Of a stretch of 63,796 nucleotides of DNA, positions 1 to 63,796 are shown piece after piece. Source of the DNA: Candidatus Binataceae bacterium. Its GTDB lineage: Bacteria; Desulfobacterota; Binatia; Binatales; Binataceae. Both the position numbers and the translations under genes were made by a program. The DNA lies in NCBI GenBank assembly GCA_050736615.1, contig JBOHWL010000111.1, positions 1-63,796 on the forward strand, given 5' to 3'. How positions within the stretch are numbered: position 1 is the stretch's first letter; every line of letters starts with the position of its first letter. The notes below the pieces were generated by a model. It did not search any database. It was given only the letters and a program-made list of their open reading frames with translations, and had not been told where the DNA came from.

Positions 1-521
1 TGGTCGCGGCGGTGCCGCGGATGCGCCGCTTCGCGACGCTCGGCAACTCCAATTACGTGAAGGTGCGGGTCGAGGGCAGCGTCAACGATACCTTTCTCAC
101 CCTGATGTTCGAGTACCCGATGGGCAACGGGTTGGGCGGCGGCGGCACGAGCATGCCGTATTTTCTTAAAGACCGCCTGCGTAATCCCGTCGCGATCGAG
201 AATGAATACGGCCTCATCATGCTCGAAGAGGGAATTCCTGGCTTACTCTTGTGGGTCGCGTTTCTGGTATGGGTGATCACACGCGCGGCGCCGCGTAAAC
301 GCGAGCAATGGTATATGGCGCGTTGGCTCGCGCGATTTTTATGCCTGGGGGTGTTTGTGACCGCGGTGCTGGGTACTGGCCTGATGACGTCGATTCCCGG
401 GACTGGAATTTTGCTCATGTACTGCGGATGGCTGGCCGCGCCGCAGCCGATGCCCGCCGCCGCCACGATTCCACGTTATCGCGGTTACGCGTCGAGCGCG
501 GCCGCCGCGCTCCAGGTATGA
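1..521 (+). CDS. O-antigen ligase/polymerase-family (Wzy_C-like) membrane protein, C-terminal part; 5' end is off-window
   Basis: The ORF is open to the window edge (track 12..521). A Gly-rich loop GNGLGGGGTS is followed by IENEYGLIMLEEGIPGLLLW and hydrophobic helices, as in O-antigen ligase/polymerase C-termini. The stop overlaps the next start (ATGA at 518-521). Confidence 0.45.
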   Translation, partial: VAAVPRMRRFATLGNSNYVKVRVEGSVNDTFLTLMFEYPMGNGLGGGGTSMPYFLKDRLRNPVAIENEYGLIMLEEGIPGLLLWVAFLVWVITRAAPRKREQWYMARWLARFLCLGVFVTAVLGTGLMTSIPGTGILLMYCGWLAAPQPMPAAATIPRYRGYASSAAAALQV

Positions 522-1783
522 GTGTGTTAATGTCGCGAATCTTCACCACTCGCGACGCGCCTGCCGCACAGCCACCTTGGGTGATTGTCGCGGGCGGCTT
601 TCATGCGGGCGGCGCGATGGACCGTGCCAATGCGGCGCTGGCGCGCCATCTGCGCGATCGTGGCGTACCGCTCCATCTGGTTTCATATCAATTCGATGCG
701 GATATCGGCGCTTCTCCGGCGGTCAGGAGCTATCGCGTCAAGCGGCCGGCCAATTCGGCACTGCTCGGCAAATGGTCGCTCGAACGCACCGCGTGGACGG
801 TCGCCGCGCGCATCAGCGCTCAAACACCGGCGGCGCGGGTCGTGGTCAACGGCGGCAACTGTATCTGGCCGGATATCAACTGGGTGCATTATGTGCATCA
901 TGCGTCGCGGGCGTGGGACGAGGGCGCGCCGCTTTGGTTCAAGGCCAAAAATCGCGCCGGCAGCCTAGTCGATCGCCGGCGTGAATTGCGCGCGCTGCGT
1001 AACGCCCGCGTGGTACTGGCGAATTCGGACAGAACGCGCGCCGATCTCGTTGATCTGCTTGGACTCGCGCGCCAGCGGGTGTACACGGTTTATCTGGGCG
1101 CGGACCCAAGCTGGACGCCGGCGGACGCGAATCGTCGCGCCGCCGCGCGCGCATGGCTGGGCAAAGCGCCGCGGCGTCTGCTCGTCGCCTTCGTCGGCGC
1201 GCTTGGTCACGATAATCGCAAGGGTTTCGATCTGCTGATGGCGGCATGGCGGCGGCTGAGCGCGCGCGCCGATTGGGACGCCGATTTGATCGCGGCGGGC
1301 GGTGGCCGGGGCCTCGCTTCATGGCGTCGCGAAATTGCCGAGGCCGGCTTGGACGAGCGGGTTACGATGCTGGGTTTCACGCCGCGCGTCACCGATTTGC
1401 TGGCGGCCGCCGATCTTCTGGTAAGCCCAGTGCGCTACGAAGCTTACGGTGTCAATGCGCAAGAAGCGTTATGTGCGGGAGTGCCCGCGATGGTCACCCG
1501 CACGGCTGGAATCGCCGAGCGCTATCCGGCCGAATTGAGCGATCTGTTGCTTGACCGCGACGACGCCGATTCGTTGATGGCCAAGTTATTACGCTGGCGT
1601 AGCGATATCGACGGATTCAAAAATCGCGTGGCGCCGTTGGGACGCCTGCTGCGTTCACACAGCATGGACGATATGGCGGCGCAAATTGTCGCGATTGTTG
1701 AAGCGGCGCCGCCCGCCGCGTCAATGAGGAATTGGGGCGCGCGGAGGCCGCGGTGGCTTGGCGGCCATCGTCGCGCTTCATGA
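518..1783 (+). CDS. glycosyltransferase, GT4 (GT-B fold) family
   Basis: Track ORF 308..1783. Start placed at ATG 518 (MSVLMSRIF), overlapping the upstream stop. C-terminal GT4 signature: LGFTPRVTDLLAAADLLVSPVRYEAYGVNAQEALCAGVPAMV. Confidence 0.8.
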   Translation: MSVLMSRIFTTRDAPAAQPPWVIVAGGFHAGGAMDRANAALARHLRDRGVPLHLVSYQFDADIGASPAVRSYRVKRPANSALLGKWSLERTAWTVAARISAQTPAARVVVNGGNCIWPDINWVHYVHHASRAWDEGAPLWFKAKNRAGSLVDRRRELRALRNARVVLANSDRTRADLVDLLGLARQRVYTVYLGADPSWTPADANRRAAARAWLGKAPRRLLVAFVGALGHDNRKGFDLLMAAWRRLSARADWDADLIAAGGGRGLASWRREIAEAGLDERVTMLGFTPRVTDLLAAADLLVSPVRYEAYGVNAQEALCAGVPAMVTRTAGIAERYPAELSDLLLDRDDADSLMAKLLRWRSDIDGFKNRVAPLGRLLRSHSMDDMAAQIVAIVEAAPPAASMRNWGARRPRWLGGHRRAS

Positions 1784-2726
1784 TCATGACCGCCGGCATC
1801 CGGATGCGGAGAGGGCTTTGAGCCCGGGCGTCTCGCAGAGGGCCGAATTCGTCCCGCCGCCGATCTCACCCGCGGTGGACGGCGGTGCCGCGCCCGCCGT
1901 CTTGATTATCGAGAGCGGACGTAAATGGGACCTGATTAGTCTCGGCGAGCTGTGGCGGTATCGTGATCTCTTTTATTTCCTCGTATGGCGCGACGTGAAG
2001 GTGCGTTATCAGCAAACGGTGCTGGGCGCGGCCTGGGCGGTGCTGCAGCCATTTCTCACGATGGTGGTGTTTACGGTTTTTTTTGGCCGGCTCGCGGGCG
2101 TGCCTTCGGATGGCGTGCCGTATCCGGTGTTTTCATTCGCGGCCTTGCTGCCCTGGATGTTTTTCTCCAACGCGGTCGCCTCCAGTAGCAACAGTCTGGT
2201 CGGCAACGCCGGCCTTATAACCAAAGTTTATTTCCCGCGCATGGTGATTCCGGGCGCGGCAGTCGGCGCCGGTCTGGTCGATTTCGCGATCGCGGCGGTG
2301 ATCCTGTTTGGCATGATCGCCTGGTACGGCATCGCCCTGACCTGGTCGGCGCTGATGCTGGTGCCGTTGGTGATGCTGGCCGCGCTGGCCGCCCTTGGCG
2401 TCGGCATGTGGAGCTCCGCACTCAACGTCAAATACCGCGACGTTCGCTACGCACTGCCGTTCGTGATTCAGATCTGGCTCTATGTGACGCCGGTCATCTA
2501 TTCCCCCAGCTTCGTGCCCGCGCGCTGGCGCTGGCTTTTGAAACTCAATCCGCTGACCGGCATCATCGAGAATTTCCGCGCGGCGCTATTGGTGGGCGCG
2601 CCCGGCTTCAAAGGCGCCTTCAATTGGACTGACCTCGCGATTTCATGCGCGCTCATCGCGGCGGTGATTGTTTACGCGGCGTTCGCCTTCCGCCGCATGG
2701 AGCGCGAATTCGCCGACGTCGTGTAG
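1758..2726 (+). CDS. wzm: ABC-2 type polysaccharide/O-antigen export permease (Wzm/TagG-like)
   Basis: LWRYRDLFYFLVWRDVKVRYQQTVLGAAWAVLQPFL is typical of Wzm/KpsM/TagG permeases, and the rest is multi-pass hydrophobic. The exact start is uncertain because the ORF overlaps the preceding GT by 26 nt. Confidence 0.85.
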   Translation: MAAIVALHDHDRRHPDAERALSPGVSQRAEFVPPPISPAVDGGAAPAVLIIESGRKWDLISLGELWRYRDLFYFLVWRDVKVRYQQTVLGAAWAVLQPFLTMVVFTVFFGRLAGVPSDGVPYPVFSFAALLPWMFFSNAVASSSNSLVGNAGLITKVYFPRMVIPGAAVGAGLVDFAIAAVILFGMIAWYGIALTWSALMLVPLVMLAALAALGVGMWSSALNVKYRDVRYALPFVIQIWLYVTPVIYSPSFVPARWRWLLKLNPLTGIIENFRAALLVGAPGFKGAFNWTDLAISCALIAAVIVYAAFAFRRMEREFADVV

Positions 2727-2731
2727 ACAAA

Positions 2732-2937
2732 CTAGGGAAGCTCTGCACAAGCCCATTTGTCATTCTGAACGGAGTCTGCCATCAGCGGAGCCGAAGGCGA
2801 AGCGAGCGAACGAGTCTGCGAGGCGCGCACTAAGATCAGTGAAGAATCCCGGCAAAAAGCCCGTAAAAACCAGAAGATCCGGGATTCTTCGCTGCGCTCA
2901 GAATGACAGAATCACCCCTTGTGCAGAGCTTCCCTAG
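2732..2937. repeat. MITE-like nested palindromic element, copy 1 (206 bp)
   Basis: Perfect 20-bp terminal inverted repeats (CTAGGGAAGCTCTGCACAAG ... CTTGTGCAGAGCTTCCCTAG). A second inverted pair is GTCATTCTGAACG / CGCTCAGAATGAC. The inner hairpin is GAAGAATCCCGG-N26-CCGGGATTCTTC. It has no coding capacity beyond a spurious small ORF. Confidence 0.85.
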
Positions 2938-3167
2938 CGGAGCGGCGTTGCGCGGCGGAGCGAGCAGGCGAGTCCGCGAGCTGCGTTAAGCACGCTAGTG
3001 GAGCCGCGTTGCGCGGCGGAGCGAGCACATCAGGCGAAGCCAAAGGCGGCACGAGCGAATGAGCCCGCGAGTCGTGTTTAGGAGAACCAACCGCGAGCTG
3101 CGTTAAGCACGCTAGTGAGCCGCGTTGCGCGGCGGAGCGAGCAGGCGAGTCCGCGAGCTGCGTTAAG
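2934..3167. repeat. tandem array of three ~60-nt GC-rich units; the middle unit carries a ~57-nt insertion
   Basis: Units at 2934-2994, 2995-3112 and 3113-3167 each begin with CTAG. They share GCGTTGCGCGGCGGAGCGAGCAGGCGAGTCCGCGAGCTGCGTTAAG. The array abuts the right end of MITE copy 1 and ends 2 nt before the wzt ATG. Confidence 0.8.
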
Positions 3168-3169
3168 AA

Positions 3170-4498
3170 ATGGAACCGGTTATCAAAGTCGAAAACCTGG
3201 GCAAACGCTATCGTCTGGGCGAGCGCGAAAGTTATCAGACCTTGCGCGAGAGTCTCGTCAGATGGAGCAAGGCGCCGTTTCGATCGGTCGGCGCGCTCGT
3301 GCGCAACAGCCGTGTGCCGCGCCCGGAACACAGTCACGTATGGGCCTTGCGCGAGGTCAGCTTCGAGGTCAAGCAGGGCGAAGTGATGGGGCTCATCGGA
3401 CGCAACGGCGCCGGCAAATCGACCTTGTTGAAAATCCTCTCGCGCGTCACCGAGCCGACCACCGGACGCGCTGAACTGCATGGGCGGGTCGGCAGCCTGC
3501 TCGAAGTCGGCACCGGTTTCCATCAAGAATTGAGCGGCCGCGACAACATTTATCTGAGCGGCGCGATTCTCGGCATGCGCGCCGCCGAGATCACGCGCAA
3601 ATTCGATGAAATCGTCGCCTTCGCGGAGCTGGACCGCTTCGTCGATACGCCCGTCAAGCGCTATTCCAGCGGCATGTACGTGCGTCTGGCGTTCGCTGTC
3701 GCCGCTCATCTGGAGCCAGAAATTTTGTTGGTTGACGAGGTGCTGGCGGTGGGCGACGCCGTGTTCCAGAAAAAATGTCTGGGCAAAATGGGCGAGGTGG
3801 CACGCCACGGCCGCACCGTTTTATTCGTCAGCCACAATATGGCCTCGGTCGAGTCGTTGTGCGGCTCCTGCATTCTGATCAAGTCCGGCCGGGTCGAGGC
3901 GAGAGGCAAGCCCACCGATATCATCGCGCGCTATCTTGCCACCGAACTCGCGCCCGGCCCCGGCTGGTGCTCATTGCTTACGCATTCGGGCCGCACTCCC
4001 AGTTCGAGACCACTCATGCGGCGGGTCGAAGTGCGCTCGAGTGCGGACGCGCCGCCCGGAATGGTGCGGATGGGCGCGGCGATGGAGATTCAGGTGGAAT
4101 ACGAAGCGCCGTCGCCGTTGCGGCCGGTGCTAGGTGTCACCGTGCGCACAGTCCAGGGTGTCCCGGTCTTCTGCGTTAGCGACCGTCATCATTGGCAACT
4201 CGCCGGATGCAAACCGTCGGCTCATGCGACCGTCGTATGCGCGATCGAGCATGTCCCGCTGATGCCGGGCAATTATGTAATCGATTTGTGGCTGGGCGAC
4301 GCGGGTGTTGATTTGGACGTAATTCTTGATGCGATCTCGTTCGAGGTGCTGCCGGCGGATTTAACCGGCACGGGTCAATTGCCACCGCCGATTCTTGGTC
4401 CGGTCTTCGTGCCCGCGACCTTTGCGCTGCGAAGCGCCAATGCCGGACGGAGTGGAGATGGAATAGTCTCCACTGCGAGCGGCCCGGACGGCCGCTAA
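3170..4498 (+). CDS. wzt: O-antigen/polysaccharide export ABC transporter ATP-binding protein with a C-terminal Wzt_C-like glycan-binding extension
   Basis: Walker A GRNGAGKST, signature YSSGMYVRLAF and Walker B ILLVDEVLAVGD. The N-terminus MEPVIKVENLGKRY is typical of Wzt/TagH. About 170 extra C-terminal residues lie at roughly nt 3932-4430. Confidence 0.9.
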   Translation: MEPVIKVENLGKRYRLGERESYQTLRESLVRWSKAPFRSVGALVRNSRVPRPEHSHVWALREVSFEVKQGEVMGLIGRNGAGKSTLLKILSRVTEPTTGRAELHGRVGSLLEVGTGFHQELSGRDNIYLSGAILGMRAAEITRKFDEIVAFAELDRFVDTPVKRYSSGMYVRLAFAVAAHLEPEILLVDEVLAVGDAVFQKKCLGKMGEVARHGRTVLFVSHNMASVESLCGSCILIKSGRVEARGKPTDIIARYLATELAPGPGWCSLLTHSGRTPSSRPLMRRVEVRSSADAPPGMVRMGAAMEIQVEYEAPSPLRPVLGVTVRTVQGVPVFCVSDRHHWQLAGCKPSAHATVVCAIEHVPLMPGNYVIDLWLGDAGVDLDVILDAISFEVLPADLTGTGQLPPPILGPVFVPATFALRSANAGRSGDGIVSTASGPDGR

Positions 4499-4519
4499 AA
4501 GATCGTCGTGACGGAAGCG

Positions 4520-4804
4520 CTAAGGAACCTCTGCACAAGTCCCATTTGTCATTTTCGAGCGCATTAGCACAGCCGAGGGAAGCGAGCGGGCGAGTCTTTA
4601 TCCTTGGCCGAAGGCTTGCGGACTCGTCCGCCCCACGGAACTCCGTTTAGGGCTGCGAGTGCGCGAGTCGCGTTCAGGACAACGAGTCCGCGAGGTGCGT
4701 TTCAATAAATGAAGAATCCCCGCAAAAAGCTCAAAAATCAAAAATATCCGGGATTCATCGTTGCGCTCAGAATGACAGAATCATCCGTTGTGCGAAGCTT
4801 CCCC
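4520..4804. repeat. MITE-like nested palindromic element, copy 2 (285 bp, diverged, extra internal modules)
   Basis: Left end CTAAGGAACCTCTGCACAAG..GTCATTTTCGAGCGC. Right end GCGCTCAGAATGACAGAATC..GTGCGAAGCTTCCCC. The inner stem is GAAGAATCCCCG-N-CCGGGATTCATC. The centre holds several CGAGTCYGCGAG modules. Confidence 0.75.
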
Positions 4805-4881
4805 AAAATGATCGTTCAAATGGAAACGGTAAGAGACATGGAGAAAGCCGATATAAACACGTGTGTTGCCAGCGCGAATGA

Positions 4882-5166
4882 GCGTCCGGCGACCTATCTG
4901 GCAAGCCCTCCACGCCAGGCTTTAAAAGGCTAACCACGACTGCGGCCGAGGATGTCGAGCTTGCTTGGGCTTTGCGGCTGAGCGGCTGGAAACTTTGGGT
5001 GGACCCGCGGCTGCGGTTCCAGCATTTCACCTCCGCGTCGCGTTTGAACTGGGGCAATTTCCTCAAGTTGCAGCGCGAAAGGAGTGCCTGTCTGGTCAAT
5101 CTTGACTCATACAAATTCGCCTTGGTGCTGAATGCGAGCGATCGTGGTCGCCTGAGTGAAAAATGA
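4882..5166 (+). pseudogene. C-terminal remnant of a GT2-family glycosyltransferase
   Basis: In-frame translation gives ..TTTAAEDVELAWALRLSGWKLWVDPRLRFQHF.., the ED-x-EL..RL..GW....P motif of the GT2 catalytic-domain C-terminus. No N-terminal Rossmann-like half is present. An in-frame stop lies at 4879-4881 and a MITE lies upstream. Flanking frames up to ~5390 look decayed. Confidence 0.6.
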
Positions 5167-5393
5167 GCATACAACTTCGGCGTCAACCTATGGTCAATTC
5201 TAAAAAATATTGTGCTGCGGCGGCAAAAAGTATTTGGCTGCGAACTATCGCGGTTCGAGGGGGATGAAGATGTCTTTCGCATCGTTGATTCAGGATTGAT
5301 GGTCCAGCGTGCGCGCTGCTCCGCTCCGATGTCTCATAATTCCAAACGAAACTGTTCAGCTATTGGGCAACTTTCCGCACCCGTAAGTGGCAA

Positions 5394-6166
5394 ATGCTCG
5401 ACGAGAGTGCAGCCAAAGTTCTTCGACTGATCGAGGACGGCGATGTTGTCCTCGACATTGGCGGTTGGGCGCGGCCGTTCAACCGTGCCAACTTCGTCAT
5501 TGATGCCGAACCCTATGAGACCCGCGGTTACTTCAGTGACCCGAAGCTGGCGAGCAAGCGTGGATGGTTCGCACCGGCTCAAGGCGGGGTACGCGAATGG
5601 TTTGGTAAAGAAACCTGGATTCAGCGCGATCTTTGCGAAAGAACAGCCTTTCCCTTCAAGGACAAGGAGATCGACTTCGTCATATGCTCGCATACGCTTG
5701 AGGATATCCGCGACCCGCTATGGGTTTGTTCGGAAATCCTGCGGATTGGCAAGCGCGGCTATATCGAGGTTCCCTCCGGGTGGCCGAGTCGTGCCGTGGG
5801 ATTGAGCCGAATCTAGTTGGCTGGTCGCATCATCGATGGCTGGTGGACATCGCGGATGGCCATATATCATTTTTGATGAAATATCATACGATCCATAGCC
5901 ACTGGCGGTTTTCGTTTCCTTCGAGTTATTTGCGCGGACTTCCAGAGGAGCGCCGGGTCCAGTCGCTATACTGGGAAGGAAAATTCACGTATTCGGAATT
6001 GAATATTCACTCGGCCGGAGCGATAGCCGCCGCGTTGGAGAGGTTCGTAATGGAAAACCAGGGCCACCCTCGCTGGGTTCTCGCGGTGGATCGCAGGTTA
6101 CGTGCGATTCACGCGTTTACCAGCCGAATGGCGGGATTTATCCGCCGGCGCCTGGCCGTGGATTAG
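5394..6166 (+). pseudogene. class I SAM-dependent methyltransferase interrupted by a 1-nt frameshift near 5777
   Basis: Track ORFs 5394..5816 and 5720..6166 join as ..KRGYIEVPS / RVAESCRGIEPNLVGWSHHRWLVD.. if C5777 is read twice, at the TCC-CGG junction. The N-terminal half has a VLDIGG SAM-binding motif. Confidence 0.65.
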
Positions 6167-6171
6167 CTCGC

Positions 6172-6720
6172 ATGGAATTGGCATGCGCCAAGCTGAACCT
6201 CGGTTGCGGGCGGAGGTTGATCGAAGGGGCAACCAATCTCGATATGTGTCCCGACGTCAATCCGGACCTGGTCCACGATCTCAATCAGAGGCCGTGGCCC
6301 TTGCCCGACGGCGAATTCGAAGAAGTGCTGGCCTATGACGTGATCGAGCATTGCTGTGACCTGGTTGGCGTGATGGAGGAGGTGCATCGCGTATGCCGCG
6401 ACGCGGCGATTGTACGTATCACGGTGCCGCATTTCTCCTGTTCGAACACCTTCGCCGACCCCACTCATCGGCACGCGTTCACCTCGCGCAGTTTTGAATA
6501 TTTCACCGACGAGGCGGAATTTGATTTTTACACCAGGTGCCGCTTCAGACGCCGCGCCACCAACATCGTGTTCGCGCCAACTTTGCTGAACAAGCTCGTA
6601 TGGCGTATCGCGAACCGATGGCCGCGCGAGTACGAACGCCGCTGGGCCTGGGTGTTTCCCGCCTGGTTTATCTACTGCGAACTCGAAGTGGTGAAGACCG
6701 TTGAGGGGCGCGCGTCATGA
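6172..6720 (+). CDS. class I SAM-dependent methyltransferase
   Basis: KLNLGCG (motif I), AYDVIEH, and a short Methyltransf_11/23-like layout. Confidence 0.8.
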   Translation: MELACAKLNLGCGRRLIEGATNLDMCPDVNPDLVHDLNQRPWPLPDGEFEEVLAYDVIEHCCDLVGVMEEVHRVCRDAAIVRITVPHFSCSNTFADPTHRHAFTSRSFEYFTDEAEFDFYTRCRFRRRATNIVFAPTLLNKLVWRIANRWPREYERRWAWVFPAWFIYCELEVVKTVEGRAS

Positions 6721-7400
6721 AGCCCCGGCGAGTGATCGCCGGCGTTTTTAAAGCGGCGCTCGGCGAGGCGCGCTATGCGGAGCTGCGCCGCCGCTCGCTT
6801 GGCTGGCGCTCCAGCCGCACTGCTTTCGGTGATATCTACGAACACGGTGGTTGGAAATGTGCCGAAAGCGCCTCTGGCACGGGCTCGACGCTGACCGGCA
6901 CCGTGGCCTTGCGCCGCGCCTTGCCCGGACTTATGCGCCAGCTCAACGTACATTCGATCCTCGACGCCGGATGTGGCGACGTCAATTGGATCAGCACGGT
7001 GGATTTAGCTGGGGTGGCATATATCGGTATGGACGTGGTGCCGGCCTTAATCGAACGCAATCAAGCGGCTTATGGAGACGAGACTCACAGGTTTATTTGC
7101 GCGGATATTTCTTGCGATCCACTGCCAATCGCCGCCGCGGTCCTCTGCCGTCATTGTCTCATCCATTTGTCCAACCAACGGGTGCTCATGGCGTTGCGGA
7201 ATTTCAAGCGAAGCGGCTGCCGCTACTTGTTGACGACCACCTTTCCGCGACTCCAGGTCAACCGCGACATCTGGAACGGCAGTTTCAGGCCGCTAAATCT
7301 GCAAGCCAATCCGTTCGATCTACCCGAGCCGCTCCTGACGCTTGAGGATGCGGACGACTCCGCGGTACTGGCGGTCTGGCGGCTTGGTGAAATCCCTTGA
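6717..7400 (+). CDS. class I SAM-dependent methyltransferase
   Basis: ILDAGCGDVNW (motif I) and YIGMDVV (motif II). The start overlaps the upstream stop as ATGA (6717-6720). Confidence 0.75.
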   Translation: MKPRRVIAGVFKAALGEARYAELRRRSLGWRSSRTAFGDIYEHGGWKCAESASGTGSTLTGTVALRRALPGLMRQLNVHSILDAGCGDVNWISTVDLAGVAYIGMDVVPALIERNQAAYGDETHRFICADISCDPLPIAAAVLCRHCLIHLSNQRVLMALRNFKRSGCRYLLTTTFPRLQVNRDIWNGSFRPLNLQANPFDLPEPLLTLEDADDSAVLAVWRLGEIP

Positions 7401-7422
7401 GGCCACGCAGGCTCGCGTCGCC

Positions 7423-8493
7423 ATGCGCGTCTTGCATATTGTGCCGGCCTTGTTCGGCTCCGACGGCATCATCGGCGGCGCCGAGCGCTACGTGTTCGAG
7501 CTTGCGCGCCATATGGCCAACGAGGTTTCGACGCGTTTGCTGACGTTTGGATCGCGCGATCGCACGGAGACCGCCGGCGCGCTTGAAATCCGCGTGAGCG
7601 GCAATCCGTGGTACGTGCGCGGCCAGCGTGGCAATCCGGTTTCACGCGCCATACTGAGTGAAATCCGGCGTGCCGACGTGGTTCATTGCCATCAGCAACA
7701 CGTGCTCGCCAGCAGTATCGCGGCGGCGGTATGCCGGCTTTCAGGCCGGCGGGTCTTTGTCACGGATTTGGGCGGCGGGGGTTGGGATGTGTCGGCGTAT
7801 GTTTCGACTGATCGTTGGTATCATGGCCATTTGCACCTGAGTAACTACAGCCGCAAGCTATATCAACATACCGGGCGGCCGCGCGCCTACGTCATTCTGG
7901 GCGGAGTTGATATAGACAAGTTCTCCCCCGATTACTCAGTCGCGCGCCAATCAACCGCGCTCTTCGTCGGCCGACTGCTGCCCCATAAGGGTGTGAATTA
8001 TCTAATCGAGGCGATGCCGCCGAATTGCAAGCTGGACATTATCGGCCCTTGCGGCGACCCGCGCTATCTGCGCGACTTGCACGAACTTGCCGATGGCCGG
8101 CGCGTGAAGTTCCGCCATGATTGTGACGATACGGCGTTGGTCGCGGCCTATCGCCGCGCCTGCTGTGTCGTGCTACCCAGCGTGTACAAGACATTGTACG
8201 GCGACGAAACGCGAGTACCTGAATTGCTGGGGCAAACCTTGCTCGAGGCAATGGCCTGCGGCACACCCGTCATATGCACCGAGGTCGCCAGTATGCCGGA
8301 GATTGTCGAGGACGGTGTGAACGGCTTTATCGTGCCACCCAACGATCCGACGGCTTTGCGCGAGAAAATCGCGTGGCTCCTGAACAATCCGCATCACGCG
8401 GCCGCGATGGGTAAGGCGGGGCGCCAACGTGTGCTGGATAGATTCACCTGGCCGGCGGTGGTGCGCCGCTGCCTCGAGGCTTATGCGTCGTGA
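7423..8493 (+). CDS. glycosyltransferase, GT4 family
   Basis: Track ORF 7342..8493. Start placed at MRVLHIVPALFGSDGIIGGAERYV. The C-terminus reads ..LLGQTLLEAMACGTPVICTEVASMPEIVEDGVNGFIVPP. Confidence 0.85.
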   Translation: MRVLHIVPALFGSDGIIGGAERYVFELARHMANEVSTRLLTFGSRDRTETAGALEIRVSGNPWYVRGQRGNPVSRAILSEIRRADVVHCHQQHVLASSIAAAVCRLSGRRVFVTDLGGGGWDVSAYVSTDRWYHGHLHLSNYSRKLYQHTGRPRAYVILGGVDIDKFSPDYSVARQSTALFVGRLLPHKGVNYLIEAMPPNCKLDIIGPCGDPRYLRDLHELADGRRVKFRHDCDDTALVAAYRRACCVVLPSVYKTLYGDETRVPELLGQTLLEAMACGTPVICTEVASMPEIVEDGVNGFIVPPNDPTALREKIAWLLNNPHHAAAMGKAGRQRVLDRFTWPAVVRRCLEAYAS

Positions 8494-8521
8494 CCGAAGC
8501 GCCAGCAATCATCGAATCCAA

Positions 8522-9661
8522 GTGGCACAATGGCATCTGATTACCGGTGAATACCCGCCCGATAGCGGCGGCGTTGGCGATTATTCGCGTCAGATCGCGG
8601 TCGCGCTGGCTGCCGCCGGCGACCAGGTTCATGTGTGGGTGCCCGCTTCCAGTCAAGCGAATTCGAGCGAGTCCGGCGTCGAATTGCATCGGAGGCCCGG
8701 GCACCTGGGATTAAACCTGAGTCGCCTGTCACGCACGCTGGCCGGTTCCGACAGCGCACGCCTGCTGGTGCAATACGCTCCGCATGCGTTCGGGTTTAGG
8801 GCGATGAATCTGCCGTTTTGCCTTTGGCTGTATGTCCATCGCCACCGTGTTCCGATCGACGTGATGTTCCATGAAGTGGCGTTTCCGATTCGTCGCGGGC
8901 AACCTGTCCGGCACAACCTGCTTGGCGCTGTGCAGCGGGCGATGGCGATGCTGGCGGCGCGAGCGGCTGATCGTATCTTCGTGGCGTCCGCGGCATGGAG
9001 TGAACGGTTGAAACCGCTGCTGGCGCGTCCGCGCGATGTCATCTGGCTACCCGTGCCGAGCAACATTCCAGTGACGGAAGATCGCTGCGCGGTCGCGGCC
9101 GTCCGCCGCCGCTATGCGGATGAACACGGTCTCATCCTGGGCCACTTCGGCACCTATCGAGCCGATATCGCGCGGAGCCTCATGGAGGTGATTCCCGCCG
9201 TGATGCGTGAGCATCAAAATCTGGCGCTGCTGTTGAGCGGATACAAGAGCTTCGCTTTTCGCGCGCGCTTATTGAATACGCATCCCGATCTTAACGCGCG
9301 CGTGCATGCGACGGGACGGCTGGAAGCGACGCGCTTGTCGTGCGTGTTGAGCGCATGCGACGTGATGTTGCAGCCGTATCCGGATGGTGTGGATACGCGC
9401 CGCGGCAGCATGATGGCGGTGCTGGCCCATGGCCGTGCGACGGTGGCGAATTTGGGGAGCCTGAGCGAACCATTGTGGCGGGACGAAGGCGTGATCGCGG
9501 TTGAGGACGACGCCGACGCGATGGCTGCGGCGGTGAAGCGCCTGCTGGCCGATGAATCCTTGCGGCGGCGGATGGAAGTGTCGGCGCGCCATCTGTATCA
9601 ACGTTTTGACCTCAGCCATACTATCGCGGCAGTTCGTGCGGTTACGTGCGCATCGCAATAG
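8522..9661 (+). CDS. glycosyltransferase, GT4 family
   Basis: Track ORF 8429..9661. A GTG at 8522 gives (M)AQWHLITGEYPPDSGGVGDY, a typical GT4 N-terminus. ATG 8483 is an alternative start. Confidence 0.75.
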   Translation: MAQWHLITGEYPPDSGGVGDYSRQIAVALAAAGDQVHVWVPASSQANSSESGVELHRRPGHLGLNLSRLSRTLAGSDSARLLVQYAPHAFGFRAMNLPFCLWLYVHRHRVPIDVMFHEVAFPIRRGQPVRHNLLGAVQRAMAMLAARAADRIFVASAAWSERLKPLLARPRDVIWLPVPSNIPVTEDRCAVAAVRRRYADEHGLILGHFGTYRADIARSLMEVIPAVMREHQNLALLLSGYKSFAFRARLLNTHPDLNARVHATGRLEATRLSCVLSACDVMLQPYPDGVDTRRGSMMAVLAHGRATVANLGSLSEPLWRDEGVIAVEDDADAMAAAVKRLLADESLRRRMEVSARHLYQRFDLSHTIAAVRAVTCASQ

Positions 9662-10932
9662 TCAATCGCTATCGCAGTATAATCGGCGGCGTCGAAAGTT
9701 ATCTCGATTGCGTAATGCTGCAGTTGGATTACGCGGGCCATCAAATCGCATTTTTATATGAACAGGACGGCTCCGAGCGGCATGCCCGGATTGCAATTCC
9801 TCCCAGCGCGACCGTCTGGCGCCTGGCGGACGCGAATGTCAGCGCGATAGCCGCGCTGAAAGACTGGCGTCCAGACCTTATCTATGTGCATGGGGTCGCC
9901 GATCTGGAGACTGAAGCCGAGTTGATTGAACTCGCGCCCGCCGTATTTTTCGCGCACGCGTATACGGGCACCTGTGTTGCTGGTGAGAAAGCCTTCAAGT
10001 TTCCGCGCGCACGGCCATGTGAACGGCGCTTCGGCTGGCAATGTTTGACGCATTACTATCCGCGCCGATGCGGCGGATTGAATCCGCGCACAATGATGGC
10101 GGAATACGCGCGTCAGTCGGCGCGGCTCGCTTTGCTCCGGCGCTATGACGCGATCGTGACCGCATCGGCATTTATGCGCGCCGAGTATGCGCGCCATGGT
10201 TTCGAGTGCGTATACCAGGTCGGGCTGCCGCTGCCGCGAGGCGGGCAGGACATTCCGCCGCGAGTGGTGGAAGATACGGCTGCTCGCGACAAGGACCCCC
10301 GTTATTGGCGCCTGTTATTTGCCGGCCGCATGATGCCACTCAAAGGTGGCGCGATGCTGCTCGAAGCACTGCCTCAAGCCGCCGCCGTTTTGGCTCGTCC
10401 GCTCAAGCTTGCGTTCGCGGGTGACGGTCCGGCGCGCGCGGCATGGGAAGCCAAGGCGCGGGGCCTCGAGGCGCGCCATTCTTCGCTTAAAATTAACTTC
10501 ACGGGCTGGGTCGCGCATGATCAATTGGCCGGACTCTACCAGGACGCGGATTTGCTGGTGATGCCGAGTCTGTGGCCGGAGCCGTTTGGCCTGAGCGGAG
10601 CGGAAGCCGGGCTTTACGGCCTTCCCACCGTCGCTTACGCGGTGGGCGGGATTCCGGAGTGGCTGCACGACGGCGTCAACGGTCATCTGGCGCCGGCTGA
10701 TCCGCCCACCACCGCCGGGCTGGCGGACGCGATTATCGCCTGTCTGCGCGATCGCGATCATTATCAGCGGCTTTGCGAGGGCGCGCGAGTAAGCAGTCGC
10801 AGGATGACTATTTCCAACCACCTGGGGCGCTTGCTGGAAGTCTTCTCCGCAGTTCGACAGGGCGTTGGAAGAAATCGGATTGGCAAATTACGACCGAATG
10901 ATTATGCCGTTCAACCCCGCGGGGTGGATTAA
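9646..10932 (+). CDS. glycosyltransferase, GT4 family (with a 4-Cys insertion)
   Basis: GTG start giving (M)RIAIVNRYRSIIGGVESY. C-terminal signature PSLWPEPFGLSGAEAGLYGLPTVAYAVGGIPEWLHDGVNG. It overlaps the previous gene by 16 nt. Confidence 0.8.
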   Translation: MRIAIVNRYRSIIGGVESYLDCVMLQLDYAGHQIAFLYEQDGSERHARIAIPPSATVWRLADANVSAIAALKDWRPDLIYVHGVADLETEAELIELAPAVFFAHAYTGTCVAGEKAFKFPRARPCERRFGWQCLTHYYPRRCGGLNPRTMMAEYARQSARLALLRRYDAIVTASAFMRAEYARHGFECVYQVGLPLPRGGQDIPPRVVEDTAARDKDPRYWRLLFAGRMMPLKGGAMLLEALPQAAAVLARPLKLAFAGDGPARAAWEAKARGLEARHSSLKINFTGWVAHDQLAGLYQDADLLVMPSLWPEPFGLSGAEAGLYGLPTVAYAVGGIPEWLHDGVNGHLAPADPPTTAGLADAIIACLRDRDHYQRLCEGARVSSRRMTISNHLGRLLEVFSAVRQGVGRNRIGKLRPNDYAVQPRGVD

Positions 10933-11800
10933 AAATAGGCTCGCGATGGGATTCTTTGAGCGAGCGGCGGCGTTGGTCCCGGCCAGGGTGTTAATGCGGA
11001 TGCGGCGCCTGTCATGGCGTCATCCGCGCCTCAAGCGCATGGTCGGAATCCTTGCGCAGAGTCTGCGCGGCCGCGATGGCACCATTCAGCGCGGTATCGG
11101 ACAAGGTTTGCGTTTTAACATCGGCGCGTCGGAGGCGAGCTTTTTGCTCGGCGTGTCGAAACCCCATCTGCAACACGCGTTGCAACAGGCATTGCGTCCG
11201 AATCAGATTTTCTACGATATCGGCGCGAATGTTGGTTTCTTCTCTCTCATCGGCGCGCGCCTGGTTGGTGACGAAGGCCGCGTAATCGCCTTTGAACCGT
11301 TGCCTGCGAATGCCGAAATGATCGAGCGTAACGCCGCGGCCAATGCGTTTATGAATATCGCGGTGATGCGCTTTGCGCTCGGCCGTCAGGACGGTGAGGC
11401 GCGGTTCATGCTCTCGGAACGGCCGACCTGGGGAAAACTGGCCGAGATTGGTACGAAACCCGACCGCTATTGCGGTGAGATCGTGGTGCCGATCCGTAAA
11501 CTGGACAGTGTGGTCGAATCCGCGCGGCTGGCGCCGCCCGACGTGATCAAAATCGACGTCGAGGGCGCCGAAATTGACGTGCTGTCCGGCGCGCGCATGA
11601 CGATTGCCGCCAGCAGGCCGGTTTTCCTGATTGAATTGCATGGCACGAACGTCGCGGTCGAACGGATTTTAAGCGACTACGGCTATGTGACGACGGTACT
11701 TGGCACGACGGACACGGTCGCGGACGCTCATTGGAATTGTCACGTGCTGGCGCTGCCAAACGAGAAAAAATCGGCGCTGCTCGAGGCGGCTCAAGCATGA
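10898..11800 (+). CDS. FkbM-family methyltransferase
   Basis: FYDIGANVGFFSL ... VIAFEPLPANAEMIERN ... IKIDVEGAEIDVLSGA are hallmarks of Methyltransf_21/FkbM. The start is uncertain (TTG 10865, ATG 10898, 10904 or 10946). Confidence 0.8.
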   Translation: MIMPFNPAGWIKNRLAMGFFERAAALVPARVLMRMRRLSWRHPRLKRMVGILAQSLRGRDGTIQRGIGQGLRFNIGASEASFLLGVSKPHLQHALQQALRPNQIFYDIGANVGFFSLIGARLVGDEGRVIAFEPLPANAEMIERNAAANAFMNIAVMRFALGRQDGEARFMLSERPTWGKLAEIGTKPDRYCGEIVVPIRKLDSVVESARLAPPDVIKIDVEGAEIDVLSGARMTIAASRPVFLIELHGTNVAVERILSDYGYVTTVLGTTDTVADAHWNCHVLALPNEKKSALLEAAQA

Positions 11801-11882
11801 CGGCGCCGCAGGCACCGCGCACAACCGCGCTTATCCGGATTCGTCCGATGACCGATTCGCTCCGCTTATGTGAACAACGCTG

Positions 11883-13031
11883 GTGCCTAAAAAACCACGC
11901 CGCCTGCTGACTATCGCGCATTCGTATGTAGTCGCGCTCAACCGCCGTCTGGCGCATGAACTTGCCCGCGCCGGCGGCGGCGATTGGGAAGTAACCGCGG
12001 TCGCGCCATCATTCTTTCACGGCGATCTGCGGCCGATAGAATTGGAGCGTCACGCCGGCGAAGCTTGCCATTTGGAGCCGGTGCATGCCTTCATGACCCG
12101 GCACATTCACTGCTTCGTTTATGGTCCGCGGTTGCGCGCGATTCTGCGGCAATCCTGGAATTTGGTGCACTGCTGGGAAGAGCCGTACATCCTGGCCGGA
12201 GGTCAAATTGCGTGGTGGACGCCGCGGCGGACTCCTTACGTTTTCTGGACCGGGCAGACCTTGCTCAAGCCCTATCCACCGCCGTTCTCGATGATCGAAC
12301 GCTACTGTTTGGAACGCTGCAGCGGCTGGATGGCGCGCGGCGAGTTGGGAGTGGCCGCGATGTTGCGGCGTGGTTACGGATGCAGGCCACATCGCGTATT
12401 TCCGCTTGGCGTCGACACGTCCCGCTTTTGTCCCGACGCCGCTGCACGCGGAGAAGTTCGCGAATGGTTGGGGTGGACCGATTCCACCCCGGTGGTGGGA
12501 TTCGCCGGCCGTTTTGTCGAAGAAAAAGGCCTTGCGCTGTTGATGCGCGTGCTTGATCGCGTCCGCGCGCCGTGGCGCATGCTGTTCCTTGGTGGCGGCC
12601 CGATGGAAGCGGACATCCGCGCGTGGGCCGCGCGTTACGATGACCGCGTCCGCATCGTCAAGGTTATCCACGACGAGGTGCCGCGATACCTGAACGCGAT
12701 TGATCTGTTATGCGCCCCCAGCCAGACGACCGCGCGATGGCGGGAGATTTTTGGCCGCATGCTGATCGAGGCGTTCGCTTCCAGGGTCGCGGTCATCGCT
12801 TCGAGCAGCGGCGAAATTCCCAACGTGGTCAAGGACGCCGGAGTGATCGTCGGCGAGCAGGATGAGGACGGCTGGGTGTGCGAGCTCGAGCGGATGCTGG
12901 ATGATTCGCGGGCGCGCATGGAGATTGCGCGGCGCGGATTCGAAAGAGCGCATGCGGTTTACGCCTGGCCCGTGGTGGCGCGCCATCACCTGGAATTCTT
13001 CGCCGAGTTGCTGGAGCGGGCGGCCGCTTGA
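11883..13031 (+). CDS. glycosyltransferase, GT4 family
   Basis: GTG start. (M)PKKPRRLLTIAHSYVV.. and C-terminal ..FGRMLIEAFASRVAVIASSSGEIPNVV. Confidence 0.8.
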   Translation: MPKKPRRLLTIAHSYVVALNRRLAHELARAGGGDWEVTAVAPSFFHGDLRPIELERHAGEACHLEPVHAFMTRHIHCFVYGPRLRAILRQSWNLVHCWEEPYILAGGQIAWWTPRRTPYVFWTGQTLLKPYPPPFSMIERYCLERCSGWMARGELGVAAMLRRGYGCRPHRVFPLGVDTSRFCPDAAARGEVREWLGWTDSTPVVGFAGRFVEEKGLALLMRVLDRVRAPWRMLFLGGGPMEADIRAWAARYDDRVRIVKVIHDEVPRYLNAIDLLCAPSQTTARWREIFGRMLIEAFASRVAVIASSSGEIPNVVKDAGVIVGEQDEDGWVCELERMLDDSRARMEIARRGFERAHAVYAWPVVARHHLEFFAELLERAAA

Positions 13032-13032
13032 G

Positions 13033-14190
13033 ATGGCCGGCGATGCGCGTATCGCGCTGGTATGCGATTTTCTCGAGGAAAACTGGCCCAGCATGGACCT
13101 GGTTGCGAATATGTTGTTTCAGGCCCTGACGAACTGCCATGCACATGAGTTCACCTTCGCATGTATCCGGCCACGGTTCATTCGGCGCCTGACGCGCGTT
13201 CCTCGGGCACGAAACTGGCGCGCGGCGCACAACGTCGATCGGGTTCTCAATCGATTTGTTCACTATCCGCGGGTGATTCGCCGCCGTCGCGCCGATTTCG
13301 ACCTTTTTCATGTAATCGATCACAGCTATGCGCATTTGGTGCGGGAGGTGCCGCAGGGCAGGGCCGTCGTAACTTGCCATGACCTTGACGCCTTCAACCC
13401 GCTGCTCGATGCAGCGCGTACGCCGCGCGCATGGCTGATGGCGGTGATGGCGCGGCGCATCCTCGACGGTCTGCGTCAGGCGGCGGCGGTTGTTTGTGGG
13501 AGTGGCGTAACGCGCGACGGATTGTTACGCAACCATATCCTGGCGCCTGAGCGGCTTACGGTTGTGCACTATGGCACGCATCCGGAGTTTTCGCCCGGCC
13601 CGAATCCGTCCACGGACGCCGAAGCGGAGCGGTTGCTCGGACCCAGCGACATCGACGCGCCCGAACTGCTTCACGTTGGGAGTACCGTCGCACGCAAGCG
13701 CATCGACATTTTGATGCGCGCCTTCGCGGCCTTTCGCCAACAACATCCGCGCGCCCGTTTGATTCGCGCTGGCGGCGCTTTGCATCCCGGCCAAGAAAAG
13801 CTTGCCGCGGAGTTGGGCATCCGCGAGGCGATAACCTCCCTGCCGTTTATCAGCAATGCGGTCCTGGCGGCGGTATATCGGCGCGCCACGGCGTTGCTGG
13901 TCACGTCGGAAGCGGAAGGCTTCTGTTTGCCGATCACGGAAGCGATGACATGCGGCACACCTGTCATCGCGAGCGACCTTCCAGCTCTGCGCGAGGCCGG
14001 CGGCGAGGCCGCTTGCTATGTACCTGCCGGTGACCTGAGCCGTTATGCAAACGCGCTCGAGACAATTGCGTTGCAACGCATGGGATGGCTGCGATCTCAC
14101 AGGCGCGCGGCCGGCCTGGCCCACGCAGCGAAATTCTCCTGGAGCGATAACGCCGCCATGATGTGCGCCATTTATCGACAGGTGCTCTGA
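13033..14190 (+). CDS. glycosyltransferase, GT4 family
   Basis: Track ORF 12862..14190. ATG 13033 lies 1 nt after the upstream stop and gives MAGDARIALVCDFLEENWPSMD. C-terminus: SEAEGFCLPITEAMTCGTPVIASDLPALRE. Confidence 0.8.
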   Translation: MAGDARIALVCDFLEENWPSMDLVANMLFQALTNCHAHEFTFACIRPRFIRRLTRVPRARNWRAAHNVDRVLNRFVHYPRVIRRRRADFDLFHVIDHSYAHLVREVPQGRAVVTCHDLDAFNPLLDAARTPRAWLMAVMARRILDGLRQAAAVVCGSGVTRDGLLRNHILAPERLTVVHYGTHPEFSPGPNPSTDAEAERLLGPSDIDAPELLHVGSTVARKRIDILMRAFAAFRQQHPRARLIRAGGALHPGQEKLAAELGIREAITSLPFISNAVLAAVYRRATALLVTSEAEGFCLPITEAMTCGTPVIASDLPALREAGGEAACYVPAGDLSRYANALETIALQRMGWLRSHRRAAGLAHAAKFSWSDNAAMMCAIYRQVL

Positions 14191-14303
14191 AAAGGGCCTT
14201 GAAGCGGAAGTTATTTCGCCGTGCTTCCAGTAACTTAAACGAACATTTTCGCTTGAATCTTCATTGTGGCTAGCTTTAGAATTGGATTGCGAAGGGTTCG
14301 GCT

Positions 14304-15323
14304 ATGAAAGTGGTGATTACAGGAGGTGCCGGATTTATCGGCAGCAACGCGGCAAGCCGCTTCCTTCGGCGTGATAACGAAGTGGTGGTGGTGGATAATC
14401 TTTCGCGGCAAGGAGCTTGCCGCAACCTCGAATGGCTTCAGGGGCAGGGGCGGCTGTCTTTCCATCAGCTCGATATCCGCGACGCGGCGGGAGTCGCGAA
14501 CATCTTTAAGCAACATCGCGATGCCGGCTTAATCCTGCATTTGGCCGCGCAGGTCGCGGTCACCACATCCGTGGCCGACCCGCGGCTCGATTTTGAAGTA
14601 AATGTACTTGGCACGCTCAACGTACTTGAAGGCGTACGGCTGGCGGGGAGCGCGGCTCCGTTCATCTATTCGTCTTCTAACAAGGTGTACGGCCAGTTGA
14701 GTGACATCGCGATTGCCCGCACCAACGGGCACTGCACCTTCACCCGTTTCAGACATGGAATTTCGGAGCGGCGCAATCTGGACTTTCACTCGCCGTATGG
14801 TTGTTCGAAGGGCGCCGCCGACCAATATGTGCGCGACTACCATCGGATTTTCGGGCTCAACACGGTTGTGATGCGTCAGTCATGCATTTATGGCCGACGC
14901 CAGTTCGGAATCGAGGATCAGGGTTGGGTTGCCTGGTTTGCGCTCGCGGCCGAGTCCGGCAAAAGTCTCACAATTTACGGCGATGGCCATCAGGTCCGCG
15001 ATATTTTACATGTTGACGATCTCGTTGACGCGTTCGAAGCGGCGGCGCACAACATCAGGATTGCGGCCGGTGCCGTTTACAATATCGGCGGCGGACCGGA
15101 GAACACGGTGTCGCTGCTTGAAGTGCTCGAGTTTATCGAGAGACGCCGCGGCTCTCCATTGAGTTATCGCCATGTCCCCGAGCGCCCGGGCGATCAGCGC
15201 GTCTATATCAGCGATGTTCGCCAGGCCCGATGCGAACTGGGGTGGTATCCGCGGATCGGATGGCGGACGGGTCTCAACGACCTTTGCGCGTGGATCAGCC
15301 GTAATCGCGAGCAGTTTCAGTAA
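14304..15323 (+). CDS. NAD-dependent epimerase/dehydratase (extended SDR, CDP-paratose 2-epimerase-like)
   Basis: MKVVITGGAGFIGSN (GxxGxxG), SSSNKVYG and YGCSKGAADQY (YxxxK). Confidence 0.85.
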   Translation: MKVVITGGAGFIGSNAASRFLRRDNEVVVVDNLSRQGACRNLEWLQGQGRLSFHQLDIRDAAGVANIFKQHRDAGLILHLAAQVAVTTSVADPRLDFEVNVLGTLNVLEGVRLAGSAAPFIYSSSNKVYGQLSDIAIARTNGHCTFTRFRHGISERRNLDFHSPYGCSKGAADQYVRDYHRIFGLNTVVMRQSCIYGRRQFGIEDQGWVAWFALAAESGKSLTIYGDGHQVRDILHVDDLVDAFEAAAHNIRIAAGAVYNIGGGPENTVSLLEVLEFIERRRGSPLSYRHVPERPGDQRVYISDVRQARCELGWYPRIGWRTGLNDLCAWISRNREQFQ

Positions 15324-15333
15324 GCCGAACTCT

Positions 15334-16470
15334 TTGCATGTTCTCCAAATCGGTAAGTTCTATCCGCCGCATATGGGCGGAATGGAAACCCATTTGCACG
15401 CGTTATGCGGTGAATTAAGTAAATCCGCCATTGTGGACGTGATCGTCGCCAATGACGGCCGCTTTGATGCGGCCGGACTCGTGGATGGCGTGAAGGTCAT
15501 GCGTGCCGCGCGATGGTGCACAGTCAGTTCAGCCCCGGTATGTCCGGGCATGGTTCGGTATATTCGCAAAAGTCCGGCGGCGATCGTCCATCTGCACCTG
15601 CCCAATCCGGCGGCGATGCTGGCGTACCAATTGAGCCGCCATCGCGGTCACCTAATCCTTACCTGGCATAGTGACATCGTGCGTCAGCACAGGATAATGC
15701 GCGTGCTGGGGCCTTTCGAGCATCGCCTGATGCGGCGTGCCGCCGCGTGCATCGTCACTTCGGGGAACTATCTCGACAGCTCGCCGATGCTGCGAGCGTA
15801 TCGCGAACGCGCGCGTGTGATTCCCTATGGGATTGCGCTCGAACGCTTCAGCCGCGCGGAACCAGGTGCGGTGGCGGCGCTGCGCGCGCGCCATGGCCAG
15901 CGCGTCGTGCTCGCGGTCGGCCGCCTGATTTACTACAAGGGCTTCGAATTTTTGATTCGCGCGATGTGCCAGGTGAACGCCGTCTTGCTGCTCATCGGCG
16001 ACGGCCCGTTGCGCCGGCCGCTTGAGCGCGAAGCGCACGCGCTCGGCGTCGGCGAGCGCGTGCATTTTGTGGGTGAATTGCAGAATGACGCGACGGCGGC
16101 TTACTATCACGCCGCCGACGTTTTCGTACTGCCCTCGGTCGCGCGCAGTGAAGCGTTTGGGATCGTGCAACTCGAAGCGATGGCCGCGGGCAGGCCGGTC
16201 ATCAACACGCGGATTGATTCGGGCGTGCCTTATGTTTCCATCGACGGTGTCACCGGACTGACGGTGGCGCCGCGCGCGCCCGAGACGCTGGCCGGGGCCA
16301 TCAATCGTCTGCTCGACGACACCGCCTTGCGCGCCCAGTATGGGGCCGCCGCCGCGCGCCGGGTGCGCGAAGAGTTTTCACTCGACCTGATGGCGCGTCG
16401 CACACTCGCGCTCTATCATGAGGTTCTCGGTGACCAGGTGATGAGCGGAGCGCTTAAGCAAGCGGTCTGA
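15334..16470 (+). CDS. glycosyltransferase, GT4 family
   Basis: Track ORF 15172..16470. An in-frame TTG at 15334, just after the epimerase stop, gives (M)HVLQIGKFYPPHMGGMETHL. C-terminus: SEAFGIVQLEAMAAGRPVINT. Confidence 0.8.
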   Translation: MHVLQIGKFYPPHMGGMETHLHALCGELSKSAIVDVIVANDGRFDAAGLVDGVKVMRAARWCTVSSAPVCPGMVRYIRKSPAAIVHLHLPNPAAMLAYQLSRHRGHLILTWHSDIVRQHRIMRVLGPFEHRLMRRAAACIVTSGNYLDSSPMLRAYRERARVIPYGIALERFSRAEPGAVAALRARHGQRVVLAVGRLIYYKGFEFLIRAMCQVNAVLLLIGDGPLRRPLEREAHALGVGERVHFVGELQNDATAAYYHAADVFVLPSVARSEAFGIVQLEAMAAGRPVINTRIDSGVPYVSIDGVTGLTVAPRAPETLAGAINRLLDDTALRAQYGAAAARRVREEFSLDLMARRTLALYHEVLGDQVMSGALKQAV

Positions 16471-16494
16471 ACTCAGCACGCTAAGGCTTCAACT

Positions 16495-17709
16495 CTAACT
16501 GCCAAGTGGCGCCGCGCTGGATTCGGGCGGTTTCTCAACTCCGCAGGTGGCGCAGTTTCCCGCCACGATCATTTCGCACAGCTTGTCCGCGATCAGTTGT
16601 CCCGCCACGCGATGTCCCGTCGCATTCCAATGACCGAATCCCATCGGGGTGTTATCGAAGCCGTGGAGGAAGACGTGATGGCGCTGCGCGTACTTTTGCA
16701 GCGGCGGCGCCAACGTCAGCACGGCGAACCCCTCGCGCGCGCCTAACGCCGCAATCCGCCGGTCAGGATAAAAGAGGTCCGGCACGCCCAGCTTTTCTTC
16801 AAATTTCGCGACCACCCTTGGATTGGGCCACACTTGTATGCCGGTATCTTCGGTGACGGCGAGAAACATCGCGCGATGCCGCGTGACCTCGTGATCCATT
16901 TTCGTCACTAGCCCTTCGGTCACCCGCCATGCCGCTTGCCACGCCGCGTCGGCGGGTGGCTTATAGATGTTGTAATTGATTGCGCGCTCCTGCGGATGTG
17001 CCGGGGTTGGAGCGCGCGGCGGGTTTTTAATGATGTTCCACGCGTTGGTGAACAGGCCGAGCAAACGTGCATCGCGGTAATTGAAGCGCGCCATGCACCA
17101 TAGGCGAAAGCTTTGCGACTGCTCGAATGGCCCGGTCAGGCGCAATTCACCATCGCGGTAAATGTAAAATGGCCGGCATTGATCGCCTTCGAGTGCAACC
17201 GAGTTGTTGCGGATGTCATTACCCAAAAATATCGCCAGCACGACGACATCCGGCGAATAGTTCCAGACCTTGCGTCTGAGCGTAATCAATTCCTGCGCCG
17301 TGCCGTAGCCGTCGACGCCGAAGTTCATCGTTTCGATCTTTTTGCCCGTTAATTCCGGGCAGTCCCGCAAACGTTGTTGAATGATCGCGGTGAACGTTTC
17401 ATTTTGCGGGACTTGCATCGCCTCGACATAGGAATCGCCTAGCACCGCGACCCGAATCGTGCCGGGCGGTTTGGCTTTGGGATAATCGGGTCCGCGGAAG
17501 CCGTCGCGGTTGATGCTGACATAGGCATGGCCCTCGCGGTTGTAGTAGCCCGCCGCTCCCGGCTCAAGGCCCCATCCACGAGCCTGTTCGTAGCAGTAAA
17601 AGTAGGGGAACCAATGATTGGCGATACGGACGCCGACATCGGCGATAATCAACGCCAATACGATGCCAGCTAATACCGAAAGGCTAATTGCAAGTGATTT
17701 TTTGATCAT
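16495..17709 (-). CDS. membrane-anchored SGNH/GDSL-family hydrolase
   Basis: Start placed at MIKKSLAISLSVLAGIVLALII (TM anchor). Block I is VAVLGDSY; later FGVDGYGT and AIFLGNDI follow. It is convergent with the glycan cluster. Confidence 0.7.
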   Translation of the reverse strand: MIKKSLAISLSVLAGIVLALIIADVGVRIANHWFPYFYCYEQARGWGLEPGAAGYYNREGHAYVSINRDGFRGPDYPKAKPPGTIRVAVLGDSYVEAMQVPQNETFTAIIQQRLRDCPELTGKKIETMNFGVDGYGTAQELITLRRKVWNYSPDVVVLAIFLGNDIRNNSVALEGDQCRPFYIYRDGELRLTGPFEQSQSFRLWCMARFNYRDARLLGLFTNAWNIIKNPPRAPTPAHPQERAINYNIYKPPADAAWQAAWRVTEGLVTKMDHEVTRHRAMFLAVTEDTGIQVWPNPRVVAKFEEKLGVPDLFYPDRRIAALGAREGFAVLTLAPPLQKYAQRHHVFLHGFDNTPMGFGHWNATGHRVAGQLIADKLCEMIVAGNCATCGVEKPPESSAAPLGS

Positions 17710-17834
17710 CCAAGCGCGAGCACCGAGAAATCCGGATAGCGGCAGGACATAAGGTCGCAAGTTTTATCGGGCGCGGCCGCCGAGTCAACCGTCGCTGGCG
17801 CAGCCTTGCCGCTCGGACCACGAGCGCTCGTCAA

Positions 17835-19016
17835 TCATCCTTTAGGCAATCCGAGCACGCGTTCGCCGATTATATTGTGCTGGATCTGGTTGGTGCCGGC
17901 CGCGATCGTTCCCGCCCGCGCGCCCAACATTCGGTAGGACCAGCGGCCGTCATCCAGTGCGTGCGGCGCTTGATGTTCGAGTTGGCTGTAGGCGCCCAAC
18001 AACTCCATCGCGAAGAGCTGTATCGCCAGATTCAGCTCGGTCGCGCACAGCTTCATCATCGAGCCCTCGGGACCGGGCGGCAGTCCCTTCAAACGGCGCG
18101 TCAATTGGCGCAGACCAGTGTATTTGAGCGCCGTCGCCTCGCATTTGAACTGCGCGATTTTTTGCCGCACGGCGGAATCGTGCCATGCGGGGCGGCCGCC
18201 GCGTGAGACCGCATGCGCCAGTTGAGCGAGTTCGCCGATCATCGGCATCAGCGGCCGTCCGCCGCCGTTGCGTTCATACATCAGGGTGGTGATCGCGACC
18301 TGCCAGCCCTGGTTCTTTTCGCCCACCAGATTTTTCCTGGGCACGCGCACCTGATCGAAGAAGACCTCGTTGAAGCCGCGCGCGCCGGTCATTTGCACCA
18401 ATGGCCGTACGGTGATTCCGGGCGTCTTCATATCGACCAGCAAATAGCTGATGCCGCGATGCTTGGGAGCTTCGGGGTCGGTGCGGCATAGCACGAAGGC
18501 CCAGTCGGAATACTGCGCATTCGACGTCCAGATCTTTTGCCCGTTGATGACGAAGTAATCGCCGTCCTCGACCGCGCGCGTGCGCAGCGAGGCGAGGTCC
18601 GAGCCAGCGTTGGGTTCGGAGTAACCCTGGCACCAGATTTCCTCGCCCGTGACGATCTTGGGGATAAAGCGCCGCTTCTGCTCGTCGTTGCCCCAATGCA
18701 TCAGCGTGGGCCCGGTGAGTCCGGGTCCCGAACCGACGTACGGTAGTGGCGCGTTACAGTGGGCCAATTCTTCGTGATAAATCACCGTCCGCAGCAGGCT
18801 CAATCCGCGCCCGCCGAACTCGCGCGGCCATTCGACACAGGTCCATCCGGCCGCCGCCAGCTTGCGCCACCATGCCACCCGCTGGTTCCATTCCTCTTCA
18901 CCGCCGTCGGCAATGCCGTCCAGCGGCACCGCTTGATTTCGTGGCGCGTTGCGCTCCAGCCAGGTGCGAAATTCGCGCCGGAAGGCCTCGTCCGCTTCGC
19001 TGTAATTGAAATCCAT
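17835..19016 (-). CDS. acyl-CoA dehydrogenase family protein
   Basis: MDFNYSEADEAFRREFRTWL.., CQGYSEPNAGSDLASL, and C-terminal GTNQIQHNIIGERVLGLP. Confidence 0.9.
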   Translation of the reverse strand: MDFNYSEADEAFRREFRTWLERNAPRNQAVPLDGIADGGEEEWNQRVAWWRKLAAAGWTCVEWPREFGGRGLSLLRTVIYHEELAHCNAPLPYVGSGPGLTGPTLMHWGNDEQKRRFIPKIVTGEEIWCQGYSEPNAGSDLASLRTRAVEDGDYFVINGQKIWTSNAQYSDWAFVLCRTDPEAPKHRGISYLLVDMKTPGITVRPLVQMTGARGFNEVFFDQVRVPRKNLVGEKNQGWQVAITTLMYERNGGGRPLMPMIGELAQLAHAVSRGGRPAWHDSAVRQKIAQFKCEATALKYTGLRQLTRRLKGLPPGPEGSMMKLCATELNLAIQLFAMELLGAYSQLEHQAPHALDDGRWSYRMLGARAGTIAAGTNQIQHNIIGERVLGLPKG

Positions 19017-19235
19017 CTAATTGTCTCGCGAGTTGCGCGCCGCGTGCGGTCCGTGCGTCCTGAGACTGGCCTTGCGACGCGCGGGGCAACCATCGGCAGC
19101 GTGCCGATTTTGTCACACCGGGCGGTGTACTGCCAAAGCACTGGCGTCGGCTATGCTCGCACCACGACACTTTTCTTGATGCGTGGTTGGGGCCAGAATG
19201 AGAGCGATCATTAATCTTGACGCGCGGTAACCGTC

Positions 19236-19529
19236 GTGGAAATTAAGCTCGACTTGGCCCAGGATATTTTCGACGACCAATTCACGGAAGCGGAGTTCGC
19301 CGCGCGTGTGAGCGAATTGGCCATCCTCGAATTGCTCCGCGCCCGGCGCCTGCATGAACACGAAGCTCAACGGATGCTGGGAGTCGAAAGATGGGAGTTG
19401 GTCGCGCGTATGGAACGTGCGGGCATTACGCCGACCGAACGGGTGTTCGACGAGCTAAAGGACCAACTCGGGCGTGCTATCGCCGCTCGCCGGCCGCGCG
19501 CCGAAACCGGTCAGAGAGGAATTAATGCG
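19236..19529 (+). CDS. UPF0175-like (antitoxin-type) domain ORF, in frame with gloA and with no stop between them
   Basis: GTG start. ..ELAILELLRARRLHEHEAQRMLGVERWELVARMERAGI.. matches the UPF0175 helix-turn-helix pattern. No stop codon occurs before the gloA ATG at 19530. Confidence 0.45.
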
Positions 19530-19925
19530 ATGCGTTTGATGCATACGATGATCAGGGTCAACGACCTCGACGAGACGCTCAAGTTTTATTGCGAGGGGCT
19601 CGGCATGAGCCTGCTGCGCAAGAAGGACTATCCCAGCGGCGAATTCACCCTGGCCTTCGTTGGTTATGGAGATGAACGCGAAAATACCGTGATTGAGCTG
19701 ACCCATAACTGGGGTAAGTCGGGTTATCAACACGGTGACGCCTTCGGCCATCTGGCGATCGGTGTGGATGACCTCTATAAAACCTGCGATGATCTACGGG
19801 CCCGCGGAGTCAAAATTGCCCGCGAGCCCGGCCCGATGAAGTTTGGCGGCCCCGAGATCGCATTCATCGAGGATCCCAACGGCTACAAGATCGAATTGAT
19901 CGCCCGCAAGGGTGTGCTTCTCTGA
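19530..19925 (+). CDS. gloA: lactoylglutathione lyase (glyoxalase I)
   Basis: MRLMHTMIRVNDLDETLKFYCEGLGMSLLRKKDYPSGEFTLAFVGYG...HLAIGVDD...IAFIEDPNGYKIELI. The SD-like GAGAGGA lies ~10 nt upstream of ATG 19530. Confidence 0.9.
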   Translation: MRLMHTMIRVNDLDETLKFYCEGLGMSLLRKKDYPSGEFTLAFVGYGDERENTVIELTHNWGKSGYQHGDAFGHLAIGVDDLYKTCDDLRARGVKIAREPGPMKFGGPEIAFIEDPNGYKIELIARKGVLL

Positions 19926-19933
19926 CTTACCCA

Positions 19934-20084
19934 CTGGGGAACCTCTGCACAAACCCATGTGTCATTCCTGAACGGAGTCTGCGAAGTGAAGAATCCCGGT
20001 AAAAAGCCCGCAAAATCGAAAAGATCCGGGATTCTTCGCTGCGCTCAGAATGACAGAATTACTCCTTGTGCAGACCTTCCCTGG
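19934..20084. repeat. MITE-like nested palindromic element, copy 3 (151 bp, minimal form)
   Basis: CTGGGGAACCTCTGCACAAA..GTCATTCCTGAACGGAGTCTGC, GAAGAATCCCGG-N26-CCGGGATTCTTC, then GCGCTCAGAATGACAGAAT..CTTGTGCAGACCTTCCCTGG. It lacks the central GC-rich module. Confidence 0.85.
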
Positions 20085-20158
20085 CGCAGCGCGTCGGCGC
20101 GCGAAGCGAGCAAAGCCGCGGCGTGCGCACGCGGCAAAGATGCATGCGGGGAAATGAC

Positions 20159-21175
20159 ATGAAGGTCGCCGTTTTCAAAAGGCAGAACGAAATGGCGGTG
20201 GCGGATGCCCCGATGCCGGTGGCGGGGGCGGGCGAGGTCGTGCTCAAGGTGCACAATTGCGGCATCTGCGGGTCTGACTTGCATGCGGTCCAATACGGCT
20301 TCGGGATGCCTCCCGATACTATTATGGGGCACGAATTCTGCGGCGAGATTCATCAGATTGGCAAGGACGCCGGCGATTTCAAAATAGGCGAGCGCGTGGC
20401 CGCGCTGCCCTTCACCAGTTGCGGGACCTGTGAGCGCTGTCTGCGCGGGATGGAAATCCATTGCCACAATCTCAAGGGGCTGGGCCTGGGACAATTACCG
20501 GGCGCGTATGCTGAATACGTGACCTGTGGGGCCGGCAGCCTGCTGCGCCTGCCGGACGAGGTCGGCTCGCGCGACGGCGCGCTGGTAGAACCGCTCTCGG
20601 TGGGGTTGCACGCGGTCAACCGCTCCGGGCTCGTGCCGGGCGAGACCGCGATCGTGATGGGCGCGGGCCCGATCGGACTTGCCTGTCTGACCTGGGCGAA
20701 AGGGAAGGGCGGACAAGTGGTGGTATCGGAAATCGCGGCCGGCCGCGCCGAATTGGCGCGGAAATTGGGCGCCGACGTGGTCATCAATCCGCGGGAAAAA
20801 AATCCCGCCGAACAAGTTCGCACCATGACCGGTCGCGGTCCGGACCTGGTCTTCGAATGCATTGGCATCAAGGGCACGCTCGAGACCGCGATGGATATGG
20901 TTGGACCTCAAGGACAGGTGGTGGTGGTCGGCGTCTGCATGGAACCCGACACCATTTTGCCGATGCGCGGGGTGCTCAAGGAGGTCAGCGTCAATTTTGT
21001 GCTCGGCTATACCCGCGCCGAGTTCGACGAAACCATCGCCGCGCTGGCGAACGGGCGCATCAGGCCACAAGCGATGGTGACCGATGTGATCGGCATCGAA
21101 CAGGTGCCGGAAATGTTCCATACCTTGCGGAAACCCGGCGGCCACGCCAAAGTGCTGGTCGAATTTCCGCATTAG
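20159..21175 (+). CDS. zinc-dependent alcohol dehydrogenase (MDR superfamily)
   Basis: Track ORF 20066..21175. Start placed at MKVAVFKRQNE. GICGSDLH, GHEFCGE, the structural-Zn Cys cluster CGTCERC..C, and GAGPIGL. Confidence 0.85.
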   Translation: MKVAVFKRQNEMAVADAPMPVAGAGEVVLKVHNCGICGSDLHAVQYGFGMPPDTIMGHEFCGEIHQIGKDAGDFKIGERVAALPFTSCGTCERCLRGMEIHCHNLKGLGLGQLPGAYAEYVTCGAGSLLRLPDEVGSRDGALVEPLSVGLHAVNRSGLVPGETAIVMGAGPIGLACLTWAKGKGGQVVVSEIAAGRAELARKLGADVVINPREKNPAEQVRTMTGRGPDLVFECIGIKGTLETAMDMVGPQGQVVVVGVCMEPDTILPMRGVLKEVSVNFVLGYTRAEFDETIAALANGRIRPQAMVTDVIGIEQVPEMFHTLRKPGGHAKVLVEFPH

Positions 21176-21195
21176 CAGTTCGGAAACGCGTATGA

Positions 21196-21232
21196 GTGGC
21201 CGGAGGCGAGCGCCTTCCGGCCATTTTATTTA
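21196..21232. terminator. candidate bidirectional stem-loop terminator between convergent genes
   Basis: GTGGCCGGAGG-CGAGCG-CCTTCCGGCCA is an imperfect stem (one bulge), followed by TTTTATTTAT. Confidence 0.45.
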
Positions 21233-21311
21233 TGCGCGGCCGTTTATGCGTTACCGCGCCGCTCGCGGGAATTTCAAAATCAACCGAAGCATCGTGGCAT
21301 TCAGCATTGCT

Positions 21312-22142
21312 TCAAGGCAATAAAAATTCCTTGATGGCAATGAGGGCTGCGGGCTCCAGCAGTGAGGGCGCATGGCCCACGCCGGGAACCTCGACCATGC
21401 GCGTACCGCGCAGCACCGCGCACATGCGCCGCGCCGTGGCCGCCGATAAGATATCGCTGTCGCCGCCCCGGACGACCAATATCGGCGCGGTAATTCGTGC
21501 GTAGGGCAGCCACAGATCCATCGCGCGTGCGGCGGTTCCCGTGCGCCTCAAATTGCGGATAGCGGGATCCATTTTCCACGCCAACTTGCCGTTTTGCGGC
21601 TTCACCGTCCATCGCACGAATTCCCGCAAAGCGTCGTTGGGCATGGCGCTTAACGGCGGATAATTTTCCCTGTAGTAGGCGGTTACCTCGTCGAGGTTCT
21701 TAAACTCCGACGGCGCCGCGGTCATGTAGTTGGTAATCCGGTTGATTCCGGCCGGATCGGTTTCGGGTCCGATGTCGTTGAGCACGATCCGCTCGACCCG
21801 TTCTGGATAGCCGCCCGCGAACATCATCGAGATAATGCCACCCATCGAGGTCCCGATCAGAGTGGTTCGCGGAATCTCAAGAGCGTTGAGCAGAGCGGCC
21901 AAATCGCTCACATAAGTTCCGGGCGCATAGTCGCCCGGCGGACCCCATTGACTATCGCCGCGTCCGCGCACGTCGAGCGCGATTACGTGATAAGCGGCGT
22001 TTAAGTAAGGCGCCAACTCGTCGAAGTTATGCGCATTGCCGCTGAGGCCGTGGATGCATACCAGCGCCGGCCGCGTGGCATCGCCATGATCGAGATGGTG
22101 CGCCTTGAGTCCATTGACGGTGATGAATTTGCTAACGGCCAT
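21312..22142 (-). CDS. alpha/beta hydrolase
   Basis: ALVCIHGLSGNAHNF, and the nucleophile elbow LIGTSMGG. ATG at 22142 is preceded by GGGAAGG (the track ORF starts at TTG 22154). Confidence 0.8.
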   Translation of the reverse strand: MAVSKFITVNGLKAHHLDHGDATRPALVCIHGLSGNAHNFDELAPYLNAAYHVIALDVRGRGDSQWGPPGDYAPGTYVSDLAALLNALEIPRTTLIGTSMGGIISMMFAGGYPERVERIVLNDIGPETDPAGINRITNYMTAAPSEFKNLDEVTAYYRENYPPLSAMPNDALREFVRWTVKPQNGKLAWKMDPAIRNLRRTGTAARAMDLWLPYARITAPILVVRGGDSDILSAATARRMCAVLRGTRMVEVPGVGHAPSLLEPAALIAIKEFLLP

Positions 22143-22200
22143 TGCCCTTCCCAATGCGGCCCTGAAGCTGGCGCCGCCGAATTATAATCGCGTGATTTGC

Positions 22201-22902
22201 CTATTCCGCGGATTGCGCCAATCCGCATAACTTGTCAGGCACGATTATCAGCCGCCGTCCATCGCGGATGATCAAGTGCTCGCGTTCAAAATCGTTGAGT
22301 TGTTCGGTGGTGCGTTGGCGTGAGGCGCCGACCAGTTCCGCCAGATCCGCATGGGTGATTTTCAAGGTGAGCAGGCACCCGCGTGAATCCTCGACACCGA
22401 ACTTCGCACCCAATTCAATTAACGCGCCCGCCAGTCGTTCCTTGACCGTCAAGCCGACGAAGTTGGTATAACGTTGCAACATCCCCCACCAGCGTCCTAC
22501 CGTGACATCAAGAGTGCGGCTGAGCCGTTCCAGCGGCACCCCCAAGACGATCTCGACGAATACCGCGGGATCGCCCACCCCGACCAGGCAGTCACTGAAA
22601 GCGTCGCATCGAAACGGCCGTGTGGCCGCCGGCAAAAGCGAAGAGACGCCGAAAACTTCGCCGGGTCCGACGAGACCTACCAAAACCCGTTCTTCGCGGG
22701 CGAGAAACGAGAGCTTAGCCACGCCGGAAGCGAGGACATAAACGTGCTTGGAAGCTTCGCCTTCGTAAAAGATAGTGTCGCGGCGCTTTACACGAAATAC
22801 CTCCAGACTACGCGCCAGCCGTGATGCTTGCTGGTCGTTGAGCCATGCCAGGTTCTTCAGGCGTTGTAGCGTATGCTGGTCGATTCCGCCCTTCACACTC
22901 AC
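22201..22902 (-). CDS. Crp/Fnr-family transcriptional regulator
   Basis: An N-terminal cNMP-binding-like beta-roll (IFYEGEASKHVYVLASGVAKL) and a C-terminal HTH (ITHADLAELVGASRQRTTEQLNDFE). No FNR-type N-terminal Cys cluster. GTG start. Confidence 0.85.
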   Translation of the reverse strand: MSVKGGIDQHTLQRLKNLAWLNDQQASRLARSLEVFRVKRRDTIFYEGEASKHVYVLASGVAKLSFLAREERVLVGLVGPGEVFGVSSLLPAATRPFRCDAFSDCLVGVGDPAVFVEIVLGVPLERLSRTLDVTVGRWWGMLQRYTNFVGLTVKERLAGALIELGAKFGVEDSRGCLLTLKITHADLAELVGASRQRTTEQLNDFEREHLIIRDGRRLIIVPDKLCGLAQSAE

Positions 22903-22930
22903 AACTATCTGCTAGCACAGCATCGGCCGA

Positions 22931-22946
22931 TGTCGCCAAGGCGACA
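22931..22946. promoter_or_regulatory. candidate Crp/Fnr-type operator (5-N6-5 palindrome)
   Basis: TGTCG-CCAAGG-CGACA is a perfect inverted repeat 29-44 nt upstream of the regulator start. The adjacent 12-bp palindrome CATCGGCCGATG lies at 22921-22932. Confidence 0.3.
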
Positions 22947-23131
22947 GTTCGGGGCGATTTTGGCGTGCGACCACCGGATTTGGTCCCGTCCGCGACAAAC
23001 TTAAGCGTAACTAATCTATGCTCGCCGGTTAATATTAATTAAATTTCTAACAACTACACTTCCTTGAACGCTCCAGACAGGAACTTTGCCGGACATAGAT
23101 TCAGCCTTATGAGGCGGAGAGATATTAGATA

Positions 23132-23659
23132 ATGGCCACTAAGAATTCCGATGTGACCGACGGCGTTGCGCGTTTATTGGAGGCGCTCGTCGTCGAAATT
23201 CCAACGGCGGCGACCAAACGTCTGCTCAACGACGCCGGCCACAAAGAGCTGCACGAGGCGGGATGGAAGGCCTACGACGCGTGGGTCCGGATTGCCAACG
23301 ATGCCGCCAATCAGCTTTATGGCAATCCGGCCTTTGGCGCGGCGGCTGGCCGCTCGATCGATGCGATGCTGCGATGGCGCCGGATGTTTGACGCCATGTC
23401 GGGTAATTTCTTCGGCGCGCTATGGCCATCGATCGGCGTTCCGACCGCGCGGGAGGTGCAAGCGATGCGTGCCGAACTCAGCGCTTTGCGCGACGAACTG
23501 CGTGAACGCGACCGTGCCGCACGGTCCGCGAACGGGCCCGCATTCGATAATCGCGGCACACGTCCTTCCGATGGCGCCGAGGCTTGCGGGCGTTGGAATG
23601 GTATTGCTCCGGCGATTTTGACTCAGCTCAAGGAGAGCAAGGCCAATGTCGGTATTTAG
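23132..23659 (+). CDS. putative small PHA synthase partner subunit (PhaE/PhaR-like)
   Basis: A 175-aa helical protein that overlaps phaC by 14 nt (coupled). The assignment rests mainly on position and on a coiled-coil-like tail (VPTAREVQAMRAELSALRDELRER). Confidence 0.4.
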   Translation: MATKNSDVTDGVARLLEALVVEIPTAATKRLLNDAGHKELHEAGWKAYDAWVRIANDAANQLYGNPAFGAAAGRSIDAMLRWRRMFDAMSGNFFGALWPSIGVPTAREVQAMRAELSALRDELRERDRAARSANGPAFDNRGTRPSDGAEACGRWNGIAPAILTQLKESKANVGI

Positions 23660-24713
23660 CGAAGTGGCCAGTTATTGGATGGAAGGTGCGTTACGTACGC
23701 TCGAAGCGGCCGCTGACGGTTTTGCCACCGCCGATCCAGAACCAGTTACGCCCTACAGCGTGGTTTATGAGGGCGGCAAGGCGAGCCTGCGCCATTACCG
23801 CCCCGCAGTGCGCCGCCATGCGACACCACTGCTGGTGGTCTACGCGCTGATCAAGCGGCCGTTTATTCTCGATCTGCAGCCGGGCAAGAGCGTGGTCGAG
23901 GTTTTGCTCGCGCACGGCTTCGAAGTCTACTTGATTGACTGGATACCGCCGTCTTTCAATGACGCCGGCCGCGGCTTCGACACCTACGTTAATCAGGATT
24001 TGGCGAACGCCGTGCGGGCCGTCCAGATTGCCGAGCAGACCGAGCACGTGAATCTTCTGGGATACTGCTTCGGCGGATTACTCAGTCTGCTCTATACGGC
24101 GCTCCATCAGGAGAACGTGCGCAATCTGGTCACGCTCGCCACACCGTTCGATATGGGCGTGCGCGAATTGCCATTCTATCACCTCTTCGACGGCATGCTG
24201 GATTCCAGCATCGAGCTGATGACGACGCTCTATGGGAATTGCCCCGCCTGGGCGATCAACGGCATGTTTACCGCGATGTCGCCGGTCCATCATGCGTTCG
24301 ATAAGTACGTTGGGCTGTATCGCAACGCGGGGCGTGACGGTTACGCGGGGATGTTCGAGTTGTTCGAGCGCTGGATGCGCAGTGACGTGCCACTGACCGG
24401 CCGTATTTTTCGTGAATTGACCCTGGAGCTCTTCAAGCGCAACGCCTTGGTGAAAGGCGGCTTTAAGCTTGGCAATCGCACGGTTGAATTGAGCCGGCTG
24501 ACCTGTCCATTGCTCAACGTCGTGGCTGAACTCGACGACGTGGTCCATCCGAGTTCGAGTCTCGCCTTGTCGGAATTTGTCGGCAGCGCTGATAAGCGCA
24601 ATCTGACTTTTCCCACTGGCCATATCGGCGCGGTGGTAAGTTCGGCCGCGATTTCCAGATTATGGCCGCAGGTCGCGAATTGGCTCGCGGAACGCAGCGT
24701 GAGCTTCAACTAA
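23646..24713 (+). CDS. phaC: class III/IV-type poly(R)-hydroxyalkanoate synthase catalytic subunit
   Basis: 355 aa, the size of class III PhaC. The lipase-like box has Cys in LLGYCFGG. VVYALIKRPFILDL and EVYLIDW are also present. AAGGAGAG lies ~10 nt upstream of the ATG. Confidence 0.85.
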   Translation: MSVFSEVASYWMEGALRTLEAAADGFATADPEPVTPYSVVYEGGKASLRHYRPAVRRHATPLLVVYALIKRPFILDLQPGKSVVEVLLAHGFEVYLIDWIPPSFNDAGRGFDTYVNQDLANAVRAVQIAEQTEHVNLLGYCFGGLLSLLYTALHQENVRNLVTLATPFDMGVRELPFYHLFDGMLDSSIELMTTLYGNCPAWAINGMFTAMSPVHHAFDKYVGLYRNAGRDGYAGMFELFERWMRSDVPLTGRIFRELTLELFKRNALVKGGFKLGNRTVELSRLTCPLLNVVAELDDVVHPSSSLALSEFVGSADKRNLTFPTGHIGAVVSSAAISRLWPQVANWLAERSVSFN

Positions 24714-24821
24714 GACGGCTCTCAAATGCGCTGTGGGAGCGTGGCCAGAGATGTCAAATAGAACAAAGCATTAGAAACTGTCGCGTGGGCGACAAATCCG
24801 GGCGCGCGCGGAAGTTGTTCA

Positions 24822-25178
24822 ATGACTAGTTTGAAGGGGTCAAAAGGCGGCGCGAAAACCCGCAAAAAATCGCCCCGAAAAGGGCATGGAGGAATGACTA
24901 AATTGGCAGAAAAAGAAAACCGTGAAGGCCTTTACGAAACCGCCGGCAAGCTGAGCGAGGCCTGGCTGAGCTTCGACGGCGCGAAGAAAGCCGCCGCATG
25001 GTACATCGACAACAGTCAAAAGTTCGCTAATCAGGCGATCGATCTGCAACAGAAGGCAACCGAGTGGGCGAAGGACACGCCGTTGGCTCGCATCTTCGAG
25101 CTGCAGAACTCGATCGCGCGCAAGTTTGTTGAACGTTCGGCGGATCTCGCGCGTACGGTCTGGCAAATTCAGGGATAA
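24822..25178 (+). CDS. putative phasin / PHA granule-associated protein
   Basis: A small all-helical protein next to phaC (..SQKFANQAIDLQQKATEWAKDTPLARIFELQNSIARKF..). ATG 24894 is an alternative start. A terminator follows. Confidence 0.45.
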   Translation: MTSLKGSKGGAKTRKKSPRKGHGGMTKLAEKENREGLYETAGKLSEAWLSFDGAKKAAAWYIDNSQKFANQAIDLQQKATEWAKDTPLARIFELQNSIARKFVERSADLARTVWQIQG

Positions 25179-25231
25179 AACTGACGCGTTTTCGGCTTCT
25201 ATTGTAGAAAGCGAATTCTAACCTGGATGGC

Positions 25232-25275
25232 GGTTGGCTCGCGCGGGCTCTCGGCGCGAGCCAACCGCGTTTTCA
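25232..25275 (+). terminator. rho-independent terminator after the phasin-like gene
   Basis: GGTTGGCTCGCGC-loop-GCGCGAGCCAACC (13-bp stem), followed by GCGTTTTCATTC. Confidence 0.6.
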
Positions 25276-25462
25276 TTCATCGGCGCCCGGATCAATGACG
25301 TGCCACGCATGCGAACCGTCCCGCGCTTGTGTCGACCTTAAGGCCGCAGTAGGCGTTTATAACAACTGGCCAATTTTACTTCCTCCTCGGTGATTCAATC
25401 GCATTGACGCGAGCAAATTAACCGCGCATGGAGCTTTGCCACGCGCTGGGCGGACGAGTACT

Positions 25463-26221
25463 ATGCGGCAAATCCTGATGGGGAGGCTCGGCCGCGTGTT
25501 TCTCGACCTGACTGCCGCGTCCTGTTTCGACTACATGGAGCAACTCTCCGGCTTGCTCCGCGACCCGCTCTGCTACGGCTCTGACGTTCCTCACGGGAAC
25601 GGTGAGCCGATTCTGCTGATTCCGGGCTTTTTCGCCGGCGATTGGTCGATGGCACCGATGGCGCGATGGCTAAAGCGCGTCGGCTACCGCCCCTATCATT
25701 CCGGCATCGATCTGAACCTGGGATGTCCGCGCGAAAAAGTGGAGCGACTCCATTGGCGGGTTAAAGCGATTGTGGACGAGACCGGAATGGCGTTGACGCT
25801 CATCGGTCATAGCCTCGGCGGCCTGCTTGCCCGCTCCCTCAGCTCCAGTATGCCGTTCATGATCGGGCAGGTGATTGTCCTGGGTTCGCCGGTCCGCAAC
25901 GAATGGGCCGCGGTTAACCGCCAGCTACGCCCGGTGATGCGGATAATGGCGGGATGGTGGCAACATGTGGCCGGAGCTTCGGCGTGCGGCACGTCGGACT
26001 GCGCATGCGGCTTTGCCGCCACGCTGCGAATGCGCGCCGGCGCCGCATGCACCTCAATCTACACACGCGAAGACGAGCTGGTGGACTGGCGCACCTGTGT
26101 CGGCGGTGGTGTCAGTCACGAGGTCTCGGGCCGCCATTTCGGCCTGGTGGTCAACCGCGAAGTCTATCGTATCGTGGCGCGGCTTCTCGCCCGTGAAGAA
26201 CGGCCCGGCCGCGCGGCTTAA
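25463..26221 (+). CDS. alpha/beta hydrolase (lipase/esterase-like) with a Cys-rich C-terminal segment
   Basis: ILLIPGFFAGDW, and the nucleophile elbow LIGHSLGG. The Cys cluster is ACGTSDCACG..C..C. Start placed at MRQILMG (the track ORF starts at 25436). Confidence 0.65.
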   Translation: MRQILMGRLGRVFLDLTAASCFDYMEQLSGLLRDPLCYGSDVPHGNGEPILLIPGFFAGDWSMAPMARWLKRVGYRPYHSGIDLNLGCPREKVERLHWRVKAIVDETGMALTLIGHSLGGLLARSLSSSMPFMIGQVIVLGSPVRNEWAAVNRQLRPVMRIMAGWWQHVAGASACGTSDCACGFAATLRMRAGAACTSIYTREDELVDWRTCVGGGVSHEVSGRHFGLVVNREVYRIVARLLAREERPGRAA

Positions 26222-26278
26222 CGCCATTGCCGCTGCTGCAAGCCAGTCAGCGACCAGGTGGCGACCCTTTTCCGCTTC

Positions 26279-27313
26279 TCATTTGCGTAATTGCGGCATC
26301 ACTTCCTTGGCGAAAAGTTCCATACTGGCGCGGATTTTTTGCGGCGCCACACCCGGCAACACGGTCGCCATGACCAGGTGCGTGAAGCGGGTGCGCGCGC
26401 GATAATTCCGGATCATTTGAAGTGCATGGTCAGGAGTGCCGACAATTAAGGTTTCGCCAAAAAATTTGGCCGTGTCGGTATGACGTAACTGGCCGACCGG
26501 CGGAAGACCGCCATGCACATTCTTGTCGCCCGGCAGATCGTTCGCCTCGGAAAACCATTTGCCGTAATTGGTCATCATGTAATGCACGCCAGCTTCCGCG
26601 TCATCCCATGCCTTCTCTGCGGTCGGTGCGACGAACACCACCAGCAATTGTGCGATTTTGTAATCGGCGGGATTCTTGCCCGCTTCGGTTAGCGCCGCGT
26701 CATAAATTTGCTGCTGATCCACGCCGCCCACGCCCATCAGATGATAGCCGTTCCGCGCCGCGCGGCCGATCGATTTCGGCCCGCGTCCCGCCAGCCAGAT
26801 GGGCGGATACGGCCGCTGTACCGCATTCGGCATCAGTGTGATGTTCCGGTACTGGTAGTATTTTCCTTCGAAGGTGAAATCGCGCTCGGTGAAGGCGCGC
26901 TTGATTAAATCGGCACCTTCTTCGAGGCGGCCGCCGCGTTCTTTGCGTGAGATTCCAAACGAAATAAATTCAGGCACGCGGTAGCCTTGTCCCAGACCCA
27001 AATCCAATCGCCCGTTGGAAATTATGTCGACTGTGGCGGCGTCCTCGGCCAGCCGCAACGGACTGTGGAGCGGTAGCAAAAGCACGAACGTGCCGATACG
27101 GATCTTGCTGGTGCGCGCGCCGACCGCCGCCGCGATTGGCAACAGCGAGGATGAATAACCGTCCTCGAGAAAATGATGTTCGGTTAGCCAAATCGTGTCG
27201 AAGCCAAGCTGCTCGGCCTCCACCGCCAGGTTCAAATGGTCGCGATAAAGCTGCGCAAATGGCACCGCCTGATGCGGCGGATTGCGGAACGGGAACAGTA
27301 ATCCAAGGTCCAT
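26279..27313 (-). CDS. LLM-class flavin/F420-dependent oxidoreductase (luciferase-like)
   Basis: GFDTIWLTEHHF, ISNGRLDLGLGQGY. GGAG lies 9 nt upstream of the ATG. Confidence 0.85.
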   Translation of the reverse strand: MDLGLLFPFRNPPHQAVPFAQLYRDHLNLAVEAEQLGFDTIWLTEHHFLEDGYSSSLLPIAAAVGARTSKIRIGTFVLLLPLHSPLRLAEDAATVDIISNGRLDLGLGQGYRVPEFISFGISRKERGGRLEEGADLIKRAFTERDFTFEGKYYQYRNITLMPNAVQRPYPPIWLAGRGPKSIGRAARNGYHLMGVGGVDQQQIYDAALTEAGKNPADYKIAQLLVVFVAPTAEKAWDDAEAGVHYMMTNYGKWFSEANDLPGDKNVHGGLPPVGQLRHTDTAKFFGETLIVGTPDHALQMIRNYRARTRFTHLVMATVLPGVAPQKIRASMELFAKEVMPQLRK

Positions 27314-27531
27314 AGATTATCTCCGTGATTGAAAGCTGGCGACTCTTGAAGGTGAAAAGGCAGTTAATTAGTCCGGAAAGGTCACGAGCGCCTTTAAGCG
27401 TTTCGCTACCAAATACAGCACGCGCTCGAAAGAATCCATCGGTTTCCACGCCGTCGCGGAATCATCGCTTCAATCGCGAAATCGGCCGCCACCCTGCTAA
27501 CATATGGAGCCAATCACCGGAGGGGTTATCG

Positions 27532-28356
27532 ATGACAACACGCGCATTCTGTAATGGCAAAGACGGCGTCAGGATTCGCTACGAGGTTCGCGGGCAGGGC
27601 CAGCCGTTGGCGATGATTATGGGCTATAGCGGTTCAAGCCGCACCTGGGGCGAGCCGTTGCTGCAACAGCTCGCAACTCGCTACAGCACCATCGTCATTG
27701 ATAATCGCGGCACTGGCGAGAGCGACCAGCCTGATAAGCCGTGGACAATAACTGATATGGCGGCGGACGCCGCCGCGGTGCTCGATGCGCTCAAGCTGGC
27801 GCGCGCCCATGTGTTCGGGATTTCAATGGGCGGGATGATCGCGCAGGAATTCGCGCTGCATTTTCCCGAACGCGTGCGCGGACTGATTCTCGGCTGTACG
27901 AATTGCGGAATGTCCCATTCCGTCCAGGGCGACCCCGAGGATCTGGCCAAGCTTTCACCCACCGCCGATATCCCGCTGCGGGAACAGGCGCTGCGGGCTT
28001 TGACGGCTTGCTGCAGCAAAGCTTTCGTGGAAACCGCGCGTGGCCGCGGCTTTATCGACCAGCAACTGGCCGAGATGGAGCGTTACCCGGTTACGCCGCT
28101 CCATACCTACGCGCGCCAATGGGACGCGATTATGGGATTTGATACCTTTGATCGCCTCTCGCGGATCAAGGCGCCAACCCTGGTGATCACGGGAAGCGAT
28201 GACACGATCGTTCCGGCGGCGAATTCCACGACGCTCAAAGACCATATTCCTGGCGCCAAACTGCACGTCATCAACGGTGCGAGTCATCTATTTTTCTGGG
28301 AGGCGCCGGAGGAGGCCGCGCAAGCGGCCGCCAATTTCCTCGATTCGGTGGGCTGA
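27532..28356 (+). CDS. alpha/beta hydrolase
   Basis: Track ORF 27325..28356. ATG 27532 is preceded by GGAGGGG. IVIDNRGTGESD, GISMGGMIAQ and ASHLFFWE (His). Confidence 0.85.
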   Translation: MTTRAFCNGKDGVRIRYEVRGQGQPLAMIMGYSGSSRTWGEPLLQQLATRYSTIVIDNRGTGESDQPDKPWTITDMAADAAAVLDALKLARAHVFGISMGGMIAQEFALHFPERVRGLILGCTNCGMSHSVQGDPEDLAKLSPTADIPLREQALRALTACCSKAFVETARGRGFIDQQLAEMERYPVTPLHTYARQWDAIMGFDTFDRLSRIKAPTLVITGSDDTIVPAANSTTLKDHIPGAKLHVINGASHLFFWEAPEEAAQAAANFLDSVG

Positions 28357-28389
28357 GCGTAAAGACCTGCGCGCCAGCCGCTCCGCCAT

Positions 28390-28570
28390 TCATAAGAGTA
28401 CAGTCATTCCGGGCGGAGTCCGCCGGAGTCGAGAAATCGGCGTTTACTCTGAGCACAGCCGAAGGGCGCAGCGATTATTCTTATCAGCAAACAAGCAAAG
28501 ATTCTTTGCTTCACGCAAACCCCGCGGCGCGTTCAATGACAAGCGGGATCACGAATCCATAGAGCGCTAA
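28390..28570. repeat. degenerate relic of the MITE-like element (copy 6?)
   Basis: GTCATTCCGGGCGGAGTC, AAGATTCTTTGCTTCACGC and GCGTTCAATGACAAGCGGGATCAC occur in the same order as GTCATTCTGAACGGAGTC / GGGATTCTTCGCTGCGC / GCGCTCAGAATGACAGAATCAC. The termini are poorly conserved. Confidence 0.35.
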
Positions 28571-28592
28571 GTCCCGAAGGAGACTACCAATC

Positions 28593-29411
28593 ATGTCCTC
28601 ATACGAGACCGTCGCCTACGAAAAGATCGAAGACAAGATTTTCCGGCTGACTCTGAATCGCCCGGAAAAGCTCAATGCGATGTCGCCCAAGCTGCTCAAG
28701 GAATTCGACCAGGTGATGGACGAGTTCGAAAACGACCAGGAGGCAAGTGTTCTGATCATCCGCGGCGCCGGCCGCGCGTTTTGCGCCGGCTACGATTTGC
28801 AGGGAACGCAGCAACCCGGCTCAGGTTTCACTGTGAGTAGCGACCGTGTCAATCTGCAGCGCATCGTCGAGCGCTGGCAGCGGCTATGGTCGTTGCGCAA
28901 GCCAACCATCGCGCAGGTGCATGGCTATTGTCTTGCCGGCGCGACCGAGCTGGTAGGCCATTGCGATATCGTCTTCGCCAGCGCTGACGCCCAGTTCGGC
29001 CATCCGGCGGGCCGTGCTTTAGGAATTCTCCCGACTTTATCGCTCTGGCCGCTGCTGATGGGTCCGCGCAAGACCAAGGAGTATTTTTTCACCGGCGATT
29101 TGATGACTGCACAGGAGGCGCTTGAATGGCATCTGGTCAACCGCGTCTTTCCCAAGGATCACCTCGAAGCGGAGACGCTTGATTATGCGCGGCGGGTCGC
29201 GATGGTTCCGGTGGAATTGCTGGCCCTGCATAAAGCGGCAGTCAACCGCTGGCTCGACGTCATGGGCTTTCGCGCTGCCGAACAGTCTTCCGCCGATCTC
29301 GACTGTATCGCGCATCAGACCGAGGCGGTGAAGAACTGGATGAAGGCGAGCCGTGAAAAGGGCCTGAAGCAGGCCTTGACCGAACGCGACCGTCCGTTCG
29401 TCAAAAAATAG
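28593..29411 (+). CDS. enoyl-CoA hydratase/isomerase (crotonase) family protein
   Basis: LTLNRPEKLNAM, VLIIRGAGRAFCAGYDL. AAGGAG lies upstream of the ATG. Confidence 0.85.
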   Translation: MSSYETVAYEKIEDKIFRLTLNRPEKLNAMSPKLLKEFDQVMDEFENDQEASVLIIRGAGRAFCAGYDLQGTQQPGSGFTVSSDRVNLQRIVERWQRLWSLRKPTIAQVHGYCLAGATELVGHCDIVFASADAQFGHPAGRALGILPTLSLWPLLMGPRKTKEYFFTGDLMTAQEALEWHLVNRVFPKDHLEAETLDYARRVAMVPVELLALHKAAVNRWLDVMGFRAAEQSSADLDCIAHQTEAVKNWMKASREKGLKQALTERDRPFVKK

Positions 29412-29429
29412 ACGTTGGCGCCGTGCGGC

Positions 29430-30422
29430 CTACGCATCGACGGTCCGCATCGCGGATTCCGGATAACGCAGGCCGGCAGCCGCCCCGCGTGGTGCAATGC
29501 GATCGAGGCGGTCGAGGTCGTCGGGCGTCAGTTCGAGCTCGGCGGCGGCCACATTTTCCTCGAGATGTTTGCGTCGCGTGGTCCCCGCAATCGCCGCAAT
29601 GTCATCGCCCTGAGCCAGCACCCAGGCCAGCGCGAGTTGGCTCGGGGTCACTCCGCGAGCCGCGGCCAGGCGCTCGAGCTCGCGCACCAGCTCAAGATTG
29701 CGCGCGAAGTTCGCGCCTTGAAAGCGCGGATTTTCACGGCGCCAGTCGTCCGGCTCGAGGTCGTCGAGCGACTTGATCGCGCCGGAAAGAAAGCCGCGCC
29801 CGAGTGGACTGTAGGCGACAAAGCCGATGCCCAAACTGCGCGTGGTGTGCAAAATGTCCTCTTCGGGCGCGCGGCTCCATAGCGAATATTCGGTTTGCAG
29901 CGCCGAGATTGGATGAATCGAGTGAGCGCGCCGAATTGTCGCTGGCGCGGCCTCCGAGAGACCGATGAAGCGCACCTTGCCTTGCGCAACCAGTTCGGCC
30001 ATCGCGCCCACCGTCTCTTCAATCGCGACGTTGTGATCGACGCGATGCTGGTAATAGAGGTCGATATGATCGAGACCAAGCCGCTTGAGTGAAGCGTCGC
30101 AGGCCTGACGGACATATTCCGGACGCCCATTCACTCCCAGGCGCGCGCCATCCTCGCGCCGTTCGTTGCCGAATTTGGTCGCGATCACAAATTGCTCGCG
30201 ATGTCCCTTGATCGCGCGCCCAACCAGCCGCTCATTGGTGAAGGGACCGTAAGCATCCGCCGTATCGAGAAAATTAATGCCCAGATCAAGCGCGCGATGA
30301 ATCGTCGCGATCGATTCATTGTCGTCGGCGCTGCCATAAAACTCCGACATGCCCATGCATCCAAGGCCAATTGCGGAGACCATGAGCCCGGTGCTGCCCA
30401 ATTGTCGCGTTTTCATGCTCAT
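29430..30422 (-). CDS. aldo/keto reductase
   Basis: [44 protein letters not shown]. The start is ambiguous among ATGs at 30416, 30422 and 30428 (the track ORF runs to 30473). Confidence 0.9.
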
Positions 30423-30538
30423 TTCCATCCTGAAGCGATTTTCCGGAGAAACGCTCGGGCGAACGAGCGCCATACCGAATCACTACCGCGACCAGCGAGG
30501 CGAGGCCAGCGGGCGAAGGAAAATTCGCGGGCGCCGGT

Positions 30539-31126
30539 TCAACGCTGGATTGGCATCGGCGGGTGGTAGCCGGAGTTGTCGTGCTCGATCAGCACGATGC
30601 CGCAATTTGCCGGCAGATGCGCGCCGGCCCAATGGCCGATCACGTGCGCCCACATCGACAGCATCACGCCGCCGTGGCTCACGACCACCAGCTCGTCATC
30701 CGGATAACGAGTCCGTATTTGCTCGATCACGGCGACCACGCGTTGCCGCACGTCTTCATAACTTTCGCCGCCCTCTGGTTTCCAGAGCCATCCTTGGTGG
30801 GGATCATAGACCGGGTCCTGGCGCACCGCTTCACGCAATGCGTCGTAGGACTCGCCTTTGAGACGGCCCAAGTCGCGTTCGTGCAAGTCGTGGACGACCT
30901 CAATCGGCAACTTCAACGATTCAGCGATTATATCGCTGGTTTGCCGCGCGCGCCGAAACGGACTGGAGAGGATCAGCCGCGGATGAAACCGGCGGGCGAT
31001 CACGGCCGCCGCGTCGTACGCCTGCCGCCGCCCGAGTTCCGTTATCGGCACCTCGGGAGAAAGGGTGAAGCGGCGATCACGATTACCTTCGCTCTCGCCG
31101 TGGCGAACCATGATCAACTTACCCAT
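30539..31126 (-). CDS. histidine phosphatase (phosphoglycerate mutase) family protein
   Basis: LIMVRHGESEGN (RHG motif) and VVVSHGG. Confidence 0.85.
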   Translation of the reverse strand: MGKLIMVRHGESEGNRDRRFTLSPEVPITELGRRQAYDAAAVIARRFHPRLILSSPFRRARQTSDIIAESLKLPIEVVHDLHERDLGRLKGESYDALREAVRQDPVYDPHQGWLWKPEGGESYEDVRQRVVAVIEQIRTRYPDDELVVVSHGGVMLSMWAHVIGHWAGAHLPANCGIVLIEHDNSGYHPPMPIQR

Positions 31127-31138
31127 CGCCGCGGGACA

Positions 31139-31190
31139 CTAGGCGGAGGGCAGCGGAGCCGAGCAGGCGAGTCTGCGAGCTGCGTTATTC
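31139..31190. repeat. solitary copy of the GC-rich module associated with the MITE family
   Basis: CTAGGCGGAGGGCAGCGGAGCCGAGCAGGCGAGTCTGCGAGCTGCGTTATTC closely matches the tandem units at 2934-3167. It starts with CTAG and sits in a 74-nt intergenic gap. Confidence 0.6.
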
Positions 31191-31200
31191 AGAGTCGATT

Positions 31201-31764
31201 TCAATTGCAAGTGCATTGCGAACACATCTGCATTTGAGCGGCGGTCGAGAAATTCGTATAGGGAGAAATTGGCAGGGGAAAGGAGGACGCGGCGTTGACG
31301 CCCGGGCCGGTGCTCGATCTCGTCGCCGATTGGCTGGTCAAGAGCGCGGGCGCGGAGGGCAGCCCGATCGAAGTTGGCGGAAGAAAAGGTGATTCGGGGG
31401 CCTTGCCGAGATTGTAAGTCAGGCACTCGCTAGTCGCCGCCTGGCGCGCGCCGAAAAAGCTGCTTGCCTGTAATTGACCCATCCAATGCGTGCCGGTGCC
31501 CGGACCGTAACAACTGCAGTTGAAGACATGGACCGCGGGAGTGGGGGTGGGTGTGGCGGGCGTGGGCGCCAACACCAAAGAAGGAAGTCCCTGCGGCTGT
31601 ACCGGCGCCGCCAGCGCCGGCGCCGCAAAAGGTGTCTGACGCGGTTCGATGAAGGCGTTCGAGGACACCTGGCCCCATACCGGCGCATGATTCCACGGCA
31701 ACGCGAGTGTCAACGCGAATATCAATGCGACCGCCGCCGCAGCCAGAACTTTGATCACAAGCAT
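31201..31764 (-). CDS. hypothetical secreted Cys-containing protein
   Basis: Signal-peptide-like MLVIKVLAAAAVALIFALTLALP, a Pro/Thr/Ala linker (PTPATPTPTPA), and the C-terminus ..MCSQCTCN. No family was recognised. Confidence 0.45.
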   Translation of the reverse strand: MLVIKVLAAAAVALIFALTLALPWNHAPVWGQVSSNAFIEPRQTPFAAPALAAPVQPQGLPSLVLAPTPATPTPTPAVHVFNCSCYGPGTGTHWMGQLQASSFFGARQAATSECLTYNLGKAPESPFLPPTSIGLPSAPALLTSQSATRSSTGPGVNAASSFPLPISPYTNFSTAAQMQMCSQCTCN

Positions 31765-32087
31765 GCTGGCGGTACCGGGAAACTTTGACCGGAGAAAGCT
31801 TTTAAGATTAACAGCACGATTACTTTATAAAGAACGCCCAGAGCCTTGGCTATAATCGCCCCGCGGACCTGGTGCAAGCATCCGGGTAAACCGCGCCGTG
31901 ACGTGGAAGACATTTCATCCCCGCGCACTTTGCGATAGACCTAACACGCTGTTGAGAAACGCTTAAGTATTTCCGCATTTTATAGGCGGCTCGCGAACCC
32001 GCCGGCGTGGCGCTTCCCGGCGGCGCCAGTGTCGGCGAGGGAACTGTGAGTCTCCGGAGGCTTGGATTGCAAGGAGGCCTGCACAAG

Positions 32088-33965
32088 ATGTTACGAGCTA
32101 ACTGCGCAATACTCGCGCTGTCGTTTGCCGCTTTACTGACAGCGCTCAGTATGCCGGCGAGGGCGCAATCCACTTCGTCCTATAATAACCCCAACGCGAT
32201 CAACGCTCCTTCGACCAGTGGACAGACGCCGCCGGCCAATCTACCAACCGCCGAATTACAGCGCCCGGCCGTGAATATTCCGCCCGCGGCGTCGCGCCAT
32301 TTCGAAAACAATCCCATACTCACGCTGCCCGAGATGTTTGCCCATCAGTGGTCGCCGGCTCGCGACGTCGCGCCTGAAGAAATTATCAGCGAGCGGTATC
32401 TGCGAACGCAGGATAGCACGACCCGAAAGCTTTCGCTCAAACAGGCGATCTATATCGCTTTGCGCAACAACCCCGCGCTTGAAGCGCAGGCGTTGACCCC
32501 GATAGCCTCGACCGAATCGATCAATCTGGCCAATGCGTCCTTCGATCCGGACCTGACCTCGCAACTGGACGTAGAGAAATCGGTGACGCCGGTTACCTCG
32601 CCCTTTCAGGCCACCGGCGGCGCCTTCACGCAAAAGTTTTACGATTGGGACTTTGGCCTCAACAAGGTCTCCTCGATCACCGGCGGCACGATGGGAGTGA
32701 CATTCAACAATGATCGCACCCTGACCAATTCGGTCTTCAGCTCGGTCAATCCCTCGTACACACCAGAACTTACCTTATCGCTGGAACAGCCGCTGCTGCG
32801 CAATTTCGGCTGGAACTTCGCGACCATCAACGTGCGTCTGGCAAAATCGGCACAGCGCCAATCGCAATGGCAGTACGGGGCGGCGCTAAACGACTTCGTC
32901 CAGCGCGTCGGCCAGGACTACTGGTCGGTGGTGGCGGGCGAGGAAAACCTCGCGGTGGCGCAAGCGGCGCTCAAGTTCAACAAGGATTTGGTGCGCGTCA
33001 ACCGCATCAGCGTGAGAGTCGGCACCCTTGCACCGATTGATTTGCAGGAAGCGGAGTCCGCGTCTTCCACTGCGGAAGCCAACGTCTTTACCGCGGAAGC
33101 GACGCTTAAGAGTGCGGTTTCGGCCTTGCGCCAGGACGTCATGCTCAACCCGGCGGGCACTTTCGTACCGGAGCGGATCGAGCCGTCCGATCAGCCGGAT
33201 ACGCACCTGCGGATGAATGAAAACGAGGAGACCGCGCTGGAGTCGGCGGTTGAATACAGCCCCTTGCTGGGCGGGCTGCGCGAGGCGATTCGCACTTCGC
33301 TGCTACAGGTCAAATTCGCGCAGAATCAAACCCTGCCACAGCTTAACATCGGCGCCCAGTATGGACAGACCGCGGTCGCGGGCACGACACCTTGTATTCC
33401 GAAGTTTGGGAGTGGCGTGACGAATTGTACGGCCCCAGGAGGCGCCGCCGGAAGCAAGTTGCCGTTTGGCGGCATTTACGGTGATGCGCTCAATCGGATG
33501 CTCAACGGCAAGTTCTACGACTACGCGGCGGTATTGAATTTTGAGATGCCGCTCAACAATGCCGCCGCCAAAGCGGCGCTCGCCCAGGCGCGCATCTCTT
33601 ATGAACAGGCTCGCATGCAATATCGCGCGGCTATATCGCAGATGGTGTTCGAAGTGCAGAGTGCGCTGGCCAACTTACACGCCGACGAACAAAGCGTGAT
33701 CGCCACGCGCAACGCGGTGTTTTTCGCGGAACAATCGTTGCACGACGAGCAGATAGAATTCCGCGTCGGGATGGCGACCACGCACGATCTGTTGCAGTTC
33801 CAGAGCGAGCTCGTCACTGCGCAAGGTAACCAGGTGCAATCAGACGTAAGCCTTGAAGATGCCCGGCTCGCGCTGTGGCATGCGGAAGGCACGCTGCTGA
33901 ACCATTTCGATATTAATTTCGAAATTCAAAGGACTAACGAGACTCCGTGGTTCGCGCGTTTTTAG
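32088..33965 (+). CDS. TolC-family outer membrane efflux protein
   Basis: Track ORF 32007..33965. ATG 32088 follows AAGGAGG. Signal peptide MLRANCAILALSFAALLTALSMPARAQ. OEP repeat signatures include LSLKQAIYIALRNNPALEA. Confidence 0.8.
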   Translation: MLRANCAILALSFAALLTALSMPARAQSTSSYNNPNAINAPSTSGQTPPANLPTAELQRPAVNIPPAASRHFENNPILTLPEMFAHQWSPARDVAPEEIISERYLRTQDSTTRKLSLKQAIYIALRNNPALEAQALTPIASTESINLANASFDPDLTSQLDVEKSVTPVTSPFQATGGAFTQKFYDWDFGLNKVSSITGGTMGVTFNNDRTLTNSVFSSVNPSYTPELTLSLEQPLLRNFGWNFATINVRLAKSAQRQSQWQYGAALNDFVQRVGQDYWSVVAGEENLAVAQAALKFNKDLVRVNRISVRVGTLAPIDLQEAESASSTAEANVFTAEATLKSAVSALRQDVMLNPAGTFVPERIEPSDQPDTHLRMNENEETALESAVEYSPLLGGLREAIRTSLLQVKFAQNQTLPQLNIGAQYGQTAVAGTTPCIPKFGSGVTNCTAPGGAAGSKLPFGGIYGDALNRMLNGKFYDYAAVLNFEMPLNNAAAKAALAQARISYEQARMQYRAAISQMVFEVQSALANLHADEQSVIATRNAVFFAEQSLHDEQIEFRVGMATTHDLLQFQSELVTAQGNQVQSDVSLEDARLALWHAEGTLLNHFDINFEIQRTNETPWFARF

Positions 33966-34068
33966 CCATGCTAATCGTGCACACTGCGCTGACCGGCCGC
34001 TCAATCGTTCGACGCCAGTAAAACCCATCGCCTAAGATAACGGAATCCACTTCGATGGAGGACTGCGA

Positions 34069-34464
34069 ATGGAAAAGAAATTCATCAACCCAGCCGAAAT
34101 TCATAAGCCGACCGGATATACGCATGCGGTGGCGGTCGAGGGCGGGCGCACCATTTTCATTTCCGGCCAGGTTGGTGTTGACCAGGCCGGGCAGTTGGCT
34201 GGCAACGACCTGCGCTCGCAGGCGCAAAAGGCCGCCGAAAATCTGATCGCGGCACTGAAAGCGGCGGGCGCGGCGCCCAGTGACATTGTCAAACTCAATA
34301 CTTACGTCGTTAACTACAGCCGGGATGATTACAAGGTGATCCGCGAGGTGCGGTCGGCTATTTTTCCAGCCGAAAATCCACCGGCTTCAACCCTCATCGG
34401 AGTTCAAGCGCTTGCGTTTGAGGGCCTGTTGATTGAAATGGAAGCGATAGCCGTGGTCCGCTGA
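34069..34464 (+). CDS. ridA: RidA (YjgF/YER057c/UK114) family protein
   Basis: GYTHAVAVEGGRTIFISGQVG ... PASTLIGVQALAFEGLLIEMEAIAV. GGAGGA lies upstream. Confidence 0.9.
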   Translation: MEKKFINPAEIHKPTGYTHAVAVEGGRTIFISGQVGVDQAGQLAGNDLRSQAQKAAENLIAALKAAGAAPSDIVKLNTYVVNYSRDDYKVIREVRSAIFPAENPPASTLIGVQALAFEGLLIEMEAIAVVR

Positions 34465-34557
34465 AGCGAGGGCGCATCGCCTCTGACGCGGTGCGGGCAG
34501 GCCTGACGAAACCGAAACGGGTTGCGCTCGGGCACCAATGCTTCTCGGATTTGCGCG

Positions 34558-34860
34558 CTAGCCGTATACGACCTCGACGGTGTCGAGGTAGGTGGCGAGC
34601 CGCTCGGCGCATTGAGACGCCGTTGCAGCGTCTTGATGCTGTGCGGCCTCTTCGAGCGCCGCGCCGAAATCCGTGATGGCATCAAATCCGTAGCCGCCGC
34701 CTTCGCCTTTCATGCGATGGCCCAGGCGGGCGAGGGTGTCATAATCACCACGTTCGACGGCGTCTCGCGCCAGCCTCGCGTCGTCACGCTTACGGGCGAG
34801 GAAGCCAGGAATCAGATCGCTTAGGTCGCTGTCAACTTGCACCACGGTCTTTTCTATCAC
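34558..34860 (-). CDS. Hpt (histidine phosphotransfer) domain protein
   Basis: LARLGHRMKGEGGGYGF contains the Hpt H-x2-KG motif. A GTG start at 34860 is preceded by GGTGGAG, 20 nt after the kinase stop (the track ORF runs to 34980). Confidence 0.75.
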   Translation of the reverse strand: MIEKTVVQVDSDLSDLIPGFLARKRDDARLARDAVERGDYDTLARLGHRMKGEGGGYGFDAITDFGAALEEAAQHQDAATASQCAERLATYLDTVEVVYG

Positions 34861-34880
34861 GCTCCACCTCGACTCCACGT

Positions 34881-37800
34881 TTACCGCGTCGCGCTGATTG
34901 TGGCGCCTCCACGGACGGAGCTTTTGATCGCTTCGAGCAAGGTCGCCTTGCGTACCGGCTTGGCGATATGCGCGGTGCATCCTGCCGCCAGGCTGCGCTG
35001 CACCGCTTCATCCAGTGCGGAGGCGGTCAATGCGATAATTGGGGTTGGCTCCTGACGCTTTTCGCGTTCCCAAGCCCGAATCGTCTCGACCGCCGTGTAG
35101 CCATCCACCACCGGCATTTGAATGTCCATCAGCACCACGTCGTAATGCTTGCGCTTGAAGTGCTCGATGGCAATCTGGCCATTTTCCGCATGGTCCAATT
35201 GATAAGGCGTGTTTTTCAGATAGGCTGCGATCAACAGGCGATTATCAGGTGAGTCCTCGGCGAGCAGAATTTGAAGCCGCTTCGCCACAATCAGGCTCGC
35301 TATATTCGGCACGCCTTTGACGGTTCCATCACCGCTTCCGACGACCCTTGAAAAGGTCGCCGGGCTGTCGTTACGCGAGATGGTTGCCGCCGGGGCGACG
35401 ACAGTTGCCGTATCACCGGTTAAGCCCGCGATCGCATTCAGCAGATCGATGCGTCTGATCGGCTTTGCGACATAGCGGCAGCGCCCGACCGCATCCAGGC
35501 CAAGCGCACGCATGCGAGCGATTGCAGGATTGAGCGCGTCAGAGGTCAACATGAGCACGATCGCCGGCGCGCCGCCATCCGGGTACGAACCCAGAATTTG
35601 ACGCGCCAATTCGATTAAGTCTCCTGGCGGCATCCGACTGCCGAGCAACACGAGGTCGAAGGGGCGGTTGCCAGCTTTGGCGTTTGCAACTTTCTCGAGC
35701 ACCTGCACCGTGCGCTCGGCTTCCAATATTTCGAGTCCGGCCGGTTCGAGCAGGTCGCGAATGATCAATCGATTGATCGAAGCGGGATCGGCGACGAGCA
35801 CGCGCCGGTCTGATAATCCGCATAGAGTCGGGCGCGAAGGCGGCCGCGCGTTAGCCGTCTTGAGCCCGGCGCTGGTCGTGCCGGGCTCGCCGTGCGCGAT
35901 CGTCAAAGGGACGGTGACGATGAAGCGGCTGCCCCGCCCGGGGTTGCTGTCGACGTTGATTTCGCCGTTCATGAGCTCAACCAGGCGCTTTACGATCGTC
36001 AGGCCGAGTCCGCTGCCGCCGTATCTTCTCGCGGTAGATCGATCCGCTTGGGTGAAACTCGAAAAAATCGTCGCCAACTGTTCCCGCGCGATACCAATGC
36101 CGGTATCCGACACGGTGAAACGCAAACGCACCCGATTCGGCTCAGGCCGCGAGTGGTCCGGGCCCGGCGCGCTCGGCAGCGGTTCGATAGTGAGGGTAAC
36201 TTCACCACTTTCTGTGAATTTGATCGCGTTGCCGATGAGATTGATCAGCACCTGGCGCAGCCGCATCGGATCGCCAATCACCTCGAGCGGCACGCTGTTC
36301 ATCGTACGGCCCGCCAACTCGAGCCCCTTTCCATGGGCGTGCGGGCCGAGCGTCCCGAGCACCCGATCGACGAGTTCGTCGAGTTGAAACGGGATGTTTT
36401 CCAGGCTGAGCCGTCCGCTTTCGATTTTCGCCAGGTCCAGGATGCCGTTGATCAAATCCAGCAGCGCGCCGCCGTTAGTGCGCATCGTATCGAGGTAATG
36501 GCGTTGTTCGAGGCTGAGCGGTGTGTCCCACAGCAGGTCAACCATACCCAGGATCGCGTTCATGGGTGTGCGGATCTCATGGGACATGCTGGAAAGAAAC
36601 TCGGATTTGGCGTGCGAAGCGGCCAGCGCGGCTTCGCGCGCGCGGATCATCTCGCGTTCTATGCGTTTTCTGCGCGAGATGTCCTGCGACATCGTGATCA
36701 CGCACGGCTCACCATCGATATCAACCACGGCGGCGGATAACTGCAATGGCACCACCGCGCCGCCTTTGCGGCGCACTTCGGCTTCCGCCTCGGCGACCGC
36801 GCCGGTTTTGTCGAGCGAACGCGCCAATGTGATCAGTTGCTCGCGATCGACCCAGTTGGTGACGTCCTGAAACGCACGACCGCGCAATTCCTCCCAGCGG
36901 TAATCGAAAATGCGCAGGAACTCGCGGTTGGCGCCGACAAAGCGGCCGTCGGCCTTACGCACAATCGCAATCGCCACCAAGGTGGTGTCAAAAATCTTGC
37001 GCAAGGTGGCTTCACTCTCCCGCACCTTGCGCTGTGCTATCTCACGTTCGGCAATTTCCGCGCGTAATTGACGCTGGCTGTCGCTCAACGCCACGATCCG
37101 AGCGTCGAGTTCCTCACGCGCGGCCAAAAGCTGCTGGCGGGCCAATTTGTATTCGCTCACTTCGCGCGTAATTGTCAAAATACAGGGCTGGTACTCCAGC
37201 TCAACTATCGTGCCCGAGACCAGGTATGGGCGGACCGTGCCATCCTTGCTGCGCAGATCGACTTCCAAATTGCGCACGGAACCGTCGCGGTCCAGCCGTT
37301 TCTGATATTCGCGAAGTTGCCCGCGATGTGCCCAAATTGGCAGGTCACGCAGCAATCTGCCTTCCAGCTCGCCGCGGCTGAAGCCGCTGATGCGCACGAA
37401 TTCGTCGTTAAAGTGGAGCAGCCGGGCCTCGGCGGAGTTGGTCACCGCAATAGCATCGGGACTGGTCTCGAAAATGCGCCTTAGCGCGGCTTCGCTCTGC
37501 TGCGCCCGGAGTTCGGCGGTCTTACGTTCGGCCACTTCCGCATGCAGCCGTTCGTGGTTGCGGCGCAAGGCCTCGACGCGATTTTTCAGCTCTTCCCGCG
37601 CCTCCACCAATTCGCTTTGAGTCTGTTTGATTTGCGTGATATCGCGGGTGAAGGAAACCACGCACGGCTGTCCATCCACTTCGATCATGTTGGTCGAAAT
37701 CAAAAAAGGACGAATCACTCCGTTCTTACTGCGCAGCATCGCCTCATAATTGCGGATGACGCCGTGGCTGGCGCGCAGGCGTTTGGTAAATCCGGCGCGC

Positions 37801-38717
37801 TCATCGCCGCTGGCCCAGATGCGGAAGCCGGTCACGCTGGAATTGAGCGCCTGCTCGCGTGAGTATCCCGAATCGTCGGTGAAGGCCTGGTTCACATCCA
37901 CGTAACAGCCGTTGTCGAGCCGGGTAATCGCGATAGCGTCGAGACTGGCGTCAAAGATTGCGCGGAATTTCGCTTCACTTTGCGCCAATTGGCGTTGTGC
38001 GCGCGCGTGCTCAGCGTCCAGCGTCCGGCGCACTTCCATTTCGGCGATTAGTTCGTCGCGGCTCTGGCGCAACGCGCCCATCCGCTGCGACGCTTCGAGA
38101 CGATCGTTGGAACGGATCAAGGCCGCGAAATGAGCAAGCACGGCCATCGCCGCCAGTCCGGTCCAACTATAGATGGCGGCGGCGTCCATGTTTGGTGCAA
38201 AAGCCCATTGCACCCCCATCGCGGCGATTCCACAAAAGCTGAGCAGACTCTGCCAGCGTGCGCTCCACGGCATCAACGCGGCGCACCCCATCATGGTAAA
38301 GAGAACGACTATCAACAGCGGTTGCGCATCTCCGCGGAGGATGCCGATGGTGGCGGTGGAGGCGAATATCACGCTCGAAAGCGCGAGCGTCAGTTCGCGC
38401 CAATGGCGATCGAATAATGGCCGCCCCACCAAAAGCAGGAAGACGCCGCAAGCGGCAATCGCAACCAGATGAAATCCGAGAAGCGGCGAGGCCCAGCGCG
38501 AAATTTGCCTCGCGTCAACCGCCAGATAGACGAGCAGGAAAAGCAGCAAGGAACCCGACGCCAAACGGACATAAAGCGGGGTAACCAGGCGGCGGAGTGA
38601 ATCGCTCTCACTTTCGCCTGTCGGCGCGGGCCGGCTCGCACGGTCAGCCACATCGGTCAATTCACTATCGCCAGTGATTGAGATTGGGTTTTTGGCGCTT
38701 ACCGCCTCTGGCGCCAT
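34881..38717 (-). CDS. hybrid sensor histidine kinase: multi-TM N-terminus, three PAS domains, HisKA, HATPase_c, a pseudo-receiver and a receiver
   Basis: About six hydrophobic helices. PAS starts at SEAKFRAIFDASLDAIAI, SEAALRRIFETSPDAIAV and SEATLRKIFDTTLVAIAI. H-box SMSHEIRTPMNAILG. G-boxes DTGIGI and GGSGLGL. REC1 reads FDLVLLGSRMP and REC2 reads YDVVLMDIQMPVVDG. ATG 38717 has GAGG upstream (the track ORF starts at TTG 38810). Confidence 0.9.
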   Translation of the reverse strand: MAPEAVSAKNPISITGDSELTDVADRASRPAPTGESESDSLRRLVTPLYVRLASGSLLLFLLVYLAVDARQISRWASPLLGFHLVAIAACGVFLLLVGRPLFDRHWRELTLALSSVIFASTATIGILRGDAQPLLIVVLFTMMGCAALMPWSARWQSLLSFCGIAAMGVQWAFAPNMDAAAIYSWTGLAAMAVLAHFAALIRSNDRLEASQRMGALRQSRDELIAEMEVRRTLDAEHARAQRQLAQSEAKFRAIFDASLDAIAITRLDNGCYVDVNQAFTDDSGYSREQALNSSVTGFRIWASGDERAGFTKRLRASHGVIRNYEAMLRSKNGVIRPFLISTNMIEVDGQPCVVSFTRDITQIKQTQSELVEAREELKNRVEALRRNHERLHAEVAERKTAELRAQQSEAALRRIFETSPDAIAVTNSAEARLLHFNDEFVRISGFSRGELEGRLLRDLPIWAHRGQLREYQKRLDRDGSVRNLEVDLRSKDGTVRPYLVSGTIVELEYQPCILTITREVSEYKLARQQLLAAREELDARIVALSDSQRQLRAEIAEREIAQRKVRESEATLRKIFDTTLVAIAIVRKADGRFVGANREFLRIFDYRWEELRGRAFQDVTNWVDREQLITLARSLDKTGAVAEAEAEVRRKGGAVVPLQLSAAVVDIDGEPCVITMSQDISRRKRIEREMIRAREAALAASHAKSEFLSSMSHEIRTPMNAILGMVDLLWDTPLSLEQRHYLDTMRTNGGALLDLINGILDLAKIESGRLSLENIPFQLDELVDRVLGTLGPHAHGKGLELAGRTMNSVPLEVIGDPMRLRQVLINLIGNAIKFTESGEVTLTIEPLPSAPGPDHSRPEPNRVRLRFTVSDTGIGIAREQLATIFSSFTQADRSTARRYGGSGLGLTIVKRLVELMNGEINVDSNPGRGSRFIVTVPLTIAHGEPGTTSAGLKTANARPPSRPTLCGLSDRRVLVADPASINRLIIRDLLEPAGLEILEAERTVQVLEKVANAKAGNRPFDLVLLGSRMPPGDLIELARQILGSYPDGGAPAIVLMLTSDALNPAIARMRALGLDAVGRCRYVAKPIRRIDLLNAIAGLTGDTATVVAPAATISRNDSPATFSRVVGSGDGTVKGVPNIASLIVAKRLQILLAEDSPDNRLLIAAYLKNTPYQLDHAENGQIAIEHFKRKHYDVVLMDIQMPVVDGYTAVETIRAWEREKRQEPTPIIALTASALDEAVQRSLAAGCTAHIAKPVRKATLLEAIKSSVRGGATISATR

Positions 38718-39103
38718 CACAGCCTCTGTAAGTTCTTTGCAGGCCAAATTGTTGGCGCCTTGTGCCCGATGATTGTCACGGGGATGTAATCGTTGTGGAA
38801 AATCCGTCAATTACGGGCGCGAACAGAACGGAAAAGCTGGGCATCGCCAAAGAATGACGATACCAGCATTTATTAGCAATTGGCGTTTAGTAAAGGCAAT
38901 GCCCTTTTTTACGCTGAATCAGACGCATAAACCATGCAAATGGCGTCTGCAAAGGGCAACCCGACGCAACGCTTCATGTTGGGTTGGATCTTCGAATGGA
39001 AGAAAATCGAATGCCACCGAAGTGGATTCAGCCCGCTGATACAAATCTATCCGTCGACGGTCCTTGCCATCCGGCTACAACGGCCGCAGGGCCGTATGAT
39101 TGA

Positions 39104-39670
39104 TTAAGGACCGGTCGGAAGACTGGCCGGCTCCGCGCGCGTGTGGTCAATTTGCGGAGGTTGGGGCTGGTCCCATTGCCGTGACTGGTCTTTGGCACCC
39201 CCGACGCTGGCGACGACGATGCTCGTGATTAGCATGCCCTGCGCATAGCGGGGTCCGCCCACAATCAGCACGCCACCATCCATCAGTTTGAGGTCGGTGG
39301 TCATGATCGGCCGTGAGCCCTGAAACAGCATCAGCTCCATCGTGATCATGTTACCTTCGACCGAGCGCGGCGCGATGTGCAGGATACGCCCGCCGGGAAG
39401 ATTAAAGGACAGCATCCGTCCGCAAACCGCTTCCTGTTCCTGATGGCGCACGAGGCGATAGGTGCTGTAATCGAACAGCGCCTTGAAGCGTTCGGCCATA
39501 TGCGGATTGAGCCGCTGATCCATGCCTTCGTGAGTATCGGCGGCGAGAACCGAATCGACGCGCACACGGACCACCCGCGGTTTCTTGCTCTTGGCGCTCG
39601 CCTGACCTGCTCCAAGAATACAAACGGCGCACAGCCCCAGCAGAAAACTTAGCGTCTTGCCGCGTCGCAT
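39104..39670 (-). CDS. hypothetical secreted protein co-transcribed with ECF sigma/anti-sigma
   Basis: Start placed at MRRGKTLSFLLGLCAVCILGAGQASA (signal peptide), 5 nt after the anti-sigma stop. No family was recognised. Confidence 0.55.
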   Translation of the reverse strand: MRRGKTLSFLLGLCAVCILGAGQASAKSKKPRVVRVRVDSVLAADTHEGMDQRLNPHMAERFKALFDYSTYRLVRHQEQEAVCGRMLSFNLPGGRILHIAPRSVEGNMITMELMLFQGSRPIMTTDLKLMDGGVLIVGGPRYAQGMLITSIVVASVGGAKDQSRQWDQPQPPQIDHTRAEPASLPTGP

Positions 39671-39675
39671 AACAC

Positions 39676-40287
39676 CTACGGCTGCTGATCCGGTACCCAT
39701 ATCACCGTCGTATCGGTACGAGGTTCGCTCCATACCGCGACCGACGGACTGTCGGCCTCCAGCCGTGAGATGATTGCCTTCGAACTGTCCGGTCCCAGAT
39801 TAATTGCCGGGCCGAGTGGATCGCTGACGGGCGCCGAGGCCACGGGTTGGATGTTCACATAAGGCTGATGGTTGCGCGCAATCAGGATGGTCGCCGGTTC
39901 GACATTGGTGATTTTTCGCGCCGCCACATTACGCGCCACCGGCGTCATCAGCACCACCGTGACTGCGGCGGCGGCGGCGGCCGCCACGCCCATCGCGGCG
40001 GCCGCGCCCAGGCGTTCGCCGAAACGATTAAAGTAACAAGCCAGACGCGTGCTGAAGGGCACGCCAAGGTGTTGGATGCGCGCGGTGACGACGTCGGCAA
40101 ACCCACCAAGCGCGGGCGCGACGGCATCTTCGCGCAGCAATGAACCGAGCGCGCGATATTTGCTCAGGGTCGTCTCGCACCGTACGCATCCGGCCAGATG
40201 GCGCGCCACCTGTTGCATTTCGGCAGGGGATAGTTCGGCATCCTCGAAAGGGCCGAGCAGCGGAATCATTTCGTTGCAGAGGGCCAT
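39676..40287 (-). CDS. anti-sigma factor (zf-HC2 type), single-pass membrane protein
   Basis: The H-x3-C-x2-C motif in ARHLAGCVRCE, and a central TM (AAAAMGVAAAAAAAVTVVLM). Start placed at MALCNEMIP, 8 nt after the sigma stop. Confidence 0.7.
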   Translation of the reverse strand: MALCNEMIPLLGPFEDAELSPAEMQQVARHLAGCVRCETTLSKYRALGSLLREDAVAPALGGFADVVTARIQHLGVPFSTRLACYFNRFGERLGAAAAMGVAAAAAAAVTVVLMTPVARNVAARKITNVEPATILIARNHQPYVNIQPVASAPVSDPLGPAINLGPDSSKAIISRLEADSPSVAVWSEPRTDTTVIWVPDQQP

Positions 40288-40295
40288 CCCGTTTC

Positions 40296-40874
40296 TCAGC
40301 CTTCGCCCAGATCCTTGAGAATCCCTCGCAGCCGGCCGCGCGCGTAATGCAAACGGCTCATCACTGTCCCGCGCGGACACTGTAATACTTCACTGATCTC
40401 GTCGTAGGACAGTCCTTCAACTTCCCGTAGCAGTATCACGGCGCGATGTTCCGGCGTCAACTCATTAAGCGCCGCCCGGAGGCGCTGACTGAGTTCACCG
40501 CGCGCGGTTTCATTGAAAGAATCTCCGCTGTTACTCGGCATCCGACGTAATTCATTTTCCGCCTCTTCACCGCGCAGCACGGTATGACGGCCTTCGCGGC
40601 GGCGAAAATCGATGGCGAGGTTGGCGGCGATACGATAAAGCCACGTCGAGAAGCTGGAGCGTGACTCGAACTTGCCAAGATTTTCATACGCGCGGACGAA
40701 CGTCTCCTGAGCCAGTTCAATCGCGTCATCCTGATTATGCACTACCGCGAGCGCCACTCCGACCACCCGCCGTTGATAACGTTCGACCAATACGCTGAAA
40801 GCCTGCGAGTCACGTTTTCTGGCCCGCTGGATAAGCTCGGTCTCGTCAAGCTCTGGGGGCGCTGGCTTTCTCAA
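40296..40874 (-). CDS. ECF-family RNA polymerase sigma-70 factor
   Basis: Region 2 FSVLVERYQRRVVGVALAVVHNQDDAIELAQETFVRAY..FSTWLYRIAAN. Region 4 LLREVEGLSYDEISEVLQCPRGTVMSRLHYAR. TTG start. Confidence 0.9.
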   Translation of the reverse strand: MRKPAPPELDETELIQRARKRDSQAFSVLVERYQRRVVGVALAVVHNQDDAIELAQETFVRAYENLGKFESRSSFSTWLYRIAANLAIDFRRREGRHTVLRGEEAENELRRMPSNSGDSFNETARGELSQRLRAALNELTPEHRAVILLREVEGLSYDEISEVLQCPRGTVMSRLHYARGRLRGILKDLGEG

Positions 40875-40922
40875 AAGGGTTAGACGCGCAAAGAGTGAAG
40901 AAATTCACGCCGCTTTGACACG

Positions 40923-43544
40923 TCAGGCGTGGCTTTCAAGCTCGGCCCAGTTCGGTCCGCAGTTGAGCGCCACCTTGAGTGGCACGCTTAGCACCGCCGC
41001 CCCTTCCATCGCCTCCCTGAGCACCGCGCAGGTCTCATCGACGCTGCCACAATCGGCTTCAATCAGCAATTCGTCATGCACCTGCAGCACGAGCCGGGCG
41101 CGCAACTCGCGTCGCCGCAGCATGGTATCGCAACGCACCATCGCCAATTTTATCAGATCAGCCGCGGTTCCCTGGATCGGCGTGTTGATGGCGATGCGTT
41201 CGGCCTGGGCGCGCGCCCCACCATCCGGTGCATTGAGTTCCGGCAAGTAGCGCCGCCGTCCGTACATCGTCGTGACGTAACCACGCTCGCGCGCCTTGCG
41301 CGGCGTCTCTTCGAGATAGCGGCGCACGCCGGGAAGCCGCTCGAAATAGCGTTTGATGTATTCCGTGGCTTTCGTCAACGGGATCGCGAGCTCGGCCGCG
41401 AGCCGCGCCGGTCCCATCCCGTAGATGATGCCGAAATTGATGACCTTCGCAAGACGGCGAGCCTCGCCGCCGGACAGGCTTGCACCGAGAATCTCCGCCG
41501 CAGTGCGGGTGTGAATATCCTCGTCACGCTGGAAAGCGTCGGTGAGCGTGGGGTCGCCCGACAGATGGGCGAGTATGCGCAGCTCAATCTGCGAGTAATC
41601 GGCGGATAGCAAAACGAAGCCCGGTTGCGCCACGAAAGCCCGCCGAATCCGTCGTCCCTCCTCGCTACGCGTGGGAATATTTTGCAAGTTGGGCTGGCTT
41701 GAGCTGAGGCGGCCAGTCGCCGTAAGGGCCTGATGAAAGGAAGTATGGACGCGCCCGTCGGCTGGATCGATCAGTGCGGCCAGCGCGTCGCTATAAGTTG
41801 ATTTGAGCTTCGCGAGTGTGCGGTATTCGAGCAGTTTAACCGGTAACGGATGTACCTGCGCGAGCTTTTCCAGAGCGTCGGCGTCGGTCGAATAGCCGCT
41901 CTTGGTTTTTTTAAGCCCCTTGACCGGCAGCTTCAATTCCGTGAACAAGACCTGGCGCAGTTGAGCCGGTGAACTGAGATTGAATTCCCGGCCGGCCAAT
42001 TCGAAGCACTCGTGCTCCAGCTTTGCGAGTTGTGCGCCGAATTCGCGTGACATCGTGTGCAGCGCGCCCGCATCGACGCCGATCCCGCAGCGTTCCATCG
42101 CGGCCAGAATACGGGCGACTGGCAGTTCAATTTCGGTGAAGAGCCGCGTCAGTTCGTACTCCTCCAGCCGCGCCGCCAGCCGCGCGCACAGCGCTTCGAC
42201 GATAGCGGGTTCCGCACCAACCGCCGCCGCGCCACCCAAGGGCGCCAGATGTTCGTGGTAGGCCGTCTCGAGCGACGGTTCGGGACGCCCGGGGTTGATT
42301 AGAAAGGCTGCCAACATCGTGTCGAACTCGACTTCGGGCAGATCGATATCATAGCGGCGCAGGCGCGCGAGATGGCTTTTCAAATCGTGGCAAGCCTTGG
42401 GGATGGCGCCGTTGAGTAGCGGCGCGGCCTGTCCAATCAGCGCCGAAGAAAGCGTGAACGTTTCCGCCTGCTCGAGACCCTTGAGCTTTAAAACCTCGCG
42501 GTCATGCTCGGCTCCGAGCGCAAGCTGGCCGTTGGTATCGTCCGCCTGATTCCCCAAGTGGAGTGACAATCGTGCGCTGGCGCGGAGTCGCTCAAGGATT
42601 CCACCGAGCATCCCGGCGTCGGCACGGATTTCCTTGTCGCCCCGCACGTGCGGGATCGCGGCTTGCGCGGGAGTCAGTTCAGCCAGCAGCGAACCGAACT
42701 CCAATTCGCGCAGTAAGTCCGCCACCGCCTGATGGTCGATCCCGGGCCAGGCCAAATCCGCCGGCGTGAGCGCGAGCGGCACGGCGGTGTCGATGCGCAC
42801 GAGCTTGCGCGCCAGTTCCACGCTTGAACGATGTTCCGCGATCAGGCCCGCGCATTTTTTGGCACCGCGAATGCCGCTTTCCTCGAGATGGTCGAGGCCG
42901 GCGAAGAGCGCTTCCAGATTGCCATAATGGCGAATCAGCGCACTGGCGGTTTTTTCGCCTACGCCAGGAACGCCTTTGACATTATCAATCGCGTCGCCCA
43001 TCAAGGCCATGATGTCGACCAGCGCGCGCGGCTCGACGCCGAACCGTTCACGCACTTCGCGCGCGCCGGTGTGCTTGTCGCGCATGGTATCCCACAGGTT
43101 GATATTGGGTCCGGCGAGCTGCATGAAATCCTTGTCGGCGGTCACGATTACGGTATTGAAACGTTCCCGGGCCGTGCCCACGGCGAGGGTGCCGATGACG
43201 TCATCGGCCTCATAGCCGTCGAGCGTGATGCTGGCGATACGGAAGGCGTCCACCGCGCGATGGATGTAAGGAATTTGGGCGACCAGATCGTTGGGCGTCT
43301 CGGGACGGTTGGCCTTGTAGGATTCGAACAGGTCGTCGCGAAAGGTCTTTTTGACGGAATCGAACACCACCGCGATATGGCTGGGCCGCGCATCCTTGAG
43401 CAGCTTCAGCAACATCCGGATAAAGCCAAAACTCGCGTTAGTGGGTAGTCCACGCGAATTGTTGAGTTGGGGCAGGGCGAAAAAGGCGCGGAAGATATAT
43501 CCCGAGCCATCCACCAGGTAAACCGTGCGTCGCTCATCCGCCAT
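40923..43544 (-). CDS. polA: DNA polymerase I
   Basis: The 5' nuclease N-terminus YLVDGSGYIFRAFFAL. Polymerase motifs LLSADYSQIELRILAH, RRLAKVINFGIIYG and LQVHDELLIE. 873 aa. Confidence 0.95.
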   Translation of the reverse strand: MADERRTVYLVDGSGYIFRAFFALPQLNNSRGLPTNASFGFIRMLLKLLKDARPSHIAVVFDSVKKTFRDDLFESYKANRPETPNDLVAQIPYIHRAVDAFRIASITLDGYEADDVIGTLAVGTARERFNTVIVTADKDFMQLAGPNINLWDTMRDKHTGAREVRERFGVEPRALVDIMALMGDAIDNVKGVPGVGEKTASALIRHYGNLEALFAGLDHLEESGIRGAKKCAGLIAEHRSSVELARKLVRIDTAVPLALTPADLAWPGIDHQAVADLLRELEFGSLLAELTPAQAAIPHVRGDKEIRADAGMLGGILERLRASARLSLHLGNQADDTNGQLALGAEHDREVLKLKGLEQAETFTLSSALIGQAAPLLNGAIPKACHDLKSHLARLRRYDIDLPEVEFDTMLAAFLINPGRPEPSLETAYHEHLAPLGGAAAVGAEPAIVEALCARLAARLEEYELTRLFTEIELPVARILAAMERCGIGVDAGALHTMSREFGAQLAKLEHECFELAGREFNLSSPAQLRQVLFTELKLPVKGLKKTKSGYSTDADALEKLAQVHPLPVKLLEYRTLAKLKSTYSDALAALIDPADGRVHTSFHQALTATGRLSSSQPNLQNIPTRSEEGRRIRRAFVAQPGFVLLSADYSQIELRILAHLSGDPTLTDAFQRDEDIHTRTAAEILGASLSGGEARRLAKVINFGIIYGMGPARLAAELAIPLTKATEYIKRYFERLPGVRRYLEETPRKARERGYVTTMYGRRRYLPELNAPDGGARAQAERIAINTPIQGTAADLIKLAMVRCDTMLRRRELRARLVLQVHDELLIEADCGSVDETCAVLREAMEGAAVLSVPLKVALNCGPNWAELESHA

Positions 43545-43763
43545 GATGATTCATTCTCCACAGTAATCATCGCGCGGCTCCAGCAAAAGCCCACGCTGGT
43601 CCGATTTGGCGTATTGACACTCCGGGTCAAGGCGGCTTAATTAAGCGATTGCTTCATTCGCAATCGAATAATCGTGTCTCGTTATCGTCACTAATGGCTG
43701 GATTCGGAGTAATCGCCGCAATTTGGGCGCGGCCGAACGCGCGTCGCGCACCAGGCACGCAGG

Positions 43764-44531
43764 ATGATAGAGGTTAAAAACCTAAGCAAGTCATACGGTA
43801 GTTTCCTCGCCGTCGAGAATATCTCATTTAAAGCCGAACGTGGGCAAATTCTGGGCTTTCTCGGTCCCAACGGCGCGGGAAAGACCACCACGATGCGGAT
43901 CATCACCGGTTTTATGCCGGCCAGTTCGGGCACTGTCGAGATTGATGGGCTCGATATTTTCGCCAAATCTCTCGAAGCACGAAAACGCATCGGCTATCTG
44001 CCCGAGGCCCCGCCGTTGTACGGAGACATGCGGGTCGAATCGTATTTGCAATTCGTCGCGCGTTTGCGCGGCGTCAAGCGCGCGGCGGTGGAGGGTGCGG
44101 TTGAGCACGTGGTGGACGTCTGCGGCCTGCGCGAGATGTCCGGGCGCATCTGCGGTCAGCTCTCAAAAGGCTACCGCCAGCGGGTTGGATTGGCCCAGGC
44201 CTTGATTCATGATCCGCCGGTGCTGGTGCTGGACGAACCCACCATCGGCCTCGATCCACGCCAGATTCACGAAATCCGCGAACTGATTCGCGGCTTGGCC
44301 GGCGAACGCACGATCGTATTGTCGACTCACATCCTGCCCGAGGTCTCACAAATTTGTGACCGGGTGGTGATTATCAACGAGGGTCATATCGTACTGGAAG
44401 AGCAATTAGCCAATCTGCCCAGCGGCAGTTCCCTGGAGGAGGTTTTTCTTCATGCGATCGCCAAGGAAGGGCATCTCGCCGGCGCCTCAGTCGAGGAAAC
44501 GCTGGAAGAGGTGGGGGCGGGACGCGATTAG
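43764..44531 (+). CDS. ABC transporter ATP-binding protein (GldA-like, ABC-2 subfamily)
   Basis: GPNGAGKTT, LSKGYRQRVGLA, LVLDEPTIGLD. Confidence 0.9.
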   Translation: MIEVKNLSKSYGSFLAVENISFKAERGQILGFLGPNGAGKTTTMRIITGFMPASSGTVEIDGLDIFAKSLEARKRIGYLPEAPPLYGDMRVESYLQFVARLRGVKRAAVEGAVEHVVDVCGLREMSGRICGQLSKGYRQRVGLAQALIHDPPVLVLDEPTIGLDPRQIHEIRELIRGLAGERTIVLSTHILPEVSQICDRVVIINEGHIVLEEQLANLPSGSSLEEVFLHAIAKEGHLAGASVEETLEEVGAGRD

Positions 44532-44547
44532 CCGCCCGCTATAAGCA

Positions 44548-45324
44548 ATGAGAAACGTCCTGACGATCACTGGCAAGGAACTCAAGGGCTATTTCGTCCA
44601 GCCCGTCGCCTACGTGGTGCTCACCGTCTTTCTATTGCTTGGCGGATGGTTCTTTTTCGCCCTGCTGCGGCAGTTCGATGAAATGGTGCAGTTGGTCCAA
44701 ATGATGGGGCAGGCGAGCACGCTGGCGCAGATGAACCTCAATACCCGCGTGATCGATCCGCTCTTGCATGATCTTTCGATCGTGCTGGTGATCCTCATTC
44801 CAGCACTGACGATGCGCGTCTTCGCCGAGGAGAAGCGCACCGGCACCTATGAGCTGCTGCTGACGGCGCCAGTGCGCACCGGCGAGATTGTCGCCGGCAA
44901 GTTTATCGCCGCCGCTATTTTCGCGCTGATCATGGTGGGGCTGGCGTGGATTTTCCCGCTCATCCTGATGGTCTTCGGCAATCCTGAAATCGGCGTCATG
45001 TTCGCGGGCTATGTCGGCATGGCGCTGCTGGCGATAAGTTTCGTGGCGGTGGGGCTTTTTACCAGTTCGCTTACCCAAAACCAGATCATCGCGGCGATAA
45101 GCTGCTTCGGCATCCTGTTGTTGCTGTACGTGATTTCATGGCCGGCGGAGGCGGCGGGCGGCGGCTTCGCCACCGGCGTACTGAAGTACCTGTCCTTGCC
45201 CGAGCATTTCTCCACGATGGTGCGTGGAGTCATCGACACCACCGATCTGATTTATTTCCTGAGTGTGGTTCTGATCGCGTTGTTCCTCACGCAGCGCTCG
45301 GTTGAGTCGGCGCGCTGGCGCTAA
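44548..45324 (+). CDS. ABC-2 transporter permease (GldF-like)
   Basis: A multi-pass hydrophobic protein. RVFAEEKRTGTYELLLTAP is typical of GldF/ABC-2 permeases. Confidence 0.8.
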   Translation: MRNVLTITGKELKGYFVQPVAYVVLTVFLLLGGWFFFALLRQFDEMVQLVQMMGQASTLAQMNLNTRVIDPLLHDLSIVLVILIPALTMRVFAEEKRTGTYELLLTAPVRTGEIVAGKFIAAAIFALIMVGLAWIFPLILMVFGNPEIGVMFAGYVGMALLAISFVAVGLFTSSLTQNQIIAAISCFGILLLLYVISWPAEAAGGGFATGVLKYLSLPEHFSTMVRGVIDTTDLIYFLSVVLIALFLTQRSVESARWR

Positions 45325-45340
45325 AGAGGCGGTGGAGATA

Positions 45341-46900
45341 ATGAAGCGTAGTTCCGCGCTGGCGGGCGTGCTCGGTCTGGTCCTGCTGATCTTCGGTCTG
45401 ATCGGTTATTTCTTTACCGGCGGAAATTTCGCCAAGCTCTACATCTTCGTCAATATCTTCTGCGGTCTCCTGGCGATTATCGGATGGATTGTCGCCAGCC
45501 GCGGTTCTTTCGGCGCGCTCATGGGAAAACGCGCGACGCGCTACGGCGCCAACGCGGTGGCATACTCACTCGCCTTCATCGGGCTGCTGGTCGCGATCAA
45601 CTATCTCGGCATCACCTACAACACGAAATTCGACATGACGGCGGAAAAGGTCTTCAGCCTTTCGCCACAGTCGCTAAATATCGTGAAAGGCCTCAAACAT
45701 CCGCTCAAGATTTATGGCTTCGTTCAGAACGGACACAGCCCGGTGGCGCAATCGCTTTACCAGGAATATGCCTACGCGTCACCGCAGGTGAGCTACAGAT
45801 TGATTGACCCGGTGCATGATCCCGAGCTTGCGGATCGCTACAAAGTCTCGGTCAACAACACGACTCACATTCAATATGGCAAGCAGGGGACGAATGTCAC
45901 CGATCTCAGCGAGCAGGCGATTACCAACGGTATCCTGAAGGTCATCAAGAGCGCCAATCGGACGGTCTACTTTGTATATGGTGAGGGTGAGGGCGATCCC
46001 AGCGACAGCCGCACCGCCAATGGTCTCAGTCAATTCCAGAGCGCGCTCGAAGGCGAAAATTATAAAGTCGAGCGTATTCTGCTCGCCTCCCAGCCGCGGA
46101 TTCCGGAAGATTGCAACGTGCTGGTGATCGCGGGCCCGACCCGGCCGCTGCAGCCGCACGAAATCGACGCCATCAACGATTATCTCGAGCGCGGCGGGCG
46201 CTTACTGGTGATGATGCGGCCGCCGCGGCCCGATCGGCCGTTCGATGAATCGGCGCTGACGAAACTGGTGGCGGAGTGGGGCGTTGATGCCGGTCATAAC
46301 GTGGTGGTCGATCAGGAAGTGCGACTGTTCGCCGGCCCCGCACTGGGTCTCGACCCGATGGTGAGTCATTACGGCGCGCATCCGATTACCGCATCGTTTG
46401 ATCAGCAGACTGTCTTTCCGATGACCCGCTCGATTTCTCCGATCGATCCGCCCAAGCCCGGACTGATCGTAACGCCGCTGGCGAAGACCGGCGATAGCTC
46501 GTGGGCGGAGACCAATTTGACCAACATTTTCGAAAAGCAGGTCGCGGCGTTCACCAAATCCGACACCCGGGGTCCGATCACGGTCGCCGCCGCGGTCACG
46601 GCCAATCTGCAGCAGCTTGGAAAAGGCCATGGCGAGGCGCGGCTGGTGGTGTTCGGCGATACTCAATTCGCCAACAACCATTATATCAATGTTTTCTTCA
46701 ACCGTGATTTCATCATGAACAGCGTCGATTGGCTGGCTGGCGAAGCCAACGCGATTACGATCCGGCCGCGCACGCTGCGCGCTTCCCGCTTCGATCTGAC
46801 TATCGGCGAGTTCGACGTGGTGTTCGTATTGTCGGTGTTGTTGCTACCCGAGTTGTTGTTGATCATCGGTATCGCGGTCTGGTGGGACCGGCGTAATTAA
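45341..46900 (+). CDS. GldG-like ABC transporter auxiliary protein
   Basis: ATG 45341 follows GGTGGAG. N- and C-terminal TM segments. ..VYFVYGEGEGDP.. and NVLVIAGPTRPLQPHEIDAINDYLERGGRLLVM. Confidence 0.8.
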   Translation: MKRSSALAGVLGLVLLIFGLIGYFFTGGNFAKLYIFVNIFCGLLAIIGWIVASRGSFGALMGKRATRYGANAVAYSLAFIGLLVAINYLGITYNTKFDMTAEKVFSLSPQSLNIVKGLKHPLKIYGFVQNGHSPVAQSLYQEYAYASPQVSYRLIDPVHDPELADRYKVSVNNTTHIQYGKQGTNVTDLSEQAITNGILKVIKSANRTVYFVYGEGEGDPSDSRTANGLSQFQSALEGENYKVERILLASQPRIPEDCNVLVIAGPTRPLQPHEIDAINDYLERGGRLLVMMRPPRPDRPFDESALTKLVAEWGVDAGHNVVVDQEVRLFAGPALGLDPMVSHYGAHPITASFDQQTVFPMTRSISPIDPPKPGLIVTPLAKTGDSSWAETNLTNIFEKQVAAFTKSDTRGPITVAAAVTANLQQLGKGHGEARLVVFGDTQFANNHYINVFFNRDFIMNSVDWLAGEANAITIRPRTLRASRFDLTIGEFDVVFVLSVLLLPELLLIIGIAVWWDRRN

Positions 46901-46919
46901 GCGCGCCGCGCCGCATCCC

Positions 46920-48386
46920 ATGCAGCTACGCAAAACCATCATAGTCGTCGTCCTGCTCGCGATTGTCGGGGGCTACGCTTACTTTCTCAGCCGTCAAGCG
47001 AAGCCGGACAAAACGCCCAAGCTCTTCAAGATCAAGGCTGCGGACATCCAGAAGATCGATCTGCAATACCCCGACCGCCATCTCGTGCTCGAACGCTCGG
47101 GCGACGGCTGGCGCATCACTCAACCGATCCAGACCAACGCCGATAACGACACGGCCAACGAGATTGCGAGCGGCATCGCGGACTGCGAGATCTCGCGGAC
47201 GGTGGAGAAAAAGCCCGCCGCCCTCGCACCTTTCGGGCTCAAGGTTCCCGCCGCAACGGTCACCGTCACGATGAAGGACCACAAGGTCTTGCCGGTGCTG
47301 AAGGTCGGCAAGCGCACCCCGGTCGGCAACGACGTCTATGTCATGACGGCGGGCAAACCGGCCGTGCTGCTGACCGGAGCGGTGCTTGCCAGCGACGTTA
47401 ACAAGACGGTTGATCAGCTCCGCTCGCGCGTGTTGATCGGGTTCAATCAAAAGCAGGTAAATCGATTCACGATCCAGCGTGCCGACGGCGAGCCAGCCAT
47501 TGAACTTGCGCGTCAGGACGGCAAATGGTGGATCGCCAAACCCGTGCGCTACCTGGCCGATCAGGCCACCGTGACTCAATTGCTAGGCGCGCTGGCGAAC
47601 GCCAAGGTCAGCAACTTCGTCAAGGATAATCCGACCGATCTGGCCCAATATGGCCTGGCCAAGCCGTCGCTCACGGTCGCCCTCTATACCGGCAAGAACA
47701 ATGCGCGGGAGTCGCTTCAATTCGGCCACAAGGCGAGCGACGAATATACGGATTACGCGCGGCGCGGCGAGGGAGATGCGCCGGTCTGTACCGTCTACAA
47801 CTATCTCAAGAAAGCCTCGGATAAGACGGTTCTCGATCTGCGCGACCGAACCATGCTTACCTTCGATAAATCAAAGGTGGAACGGGTGGAGATGAAGGGC
47901 CCGGCCGGCGCCGTCACGCTCGCTCGCGCCGCTGGCGGCAAATGGACCGCCGGTGCCGAAGGCGAATCGAAGCCGGCCGAGGCGCCAGTGGCCAAGAGCC
48001 TGCTTGATCAGCTTGAGCAACTCAAAGGCACTAGCATTCTTGAGGATCCGATGACCGATGCACGTCCGTTCGGCCTCGAACACCCCTATGTGACGCTGCA
48101 ACTCTATGGCAACAATGGTACCACGATGGGTTCGGTCAAACTTGCCGAAATGCCGGTGGAGATCACCGATACCCACACCGGCAAACCCGCCACCCAATAT
48201 AAGGGCTACGGGGTGACGGGCGCGAATACCGTATACGCGGTTTCGACCGAAAAAATTTACGATCTGGAGAATACGGTCGACCGTTTGCATACGGACGCGA
48301 TGCCGAAGCCGACTCCGACCGCCACCCCGACCGCTTCGCCGTCACCAGCGGCCGGCAAGACGAGGCCGTCACCGGCGGCTTCGTGA
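46920..48386 (+). CDS. DUF4340-like protein (usual partner of GldG-type modules)
   Basis: An N-terminal anchor (IIVVVLLAIVGGYAYF) and repeated ..GDGWRITQP.. / ..DGKWWIAKP.. blocks. The Pro/Thr/Ala-rich tail is PKPTPTATPTASPSPAAG. Confidence 0.65.
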   Translation: MQLRKTIIVVVLLAIVGGYAYFLSRQAKPDKTPKLFKIKAADIQKIDLQYPDRHLVLERSGDGWRITQPIQTNADNDTANEIASGIADCEISRTVEKKPAALAPFGLKVPAATVTVTMKDHKVLPVLKVGKRTPVGNDVYVMTAGKPAVLLTGAVLASDVNKTVDQLRSRVLIGFNQKQVNRFTIQRADGEPAIELARQDGKWWIAKPVRYLADQATVTQLLGALANAKVSNFVKDNPTDLAQYGLAKPSLTVALYTGKNNARESLQFGHKASDEYTDYARRGEGDAPVCTVYNYLKKASDKTVLDLRDRTMLTFDKSKVERVEMKGPAGAVTLARAAGGKWTAGAEGESKPAEAPVAKSLLDQLEQLKGTSILEDPMTDARPFGLEHPYVTLQLYGNNGTTMGSVKLAEMPVEITDTHTGKPATQYKGYGVTGANTVYAVSTEKIYDLENTVDRLHTDAMPKPTPTATPTASPSPAAGKTRPSPAAS

Positions 48387-48453
48387 TGATGCCGATGATT
48401 GACCGATCGACTCGTGCCACGTCATCGCCGCGGCCGTCCTCATCGGTGTAATC

Positions 48454-48846
48454 TCAACCTTCGGCGATCACGTGCGCCATCGCCGTTTGCGCGGTGTGGC
48501 TGATGCTCAGATGAAAGGTGCTGATATCGCGGCGGCGGGCGAAGTCCGCCGTCTTTCCGTGTAGCACGATACGGGGCGCACGGCCGCGTTCGCGCGTCAC
48601 TTCGATCTCGCGCCATCCCACGTTACGGTTCCAGCCGGTTCCCATCGCTTTCATGACCGCTTCTTTGGCGGCGAAGCGTGCCGCGTAGCTCTGATAGCGA
48701 GGACGGCCGCGGGATTCGCAGTAGAGAATCTCCGCCTCGGTGAAAATTCGCGCGCGAAAGCGCGCTCCCGTATGCGGCCGGTTGAGCGCGCGCTCGACGC
48801 GCTCGACTTCGATCAGGTCGATGCCGGTACCGACTATTGCCGCCAT
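48454..48846 (-). CDS. acpS: holo-[acyl-carrier-protein] synthase
   Basis: MAAIVGTGIDLIEVERV.., FAAKEAVMKAMG. The track ORF extends to 48900 into the repeat, so the start was placed at ATG 48846. Confidence 0.85.
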   Translation of the reverse strand: MAAIVGTGIDLIEVERVERALNRPHTGARFRARIFTEAEILYCESRGRPRYQSYAARFAAKEAVMKAMGTGWNRNVGWREIEVTRERGRAPRIVLHGKTADFARRRDISTFHLSISHTAQTAMAHVIAEG

Positions 48847-48884
48847 CGCATCAGCAAAGTATTTATTGCGCCCACGTGCAACAC

Positions 48885-49088
48885 CAGGGAAGCTCCGCAC
48901 AAGCGCCAGTTGTTATTCCGAACGGAGTCTGCCGTTAGCGTATCCGCAGGCGGAGCGAACAAACGAGTCTGCGAGGTGCGTTCAAAAATAAGTGAAGAAT
49001 CCCGGAAAAATCCTTGAAAAGGCAAAAATTCCGGGATTACTCGCCGCGCTCGGAATGACAGCGTGACACTTGTGCGGAGATTTCCTAG
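48885..49088. repeat. MITE-like nested palindromic element, copy 4 (204 bp), followed by a GC-rich module at 49089-49122
   Basis: CAGGGAAGCTCCGCACAAG..TTATTCCGAACGGAGTCTGC, a central GAGCGAACAAACGAGTCTGCGAGGTGCGTT, GAAGAATCCCGG-N-CCGGGATTACTC, and CGCTCGGAATGACAG..CTTGTGCGGAGATTTCCTAG. It is followed by CCGAGCAGGCGAGCCTGCGAGCCGCGTTCAAA. Confidence 0.8.
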
Positions 49089-49215
49089 CCGAGCAGGCGA
49101 GCCTGCGAGCCGCGTTCAAAAATGACAAAATCAGGCTCGGTGCGGAACTTGCCTAAAGCTCCCTTGCGGCTCCGCCCGCGCGATTCTATTGTTCACTCAA
49201 ACTCGCGGAGGGTCT

Positions 49216-49449
49216 ATGGCAAAGCTCACGACCACAGTCAACAAGGCGCGCTGCATCGCCAGCGAGGATTGTGTCCAGACCGCTCCGGGCGTGTTCCAAC
49301 TCGACGATGATGGCAAATCCGAAGTATACAACCAGACTGGCGCGCCCGATAACGTGATCCTTGCCGCCGCGCGCGCATGTCCCGCCAAAGCCATTACCGT
49401 CCTGGACGAGGAGAGCGGTATTCAGCTTTTCCCTCCACCGAAGAAGTAA
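49216..49449 (+). CDS. small single-cluster ferredoxin
   Basis: ARCIASEDCVQTAPGVFQLDDDG ... ACPAKAI has the C-x5-C ... CP pattern of Fer4_13/15-type ferredoxins. ATG 49216 follows GGAGGG. Confidence 0.75.
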   Translation: MAKLTTTVNKARCIASEDCVQTAPGVFQLDDDGKSEVYNQTGAPDNVILAAARACPAKAITVLDEESGIQLFPPPKK

Positions 49450-49483
49450 CCGCCGCCCCCAATGGGCGTGAGTTTTCCCTCGA

Positions 49484-49987
49484 TTGCATTCGAACGTGGT
49501 TAGCCGGCGCAAACGTTCACGCGATGAATTATTTGTAGAGCAGGCGCGGGAGTTCACCGAGCTTCGTGGTTTTCTCAACCATCATGGGATGAACGAAGAG
49601 AGGGACGCGGCGGGATGTTGGCTGATCGCGTGGTGGGATGGCGAACCGGTTGGTGTCGTGGCGATTGAAACCGTGATCGACGCTGCCGCGATGCGCGCGT
49701 TGACGGTCGCCGAATCAAAGCGCCGGCATGGCGTGGGAGCCGCGCTGGTCGCGGCGGCACGCGATGCGGCGCATGCGCGCGGTGCCCGCCGCCTTTATGC
49801 ATTAGCGGCGCCTACGGCGGCGGATTACCTCAGGCGCTTTGGCTTCACCGAGGTCGCCCGTGCGGAGTTGGCTGAAGCGCTGGCCGATACGAAAGTCGGC
49901 GCGCGCTGGCAAAAATCTCCGGCGAACTTCGCCGCGCATACGGCGCTTTGCCTTGATCTCGCGCATTACCGGGAAATTATTCGTTGA
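49484..49987 (+). CDS. GNAT-family N-acetyltransferase
   Basis: VGVVAIE...LTVAESKRRHGVGAALVAAARDAAHARGARRLYAL is the acetyl-CoA binding motif A (R-x-x-G-x-G/A). The start is uncertain (TTG 49484 or ATG 49589). Confidence 0.7.
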   Translation: MHSNVVSRRKRSRDELFVEQAREFTELRGFLNHHGMNEERDAAGCWLIAWWDGEPVGVVAIETVIDAAAMRALTVAESKRRHGVGAALVAAARDAAHARGARRLYALAAPTAADYLRRFGFTEVARAELAEALADTKVGARWQKSPANFAAHTALCLDLAHYREIIR

Positions 49988-50030
49988 AGCGGAGCGGACG
50001 TCCCGCGATCGGGATAACCCGGAGACGGTC

Positions 50031-50291
50031 TTAGCCGGCACCCATGATCCGCATCAGGCTAAGGGTCAACTGCCACGATGATACGATGAAGCCGGCCACG
50101 CCGATCATTCCGCTGATCCAAAACGCTGCCGGATAACGGCGCGAGTGCACCACGCGTTCCAGCGGCAGGTTGGTGTAGCGCGCCGTCCGCTGGCGCATGC
50201 GCGCATGGAATATGAGCGAACTGACGATCGCATAGCCGAAACATACGCAACCCAGCACAGACATCAGCAAGCGCCGTTCGGGTTCAGACAC
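50031..50291 (-). CDS. hypothetical small membrane protein (two predicted TM helices)
   Basis: LLMSVLGCVCFGYAIVSSLIF and AAFWISGMIGVAGFIVSSW. It lies 18 nt downstream of the amidinotransferase-like gene on the same strand. No family was recognised. Confidence 0.35.
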   Translation of the reverse strand: MSEPERRLLMSVLGCVCFGYAIVSSLIFHARMRQRTARYTNLPLERVVHSRRYPAAFWISGMIGVAGFIVSSWQLTLSLMRIMGAG

Positions 50292-50309
50292 CGCCGAACT
50301 CCGCTTGAG

Positions 50310-51320
50310 CTACCCGGCTGGGCTGCCAAACAGGCGTTGGTAGGAACGTTCGGCCCGGAACTGGACCGCGCCCACGGACGAGGGCTGCTCGGCATTGGGG
50401 CCCAGGTCGAGAATCATGCATTTGATCGAGCCACCACCTTTGGCGAGAAATTCGCTGACATTGATCAAGACCGGTTCGACGCCATGACCTCGCACCTGGC
50501 GGAGTAGGTCATCGCTAACTCCTTCCGGCATGAACAGGTAAAGCTTGCCGTCAAAATCGGTCTGAAAGGAATTTGCCGCATAAAGCGCGGCGTCATCCGC
50601 CGACAGCGGAAGTAGATTACGGCCGAACTTCTCCCGCAGCATATCACGGGACGATGGTGTCAGGCCGTCGAGGTAGGCGAGCACAAACTCGCGATCGAGA
50701 CCGAAGGAGCACAGCACCGTATCCCCGTGATAATGCGCCTCGAGGCATAGTTCGAGCGCCAGAATTGGACGCTCCGCGACCACCCGTTGCAACTCCTCGG
50801 TGGTGCCGCGTTCCGAGCGGAAGCCATAAACCCGTTTCCAGGGCGGCAATCCGAGGCGTGGCATAAAACGCTGCCGCTCCAGCCGGCCATAGGTGAATAG
50901 CATGAAGCGGCCGGCGGGAAAGAAATCCGCCTCGCCCTCAAAGCGCGAGGCCACCTCGTGGGTTTCCAACCCCATCGCGCGAATAAACGGGCGATAGATA
51001 TCGCGCTCGACCGCGCGCGTGGGCAACAGGTTGGCGAGGTAAAAGATTTTGCGAGCCGGGGCGTCGCTCGATGCGAACTTCAACGGGAACAAAAAGCCCG
51101 CGTTGGCCGGATACACCAGACCGGTCAGCTCAGGGTGGGGCTCGATCACGCAAATCTCGACTCCATGAGCGGTCAGCGCGCGGGCCAGATGATGCCACTG
51201 CTCGCGCGCGCGCTTCGCGTCCACACTCTTGCGCAAGCCCAAGGCGTTGCGCGTGTGCGGATTGGCGCCGCCGCGCACCGAAAAATAGGCTGGATCGCCC
51301 ATCAGGATGGTTCGTGGCAT
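50310..51320 (-). CDS. amidinotransferase / DDAH-like guanidino-group-modifying enzyme family protein
   Basis: A C-terminal GGGSIKCM (Cys nucleophile context) and an N-terminal ILMGDPAYF.. of the pentein fold family. Confidence 0.65.
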   Translation of the reverse strand: MPRTILMGDPAYFSVRGGANPHTRNALGLRKSVDAKRAREQWHHLARALTAHGVEICVIEPHPELTGLVYPANAGFLFPLKFASSDAPARKIFYLANLLPTRAVERDIYRPFIRAMGLETHEVASRFEGEADFFPAGRFMLFTYGRLERQRFMPRLGLPPWKRVYGFRSERGTTEELQRVVAERPILALELCLEAHYHGDTVLCSFGLDREFVLAYLDGLTPSSRDMLREKFGRNLLPLSADDAALYAANSFQTDFDGKLYLFMPEGVSDDLLRQVRGHGVEPVLINVSEFLAKGGGSIKCMILDLGPNAEQPSSVGAVQFRAERSYQRLFGSPAG

Positions 51321-51544
51321 AAGACGGTCATGAAAGCCTTGCGTACCGGGTTAAACCTCAATGCCGGCGGGTTGTTTCATGGGAGGAATAGGACGCCCGC
51401 GCGAAAAAAGCCGCCGCCGCGACGGGTGCGCCATCGGCTCCCATCGCAGCGGCTCATCATCGAAGCAATTGGGCAACCCTTCGCCAATCAATTGCGGGCG
51501 AGGGGTCCAGCTCGACCGTCGCCGAAATTAGCTGTCCCGGCGGC

Positions 51545-51844
51545 TTACTTGCGGTCGAGTTCGGTCAACATCTCCAGCTGCGGGCGGCCGTCCAGCAATT
51601 CGGCGATACGCTGACCCATTTCCTTCATGTGTTCGGTTTTGCGGTGATTATCGAAAGCGGCTTGGTCCTGGTAAACCTCGTACCAGACGAATTGGGTGGG
51701 ATCCTTCTCGGCACGATGCAGCACATAGGCCTGACATCCAGGTTCGTTGGCGCGGACCTTCTTGATCATGTCGCGGAAGGCTTCCTCCAGCTTCTGCTCG
51801 CTTCCCTGCTTGGCTTTGATTTTCGCAATCAGCGTTACGGACAT
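51545..51844 (-). CDS. antibiotic biosynthesis monooxygenase (ABM) family protein
   Basis: A 99-aa ferredoxin-like protein: ..EPGCQAYVLHRAEKDPTQFVWYEVYQDQAAFDNHRKTEHMK. Confidence 0.8.
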   Translation of the reverse strand: MSVTLIAKIKAKQGSEQKLEEAFRDMIKKVRANEPGCQAYVLHRAEKDPTQFVWYEVYQDQAAFDNHRKTEHMKEMGQRIAELLDGRPQLEMLTELDRK

Positions 51845-52072
51845 GGAAATCTCCTTTGACCGCTGTGGCAGCCCTTCGCCGTCCAGCGCGACGGGACAGA
51901 GACAACGGTTGCAGCCCTATCAGTCGCACGCTAGCAGATTTTCAACCAAAAGCGACCGCCCGCCCGCGAGGCGTATCCAACCGCCGTCAGCTTTAGACAC
52001 AGGTCGATCCGAGCAAAGCAAACGCCGGCATGTTAGCCTGTGGACGGCAACAAGCCGCCCGGAGCGTGCTCT

Positions 52073-53215
52073 ATGATCGGTTTCGATTTGAGCGACGAAC
52101 AGCGCGAGCTAAAAGCGCTGGCGCGGAAGTTTTCCGACAATGAAATCATTCCACGCGCACGCGAATACGACGAATGCGAGCGCTTTCCGCGTGACATCTG
52201 CGAACGCGCTTTCGCCGCCGGCCTGATGAATTTTGGCGTTCCGCGCGAACTGGGCGGCCCCGGTCTGGGTATTCTCGATACGTGTATTATCCAGGAAGAG
52301 CTCAATTACGGATGCTCAGGCATCTCTAATTCGATCAGTGCCAATGATCTTGGCGCGTTGCCGCTCTTGATCGCCGGCAACGACGATCAGAAACGCGCAT
52401 ATCTTGGCGCGCTGACCGAAAAATTGACGTTCTGCGCCTTTGCCATCACCGAACCGGGAGCCGGCTCCGACGTCGCCGCGATGAGCACCAGTTATCGGCG
52501 TGAAGGTGACAGCTTCATCCTGAACGGCACTAAGCATTTCATCTCGAACGGCTCGATGGCGGATTGGCTCGTAACTTTCGCGACCAGGGATAAGCGGCTT
52601 AAGCACAAGGGCATCTCGTGCTTCGTGTTCCCCTCCGAACTGGCCGGCATCACCCGCAACCGCATGCATGGCAAACTTGGACAACGCGCCGCCGATACCG
52701 GCGAGATCGTCTATGATGAAGTCCACGTGCCGTCCAGCGCGCTGGTCGGAGAAGAAGGCGAGGGTTTCAAGTACGCGATGGCCACTTTCGATCGCAGCCG
52801 TCCCGAAATCGGCGCGATCGCGTCGGGTGTGGCGCAACGCGCCTTGGACGAATGCGTCAAGTACTCACGCCAGCGCAGCGCGTTCGGCCAGCCCATCGCG
52901 AATTTCCAGGCGATTCAGTTCATGCTGGCCGACATGGCCGTGAGTATCGAGGCGATGCGGTTGCTGACGTACAAGGCGGCGTGGATGGTGGATCAGGGCG
53001 AAACTCCCAACGTAATCGCCAGCTATGCGAAGGCCTTCGGCGCCGACGCGTGCATGAAGATCACCACCGACGCGGTGCAAATCTTCGGCGGCTACGGCTA
53101 TATGAAGGAGTATCCGGTCGAGAAACTTATGCGCGACGCCAAGCTGCTGCAGATTTATGAAGGCACTTCGCAAATCCAGCGCGTGGTGATTGCGCGTGAT
53201 TTGCTCAAGGGCTAA
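52073..53215 (+). CDS. acyl-CoA dehydrogenase (short/branched-chain type)
   Basis: Start placed at MIGFDLSDEQRELKALARKF. AITEPGAGSDVAAM, and C-terminal QIFGGYGYMKEYPVEKLMRDAKLLQIYEGTSQIQR. Confidence 0.9.
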   Translation: MIGFDLSDEQRELKALARKFSDNEIIPRAREYDECERFPRDICERAFAAGLMNFGVPRELGGPGLGILDTCIIQEELNYGCSGISNSISANDLGALPLLIAGNDDQKRAYLGALTEKLTFCAFAITEPGAGSDVAAMSTSYRREGDSFILNGTKHFISNGSMADWLVTFATRDKRLKHKGISCFVFPSELAGITRNRMHGKLGQRAADTGEIVYDEVHVPSSALVGEEGEGFKYAMATFDRSRPEIGAIASGVAQRALDECVKYSRQRSAFGQPIANFQAIQFMLADMAVSIEAMRLLTYKAAWMVDQGETPNVIASYAKAFGADACMKITTDAVQIFGGYGYMKEYPVEKLMRDAKLLQIYEGTSQIQRVVIARDLLKG

Positions 53216-54042
53216 TCACCGGCCGCGGGTCTGTAAATATTCCGCGCAATCGCGGTCACCCATGAGCGCGGCACAAAACGCGTCATCTGCGCCATCGTAA
53301 AATTCAGTGCGCCGTTGACGTAAACGCCGCGCCGGCTGGCCGCCGCCGCGATCGCCTGCTCAACCACTTTGGGCGCTTCCATATAGGTGAATGACGGCAT
53401 GAAGGCCTTTTCATTATGCGCCACGCCTTGGAATTCGGTGCGCACCGGACCCGGACAGACGGCGGTGACGGTCACGCCGGTGCCGCTCAGTTCAGCCGCC
53501 AGCCCTTGTGAGAAGCTCAGCACGAAGGCCTTGGTTGCGGCGTAGGTCGTCATGTACGGAACCGGCTGGAAGGCCGCGGTTGAAGCAACGTTGAGAATGG
53601 TGCCGCCGTGCCGCCGCACCATCGCGGGCAGGAACAACCGCGTCAGTGCAACCAGCGCCTTGACGTTAAGATCGATCTCTTCCAACTCGCGCTCGAGCGG
53701 CAGACGCTCGAAGTGGCCGGACGTGCCAAAGCCGGCGTTGTTGACCAGATAATCGATGGTCACCTGCTCGCCGTCGAGGCGGCGCTGGATTTCCTCCGGC
53801 GCTTCGCGGCGGCTCAAATCACATGCGATGACTCTGGTCTCCGGCGCGCCCATTTCCTTGGCGCGCGCGGCGATGGACCGCATGCGTTCCTCGCGCCGGG
53901 CAATCAGTACCAGGTTATATTTGCGACGCCCGAGCGAGTACGCGAACTGCTCGCCCAAGCCGCTTGAAGCTCCGGTAATCAGCGCGGTGCTCAATGCCGC
54001 CTCCGTTGGAAGGATACTGGGCCGGCCCGCACTGGCCGTCAA
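53212..54042 (-). CDS. SDR-family oxidoreductase
   Basis: ALITGASSGLG, NNAG, YAATKAF (YxxxK). Its stop overlaps the convergent ACAD stop (CTAA at 53212-53215). Confidence 0.85.
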   Translation of the reverse strand: MTASAGRPSILPTEAALSTALITGASSGLGEQFAYSLGRRKYNLVLIARREERMRSIAARAKEMGAPETRVIACDLSRREAPEEIQRRLDGEQVTIDYLVNNAGFGTSGHFERLPLERELEEIDLNVKALVALTRLFLPAMVRRHGGTILNVASTAAFQPVPYMTTYAATKAFVLSFSQGLAAELSGTGVTVTAVCPGPVRTEFQGVAHNEKAFMPSFTYMEAPKVVEQAIAAAASRRGVYVNGALNFTMAQMTRFVPRSWVTAIARNIYRPAAGD

Positions 54043-54100
54043 CCGCCAAAATCGTTGGAATGTTCAACCCGGAAGCGTTTTGCCAGTGACTGAGAGCGCG

Positions 54101-55042
54101 TCATGCCTGAAGCAGACCGAGTTCATCGCGAAAATGCTCGATTGTCCGCGCCAGCCCCGTACGCAGCGGCGTTTCCGGCGACCATTGGAGTTTGTCTCCC
54201 GCCAATGTGATGTCCGGACGCCGCCGCACCGGATCGTCCGGCCGGGCCGGATGGTAAGCAAGTTTTGACTGGCTGGCGGTCAGCTCGATCGCCAGCGAGG
54301 CGAGTTCGAGAATCGTGAACTCGTCCGGATTGCCGATATTCACTGGCCCGATGAAGCCCTCGACATCCATCATGCGCACGAGCGCCTCAATGATGTCATC
54401 GACGTAGGCGAATGAACGCGTCTGGGAGCCGTCGCCATAAATCGGGATTGGGTCGCCCTTCAGCGCCGCGATGCAGAAATTGGAGACGACGCGTCCGTCG
54501 TTGGGCGCCATCCGGGGACCGTAGGTATTGAAGATGCGCACGATGCGGATATCGACGTTGTTTTGGCGATGATAATCCATCATCAGCGACTCCGCCACGC
54601 GCTTGCCCTCGTCATAGCAGGAGCGCACGCCGATGGGATTGACATGACCCCAGTAGCTTTCGGTCTGTGGATGCTGCTCGGGGTCGCCATAGACCTCGCT
54701 GGTCGAAGTCAACAACATCCGTGCGCGCACGCGCTTGGCCAGGCCGAGCATGTTGATGGTGCCCATCACGCTGGTTTTGATCGTCTTGACGGGATTGTAC
54801 TGGTAATGCACCGGTGAAGCGGGGCAGGCGAGGTGGAAGATGCGATCAACCTCGAGCAGGATTGGCTCGACAATATCATGGCGAACCATTTCAAAATTTG
54901 AATCACCGAGCAGATGAGCGACGTTGGTGCGTTTGCCACTGAAAAAATTGTCCAGGCAAATGACTTCATGGCCGTCGCGCAGCAACCGTTCGCATAGATG
55001 AGAGCCGAGAAAACCCGCACCGCCGGTTACCAGAGTTCGCAC
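54101..55042 (-). CDS. UDP-glucuronate decarboxylase (UDP-xylose synthase-like extended SDR)
   Basis: [61 protein letters not shown]. Very close to the UXS consensus. Confidence 0.9.
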
Positions 55043-55175
55043 CCGTTCTCCTCGATCGCCAGGATGTAAAGGAGACGGCGCCGCCGGCCGCCACCTGCCC
55101 CCGCTGCCGTCGCACGGTTTCCAGTCGTACGCAACCAGTTTGCAACAGCGCTGAAAATGGCTGCCGCGCGCTCGC

Positions 55176-56357
55176 CTATCGTTTATTTTCCGCTACGAGA
55201 TGGCGCACCGTGTCAATCACGTAAGCACAATCCTCGCCGCCCATCGTCGGGAAAATCGGCAACGACAGGCAGCGGCTGAAAACGTCTTCGGCGATCGGGA
55301 AATCGCCGTTACAATAACCGTAGCGCGCCTGGTAAAAATGCATCGTATGCAACGGGATGCAATGCACCGAAGTGCCGACCCCGCGCTCGCGCAGCAGTTC
55401 GACAAAACGGTCGCGCCCGATGCGCAGTTGTTCGAGGCGCAGGCGCGCCACGTACAGATGCCAGGCATGCTCGATGCCAGGTTCGCTCGTCGGAATTTCG
55501 AGCGCGGATTCTCCAGCGAACGCTTCATTGTATGCGTGCGCGATCGCCTGGCGCATCCGCCGCAGTTCATCCGCGCGCCTGAGCTGCGCCAGGCCAATCG
55601 CCGCATGCACATCCGACAAGTTATACTTGAAGCCGGTATCGTGAATTTCGTAGTACCACGAGCCGCCGCGATCGTAACGCTTCCAGGCGTCGTGATCCAT
55701 CCCATGCAGGCTCGCGACCGCGATTTTCGCGGCCAGCCGATCGTCTTCGGTGGTGATCATGCCACCTTCGGCGCTGGTGATGTTCTTGGTGGCGTAAAAG
55801 CTGAAGCAGGTCACGTCGCCGATCGAACCGATGCGCACCAGGCCGCGATCCTTGATGCGCAACGCCGCCCCCACCGCGTGTGCGGCGTCCTCGACTATTT
55901 TCAAATCGTGCCGGCGTGCGATTGCGAGCAGGCGCGTCATGTCGCACGGATGGCCGGCGAAATGTACCGGCAGCAGCGCGCGGACATGGCGATGGGTGCC
56001 GCTTTCCAGCACTTGTTCGAGCCGCGAGCAGTCGATGTTGAGCGTCGCGGGATCGATATCGACGAATACCGGCCGCGCGCCCAAGTAGCCGATTACCTCG
56101 GCGGTCGCGGTGAAGGTGTAGGGCGTTGTGATCACTTCGTCGCCGGGGCCGACGCCGAGCGCAAACAGCGCGAGATGCAGCGCGCCGGTGCAATGCGCCA
56201 CGGCCAGCGCGTTGCGCGCGCCGGCATAGATGGCGAATTCCTTTTCGAAACGCTTGGTCTTTGGCCCCGTCGTTAGCCAACCCGAGCGCAAGGTATCGAG
56301 CACCTCACGCTCTTCGTCAACCCCAATCGCAGGCCGATGAAACGGAATTTGCCGCAT
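55176..56357 (-). CDS. DegT/DnrJ/EryC1/StrS-family PLP-dependent sugar aminotransferase (ArnB/WecE-like)
   Basis: [18 protein letters not shown], and [17 protein letters not shown] (PLP lysine). Confidence 0.9.
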
Positions 56358-56553
56358 CGGTTATAACGTCCAGAATAGTCGGTCCTGAAGCGTGGGCGCC
56401 GACCGCATCATTCGCGCGCTCAGTTGATCCACAAATTCGCGCTCAAGCCGTTCCGCAGTGTATAGAGAGACACGGTCGGACGAAAGATGCGCGCGCAATA
56501 TCATTACGCGTCAACGCCGGCGAGCGCCGGGAGAATTCTGGATCGAAAGCTTC

Positions 56554-56704
56554 CTTAGAGAACCTCGGCACAACCTCATTTGTCATTACTGAACGGAGCC
56601 CGCCATTAGCGTAGCCGCGGGCGGAGCAAGCATTCCAGGCGGAGCGGCTCCGCTGGCAGCGCTTCAGAATGACAGACTCGCCCCTTGTGCGGGTGCTTCC
56701 CTAG
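56554..56704. repeat. MITE-like element, copy 5 (151 bp, variant lacking the GAAGAATCCCGG hairpin)
   Basis: CTTAGAGAACCTCGGCACAAC..TGTCATTACTGAACGGAGCCCGC ... GCGCTTCAGAATGACAGACTCGCCCCTTGTGCGGGTGCTTCCCTAG. The terminal CTAG overlaps the stop codon of the next gene. Confidence 0.75.
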
Positions 56705-57741
56705 CTCCTGCTTGCTTCTTCGCCGGGGCCAATCGCGCCAGCGGGTGCCGTCCCCGGCATCACGTACGTAGGCACTCCGGTTTGTCTAACAACCGCTTCA
56801 TGCAGTTTTTGCGAATCGACATCGTCTCGCAGCCCCAGCCGATTAGCCAGACCGAGCGCATAGCTCCAGAGATTCGGATATTTTTTGTAAAGATCGCTAT
56901 GCACCTCGACATAAAGCGCATTGCCGCGCCATCCGAACTTGACCGGTTGATAAACAATCAACCCGGGTGTGCCAACTTTTATCTTATGAAAGAGCCGGTC
57001 GATATCTTCCGGATACAACCTGATACAGCCGTGGCTGACTTCCATGCCCACGCCCCACGGCACATTGGTCCCATGAATTGCGTATTCAGGCAGACTGAGT
57101 TCGAGCTTGAAATGGCCCAGCGGATTATCGGGGTCATCGCCGTAGACAACGTGCTCGGCCTCGCCATCACGCTCCAGATGCTCCTCGTAGATATCTTGAG
57201 GCACCACCCAGGTTGGATTCTTGACCTTCGCGGTGACCGTGAAGCGGCCCAGCGGAGTCTTCCAGTCGTAACGTCCCAGGCCCACGGGAAAGGTGTAAAC
57301 CACCGACGGATGGGTGTTTGAAATGCGAATAATCTTGCCTTTTGCGCGCCGTGCAATCGGCGATGGATAATAGTAATACAACCGCATCTCGGGCACGTTC
57401 AGCACGAGCCCGACCCGTGGCGCTCGTGGCAGAATATGCTCGGAGGGCAATATGATGGTCTTGCCCGCCGGTGGGAGCCACCAGTCCATGCCGCCGTTGG
57501 CATCTGAAATTTCCTTGGCACTCAGCCCATACCATCGGGCAACGTCCAGCAGCGTATCGCCGGGTCGGAGCGTATAAGTAGTATCCGCGCCGACTAAAGC
57601 ATCATGACCCTGAGGCAAAGGATACGCATAGAGCGGACGTTTAGCGAAATCGGTGCCCTTCCAGTTGCGCGCGAATACTGGCACGGATGCAAGGACAATC
57701 ACCGCTATCGCCGCCCACACGACAATGGGTTTTTTTGACAT
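56701..57741 (-). CDS. L,D-transpeptidase (YkuD) with a LysM domain
   Basis: N-terminal anchor, LysM (YTLRPGDTLLDVARWYGLSAKEISDANG), and the catalytic HGTN..SHGCIRL. Confidence 0.85.
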   Translation of the reverse strand: MSKKPIVVWAAIAVIVLASVPVFARNWKGTDFAKRPLYAYPLPQGHDALVGADTTYTLRPGDTLLDVARWYGLSAKEISDANGGMDWWLPPAGKTIILPSEHILPRAPRVGLVLNVPEMRLYYYYPSPIARRAKGKIIRISNTHPSVVYTFPVGLGRYDWKTPLGRFTVTAKVKNPTWVVPQDIYEEHLERDGEAEHVVYGDDPDNPLGHFKLELSLPEYAIHGTNVPWGVGMEVSHGCIRLYPEDIDRLFHKIKVGTPGLIVYQPVKFGWRGNALYVEVHSDLYKKYPNLWSYALGLANRLGLRDDVDSQKLHEAVVRQTGVPTYVMPGTAPAGAIGPGEEASRS

Positions 57742-57751
57742 CTTTTTTGGT

Positions 57752-57775
57752 CAGAGCGCGGTTAGTCGCGCTCTG
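57752..57775. other. perfect 9-bp stem-loop between uvrD and the L,D-transpeptidase gene
   Basis: CAGAGCGCG-GTTAGT-CGCGCTCTG. On the minus-strand transcript it is followed by ACCAAAAAAG and then the ATG at 57741. There is no U-tract. Confidence 0.4.
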
Positions 57776-57838
57776 TAGCACCGACGCGACCTTCCAGCCG
57801 ATAAAACCGCCTGACGCTGAATTTTAGGTGAAGTTTGA

Positions 57839-60073
57839 TCAGTGGGCAACCGCTCTGAGATTGGCAAATTTGAGCACCAACAACTTTACTCCAGCACGCT
57901 CGAAATTGACCCAGACTTTGGCCGCATCGCCACGTCCCTCGCGCCGTCGCACGACCCCACGGCCAAATGTCTGATGGGTAACCTGGCAGCCGACCGTAAA
58001 ACCGTTCGGCGCGCCGCCGTCATCGGCGGGTAGCTGGCTGTCAGTGTAATCTACATAGGGCTCGCGTGGCTGGCGCAGGATCGGCTGTGGCTCGGTCTCA
58101 GGCGCTATCCGGCGCAGCAGGTCTTGTGACACTTCGGCCAAAAAGCGCGACGGGCGCGGTTCCTGGCGCTGGCCGTAAAGCTCCCGTGACAGCGTATTCG
58201 TCAAATAGAGCAGGCGTTGCGCCCGCGTCATGCCGACGTAACAGAGGCGCCGTTCCTCCTCGACCTCGCGCCCGTTGTCTTGCGCGCGCATATGGGGAAA
58301 CAGGCCTTCCTCCATCCCGGTGATAAACACGATCGGATATTCGAGACCTTTGGACGTATGCAACGTCATCAGGGCAACGCTGCCACCTCGCGCCGCGATC
58401 TGGTCGCTGTCGTTGACCAGCGCCACCCGTTCGAGAAACTCGGACAATTCCCCCGGTCCGCGCTCGGCGTCGAAGTTGGACGCCGCGGAAAGCACCTCGG
58501 CGAGATTCTGGATGCGCGCGGCACCGTCGTTTTGTCCTTCCAGATAAGCAATGTAGCCGCTTTGCGCGAGGACCTCATCGACGATCTCGCGGACCGTGCA
58601 AGTGCCGGCGCGCGCCGCCAGATTGCGCATCCAGGAATATAGATTGCTGGCCTGCTTGGCGGTCCGTAACGCCACGCGCGACTCGGTCTCCAAGCGGCCG
58701 AGCGCCTCGAACGCCGTCACTTGATCGCGTGCCGCGGTCTCGCTGATGACCTCGAGCGTGCGTGCGCCGATGCCGCGCGGCGGTGCGCCAATCATGCGCT
58801 CGAGGCTCAAGCTATCGGCGGGATTGGCGAGCACGCGCAGATAGGCGAGCAAATCCTTGACTTCGCGATGTTCATAAAAGCGCAGGTTGCCCACGATGTA
58901 ATAAGGAATGCGGCGGCGGACCAACGCTTCCTCCAGCACGCGCGATTGCGCGTTGACGCGGTAGAAGACGACGATATCGGCGGGTTGGCATTGGGTTTCA
59001 TCCGAACGCGATTCGCAGACTCGTTCGCTCGGCGCCGCTTCGCTCCGCCGGGTGCTTGTCAGCCGCGCGATTTCGCGCGCGACAAAATCCGCTTCGTCGC
59101 GTTCAGTCAGGCCGGTGTAATAAATGACCGGTTCGCCGTCGGCGTTTTCGGTCCAGAGGCGCTTGGGCTTGCGCTCGCGATTATTCTGGATGACAGCGTC
59201 GGCCGCGGCCAGAATCGTTTTGGTTGAGCGATAGTTCTGTTCGAGTTTGAAAATGCGGGCGTTGGGGTAGTCACGTTCAAAGTCGAGGATATTGCGAATA
59301 TCAGCCCCGCGCCATCGATAGATCGACTGGTCCTCATCGCCGACCACGCATAAATTGCCGCTGCGCGCCGATAGCGCGCGTACCAGCAGATATTGCACGC
59401 GATTAGTATCCTGGTATTCGTCGACCAGCAGATGACCGGCGTGTTGCTGCCATCGCTCGAGCACCATTGGCTCGGTTGCGAACAACTGATGGGTCAGCAG
59501 CAGCAGGTCGCCGAAATCCAGCGCATTCATCTCGCGCAGACGGCGCTGATAGAGTTCATAGAACTGCGCCAGATTGCGTTCACGCGAATCGGCCGCCGTT
59601 TCAGCCAGCGCGCGCGGCGTCAACGCCTCGTTTTTGGCCTGATCAATGCGCGCGCGCAGCAGTTCCGGCGGCGGTGAATCCGCTAATTGCGCCTCAGCGA
59701 GCACGCGGCGTATCGTCGCCAACGCCTCGCCCTCGTCGAGAATCGAGAAATTGCGGCTATAGCCGAGCGCGCCAATGTCATTGCGTAAAATCCGTGCGCA
59801 AGCGGAATGAAACGTGCTCACCCAAGGTAGTGCGCCGCCGCCGAGCAGGAGGGCTATTCGCTCGCGCATCTCGCTCGCCGCTTTATTGGTAAACGTAACG
59901 GCGAGGGTATGCGGCGCGGTGGCGAAACCCGCCGCAATAAGATGAGCGATCCGATACGTCAGCACGCGAGTCTTCCCCGAGCCGGCGCCGGCGAGAATTA
60001 AAATTGGCCCGTCAGGCGCGGTCACGGCGGCGCGCTGCGCGGGATTCAAATCGGCAAGATTAATCGATGGCAT
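57839..60073 (-). CDS. uvrD: ATP-dependent DNA helicase, UvrD/PcrA/Rep family
   Basis: LNPAQRAAVTAPDGPILILAGAGSGKTRVLT, LLVDEYQDTN, VGDEDQSIYRWRGA, LEQNYRS, TLHTSKGLEYPIVF, RLCYVGMTRA. Confidence 0.9.
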   Translation of the reverse strand: MPSINLADLNPAQRAAVTAPDGPILILAGAGSGKTRVLTYRIAHLIAAGFATAPHTLAVTFTNKAASEMRERIALLLGGGALPWVSTFHSACARILRNDIGALGYSRNFSILDEGEALATIRRVLAEAQLADSPPPELLRARIDQAKNEALTPRALAETAADSRERNLAQFYELYQRRLREMNALDFGDLLLLTHQLFATEPMVLERWQQHAGHLLVDEYQDTNRVQYLLVRALSARSGNLCVVGDEDQSIYRWRGADIRNILDFERDYPNARIFKLEQNYRSTKTILAAADAVIQNNRERKPKRLWTENADGEPVIYYTGLTERDEADFVAREIARLTSTRRSEAAPSERVCESRSDETQCQPADIVVFYRVNAQSRVLEEALVRRRIPYYIVGNLRFYEHREVKDLLAYLRVLANPADSLSLERMIGAPPRGIGARTLEVISETAARDQVTAFEALGRLETESRVALRTAKQASNLYSWMRNLAARAGTCTVREIVDEVLAQSGYIAYLEGQNDGAARIQNLAEVLSAASNFDAERGPGELSEFLERVALVNDSDQIAARGGSVALMTLHTSKGLEYPIVFITGMEEGLFPHMRAQDNGREVEEERRLCYVGMTRAQRLLYLTNTLSRELYGQRQEPRPSRFLAEVSQDLLRRIAPETEPQPILRQPREPYVDYTDSQLPADDGGAPNGFTVGCQVTHQTFGRGVVRRREGRGDAAKVWVNFERAGVKLLVLKFANLRAVAH

Positions 60074-60193
60074 TGGTTGGAAAAACTTGGAGTCCCTGGT
60101 GGCAGGAAAAAGATACCGGCTTCGCCCGCATGCGGGAAGTGGATCCGTCGAATTTGTGTTTATAATGCGATCGAATCGTTACTGGCTTCAAAC

Positions 60194-60802
60194 ATGGCAA
60201 GATACGAACCGCACGATCGCTTCTATCGCAAAGCTCGCGCACAAGGACTGCCTTCGCGCGCTGCGTTCAAGCTCGAGGAAATGATCGCACGCTTTGATCT
60301 GCCGCGGGCGGGGGCGCAGGTTATCGATCTCGGCTGCGCTCCCGGCGGCTGGCTCGCGATTCTCGCGCGGAAGGTCGGCGCGAACGGCCGGATTATCGGC
60401 GTTGACCTGGTCAGTTGCAAGGTTAACGCGCCCAATGTAATCACGATGGCCCGCGATATTCGCGACCGCACCCTGCCAACCGAAGTCATACGACGGCTCG
60501 GCGCCGCCGCCGACCTCGTGACCTGCGATGCGGCGCCCCGGCTCAGTGGCATTGCGGAACACGATCAGGCGGGTTCGCTCGAGTTGCTCGAGGCGGTGCT
60601 GGATTTCATTCGCGAGAGTCTAAAACCGCATGGCGCCGCGGTCGTGAAACTGTTCATGGGCGCGGAATTCAACCATATCGGCGCGCGCTTCAAAACGTAT
60701 TTCGCCCAAGTCGAAATCGTAAGAGTCAAAGCCAGCCGTCCCGGCTCGTCGGAGCTTTACCTCGTCGCGCGGGGTTTTCTCGGCCGGAGTCGACAGCGAT
60801 GA
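60194..60802 (+). CDS. rlmE: 23S rRNA (uridine-2'-O)-methyltransferase RlmE/FtsJ
   Basis: Track ORF 60077..60802. Start placed at MARYEPHDRFYRKARAQGLPSRAAFKLEEM. VIDLGCAPGGW, and VKLFMG. Confidence 0.85.
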   Translation: MARYEPHDRFYRKARAQGLPSRAAFKLEEMIARFDLPRAGAQVIDLGCAPGGWLAILARKVGANGRIIGVDLVSCKVNAPNVITMARDIRDRTLPTEVIRRLGAAADLVTCDAAPRLSGIAEHDQAGSLELLEAVLDFIRESLKPHGAAVVKLFMGAEFNHIGARFKTYFAQVEIVRVKASRPGSSELYLVARGFLGRSRQR

Positions 60803-60851
60803 CCGTGGCGTCGCCACGCGGTGGCGGGTAAGAATTGAACTGGGATAGCTG

Positions 60852-61655
60852 ATGAGGGTGTGCCGAATCCCGCTGATTCTCTGTCTGGTCCTCGTGCTGT
60901 CCGCATGTGGTGGCAAGGCGATGCATCTTGCCAATCGCGGCCAGGTCCTCGTCGAGGTTGCCAACGTCGGTTATGATCAGGAAAGCGGCGCTCATTACGT
61001 GCTGCTGGAAGATCGTGCGAAGGGGCGCAGTCTGCCAATCATGATTGGTGAAGACGAGGCGCGCGCGATCATGTTCGAGCTGCACGGCATCAAGCCCGAA
61101 CGGCCGCTTACTTATCAGCTTCTGCAAAAGGTCATCCACGCCACCGGCAATCATCTCGATCGTGTCGTGATTGCAAACGTTCACGATGAGGTCTATTTCG
61201 CCCGCATCGTTCTTGACCAGGGCCGCTACGTAATCGATAGCCGTCCGAGTGACGCGATCGCGCTTGCGATCGGCCTCAAAGCGCCGATTTTTGTTTCCGA
61301 CCGGCTCTTCCAGGCCGACGCCGCGACCGCGAGTGCGCCTGACACGCAGCCGACCGCCTCGGGCCTGGGTCTCACGGTTCAGGAACTGAGTCCCGCATTG
61401 GCGGAGTACTTCGGCGTGCCGCCGCGCAGCGGCGTGGTGGTGGCGGATCTTGATTCAAAGGCGGCCAGGGCTGGAATTTCCCGCGGCGACATCATCATCC
61501 GCGTCGGGCCGAGGCAGGTGACTACGCCGCGGGAGTTCGGCGCGATCGCGGCGGCGCAACGGACGGCTACCGTGACCTTAACGGTCCGCCACGGCAAGAA
61601 TATGCGCGAGATCACGCTCGAGCATGGGAGCTTGCCGGCGATACCGGCGTTATGA
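60852..61655 (+). CDS. lipoprotein with a bifunctional-nuclease (BFN/DUF151) domain fused to a C-terminal PDZ domain
   Basis: Lipobox LVLSAC. BFN core LPIMIGEDEARAIMFELHGIKPERPLTYQLL...YFARIVL...IDSRPSDAIALAIGLKAPIFV. PDZ-like GLTVQEL..GVVVADLDSKAARAGISRGDIIIRVG. Confidence 0.75.
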   Translation: MRVCRIPLILCLVLVLSACGGKAMHLANRGQVLVEVANVGYDQESGAHYVLLEDRAKGRSLPIMIGEDEARAIMFELHGIKPERPLTYQLLQKVIHATGNHLDRVVIANVHDEVYFARIVLDQGRYVIDSRPSDAIALAIGLKAPIFVSDRLFQADAATASAPDTQPTASGLGLTVQELSPALAEYFGVPPRSGVVVADLDSKAARAGISRGDIIIRVGPRQVTTPREFGAIAAAQRTATVTLTVRHGKNMREITLEHGSLPAIPAL

Positions 61656-61662
61656 AGGCCGC

Positions 61663-63372
61663 TCAGCGCCGGATCAGCAAACTACGCAAGAAACGCGGAT
61701 CGATCGATTCAGCCGGGTCGAGCTCGGCGAAGTCTTCCTCCAGCACGTTGAGGCAAGAATTCACGAAATCCGCGCAGCGCTTGCGTAGTGCCGGACCCAG
61801 CCGCACTTCCAGTAACGCTGACGTCCGTTGATGAAATTCCCCGTTCAGGCGCGCCGGCGGACCATTCTGTGTCATCAGAAGCGTGCGCACGCGACCCAGG
61901 AGTCGTGGCTCGATCGGTTCTATCGATAGGCTGCCTTCCAGCGTTTGGCGCACCAGCGCGGTCAACAATATTTGACTGAGTTGAATCTGATATCCGGCGA
62001 TGTGGGCGCGAAAGGGCGCGGCGGCGATATCCAAGCCAAGCAAACCGGCGAACAACTCGGGCACCGCCTCGAGCCGCTCGAGCATCGCATAGCCCAAGTG
62101 AAGGTCGGCCATCGTGCGGAACGCGCGCATCAGAACCGCGCCACCACCGTCCAATCCGGCATGGAACAGTGGCTGACGCCGCAGAAACCCGCTGAGCGCC
62201 TCGCGATAAGGCGAATCGAGATAGGGTACTTCAGGCGCCTCCTCAGACGCGAGTCCAAATTTGCTCTGGACCAACTCGGCACGCTTGCGCAGATCGATCG
62301 TGAGGCTCACGCCGAGGCGAAATAAGAGCATTAGAGGTGTCTCGCGCAAATGGCCGATTGCGGATGCGAGCTCACCGCCCGCCAGATGCTCGAGCGCAAG
62401 ATTGAGATAATCGTGCGTCATCGCGACCGCGACGCGCACCGCTTCGAGATCGCCAAAGTCCACCGCCCTGGCCACCAACACGCGATTGGCTACCAAGGCC
62501 ATCTCGCTGCGCAACTGCCGCTTACCTTGCGCGGCAAATCCGGCGGTCAGGGCGGCGTTGAAGAGTGAATTATCCGCACCCTGCGGCACTGGTGAGACTT
62601 CGGGCGGCAGAAATTCAGCTTCTTCCAGAACGTCACGCATCGGCGGCGGATATTGTCGGCGCAATTCGGCGAAATTGCGCGGGCTCAAATAGGCGAAGAC
62701 GCTCTGCGATTCGAAAAAATCGGGAAAGCCACGGTCCGCCAGCCGTGACCTGCGGAATTGATAAGCCTGTTCTTCCAGTTCGACCACGACGCCCCAATAG
62801 ATTTCCTCCATCAAGGCGGCGAAATAGTTGTAGTCGCGCTCGAACGCCTCCTCGATGAATTCCAGCAGATACGCCTGGATGGCGTCGTGGCGAATGAACT
62901 CGATGAGGTAATGCTCGTCGAATTGAACGAAACTATCCGACGGCATATCCGAGAATTCCTGCGGCTCATCGATCCTGTGAACTTTGATGTATTGGCGCAG
63001 GAGCAGCGAGACCAGCTCGAGATCGAGTTCCATCAGCGCCTCGGCCATGCGCTCGCGCCCGGCTTCGGCGAGCGCCTCGATCCATTCGCGCATCCGCGTC
63101 AGGTTGGGACGATCTTTATCCCAGCAGTCGAGGTCGAACAGCCATTTTATCTGTTCGGGGATCGCGAGGCTCAAAAGATCGCCGGCGTCAGCGCTGCCAA
63201 TCTCCTTGAGCGTGTAAAAAAGCGTTTCGGGCGCGAATGAACGAACGAGCCGCTCCGCTTCCGGGGCGGACAGGATGAGGTCACGTTTCTGACGTGCGGG
63301 TAGCCCGTAAAGGAACTCCAGCTTTTCCTGGAAGGGCAGGTTGAGAAATTGTTCTTGCCTCGAATCGGCCAT
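61663..63372 (-). CDS. conserved hypothetical protein (DUF6178-like from memory; helical, MgtE-N-like N-terminus)
   Basis: Start placed at MADSRQEQFLNLPFQEKLEFLYGL (the track ORF runs to 63474). About 570 aa with no catalytic motif recognised. The family name comes from memory of similar N-termini and is not verified. Confidence 0.45.
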   Translation of the reverse strand: MADSRQEQFLNLPFQEKLEFLYGLPARQKRDLILSAPEAERLVRSFAPETLFYTLKEIGSADAGDLLSLAIPEQIKWLFDLDCWDKDRPNLTRMREWIEALAEAGRERMAEALMELDLELVSLLLRQYIKVHRIDEPQEFSDMPSDSFVQFDEHYLIEFIRHDAIQAYLLEFIEEAFERDYNYFAALMEEIYWGVVVELEEQAYQFRRSRLADRGFPDFFESQSVFAYLSPRNFAELRRQYPPPMRDVLEEAEFLPPEVSPVPQGADNSLFNAALTAGFAAQGKRQLRSEMALVANRVLVARAVDFGDLEAVRVAVAMTHDYLNLALEHLAGGELASAIGHLRETPLMLLFRLGVSLTIDLRKRAELVQSKFGLASEEAPEVPYLDSPYREALSGFLRRQPLFHAGLDGGGAVLMRAFRTMADLHLGYAMLERLEAVPELFAGLLGLDIAAAPFRAHIAGYQIQLSQILLTALVRQTLEGSLSIEPIEPRLLGRVRTLLMTQNGPPARLNGEFHQRTSALLEVRLGPALRKRCADFVNSCLNVLEEDFAELDPAESIDPRFLRSLLIRR

Positions 63373-63559
63373 ATGGCATCGCTGAGCGGTCCATCTAGTT
63401 TCGCAAGATACCCTTCCGCTTGCGTGCCGATCAAGGTGGTTCAACAAACCCGGCGTAAGATCGGCCGTGGGCATCAGAGCGGCATTTCGCTCGTATGCTA
63501 TTTTAGCGGAAAGCTCGATGCATGAGGCGAGGACAAAGGTTGGCCGGCGGCGTGTCGCA

Positions 63560-63796
63560 ATGACTATCGCGGGCAGCGATCCCGGCGGAGGGGCCGGCTT
63601 TCAGGCCGACCTCAAGACTTTCGCCGCTTTTGGGGTTCACGGCTATTCCGTGATCACGGCGGTGATCGCTCAGAACAGTGCGCGAGTCGAGCACGTCCAT
63701 GCGCTTGAAGCCGGCCAGGTTACGGAACAGATCCAGGCGTTGCTCAGGGAGCGGCGTCCGGAGGCACTCAAGACTGGCGCGCTCGCGAGCGCGTCG
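63560..63796 (+). CDS. thiD: hydroxymethylpyrimidine/phosphomethylpyrimidine kinase, N-terminal part (runs off the window)
   Basis: My translation from ATG 63560 is MTIAGSDPGGGAGFQADLKTFAAFGVHGYSVITAVIAQNS..ALKTGALASA, which matches the ThiD N-terminus. The frame is open to the window end. Confidence 0.8.
   Translation, partial: MTIAGSDPGGGAGFQADLKTFAAFGVHGYSVITAVIAQNSARVEHVHALEAGQVTEQIQALLRERRPEALKTGALASAS

Follow-up and report, generated by a model that had tools for sequence, protein, structure and literature searches.

Five palindromic repeats in a Binataceae contig are small MITEs with IS5-type ends

The window, the whole 63,796-nt stretch of a Candidatus Binataceae contig analysed here, contains a family of short nested palindromes, and the question that it raises is what kind of element these repeats are and what could have moved them. 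A preliminary description had proposed five clear copies of a MITE-like element that belonged to no named family. We found that a profile of the five copies has exactly five full-length matches in the window, with E-values from 1e-34 to 1e-67, at positions that agree with the earlier ones to 1–2 nt. The five copies are homologous, with pairwise identities of 66–89%, and the elements measure 142–279 bp (n = 5). As had been claimed, all are intergenic, and the flanking genes have Pfam support. Coordinates of the copies include the flanking 4-mers:

2732..2937, + strand: MITE copy 1, a 198-bp element plus 4-bp flanks
2732-2735 and 2934-2937, + strand: target-site duplication of copy 1, CTAG
2736-2751 and 2918-2933, + strand: 16-bp terminal inverted repeats (TIRs) of copy 1, 16/16
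2759-2907, + strand: core doublet of copy 1
2841-2852 / 2879-2890, + strand: inner stem of copy 1, with a 26-nt hairpin loop
about 2793-2835, + strand: GC-rich module of copy 1, within the left-arm loop
4520..4806, + strand: MITE copy 2, a 279-bp element with flanks CTAA / CCAA
4524-4539 (1 mismatch) and 4787-4802 (3 mismatches), + strand: TIRs of copy 2
19934..20084, + strand: MITE copy 3, a 143-bp element without GC module, with flanks CTGG / CTGG
19938-19953 and 20065-20080, + strand: TIRs of copy 3
48884..49088, + strand: MITE copy 4, a 197-bp element with flanks CCAG / CTAG
56555..56704, + strand: MITE copy 5, a 142-bp element without the 12-bp inner stem, with flanks TTAG / CTAG

The ends of the elements had been described as a 20-bp TIR. 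The 20-mer CTAGGGAAGCTCTGCACAAG has seven occurrences with up to 3 mismatches (0.01 expected), every one at a claimed copy end, and it is indeed perfect (20/20) at the left and right ends of copy 1; its 20 bp, however, are a 16-bp TIR, GGAAGCTCTGCACAAG, plus a 4-bp target-site duplication. The 16-bp TIR matches at 16/16 positions in copy 1 and deviates at 1–4 positions per end in copies 2–5. The duplication lies at YTAR, usually CTAG, and the two flanks are identical in copy 1 (CTAG/CTAG) and copy 3 (CTGG/CTGG) and differ at a single base in each of copies 2, 4 and 5. Non-palindromic flanks are direct repeats in six independent cases, copy 3 among them; those from elsewhere are L016 (TTAG/TTAG) and L073, the L101 group, L121 and L111, with CTAA or TTAG on both sides. 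Inverted flanks, with TTAG on one side and CTAA on the other, were found in no case among the non-palindromic flanks examined. The footprint is thus a 4-bp direct duplication. IS5 duplicates a YTAR target (PMC5009759), and GGAAGCTCTGCACAAG agrees with the TIR of Escherichia coli IS5 at 12/16 positions and with that of ISPa16, which is likewise flanked by CTAG, at 13/16.

An autonomous insertion sequence with identical TIRs exists in metagenome contigs. Scanning metagenomes with the TIR returned at least 120 loci, and among the loci listed the distances between paired TIRs were bimodal, at 89–509 bp (at least ~31 elements) and 1156–1224 bp (at least ~28 elements). Among the matches listed, the ~28 long elements (1.16–1.22 kb) agree with the MITE in TIR and CTAG flanks and encode a DDE transposase of the IS5 family; the ~31 short ones have unrelated interiors. 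One long element, L088:9384-10552, at least ~27 others being known, is 1169 bp long; both of its 16-bp TIRs are perfect and each is flanked by CTAG. Its 321-aa ORF contains Pfam DDE_Tnp_1 plus DUF772, scores 344.7 bits against NCBIfam NF033581 (IS5 family transposase; cut-off 140), and is 48% identical to E. coli InsH1 (InsH; E = 2e-106). Transposase homologues (36–100% identity) are encoded in ~40 of the 120 loci listed; the partner elements are known only from metagenome contigs, and these homologues bear no Binataceae labels. Within the window, tblastn with the IS5 transposase gave no match, in keeping with the claim that no copy encodes a transposase. The MITE and its partners have the 16-bp TIR in common and no subterminal sequence, and because only this TIR is common to both, the MITE is not a simple deletion derivative of the partner.

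Together, the TIRs, the target-site duplications, the autonomous partner and a difference in occupancy at the copy 5 site (below) support the earlier MITE reading. The elements are small non-coding MITEs with IS5-type ends and a 4-bp footprint, ordinary bacterial mobile DNA, and we consider it very probable that they are non-autonomous class II elements of the IS5 family, IS5 group, mobilised in trans. No named family had been recognised at first; the elements can be assigned to the IS5 group, a point that the preliminary description had asked to have checked and that leaves the MITE reading intact. In the mechanism that we infer, both TIRs would be bound by a transposase of the IS5 DDE type, encoded elsewhere, which would excise or copy the element and insert it via a 4-bp staggered cut at YTAR.

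Occupancy of the copy 5 site differs between related contigs. In L178, a related Candidatus Binataceae contig whose helicase is 88% identical, an uninterrupted CTAA stands at the YkuD stop codon where copy 5 lies in the window, and another, degenerate copy lies 45 nt downstream of this empty site in the opposite orientation. In L179 (helicase 77% identical) the site is a 29-nt spacer without the element, and in L182 (Wzt 80% identical) the wzm-wzt spacer, which holds copy 1 in the window, is 102 nt long and without the MITE. These comparisons are between genomes only 77–88% identical in the helicase protein and 80% in Wzt. Most of the insertions are old, because the copies are only 66–89% identical and three of the five target-site duplications are imperfect.

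The positions of the copies are consistent with a YTAR target. Four of the five, copies 1, 2, 3 and 5, lie 0–21 nt downstream of stop codons: copy 1 is within the spacer of the wzm-wzt operon, the wzt stop is 21 nt before copy 2, the glyoxalase stop 8 nt before copy 3, and the CTAG flank of copy 5 (56701-56704) itself supplies the stop codon of the minus-strand YkuD gene. Copy 4 precedes the start codon of acpS (48846; confirmed by the called protein) by 38 nt. CTAG occurs 21 times in the window against 229 expected from base composition (~11-fold depleted; 60% GC). Under this depletion stop codons and spacers would be where usable targets are concentrated, and this may be why each copy is found either 0–21 nt from a stop codon or in a short spacer. 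The elements had been suggested to fold as one long hairpin, and their predicted folding is much stronger than that of shuffled sequences: −51.6 kcal/mol for copy 1 as DNA (z = −7.8), and z = −7.75 as DNA and −7.9 as RNA for copy 3. The warning that the copies generate spurious ORFs proved apt in one case, a 74-aa ORF (4709-4933) that is called as a gene on this contig; it starts in the hairpin of copy 2 and forms a nameless singleton cluster with no partner at 90% identity.

Between the TIRs, the inner pair GTCATTCTGA(A/G)CG / CGCTCAGAATGAC is present as described, and so is the 12-bp hairpin GAAGAATCCCGG...CCGGGATTCTTC, which we found in copies 1–4, perfect in copies 1 and 3 and with 2 mismatches in copies 2 and 4; it is missing from copy 5. 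The two inner palindromes previously distinguished are halves of one inverted doublet, which forms the core of the MITE. Its repeated unit is a stem-loop of ~27 nt, (G)ATYC-TTCGCTNCGCTC-AGRAT-GAC(A). The 5-bp stem of the unit covaries and its loop is conserved. Within the window the unit is found only inside TIR-bearing copies. Elsewhere it occurs mostly solo and without IS5 ends, both in MAGs that span many phyla and in IMG/VR contigs, at least 120 of which carry it, and units and doublets without TIRs are found in related and unrelated genomes alike. The unit matched no Rfam, Pfam or PHROG family, and the literature yielded no description of it; the translated peptides of the core likewise belong to no Pfam or PHROG family. 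This very widespread unit is apparently undescribed and is the newest part of our findings. The interior of the MITE is not derived from an insertion sequence, and the family is best read as IS5 TIRs having captured a palindromic repeat that existed before; that the IS5 ends took up the unit, and not the reverse, would follow from where the unit occurs without them. More tentatively, and with a rather low probability, the unit may spread horizontally as a micro-element in its own right, or serve as recognition hairpin for an HUH-type or other enzyme, and may have been captured by IS5 ends here. If so, the hairpin core is more than MITE filler, and its GC-rich loop module is able to insert even within a helicase gene without breaking the frame.

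Such GC-rich modules also account for the size range. Alignment of the copies bears out the claim that lengths vary through GC-rich insertions in the left half, the largest being that of copy 2, and the variation stems from GC-rich expansions of the left unit's loop. Modules and degenerate remnants lie outside the five copies as well:

2938..3169, + strand: tandem array of GC-rich modules with core CGAGCAGGCGAGTCYGCGAGSTGCGTT, occupying the remainder of the wzm-wzt spacer
31139..31191, + strand: solo GC-rich module, with CTAG directly before it
59001..59054, − strand: GC-rich module in frame in the PcrA/UvrD helicase ORF
49089..49160, + strand: GC module and, after it, a degenerate right end of the MITE, AATGACAAAATCAGGCTCGGTGCGGAACTTGCC, adjoining copy 4 (weak profile matches, E 0.06–0.3)
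28378..28560, + strand: possible degenerate relic without clear TIRs

The units of the array are bounded by CTAG at 2934, 2995 and 3112. The helicase module lengthens a variable loop of the protein by about 17 aa. For in-frame modules one insertion site was seen, in the window helicase and its orthologue P0002. The remnant adjoining copy 4 is probably an older, left-truncated copy. For the relic that had been proposed at about 28390-28570, nhmmer gave no match even at E≤100 with --max; the stretch aligns colinearly with copy 4 (z = 3.4; 1 of 300 shuffles equal) and not significantly with the other four copies, so that its status as a true degenerate copy is marginally supported.

We weighed other origins for these elements. 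REP/REPIN-type repeats (defined in PMC3337134) owe their spread to a RAYT, a transposase of the Y1/HUH type, and not to an IS5 DDE transposase; the core recalls them in being two inverted stem-loop units around a spacer, in its covarying 5-bp stem and conserved loop, which resemble an HUH-enzyme substrate, and in the occurrence of TIR-less units and doublets in many genomes. RAYT transposition nevertheless predicts neither 16-bp TIRs nor 4-bp direct duplications nor an IS5 partner, and the units in the window are confined to TIR-bearing copies. The unit has no GTAG-type 5′ motif, its near-identity across phyla fits poorly with vertically inherited REPIN-RAYT pairs, and tblastn with E. coli RayT, a search insensitive to distant homologues, gave no match at E≤1 in the window and ~1.1 Mb of loci. 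We regard this origin as very unlikely for the elements as a whole; for the core unit alone it is unlikely, if less so. It is also conceivable that selection keeps the copies primarily as structured RNAs or as regulatory hairpins in the DNA (acting as terminators, mRNA stabilisers or processing sites), their likeness to transposons being secondary, as their strong folding (z about −7.8), the covarying stem, and the placement of four of five copies 0–21 nt past stop codons, one of the four (copy 1) inside an operon spacer, might suggest. Any palindrome bounded by TIRs folds well, however, and the YTAR target would account for the proximity to stop codons. Rfam gave no match at gathering score in the whole window and, at E≤10 over 2650-4850 (copies 1 and 2), two irrelevant matches outside the copies, and a scan of the surroundings of copies 1 and 2 gave no intrinsic-terminator or promoter signal above those of shuffled controls. 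A conserved local function is not needed, because the copies are missing from the orthologous sites of relatives. Selected regulatory hairpins are thus highly improbable, although the copies may have a secondary effect on transcripts.

Two further readings have a negligible probability. An IS630/Tc1-mariner-type MITE like RUP would duplicate TA, with the flank parsed as C-TA-G and the TIR starting from GGGAAG; CTAG does contain TA, as do most flanks, yet this parse is contradicted by the CTGG/CTGG flanks of copy 3, which have no TA, and by the TTAG/TTAG cases, in which the base separating TIR from TA is G at the left end and T at the right end, not an inverted pair. The partner transposase, moreover, belongs to the IS5 and not the IS630 family. 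The other is that the similarity reflects chance or low complexity, or that the copies are part of genuine conserved coding sequence. Small ORFs do cross the copies, one of them called as a gene; this origin is nonetheless refuted by the profile E-values (1e-34 to 1e-67), by shuffled controls that are far weaker, by the called ORF being a nameless singleton, by core peptides without a Pfam or PHROG family, and by the position of every copy between Pfam-supported genes.

As IS5-group MITEs, the elements resemble IS5 and ISPa16 in a TIR that starts GGAAG and ends AAG and in a 4-bp target duplication, YTAR/CTAG. The partner element (~1.17 kb) is close in size to IS5 (1195 bp) and has a single DDE transposase, whereas the window elements are 142–279 bp, lack a transposase gene and have an interior unrelated to any IS5 sequence. 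Eukaryotic Tourist MITEs likewise have a TIR and a short TA-containing target-site duplication in common with an autonomous element, PIF/Harbinger, whose transposase is IS5-related; there the duplication is a 3-bp TTA/TAA and a second, Myb-like protein is needed. The relationship between MITE and autonomous element is the same as here, the host being eukaryotic rather than bacterial. Rickettsia palindromic elements are short repeat modules tolerated in frame inside conserved proteins, and the GC module in PcrA/UvrD is comparable, although it is non-palindromic, about 40–50 nt, and in an already variable loop. BrickBuilt and MITEPgRS/MITE464 of Porphyromonas gingivalis and the Neisseria ATR element linked to ISNme1 show the same TIR-only kinship with IS5-family insertion sequences, and they too have no transposase remnant and an interior of short repeated modules (PMC4596501). 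They differ in their 12-nt TIRs (GAGACC...), in target-site duplications that are variable or unclear, in internal repeats that are tandem minisatellites and not a hairpin doublet, and in the phylum of the host (PMC4596501). With REP/REPIN sequences the elements share two inverted short palindromic units and a spacer that can fold into a long hairpin (PMC3337134, PMC3116915); in contrast to these, the window copies lack the GTAG motif and have DDE-type TIRs and a 4-bp target-site duplication, and their unit is found across phyla rather than being lineage-specific.

The window carries one repeat family in five copies. An nhmmer profile built from a MAFFT alignment of the five retrieved exactly those loci (E = 1e-34 to 1e-67) and no other full-length match in the window, confirming the homology first claimed by eye. 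By its helicase and AcpS homologues, the window belongs to a Candidatus Binataceae MAG. The copies are 66–89% identical pairwise and align as one family, with large indels restricted to the left half, where the length variation had been placed. The 20-mer CTAGGGAAGCTCTGCACAAG occurs seven times in the window (60% GC) at up to 3 mismatches, against 0.01 expected; all seven matches are ends of copies 1–4, and both ends of copy 1 match at 20/20. The inner 13-mer, described as an inverted pair, is likewise enriched (11 matches versus 3.3 expected), the clean ones lying within copies. Folded as DNA or as RNA, the copies are far more stable than dinucleotide shuffles (z about −7.8). The copies and the GC-rich modules found in and around them are as follows.

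2732–2937, plus strand: copy 1, within the wzm–wzt spacer, 5 nt past the wzm stop; GC module in the left-unit loop
4520–4806, plus strand: copy 2, 21 nt past the wzt stop; GC module in the left-unit loop
19934–20084, plus strand: copy 3, 8 nt past the glyoxalase stop
48884–49088, plus strand: copy 4, 38 nt upstream of the acpS start (start codon confirmed by the called 130-aa AcpS); GC module in the left-unit loop and another after the copy
56555–56704, plus strand: copy 5, with the YkuD stop contained in its CTAG flank
2938–3169: tandem GC modules filling the rest of the wzm–wzt spacer after copy 1, units bounded by CTAG at 2934, 2995 and 3112
31.1 kb: solo GC module
59001–59054, minus strand: GC module, in frame within the PcrA/UvrD helicase ORF (57839–60073)

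All five copies share one orientation though the flanking genes occupy both strands; this is not significant, since it would arise by chance about 1 time in 16. The proposed relic near 28.4 kb fared less well: it gave no nhmmer match even with filters off, and what stands is a marginal colinearity with copy 4 (z = 3.4), alignment to the other four copies being not significant and blastn returning short words only. Directly after copy 4, at 49089–49160, a GC module is joined to a degenerate MITE right end, which from its sequence resembles an older copy truncated on the left; no corresponding left part was found.

The terminal inverted repeat (TIR) was originally given as 20 bp. We found that 16 bp of this, GGAAGCTCTGCACAAG, are indeed the TIR, and that the outer 4 bp are instead duplicated target. 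Copy 3 has CTGG as both of its flanks. This is a direct repeat, as an inverted one would pair CTGG with CCAG across the element. In a Deltaproteobacteria MAG, a homologous element (locus L016) has TTAG on both sides, and metagenome elements have CTAA/CTAA (L073, L121 and L111) or TTAG/TTAG (the L101 group); among the fetched metagenome elements listed, every informative non-palindromic flank pair is direct and none is inverted. Because the non-palindromic flanks are direct, the element consists of a 16-bp TIR with a 4-bp YTAR duplication, usually CTAG. The direct 4-bp repeats also rule out an IS630-type TA duplication.

A metagenome scan with TAGGGAAGCTCTGCACAAG returned at least 120 loci, and among the matches listed the spacing of paired TIRs is bimodal, with about 31 elements of 89–509 bp and about 28 of 1156–1224 bp. 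An autonomous IS with matching TIRs, which the preliminary description had suggested looking for, was found here as ~1.2-kb elements with a transposase in metagenome contigs. One of these (L088:9384–10552, 1169 bp) has perfect TIRs, CTAG on both sides and a single 321-aa ORF with Pfam DDE_Tnp_1 and DUF772 domains, which scores 344.7 bits against NCBIfam NF033581 (IS5 family transposase; cut-off 140) and is 48% identical to E. coli InsH1. Homologues of this ORF, at 36–100% identity, are present in about 40 of the 120 listed loci, and its clade comprises at least 7,963 public proteins (E<=1e-60), most of them from ~1.2-kb contigs and none labelled Binataceae; tblastn with the IS5 transposase found no transposase within the window. 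IS5 itself duplicates a YTAR target (PMC5009759). The E. coli element is 1195 bp long with TIRs GGAAGGTGCGAA(C/T)AAG, agreeing with the window TIR at 12/16 positions, and the TIR of ISPa16, GGAAGGTCTGAAAAAG, adjoins CTAG.

A MITE might arise from its partner by internal deletion, and this origin was rejected here: 0/29 IS copies share sequence with the window MITE beyond the TIR, so that the 16 bp are all the two have in common. In metagenome loci the same 16-bp TIR also bounds many unrelated, mostly palindromic interiors, and sharing of the TIR only with ISs matches the IS5-family MITEs of Porphyromonas gingivalis (PMC4596501). We consider it very probable that the window family is an IS5-group MITE with a 16-bp TIR and a 4-bp YTAR duplication; the MITE reading first proposed is thus supported, and sharpened, by the TIR, the target duplication and the IS5-type partner. 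One 16-bp IS5-type end is common to transposases that are ~36–50% identical at the extremes and to numerous unrelated families of foldback MITEs in soil metagenomes, and Binataceae, an uncultured lineage, belongs to the pool sharing it.

Unrelated foldback MITEs with this TIR were seen in ten soil metagenome loci (L116, L125, L061, L105, L051, L052, L073, L094, L063 and L159), among them a GC-rich, near-perfect palindrome of 182 bp and a ~130-bp family that has GGGCTTTAGCCCC hairpins. On another contig (L107), a 266-bp MITE (147–412) and a full-length IS5-group element (417–1594) lie back to back with CTAG in common, which is a tandem or nested insertion.

The copies had been described as intergenic, and all five do lie between genes with Pfam support. 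CTAG is about 11-fold depleted in the window (21 observed versus 229 expected from base composition); 4/21 flank MITE copies, and a third flank MITE copies or GC modules. We infer that YTAR targets survive at stop codons and spacers in this genome. Around copies 1 and 2, the stretch scanned gave no promoter or terminator signal above shuffled controls, and the Rfam check returned no family at gathering thresholds (whole window) or permissive thresholds (2650–4850). The warning that the hairpins produce spurious ORFs is borne out in one case, a 74-aa ORF called on the contig at 4709–4933, which begins in the copy 2 hairpin and forms a singleton cluster. For this genome, the analysis explains five intergenic repeats, corrects at least one spurious gene call (4709–4933), and marks mobile DNA at gene ends and inside the operon of an O-antigen ABC transporter. 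Around copy 2 (4440–5390), the Wzt C-terminus is unlike that of an 80% identical relative over its last ~20 aa, the glycosyltransferase found after wzt in relatives is missing here, and the ~600 bp after the copy hold no credible gene, the 74-aa call being overlapped by a 171-aa ORF, with no Pfam match. This stretch may be a rearrangement scar adjoining the MITE.

Occupancy differs between the window and related contigs. In L178 (helicase 88% identical) an uninterrupted GGCTAAG closes the YkuD gene at the very point where the window reads CTAG-[copy 5]-CTAA, and a degenerate, oppositely oriented copy lies another 45 nt downstream; in L179 (helicase 77% identical) the YkuD–DegT spacer is 29 nt without the element. 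The wzm–wzt spacer is 102 nt in L182 (Wzt 80% identical) versus 443 nt in the window, where it consists of copy 1 and GC modules. On sequence comparison, these differences at the copy 5 and wzm–wzt sites are evidence of movement. The L182 spacer contains instead a solo copy of the ~27-nt stem-loop unit discussed below.

The GC module is ~40 nt with the core CGAGCAGGCGAGTCYGCGAGSTGCGTT, and several solo modules begin just past CTAG. Within the 2938–3169 array, about 117 nt are duplicated in tandem. Compared with PcrA 1pjr and most Binataceae homologues, the window helicase has about 17 extra aa in a loop, the same loop in which its closest relative, the orthologue P0002, has about 36; the module is also detectable in the L178 helicase (L178:10008–10041).

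The two inner palindromes of the preliminary description proved to be the halves of a single inverted doublet. Its left arm reads GTC-ATTCT-GAGCGCAGCGA-AGAAT-CCCGG and is followed by a loop and then by its reverse complement, the right arm. Each arm is a small stem-loop with covarying stem variants ATTCT/AGAAT, ATCCT/AGGAT, ATTCC/GGAAT and ATCCC/GGGAT, and across all loci 82/116 arms are complementary, versus 48.7 +/- 3.5 with partners shuffled. The ~27-nt unit is (G)ATYC-TTCGCTNCGCTC-AGRAT-GAC(A) (window right arms are, for example, 2884–2910 and 20031–20057), and in the window it is confined to the five copies.

Beyond the window the unit is widespread. Scanning genomes with the right arm located the hairpin in Clostridia-, Terriglobia- and Caldilineaceae-labelled MAGs as well as in others. 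L016 was the only locus of that scan also with the IS5 TIR; loci outside IMG/VR with the unit include L002, L007, L026 and L027. An IMG/VR scan with TTCGCTNCGCTCAGRATGAC returned at least 120 loci (L185–L304) against a back-of-envelope chance expectation of about 1. Among the matches listed (134 unique instances), conservation stops sharply at aGATyC...GACA, and covariation links the unconstrained Y to R (T-A 74, C-G 53, few exceptions; Fisher p = 7e-33), a count over instances that may mirror a small number of old subfamilies instead of numerous independent events. A left-arm partner lies within 130 nt in 28/134 of these, the unit being mostly solo, and 0/148 pattern matches in the IMG/VR loci listed have an IS5-type TIR downstream. 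The "viral" label of these matches is uncertain, as in cultured collections the unit occurs only on Calothrix sp. PCC 7716 plasmids, and in GenBank phages not at all. Two TIR-less doublets (L185 and L205), with a left arm nearly identical to the one in the window MITE, come from the JGI sample that also gave the Binataceae relative L179. The core can be read, from these sequences, as a doublet captured by IS5 ends; the ends would have captured an already existing doublet. In a gut Clostridia MAG, HGM12831 (L010, L024–L027, L029, L031 and L037), at least nine hairpin doublets each precede another palindromic repeat of different sequence, GGCGGGCGATTCGTGAATCGCCCCTACGG.

Translated peptides of the core matched no Pfam or PHROG family, and full-text literature searches with inner stem, TIR and unit variants as strings gave only primers and unrelated sequences. 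Common junk peptides arising from the unit are VILSAAKDL, SFAALRMT and EILRCAQDD. The MITE family itself is of modest interest; what deserves pursuit is the widespread 27-nt unit. Should this unit be a distinct element, it would be the source of a class of junk peptides that is very common in metagenome protein sets, and would merit naming, modelling and a search for its enzyme. With E. coli RayT as query, tblastn (insensitive to distant homologues) found no RAYT match at E<=1 in the window and roughly 1.1 Mb of fetched loci. We do not claim REPIN membership for the core, although its architecture resembles that of REPINs (PMC3337134); unlike REPINs, the unit is not lineage-specific.
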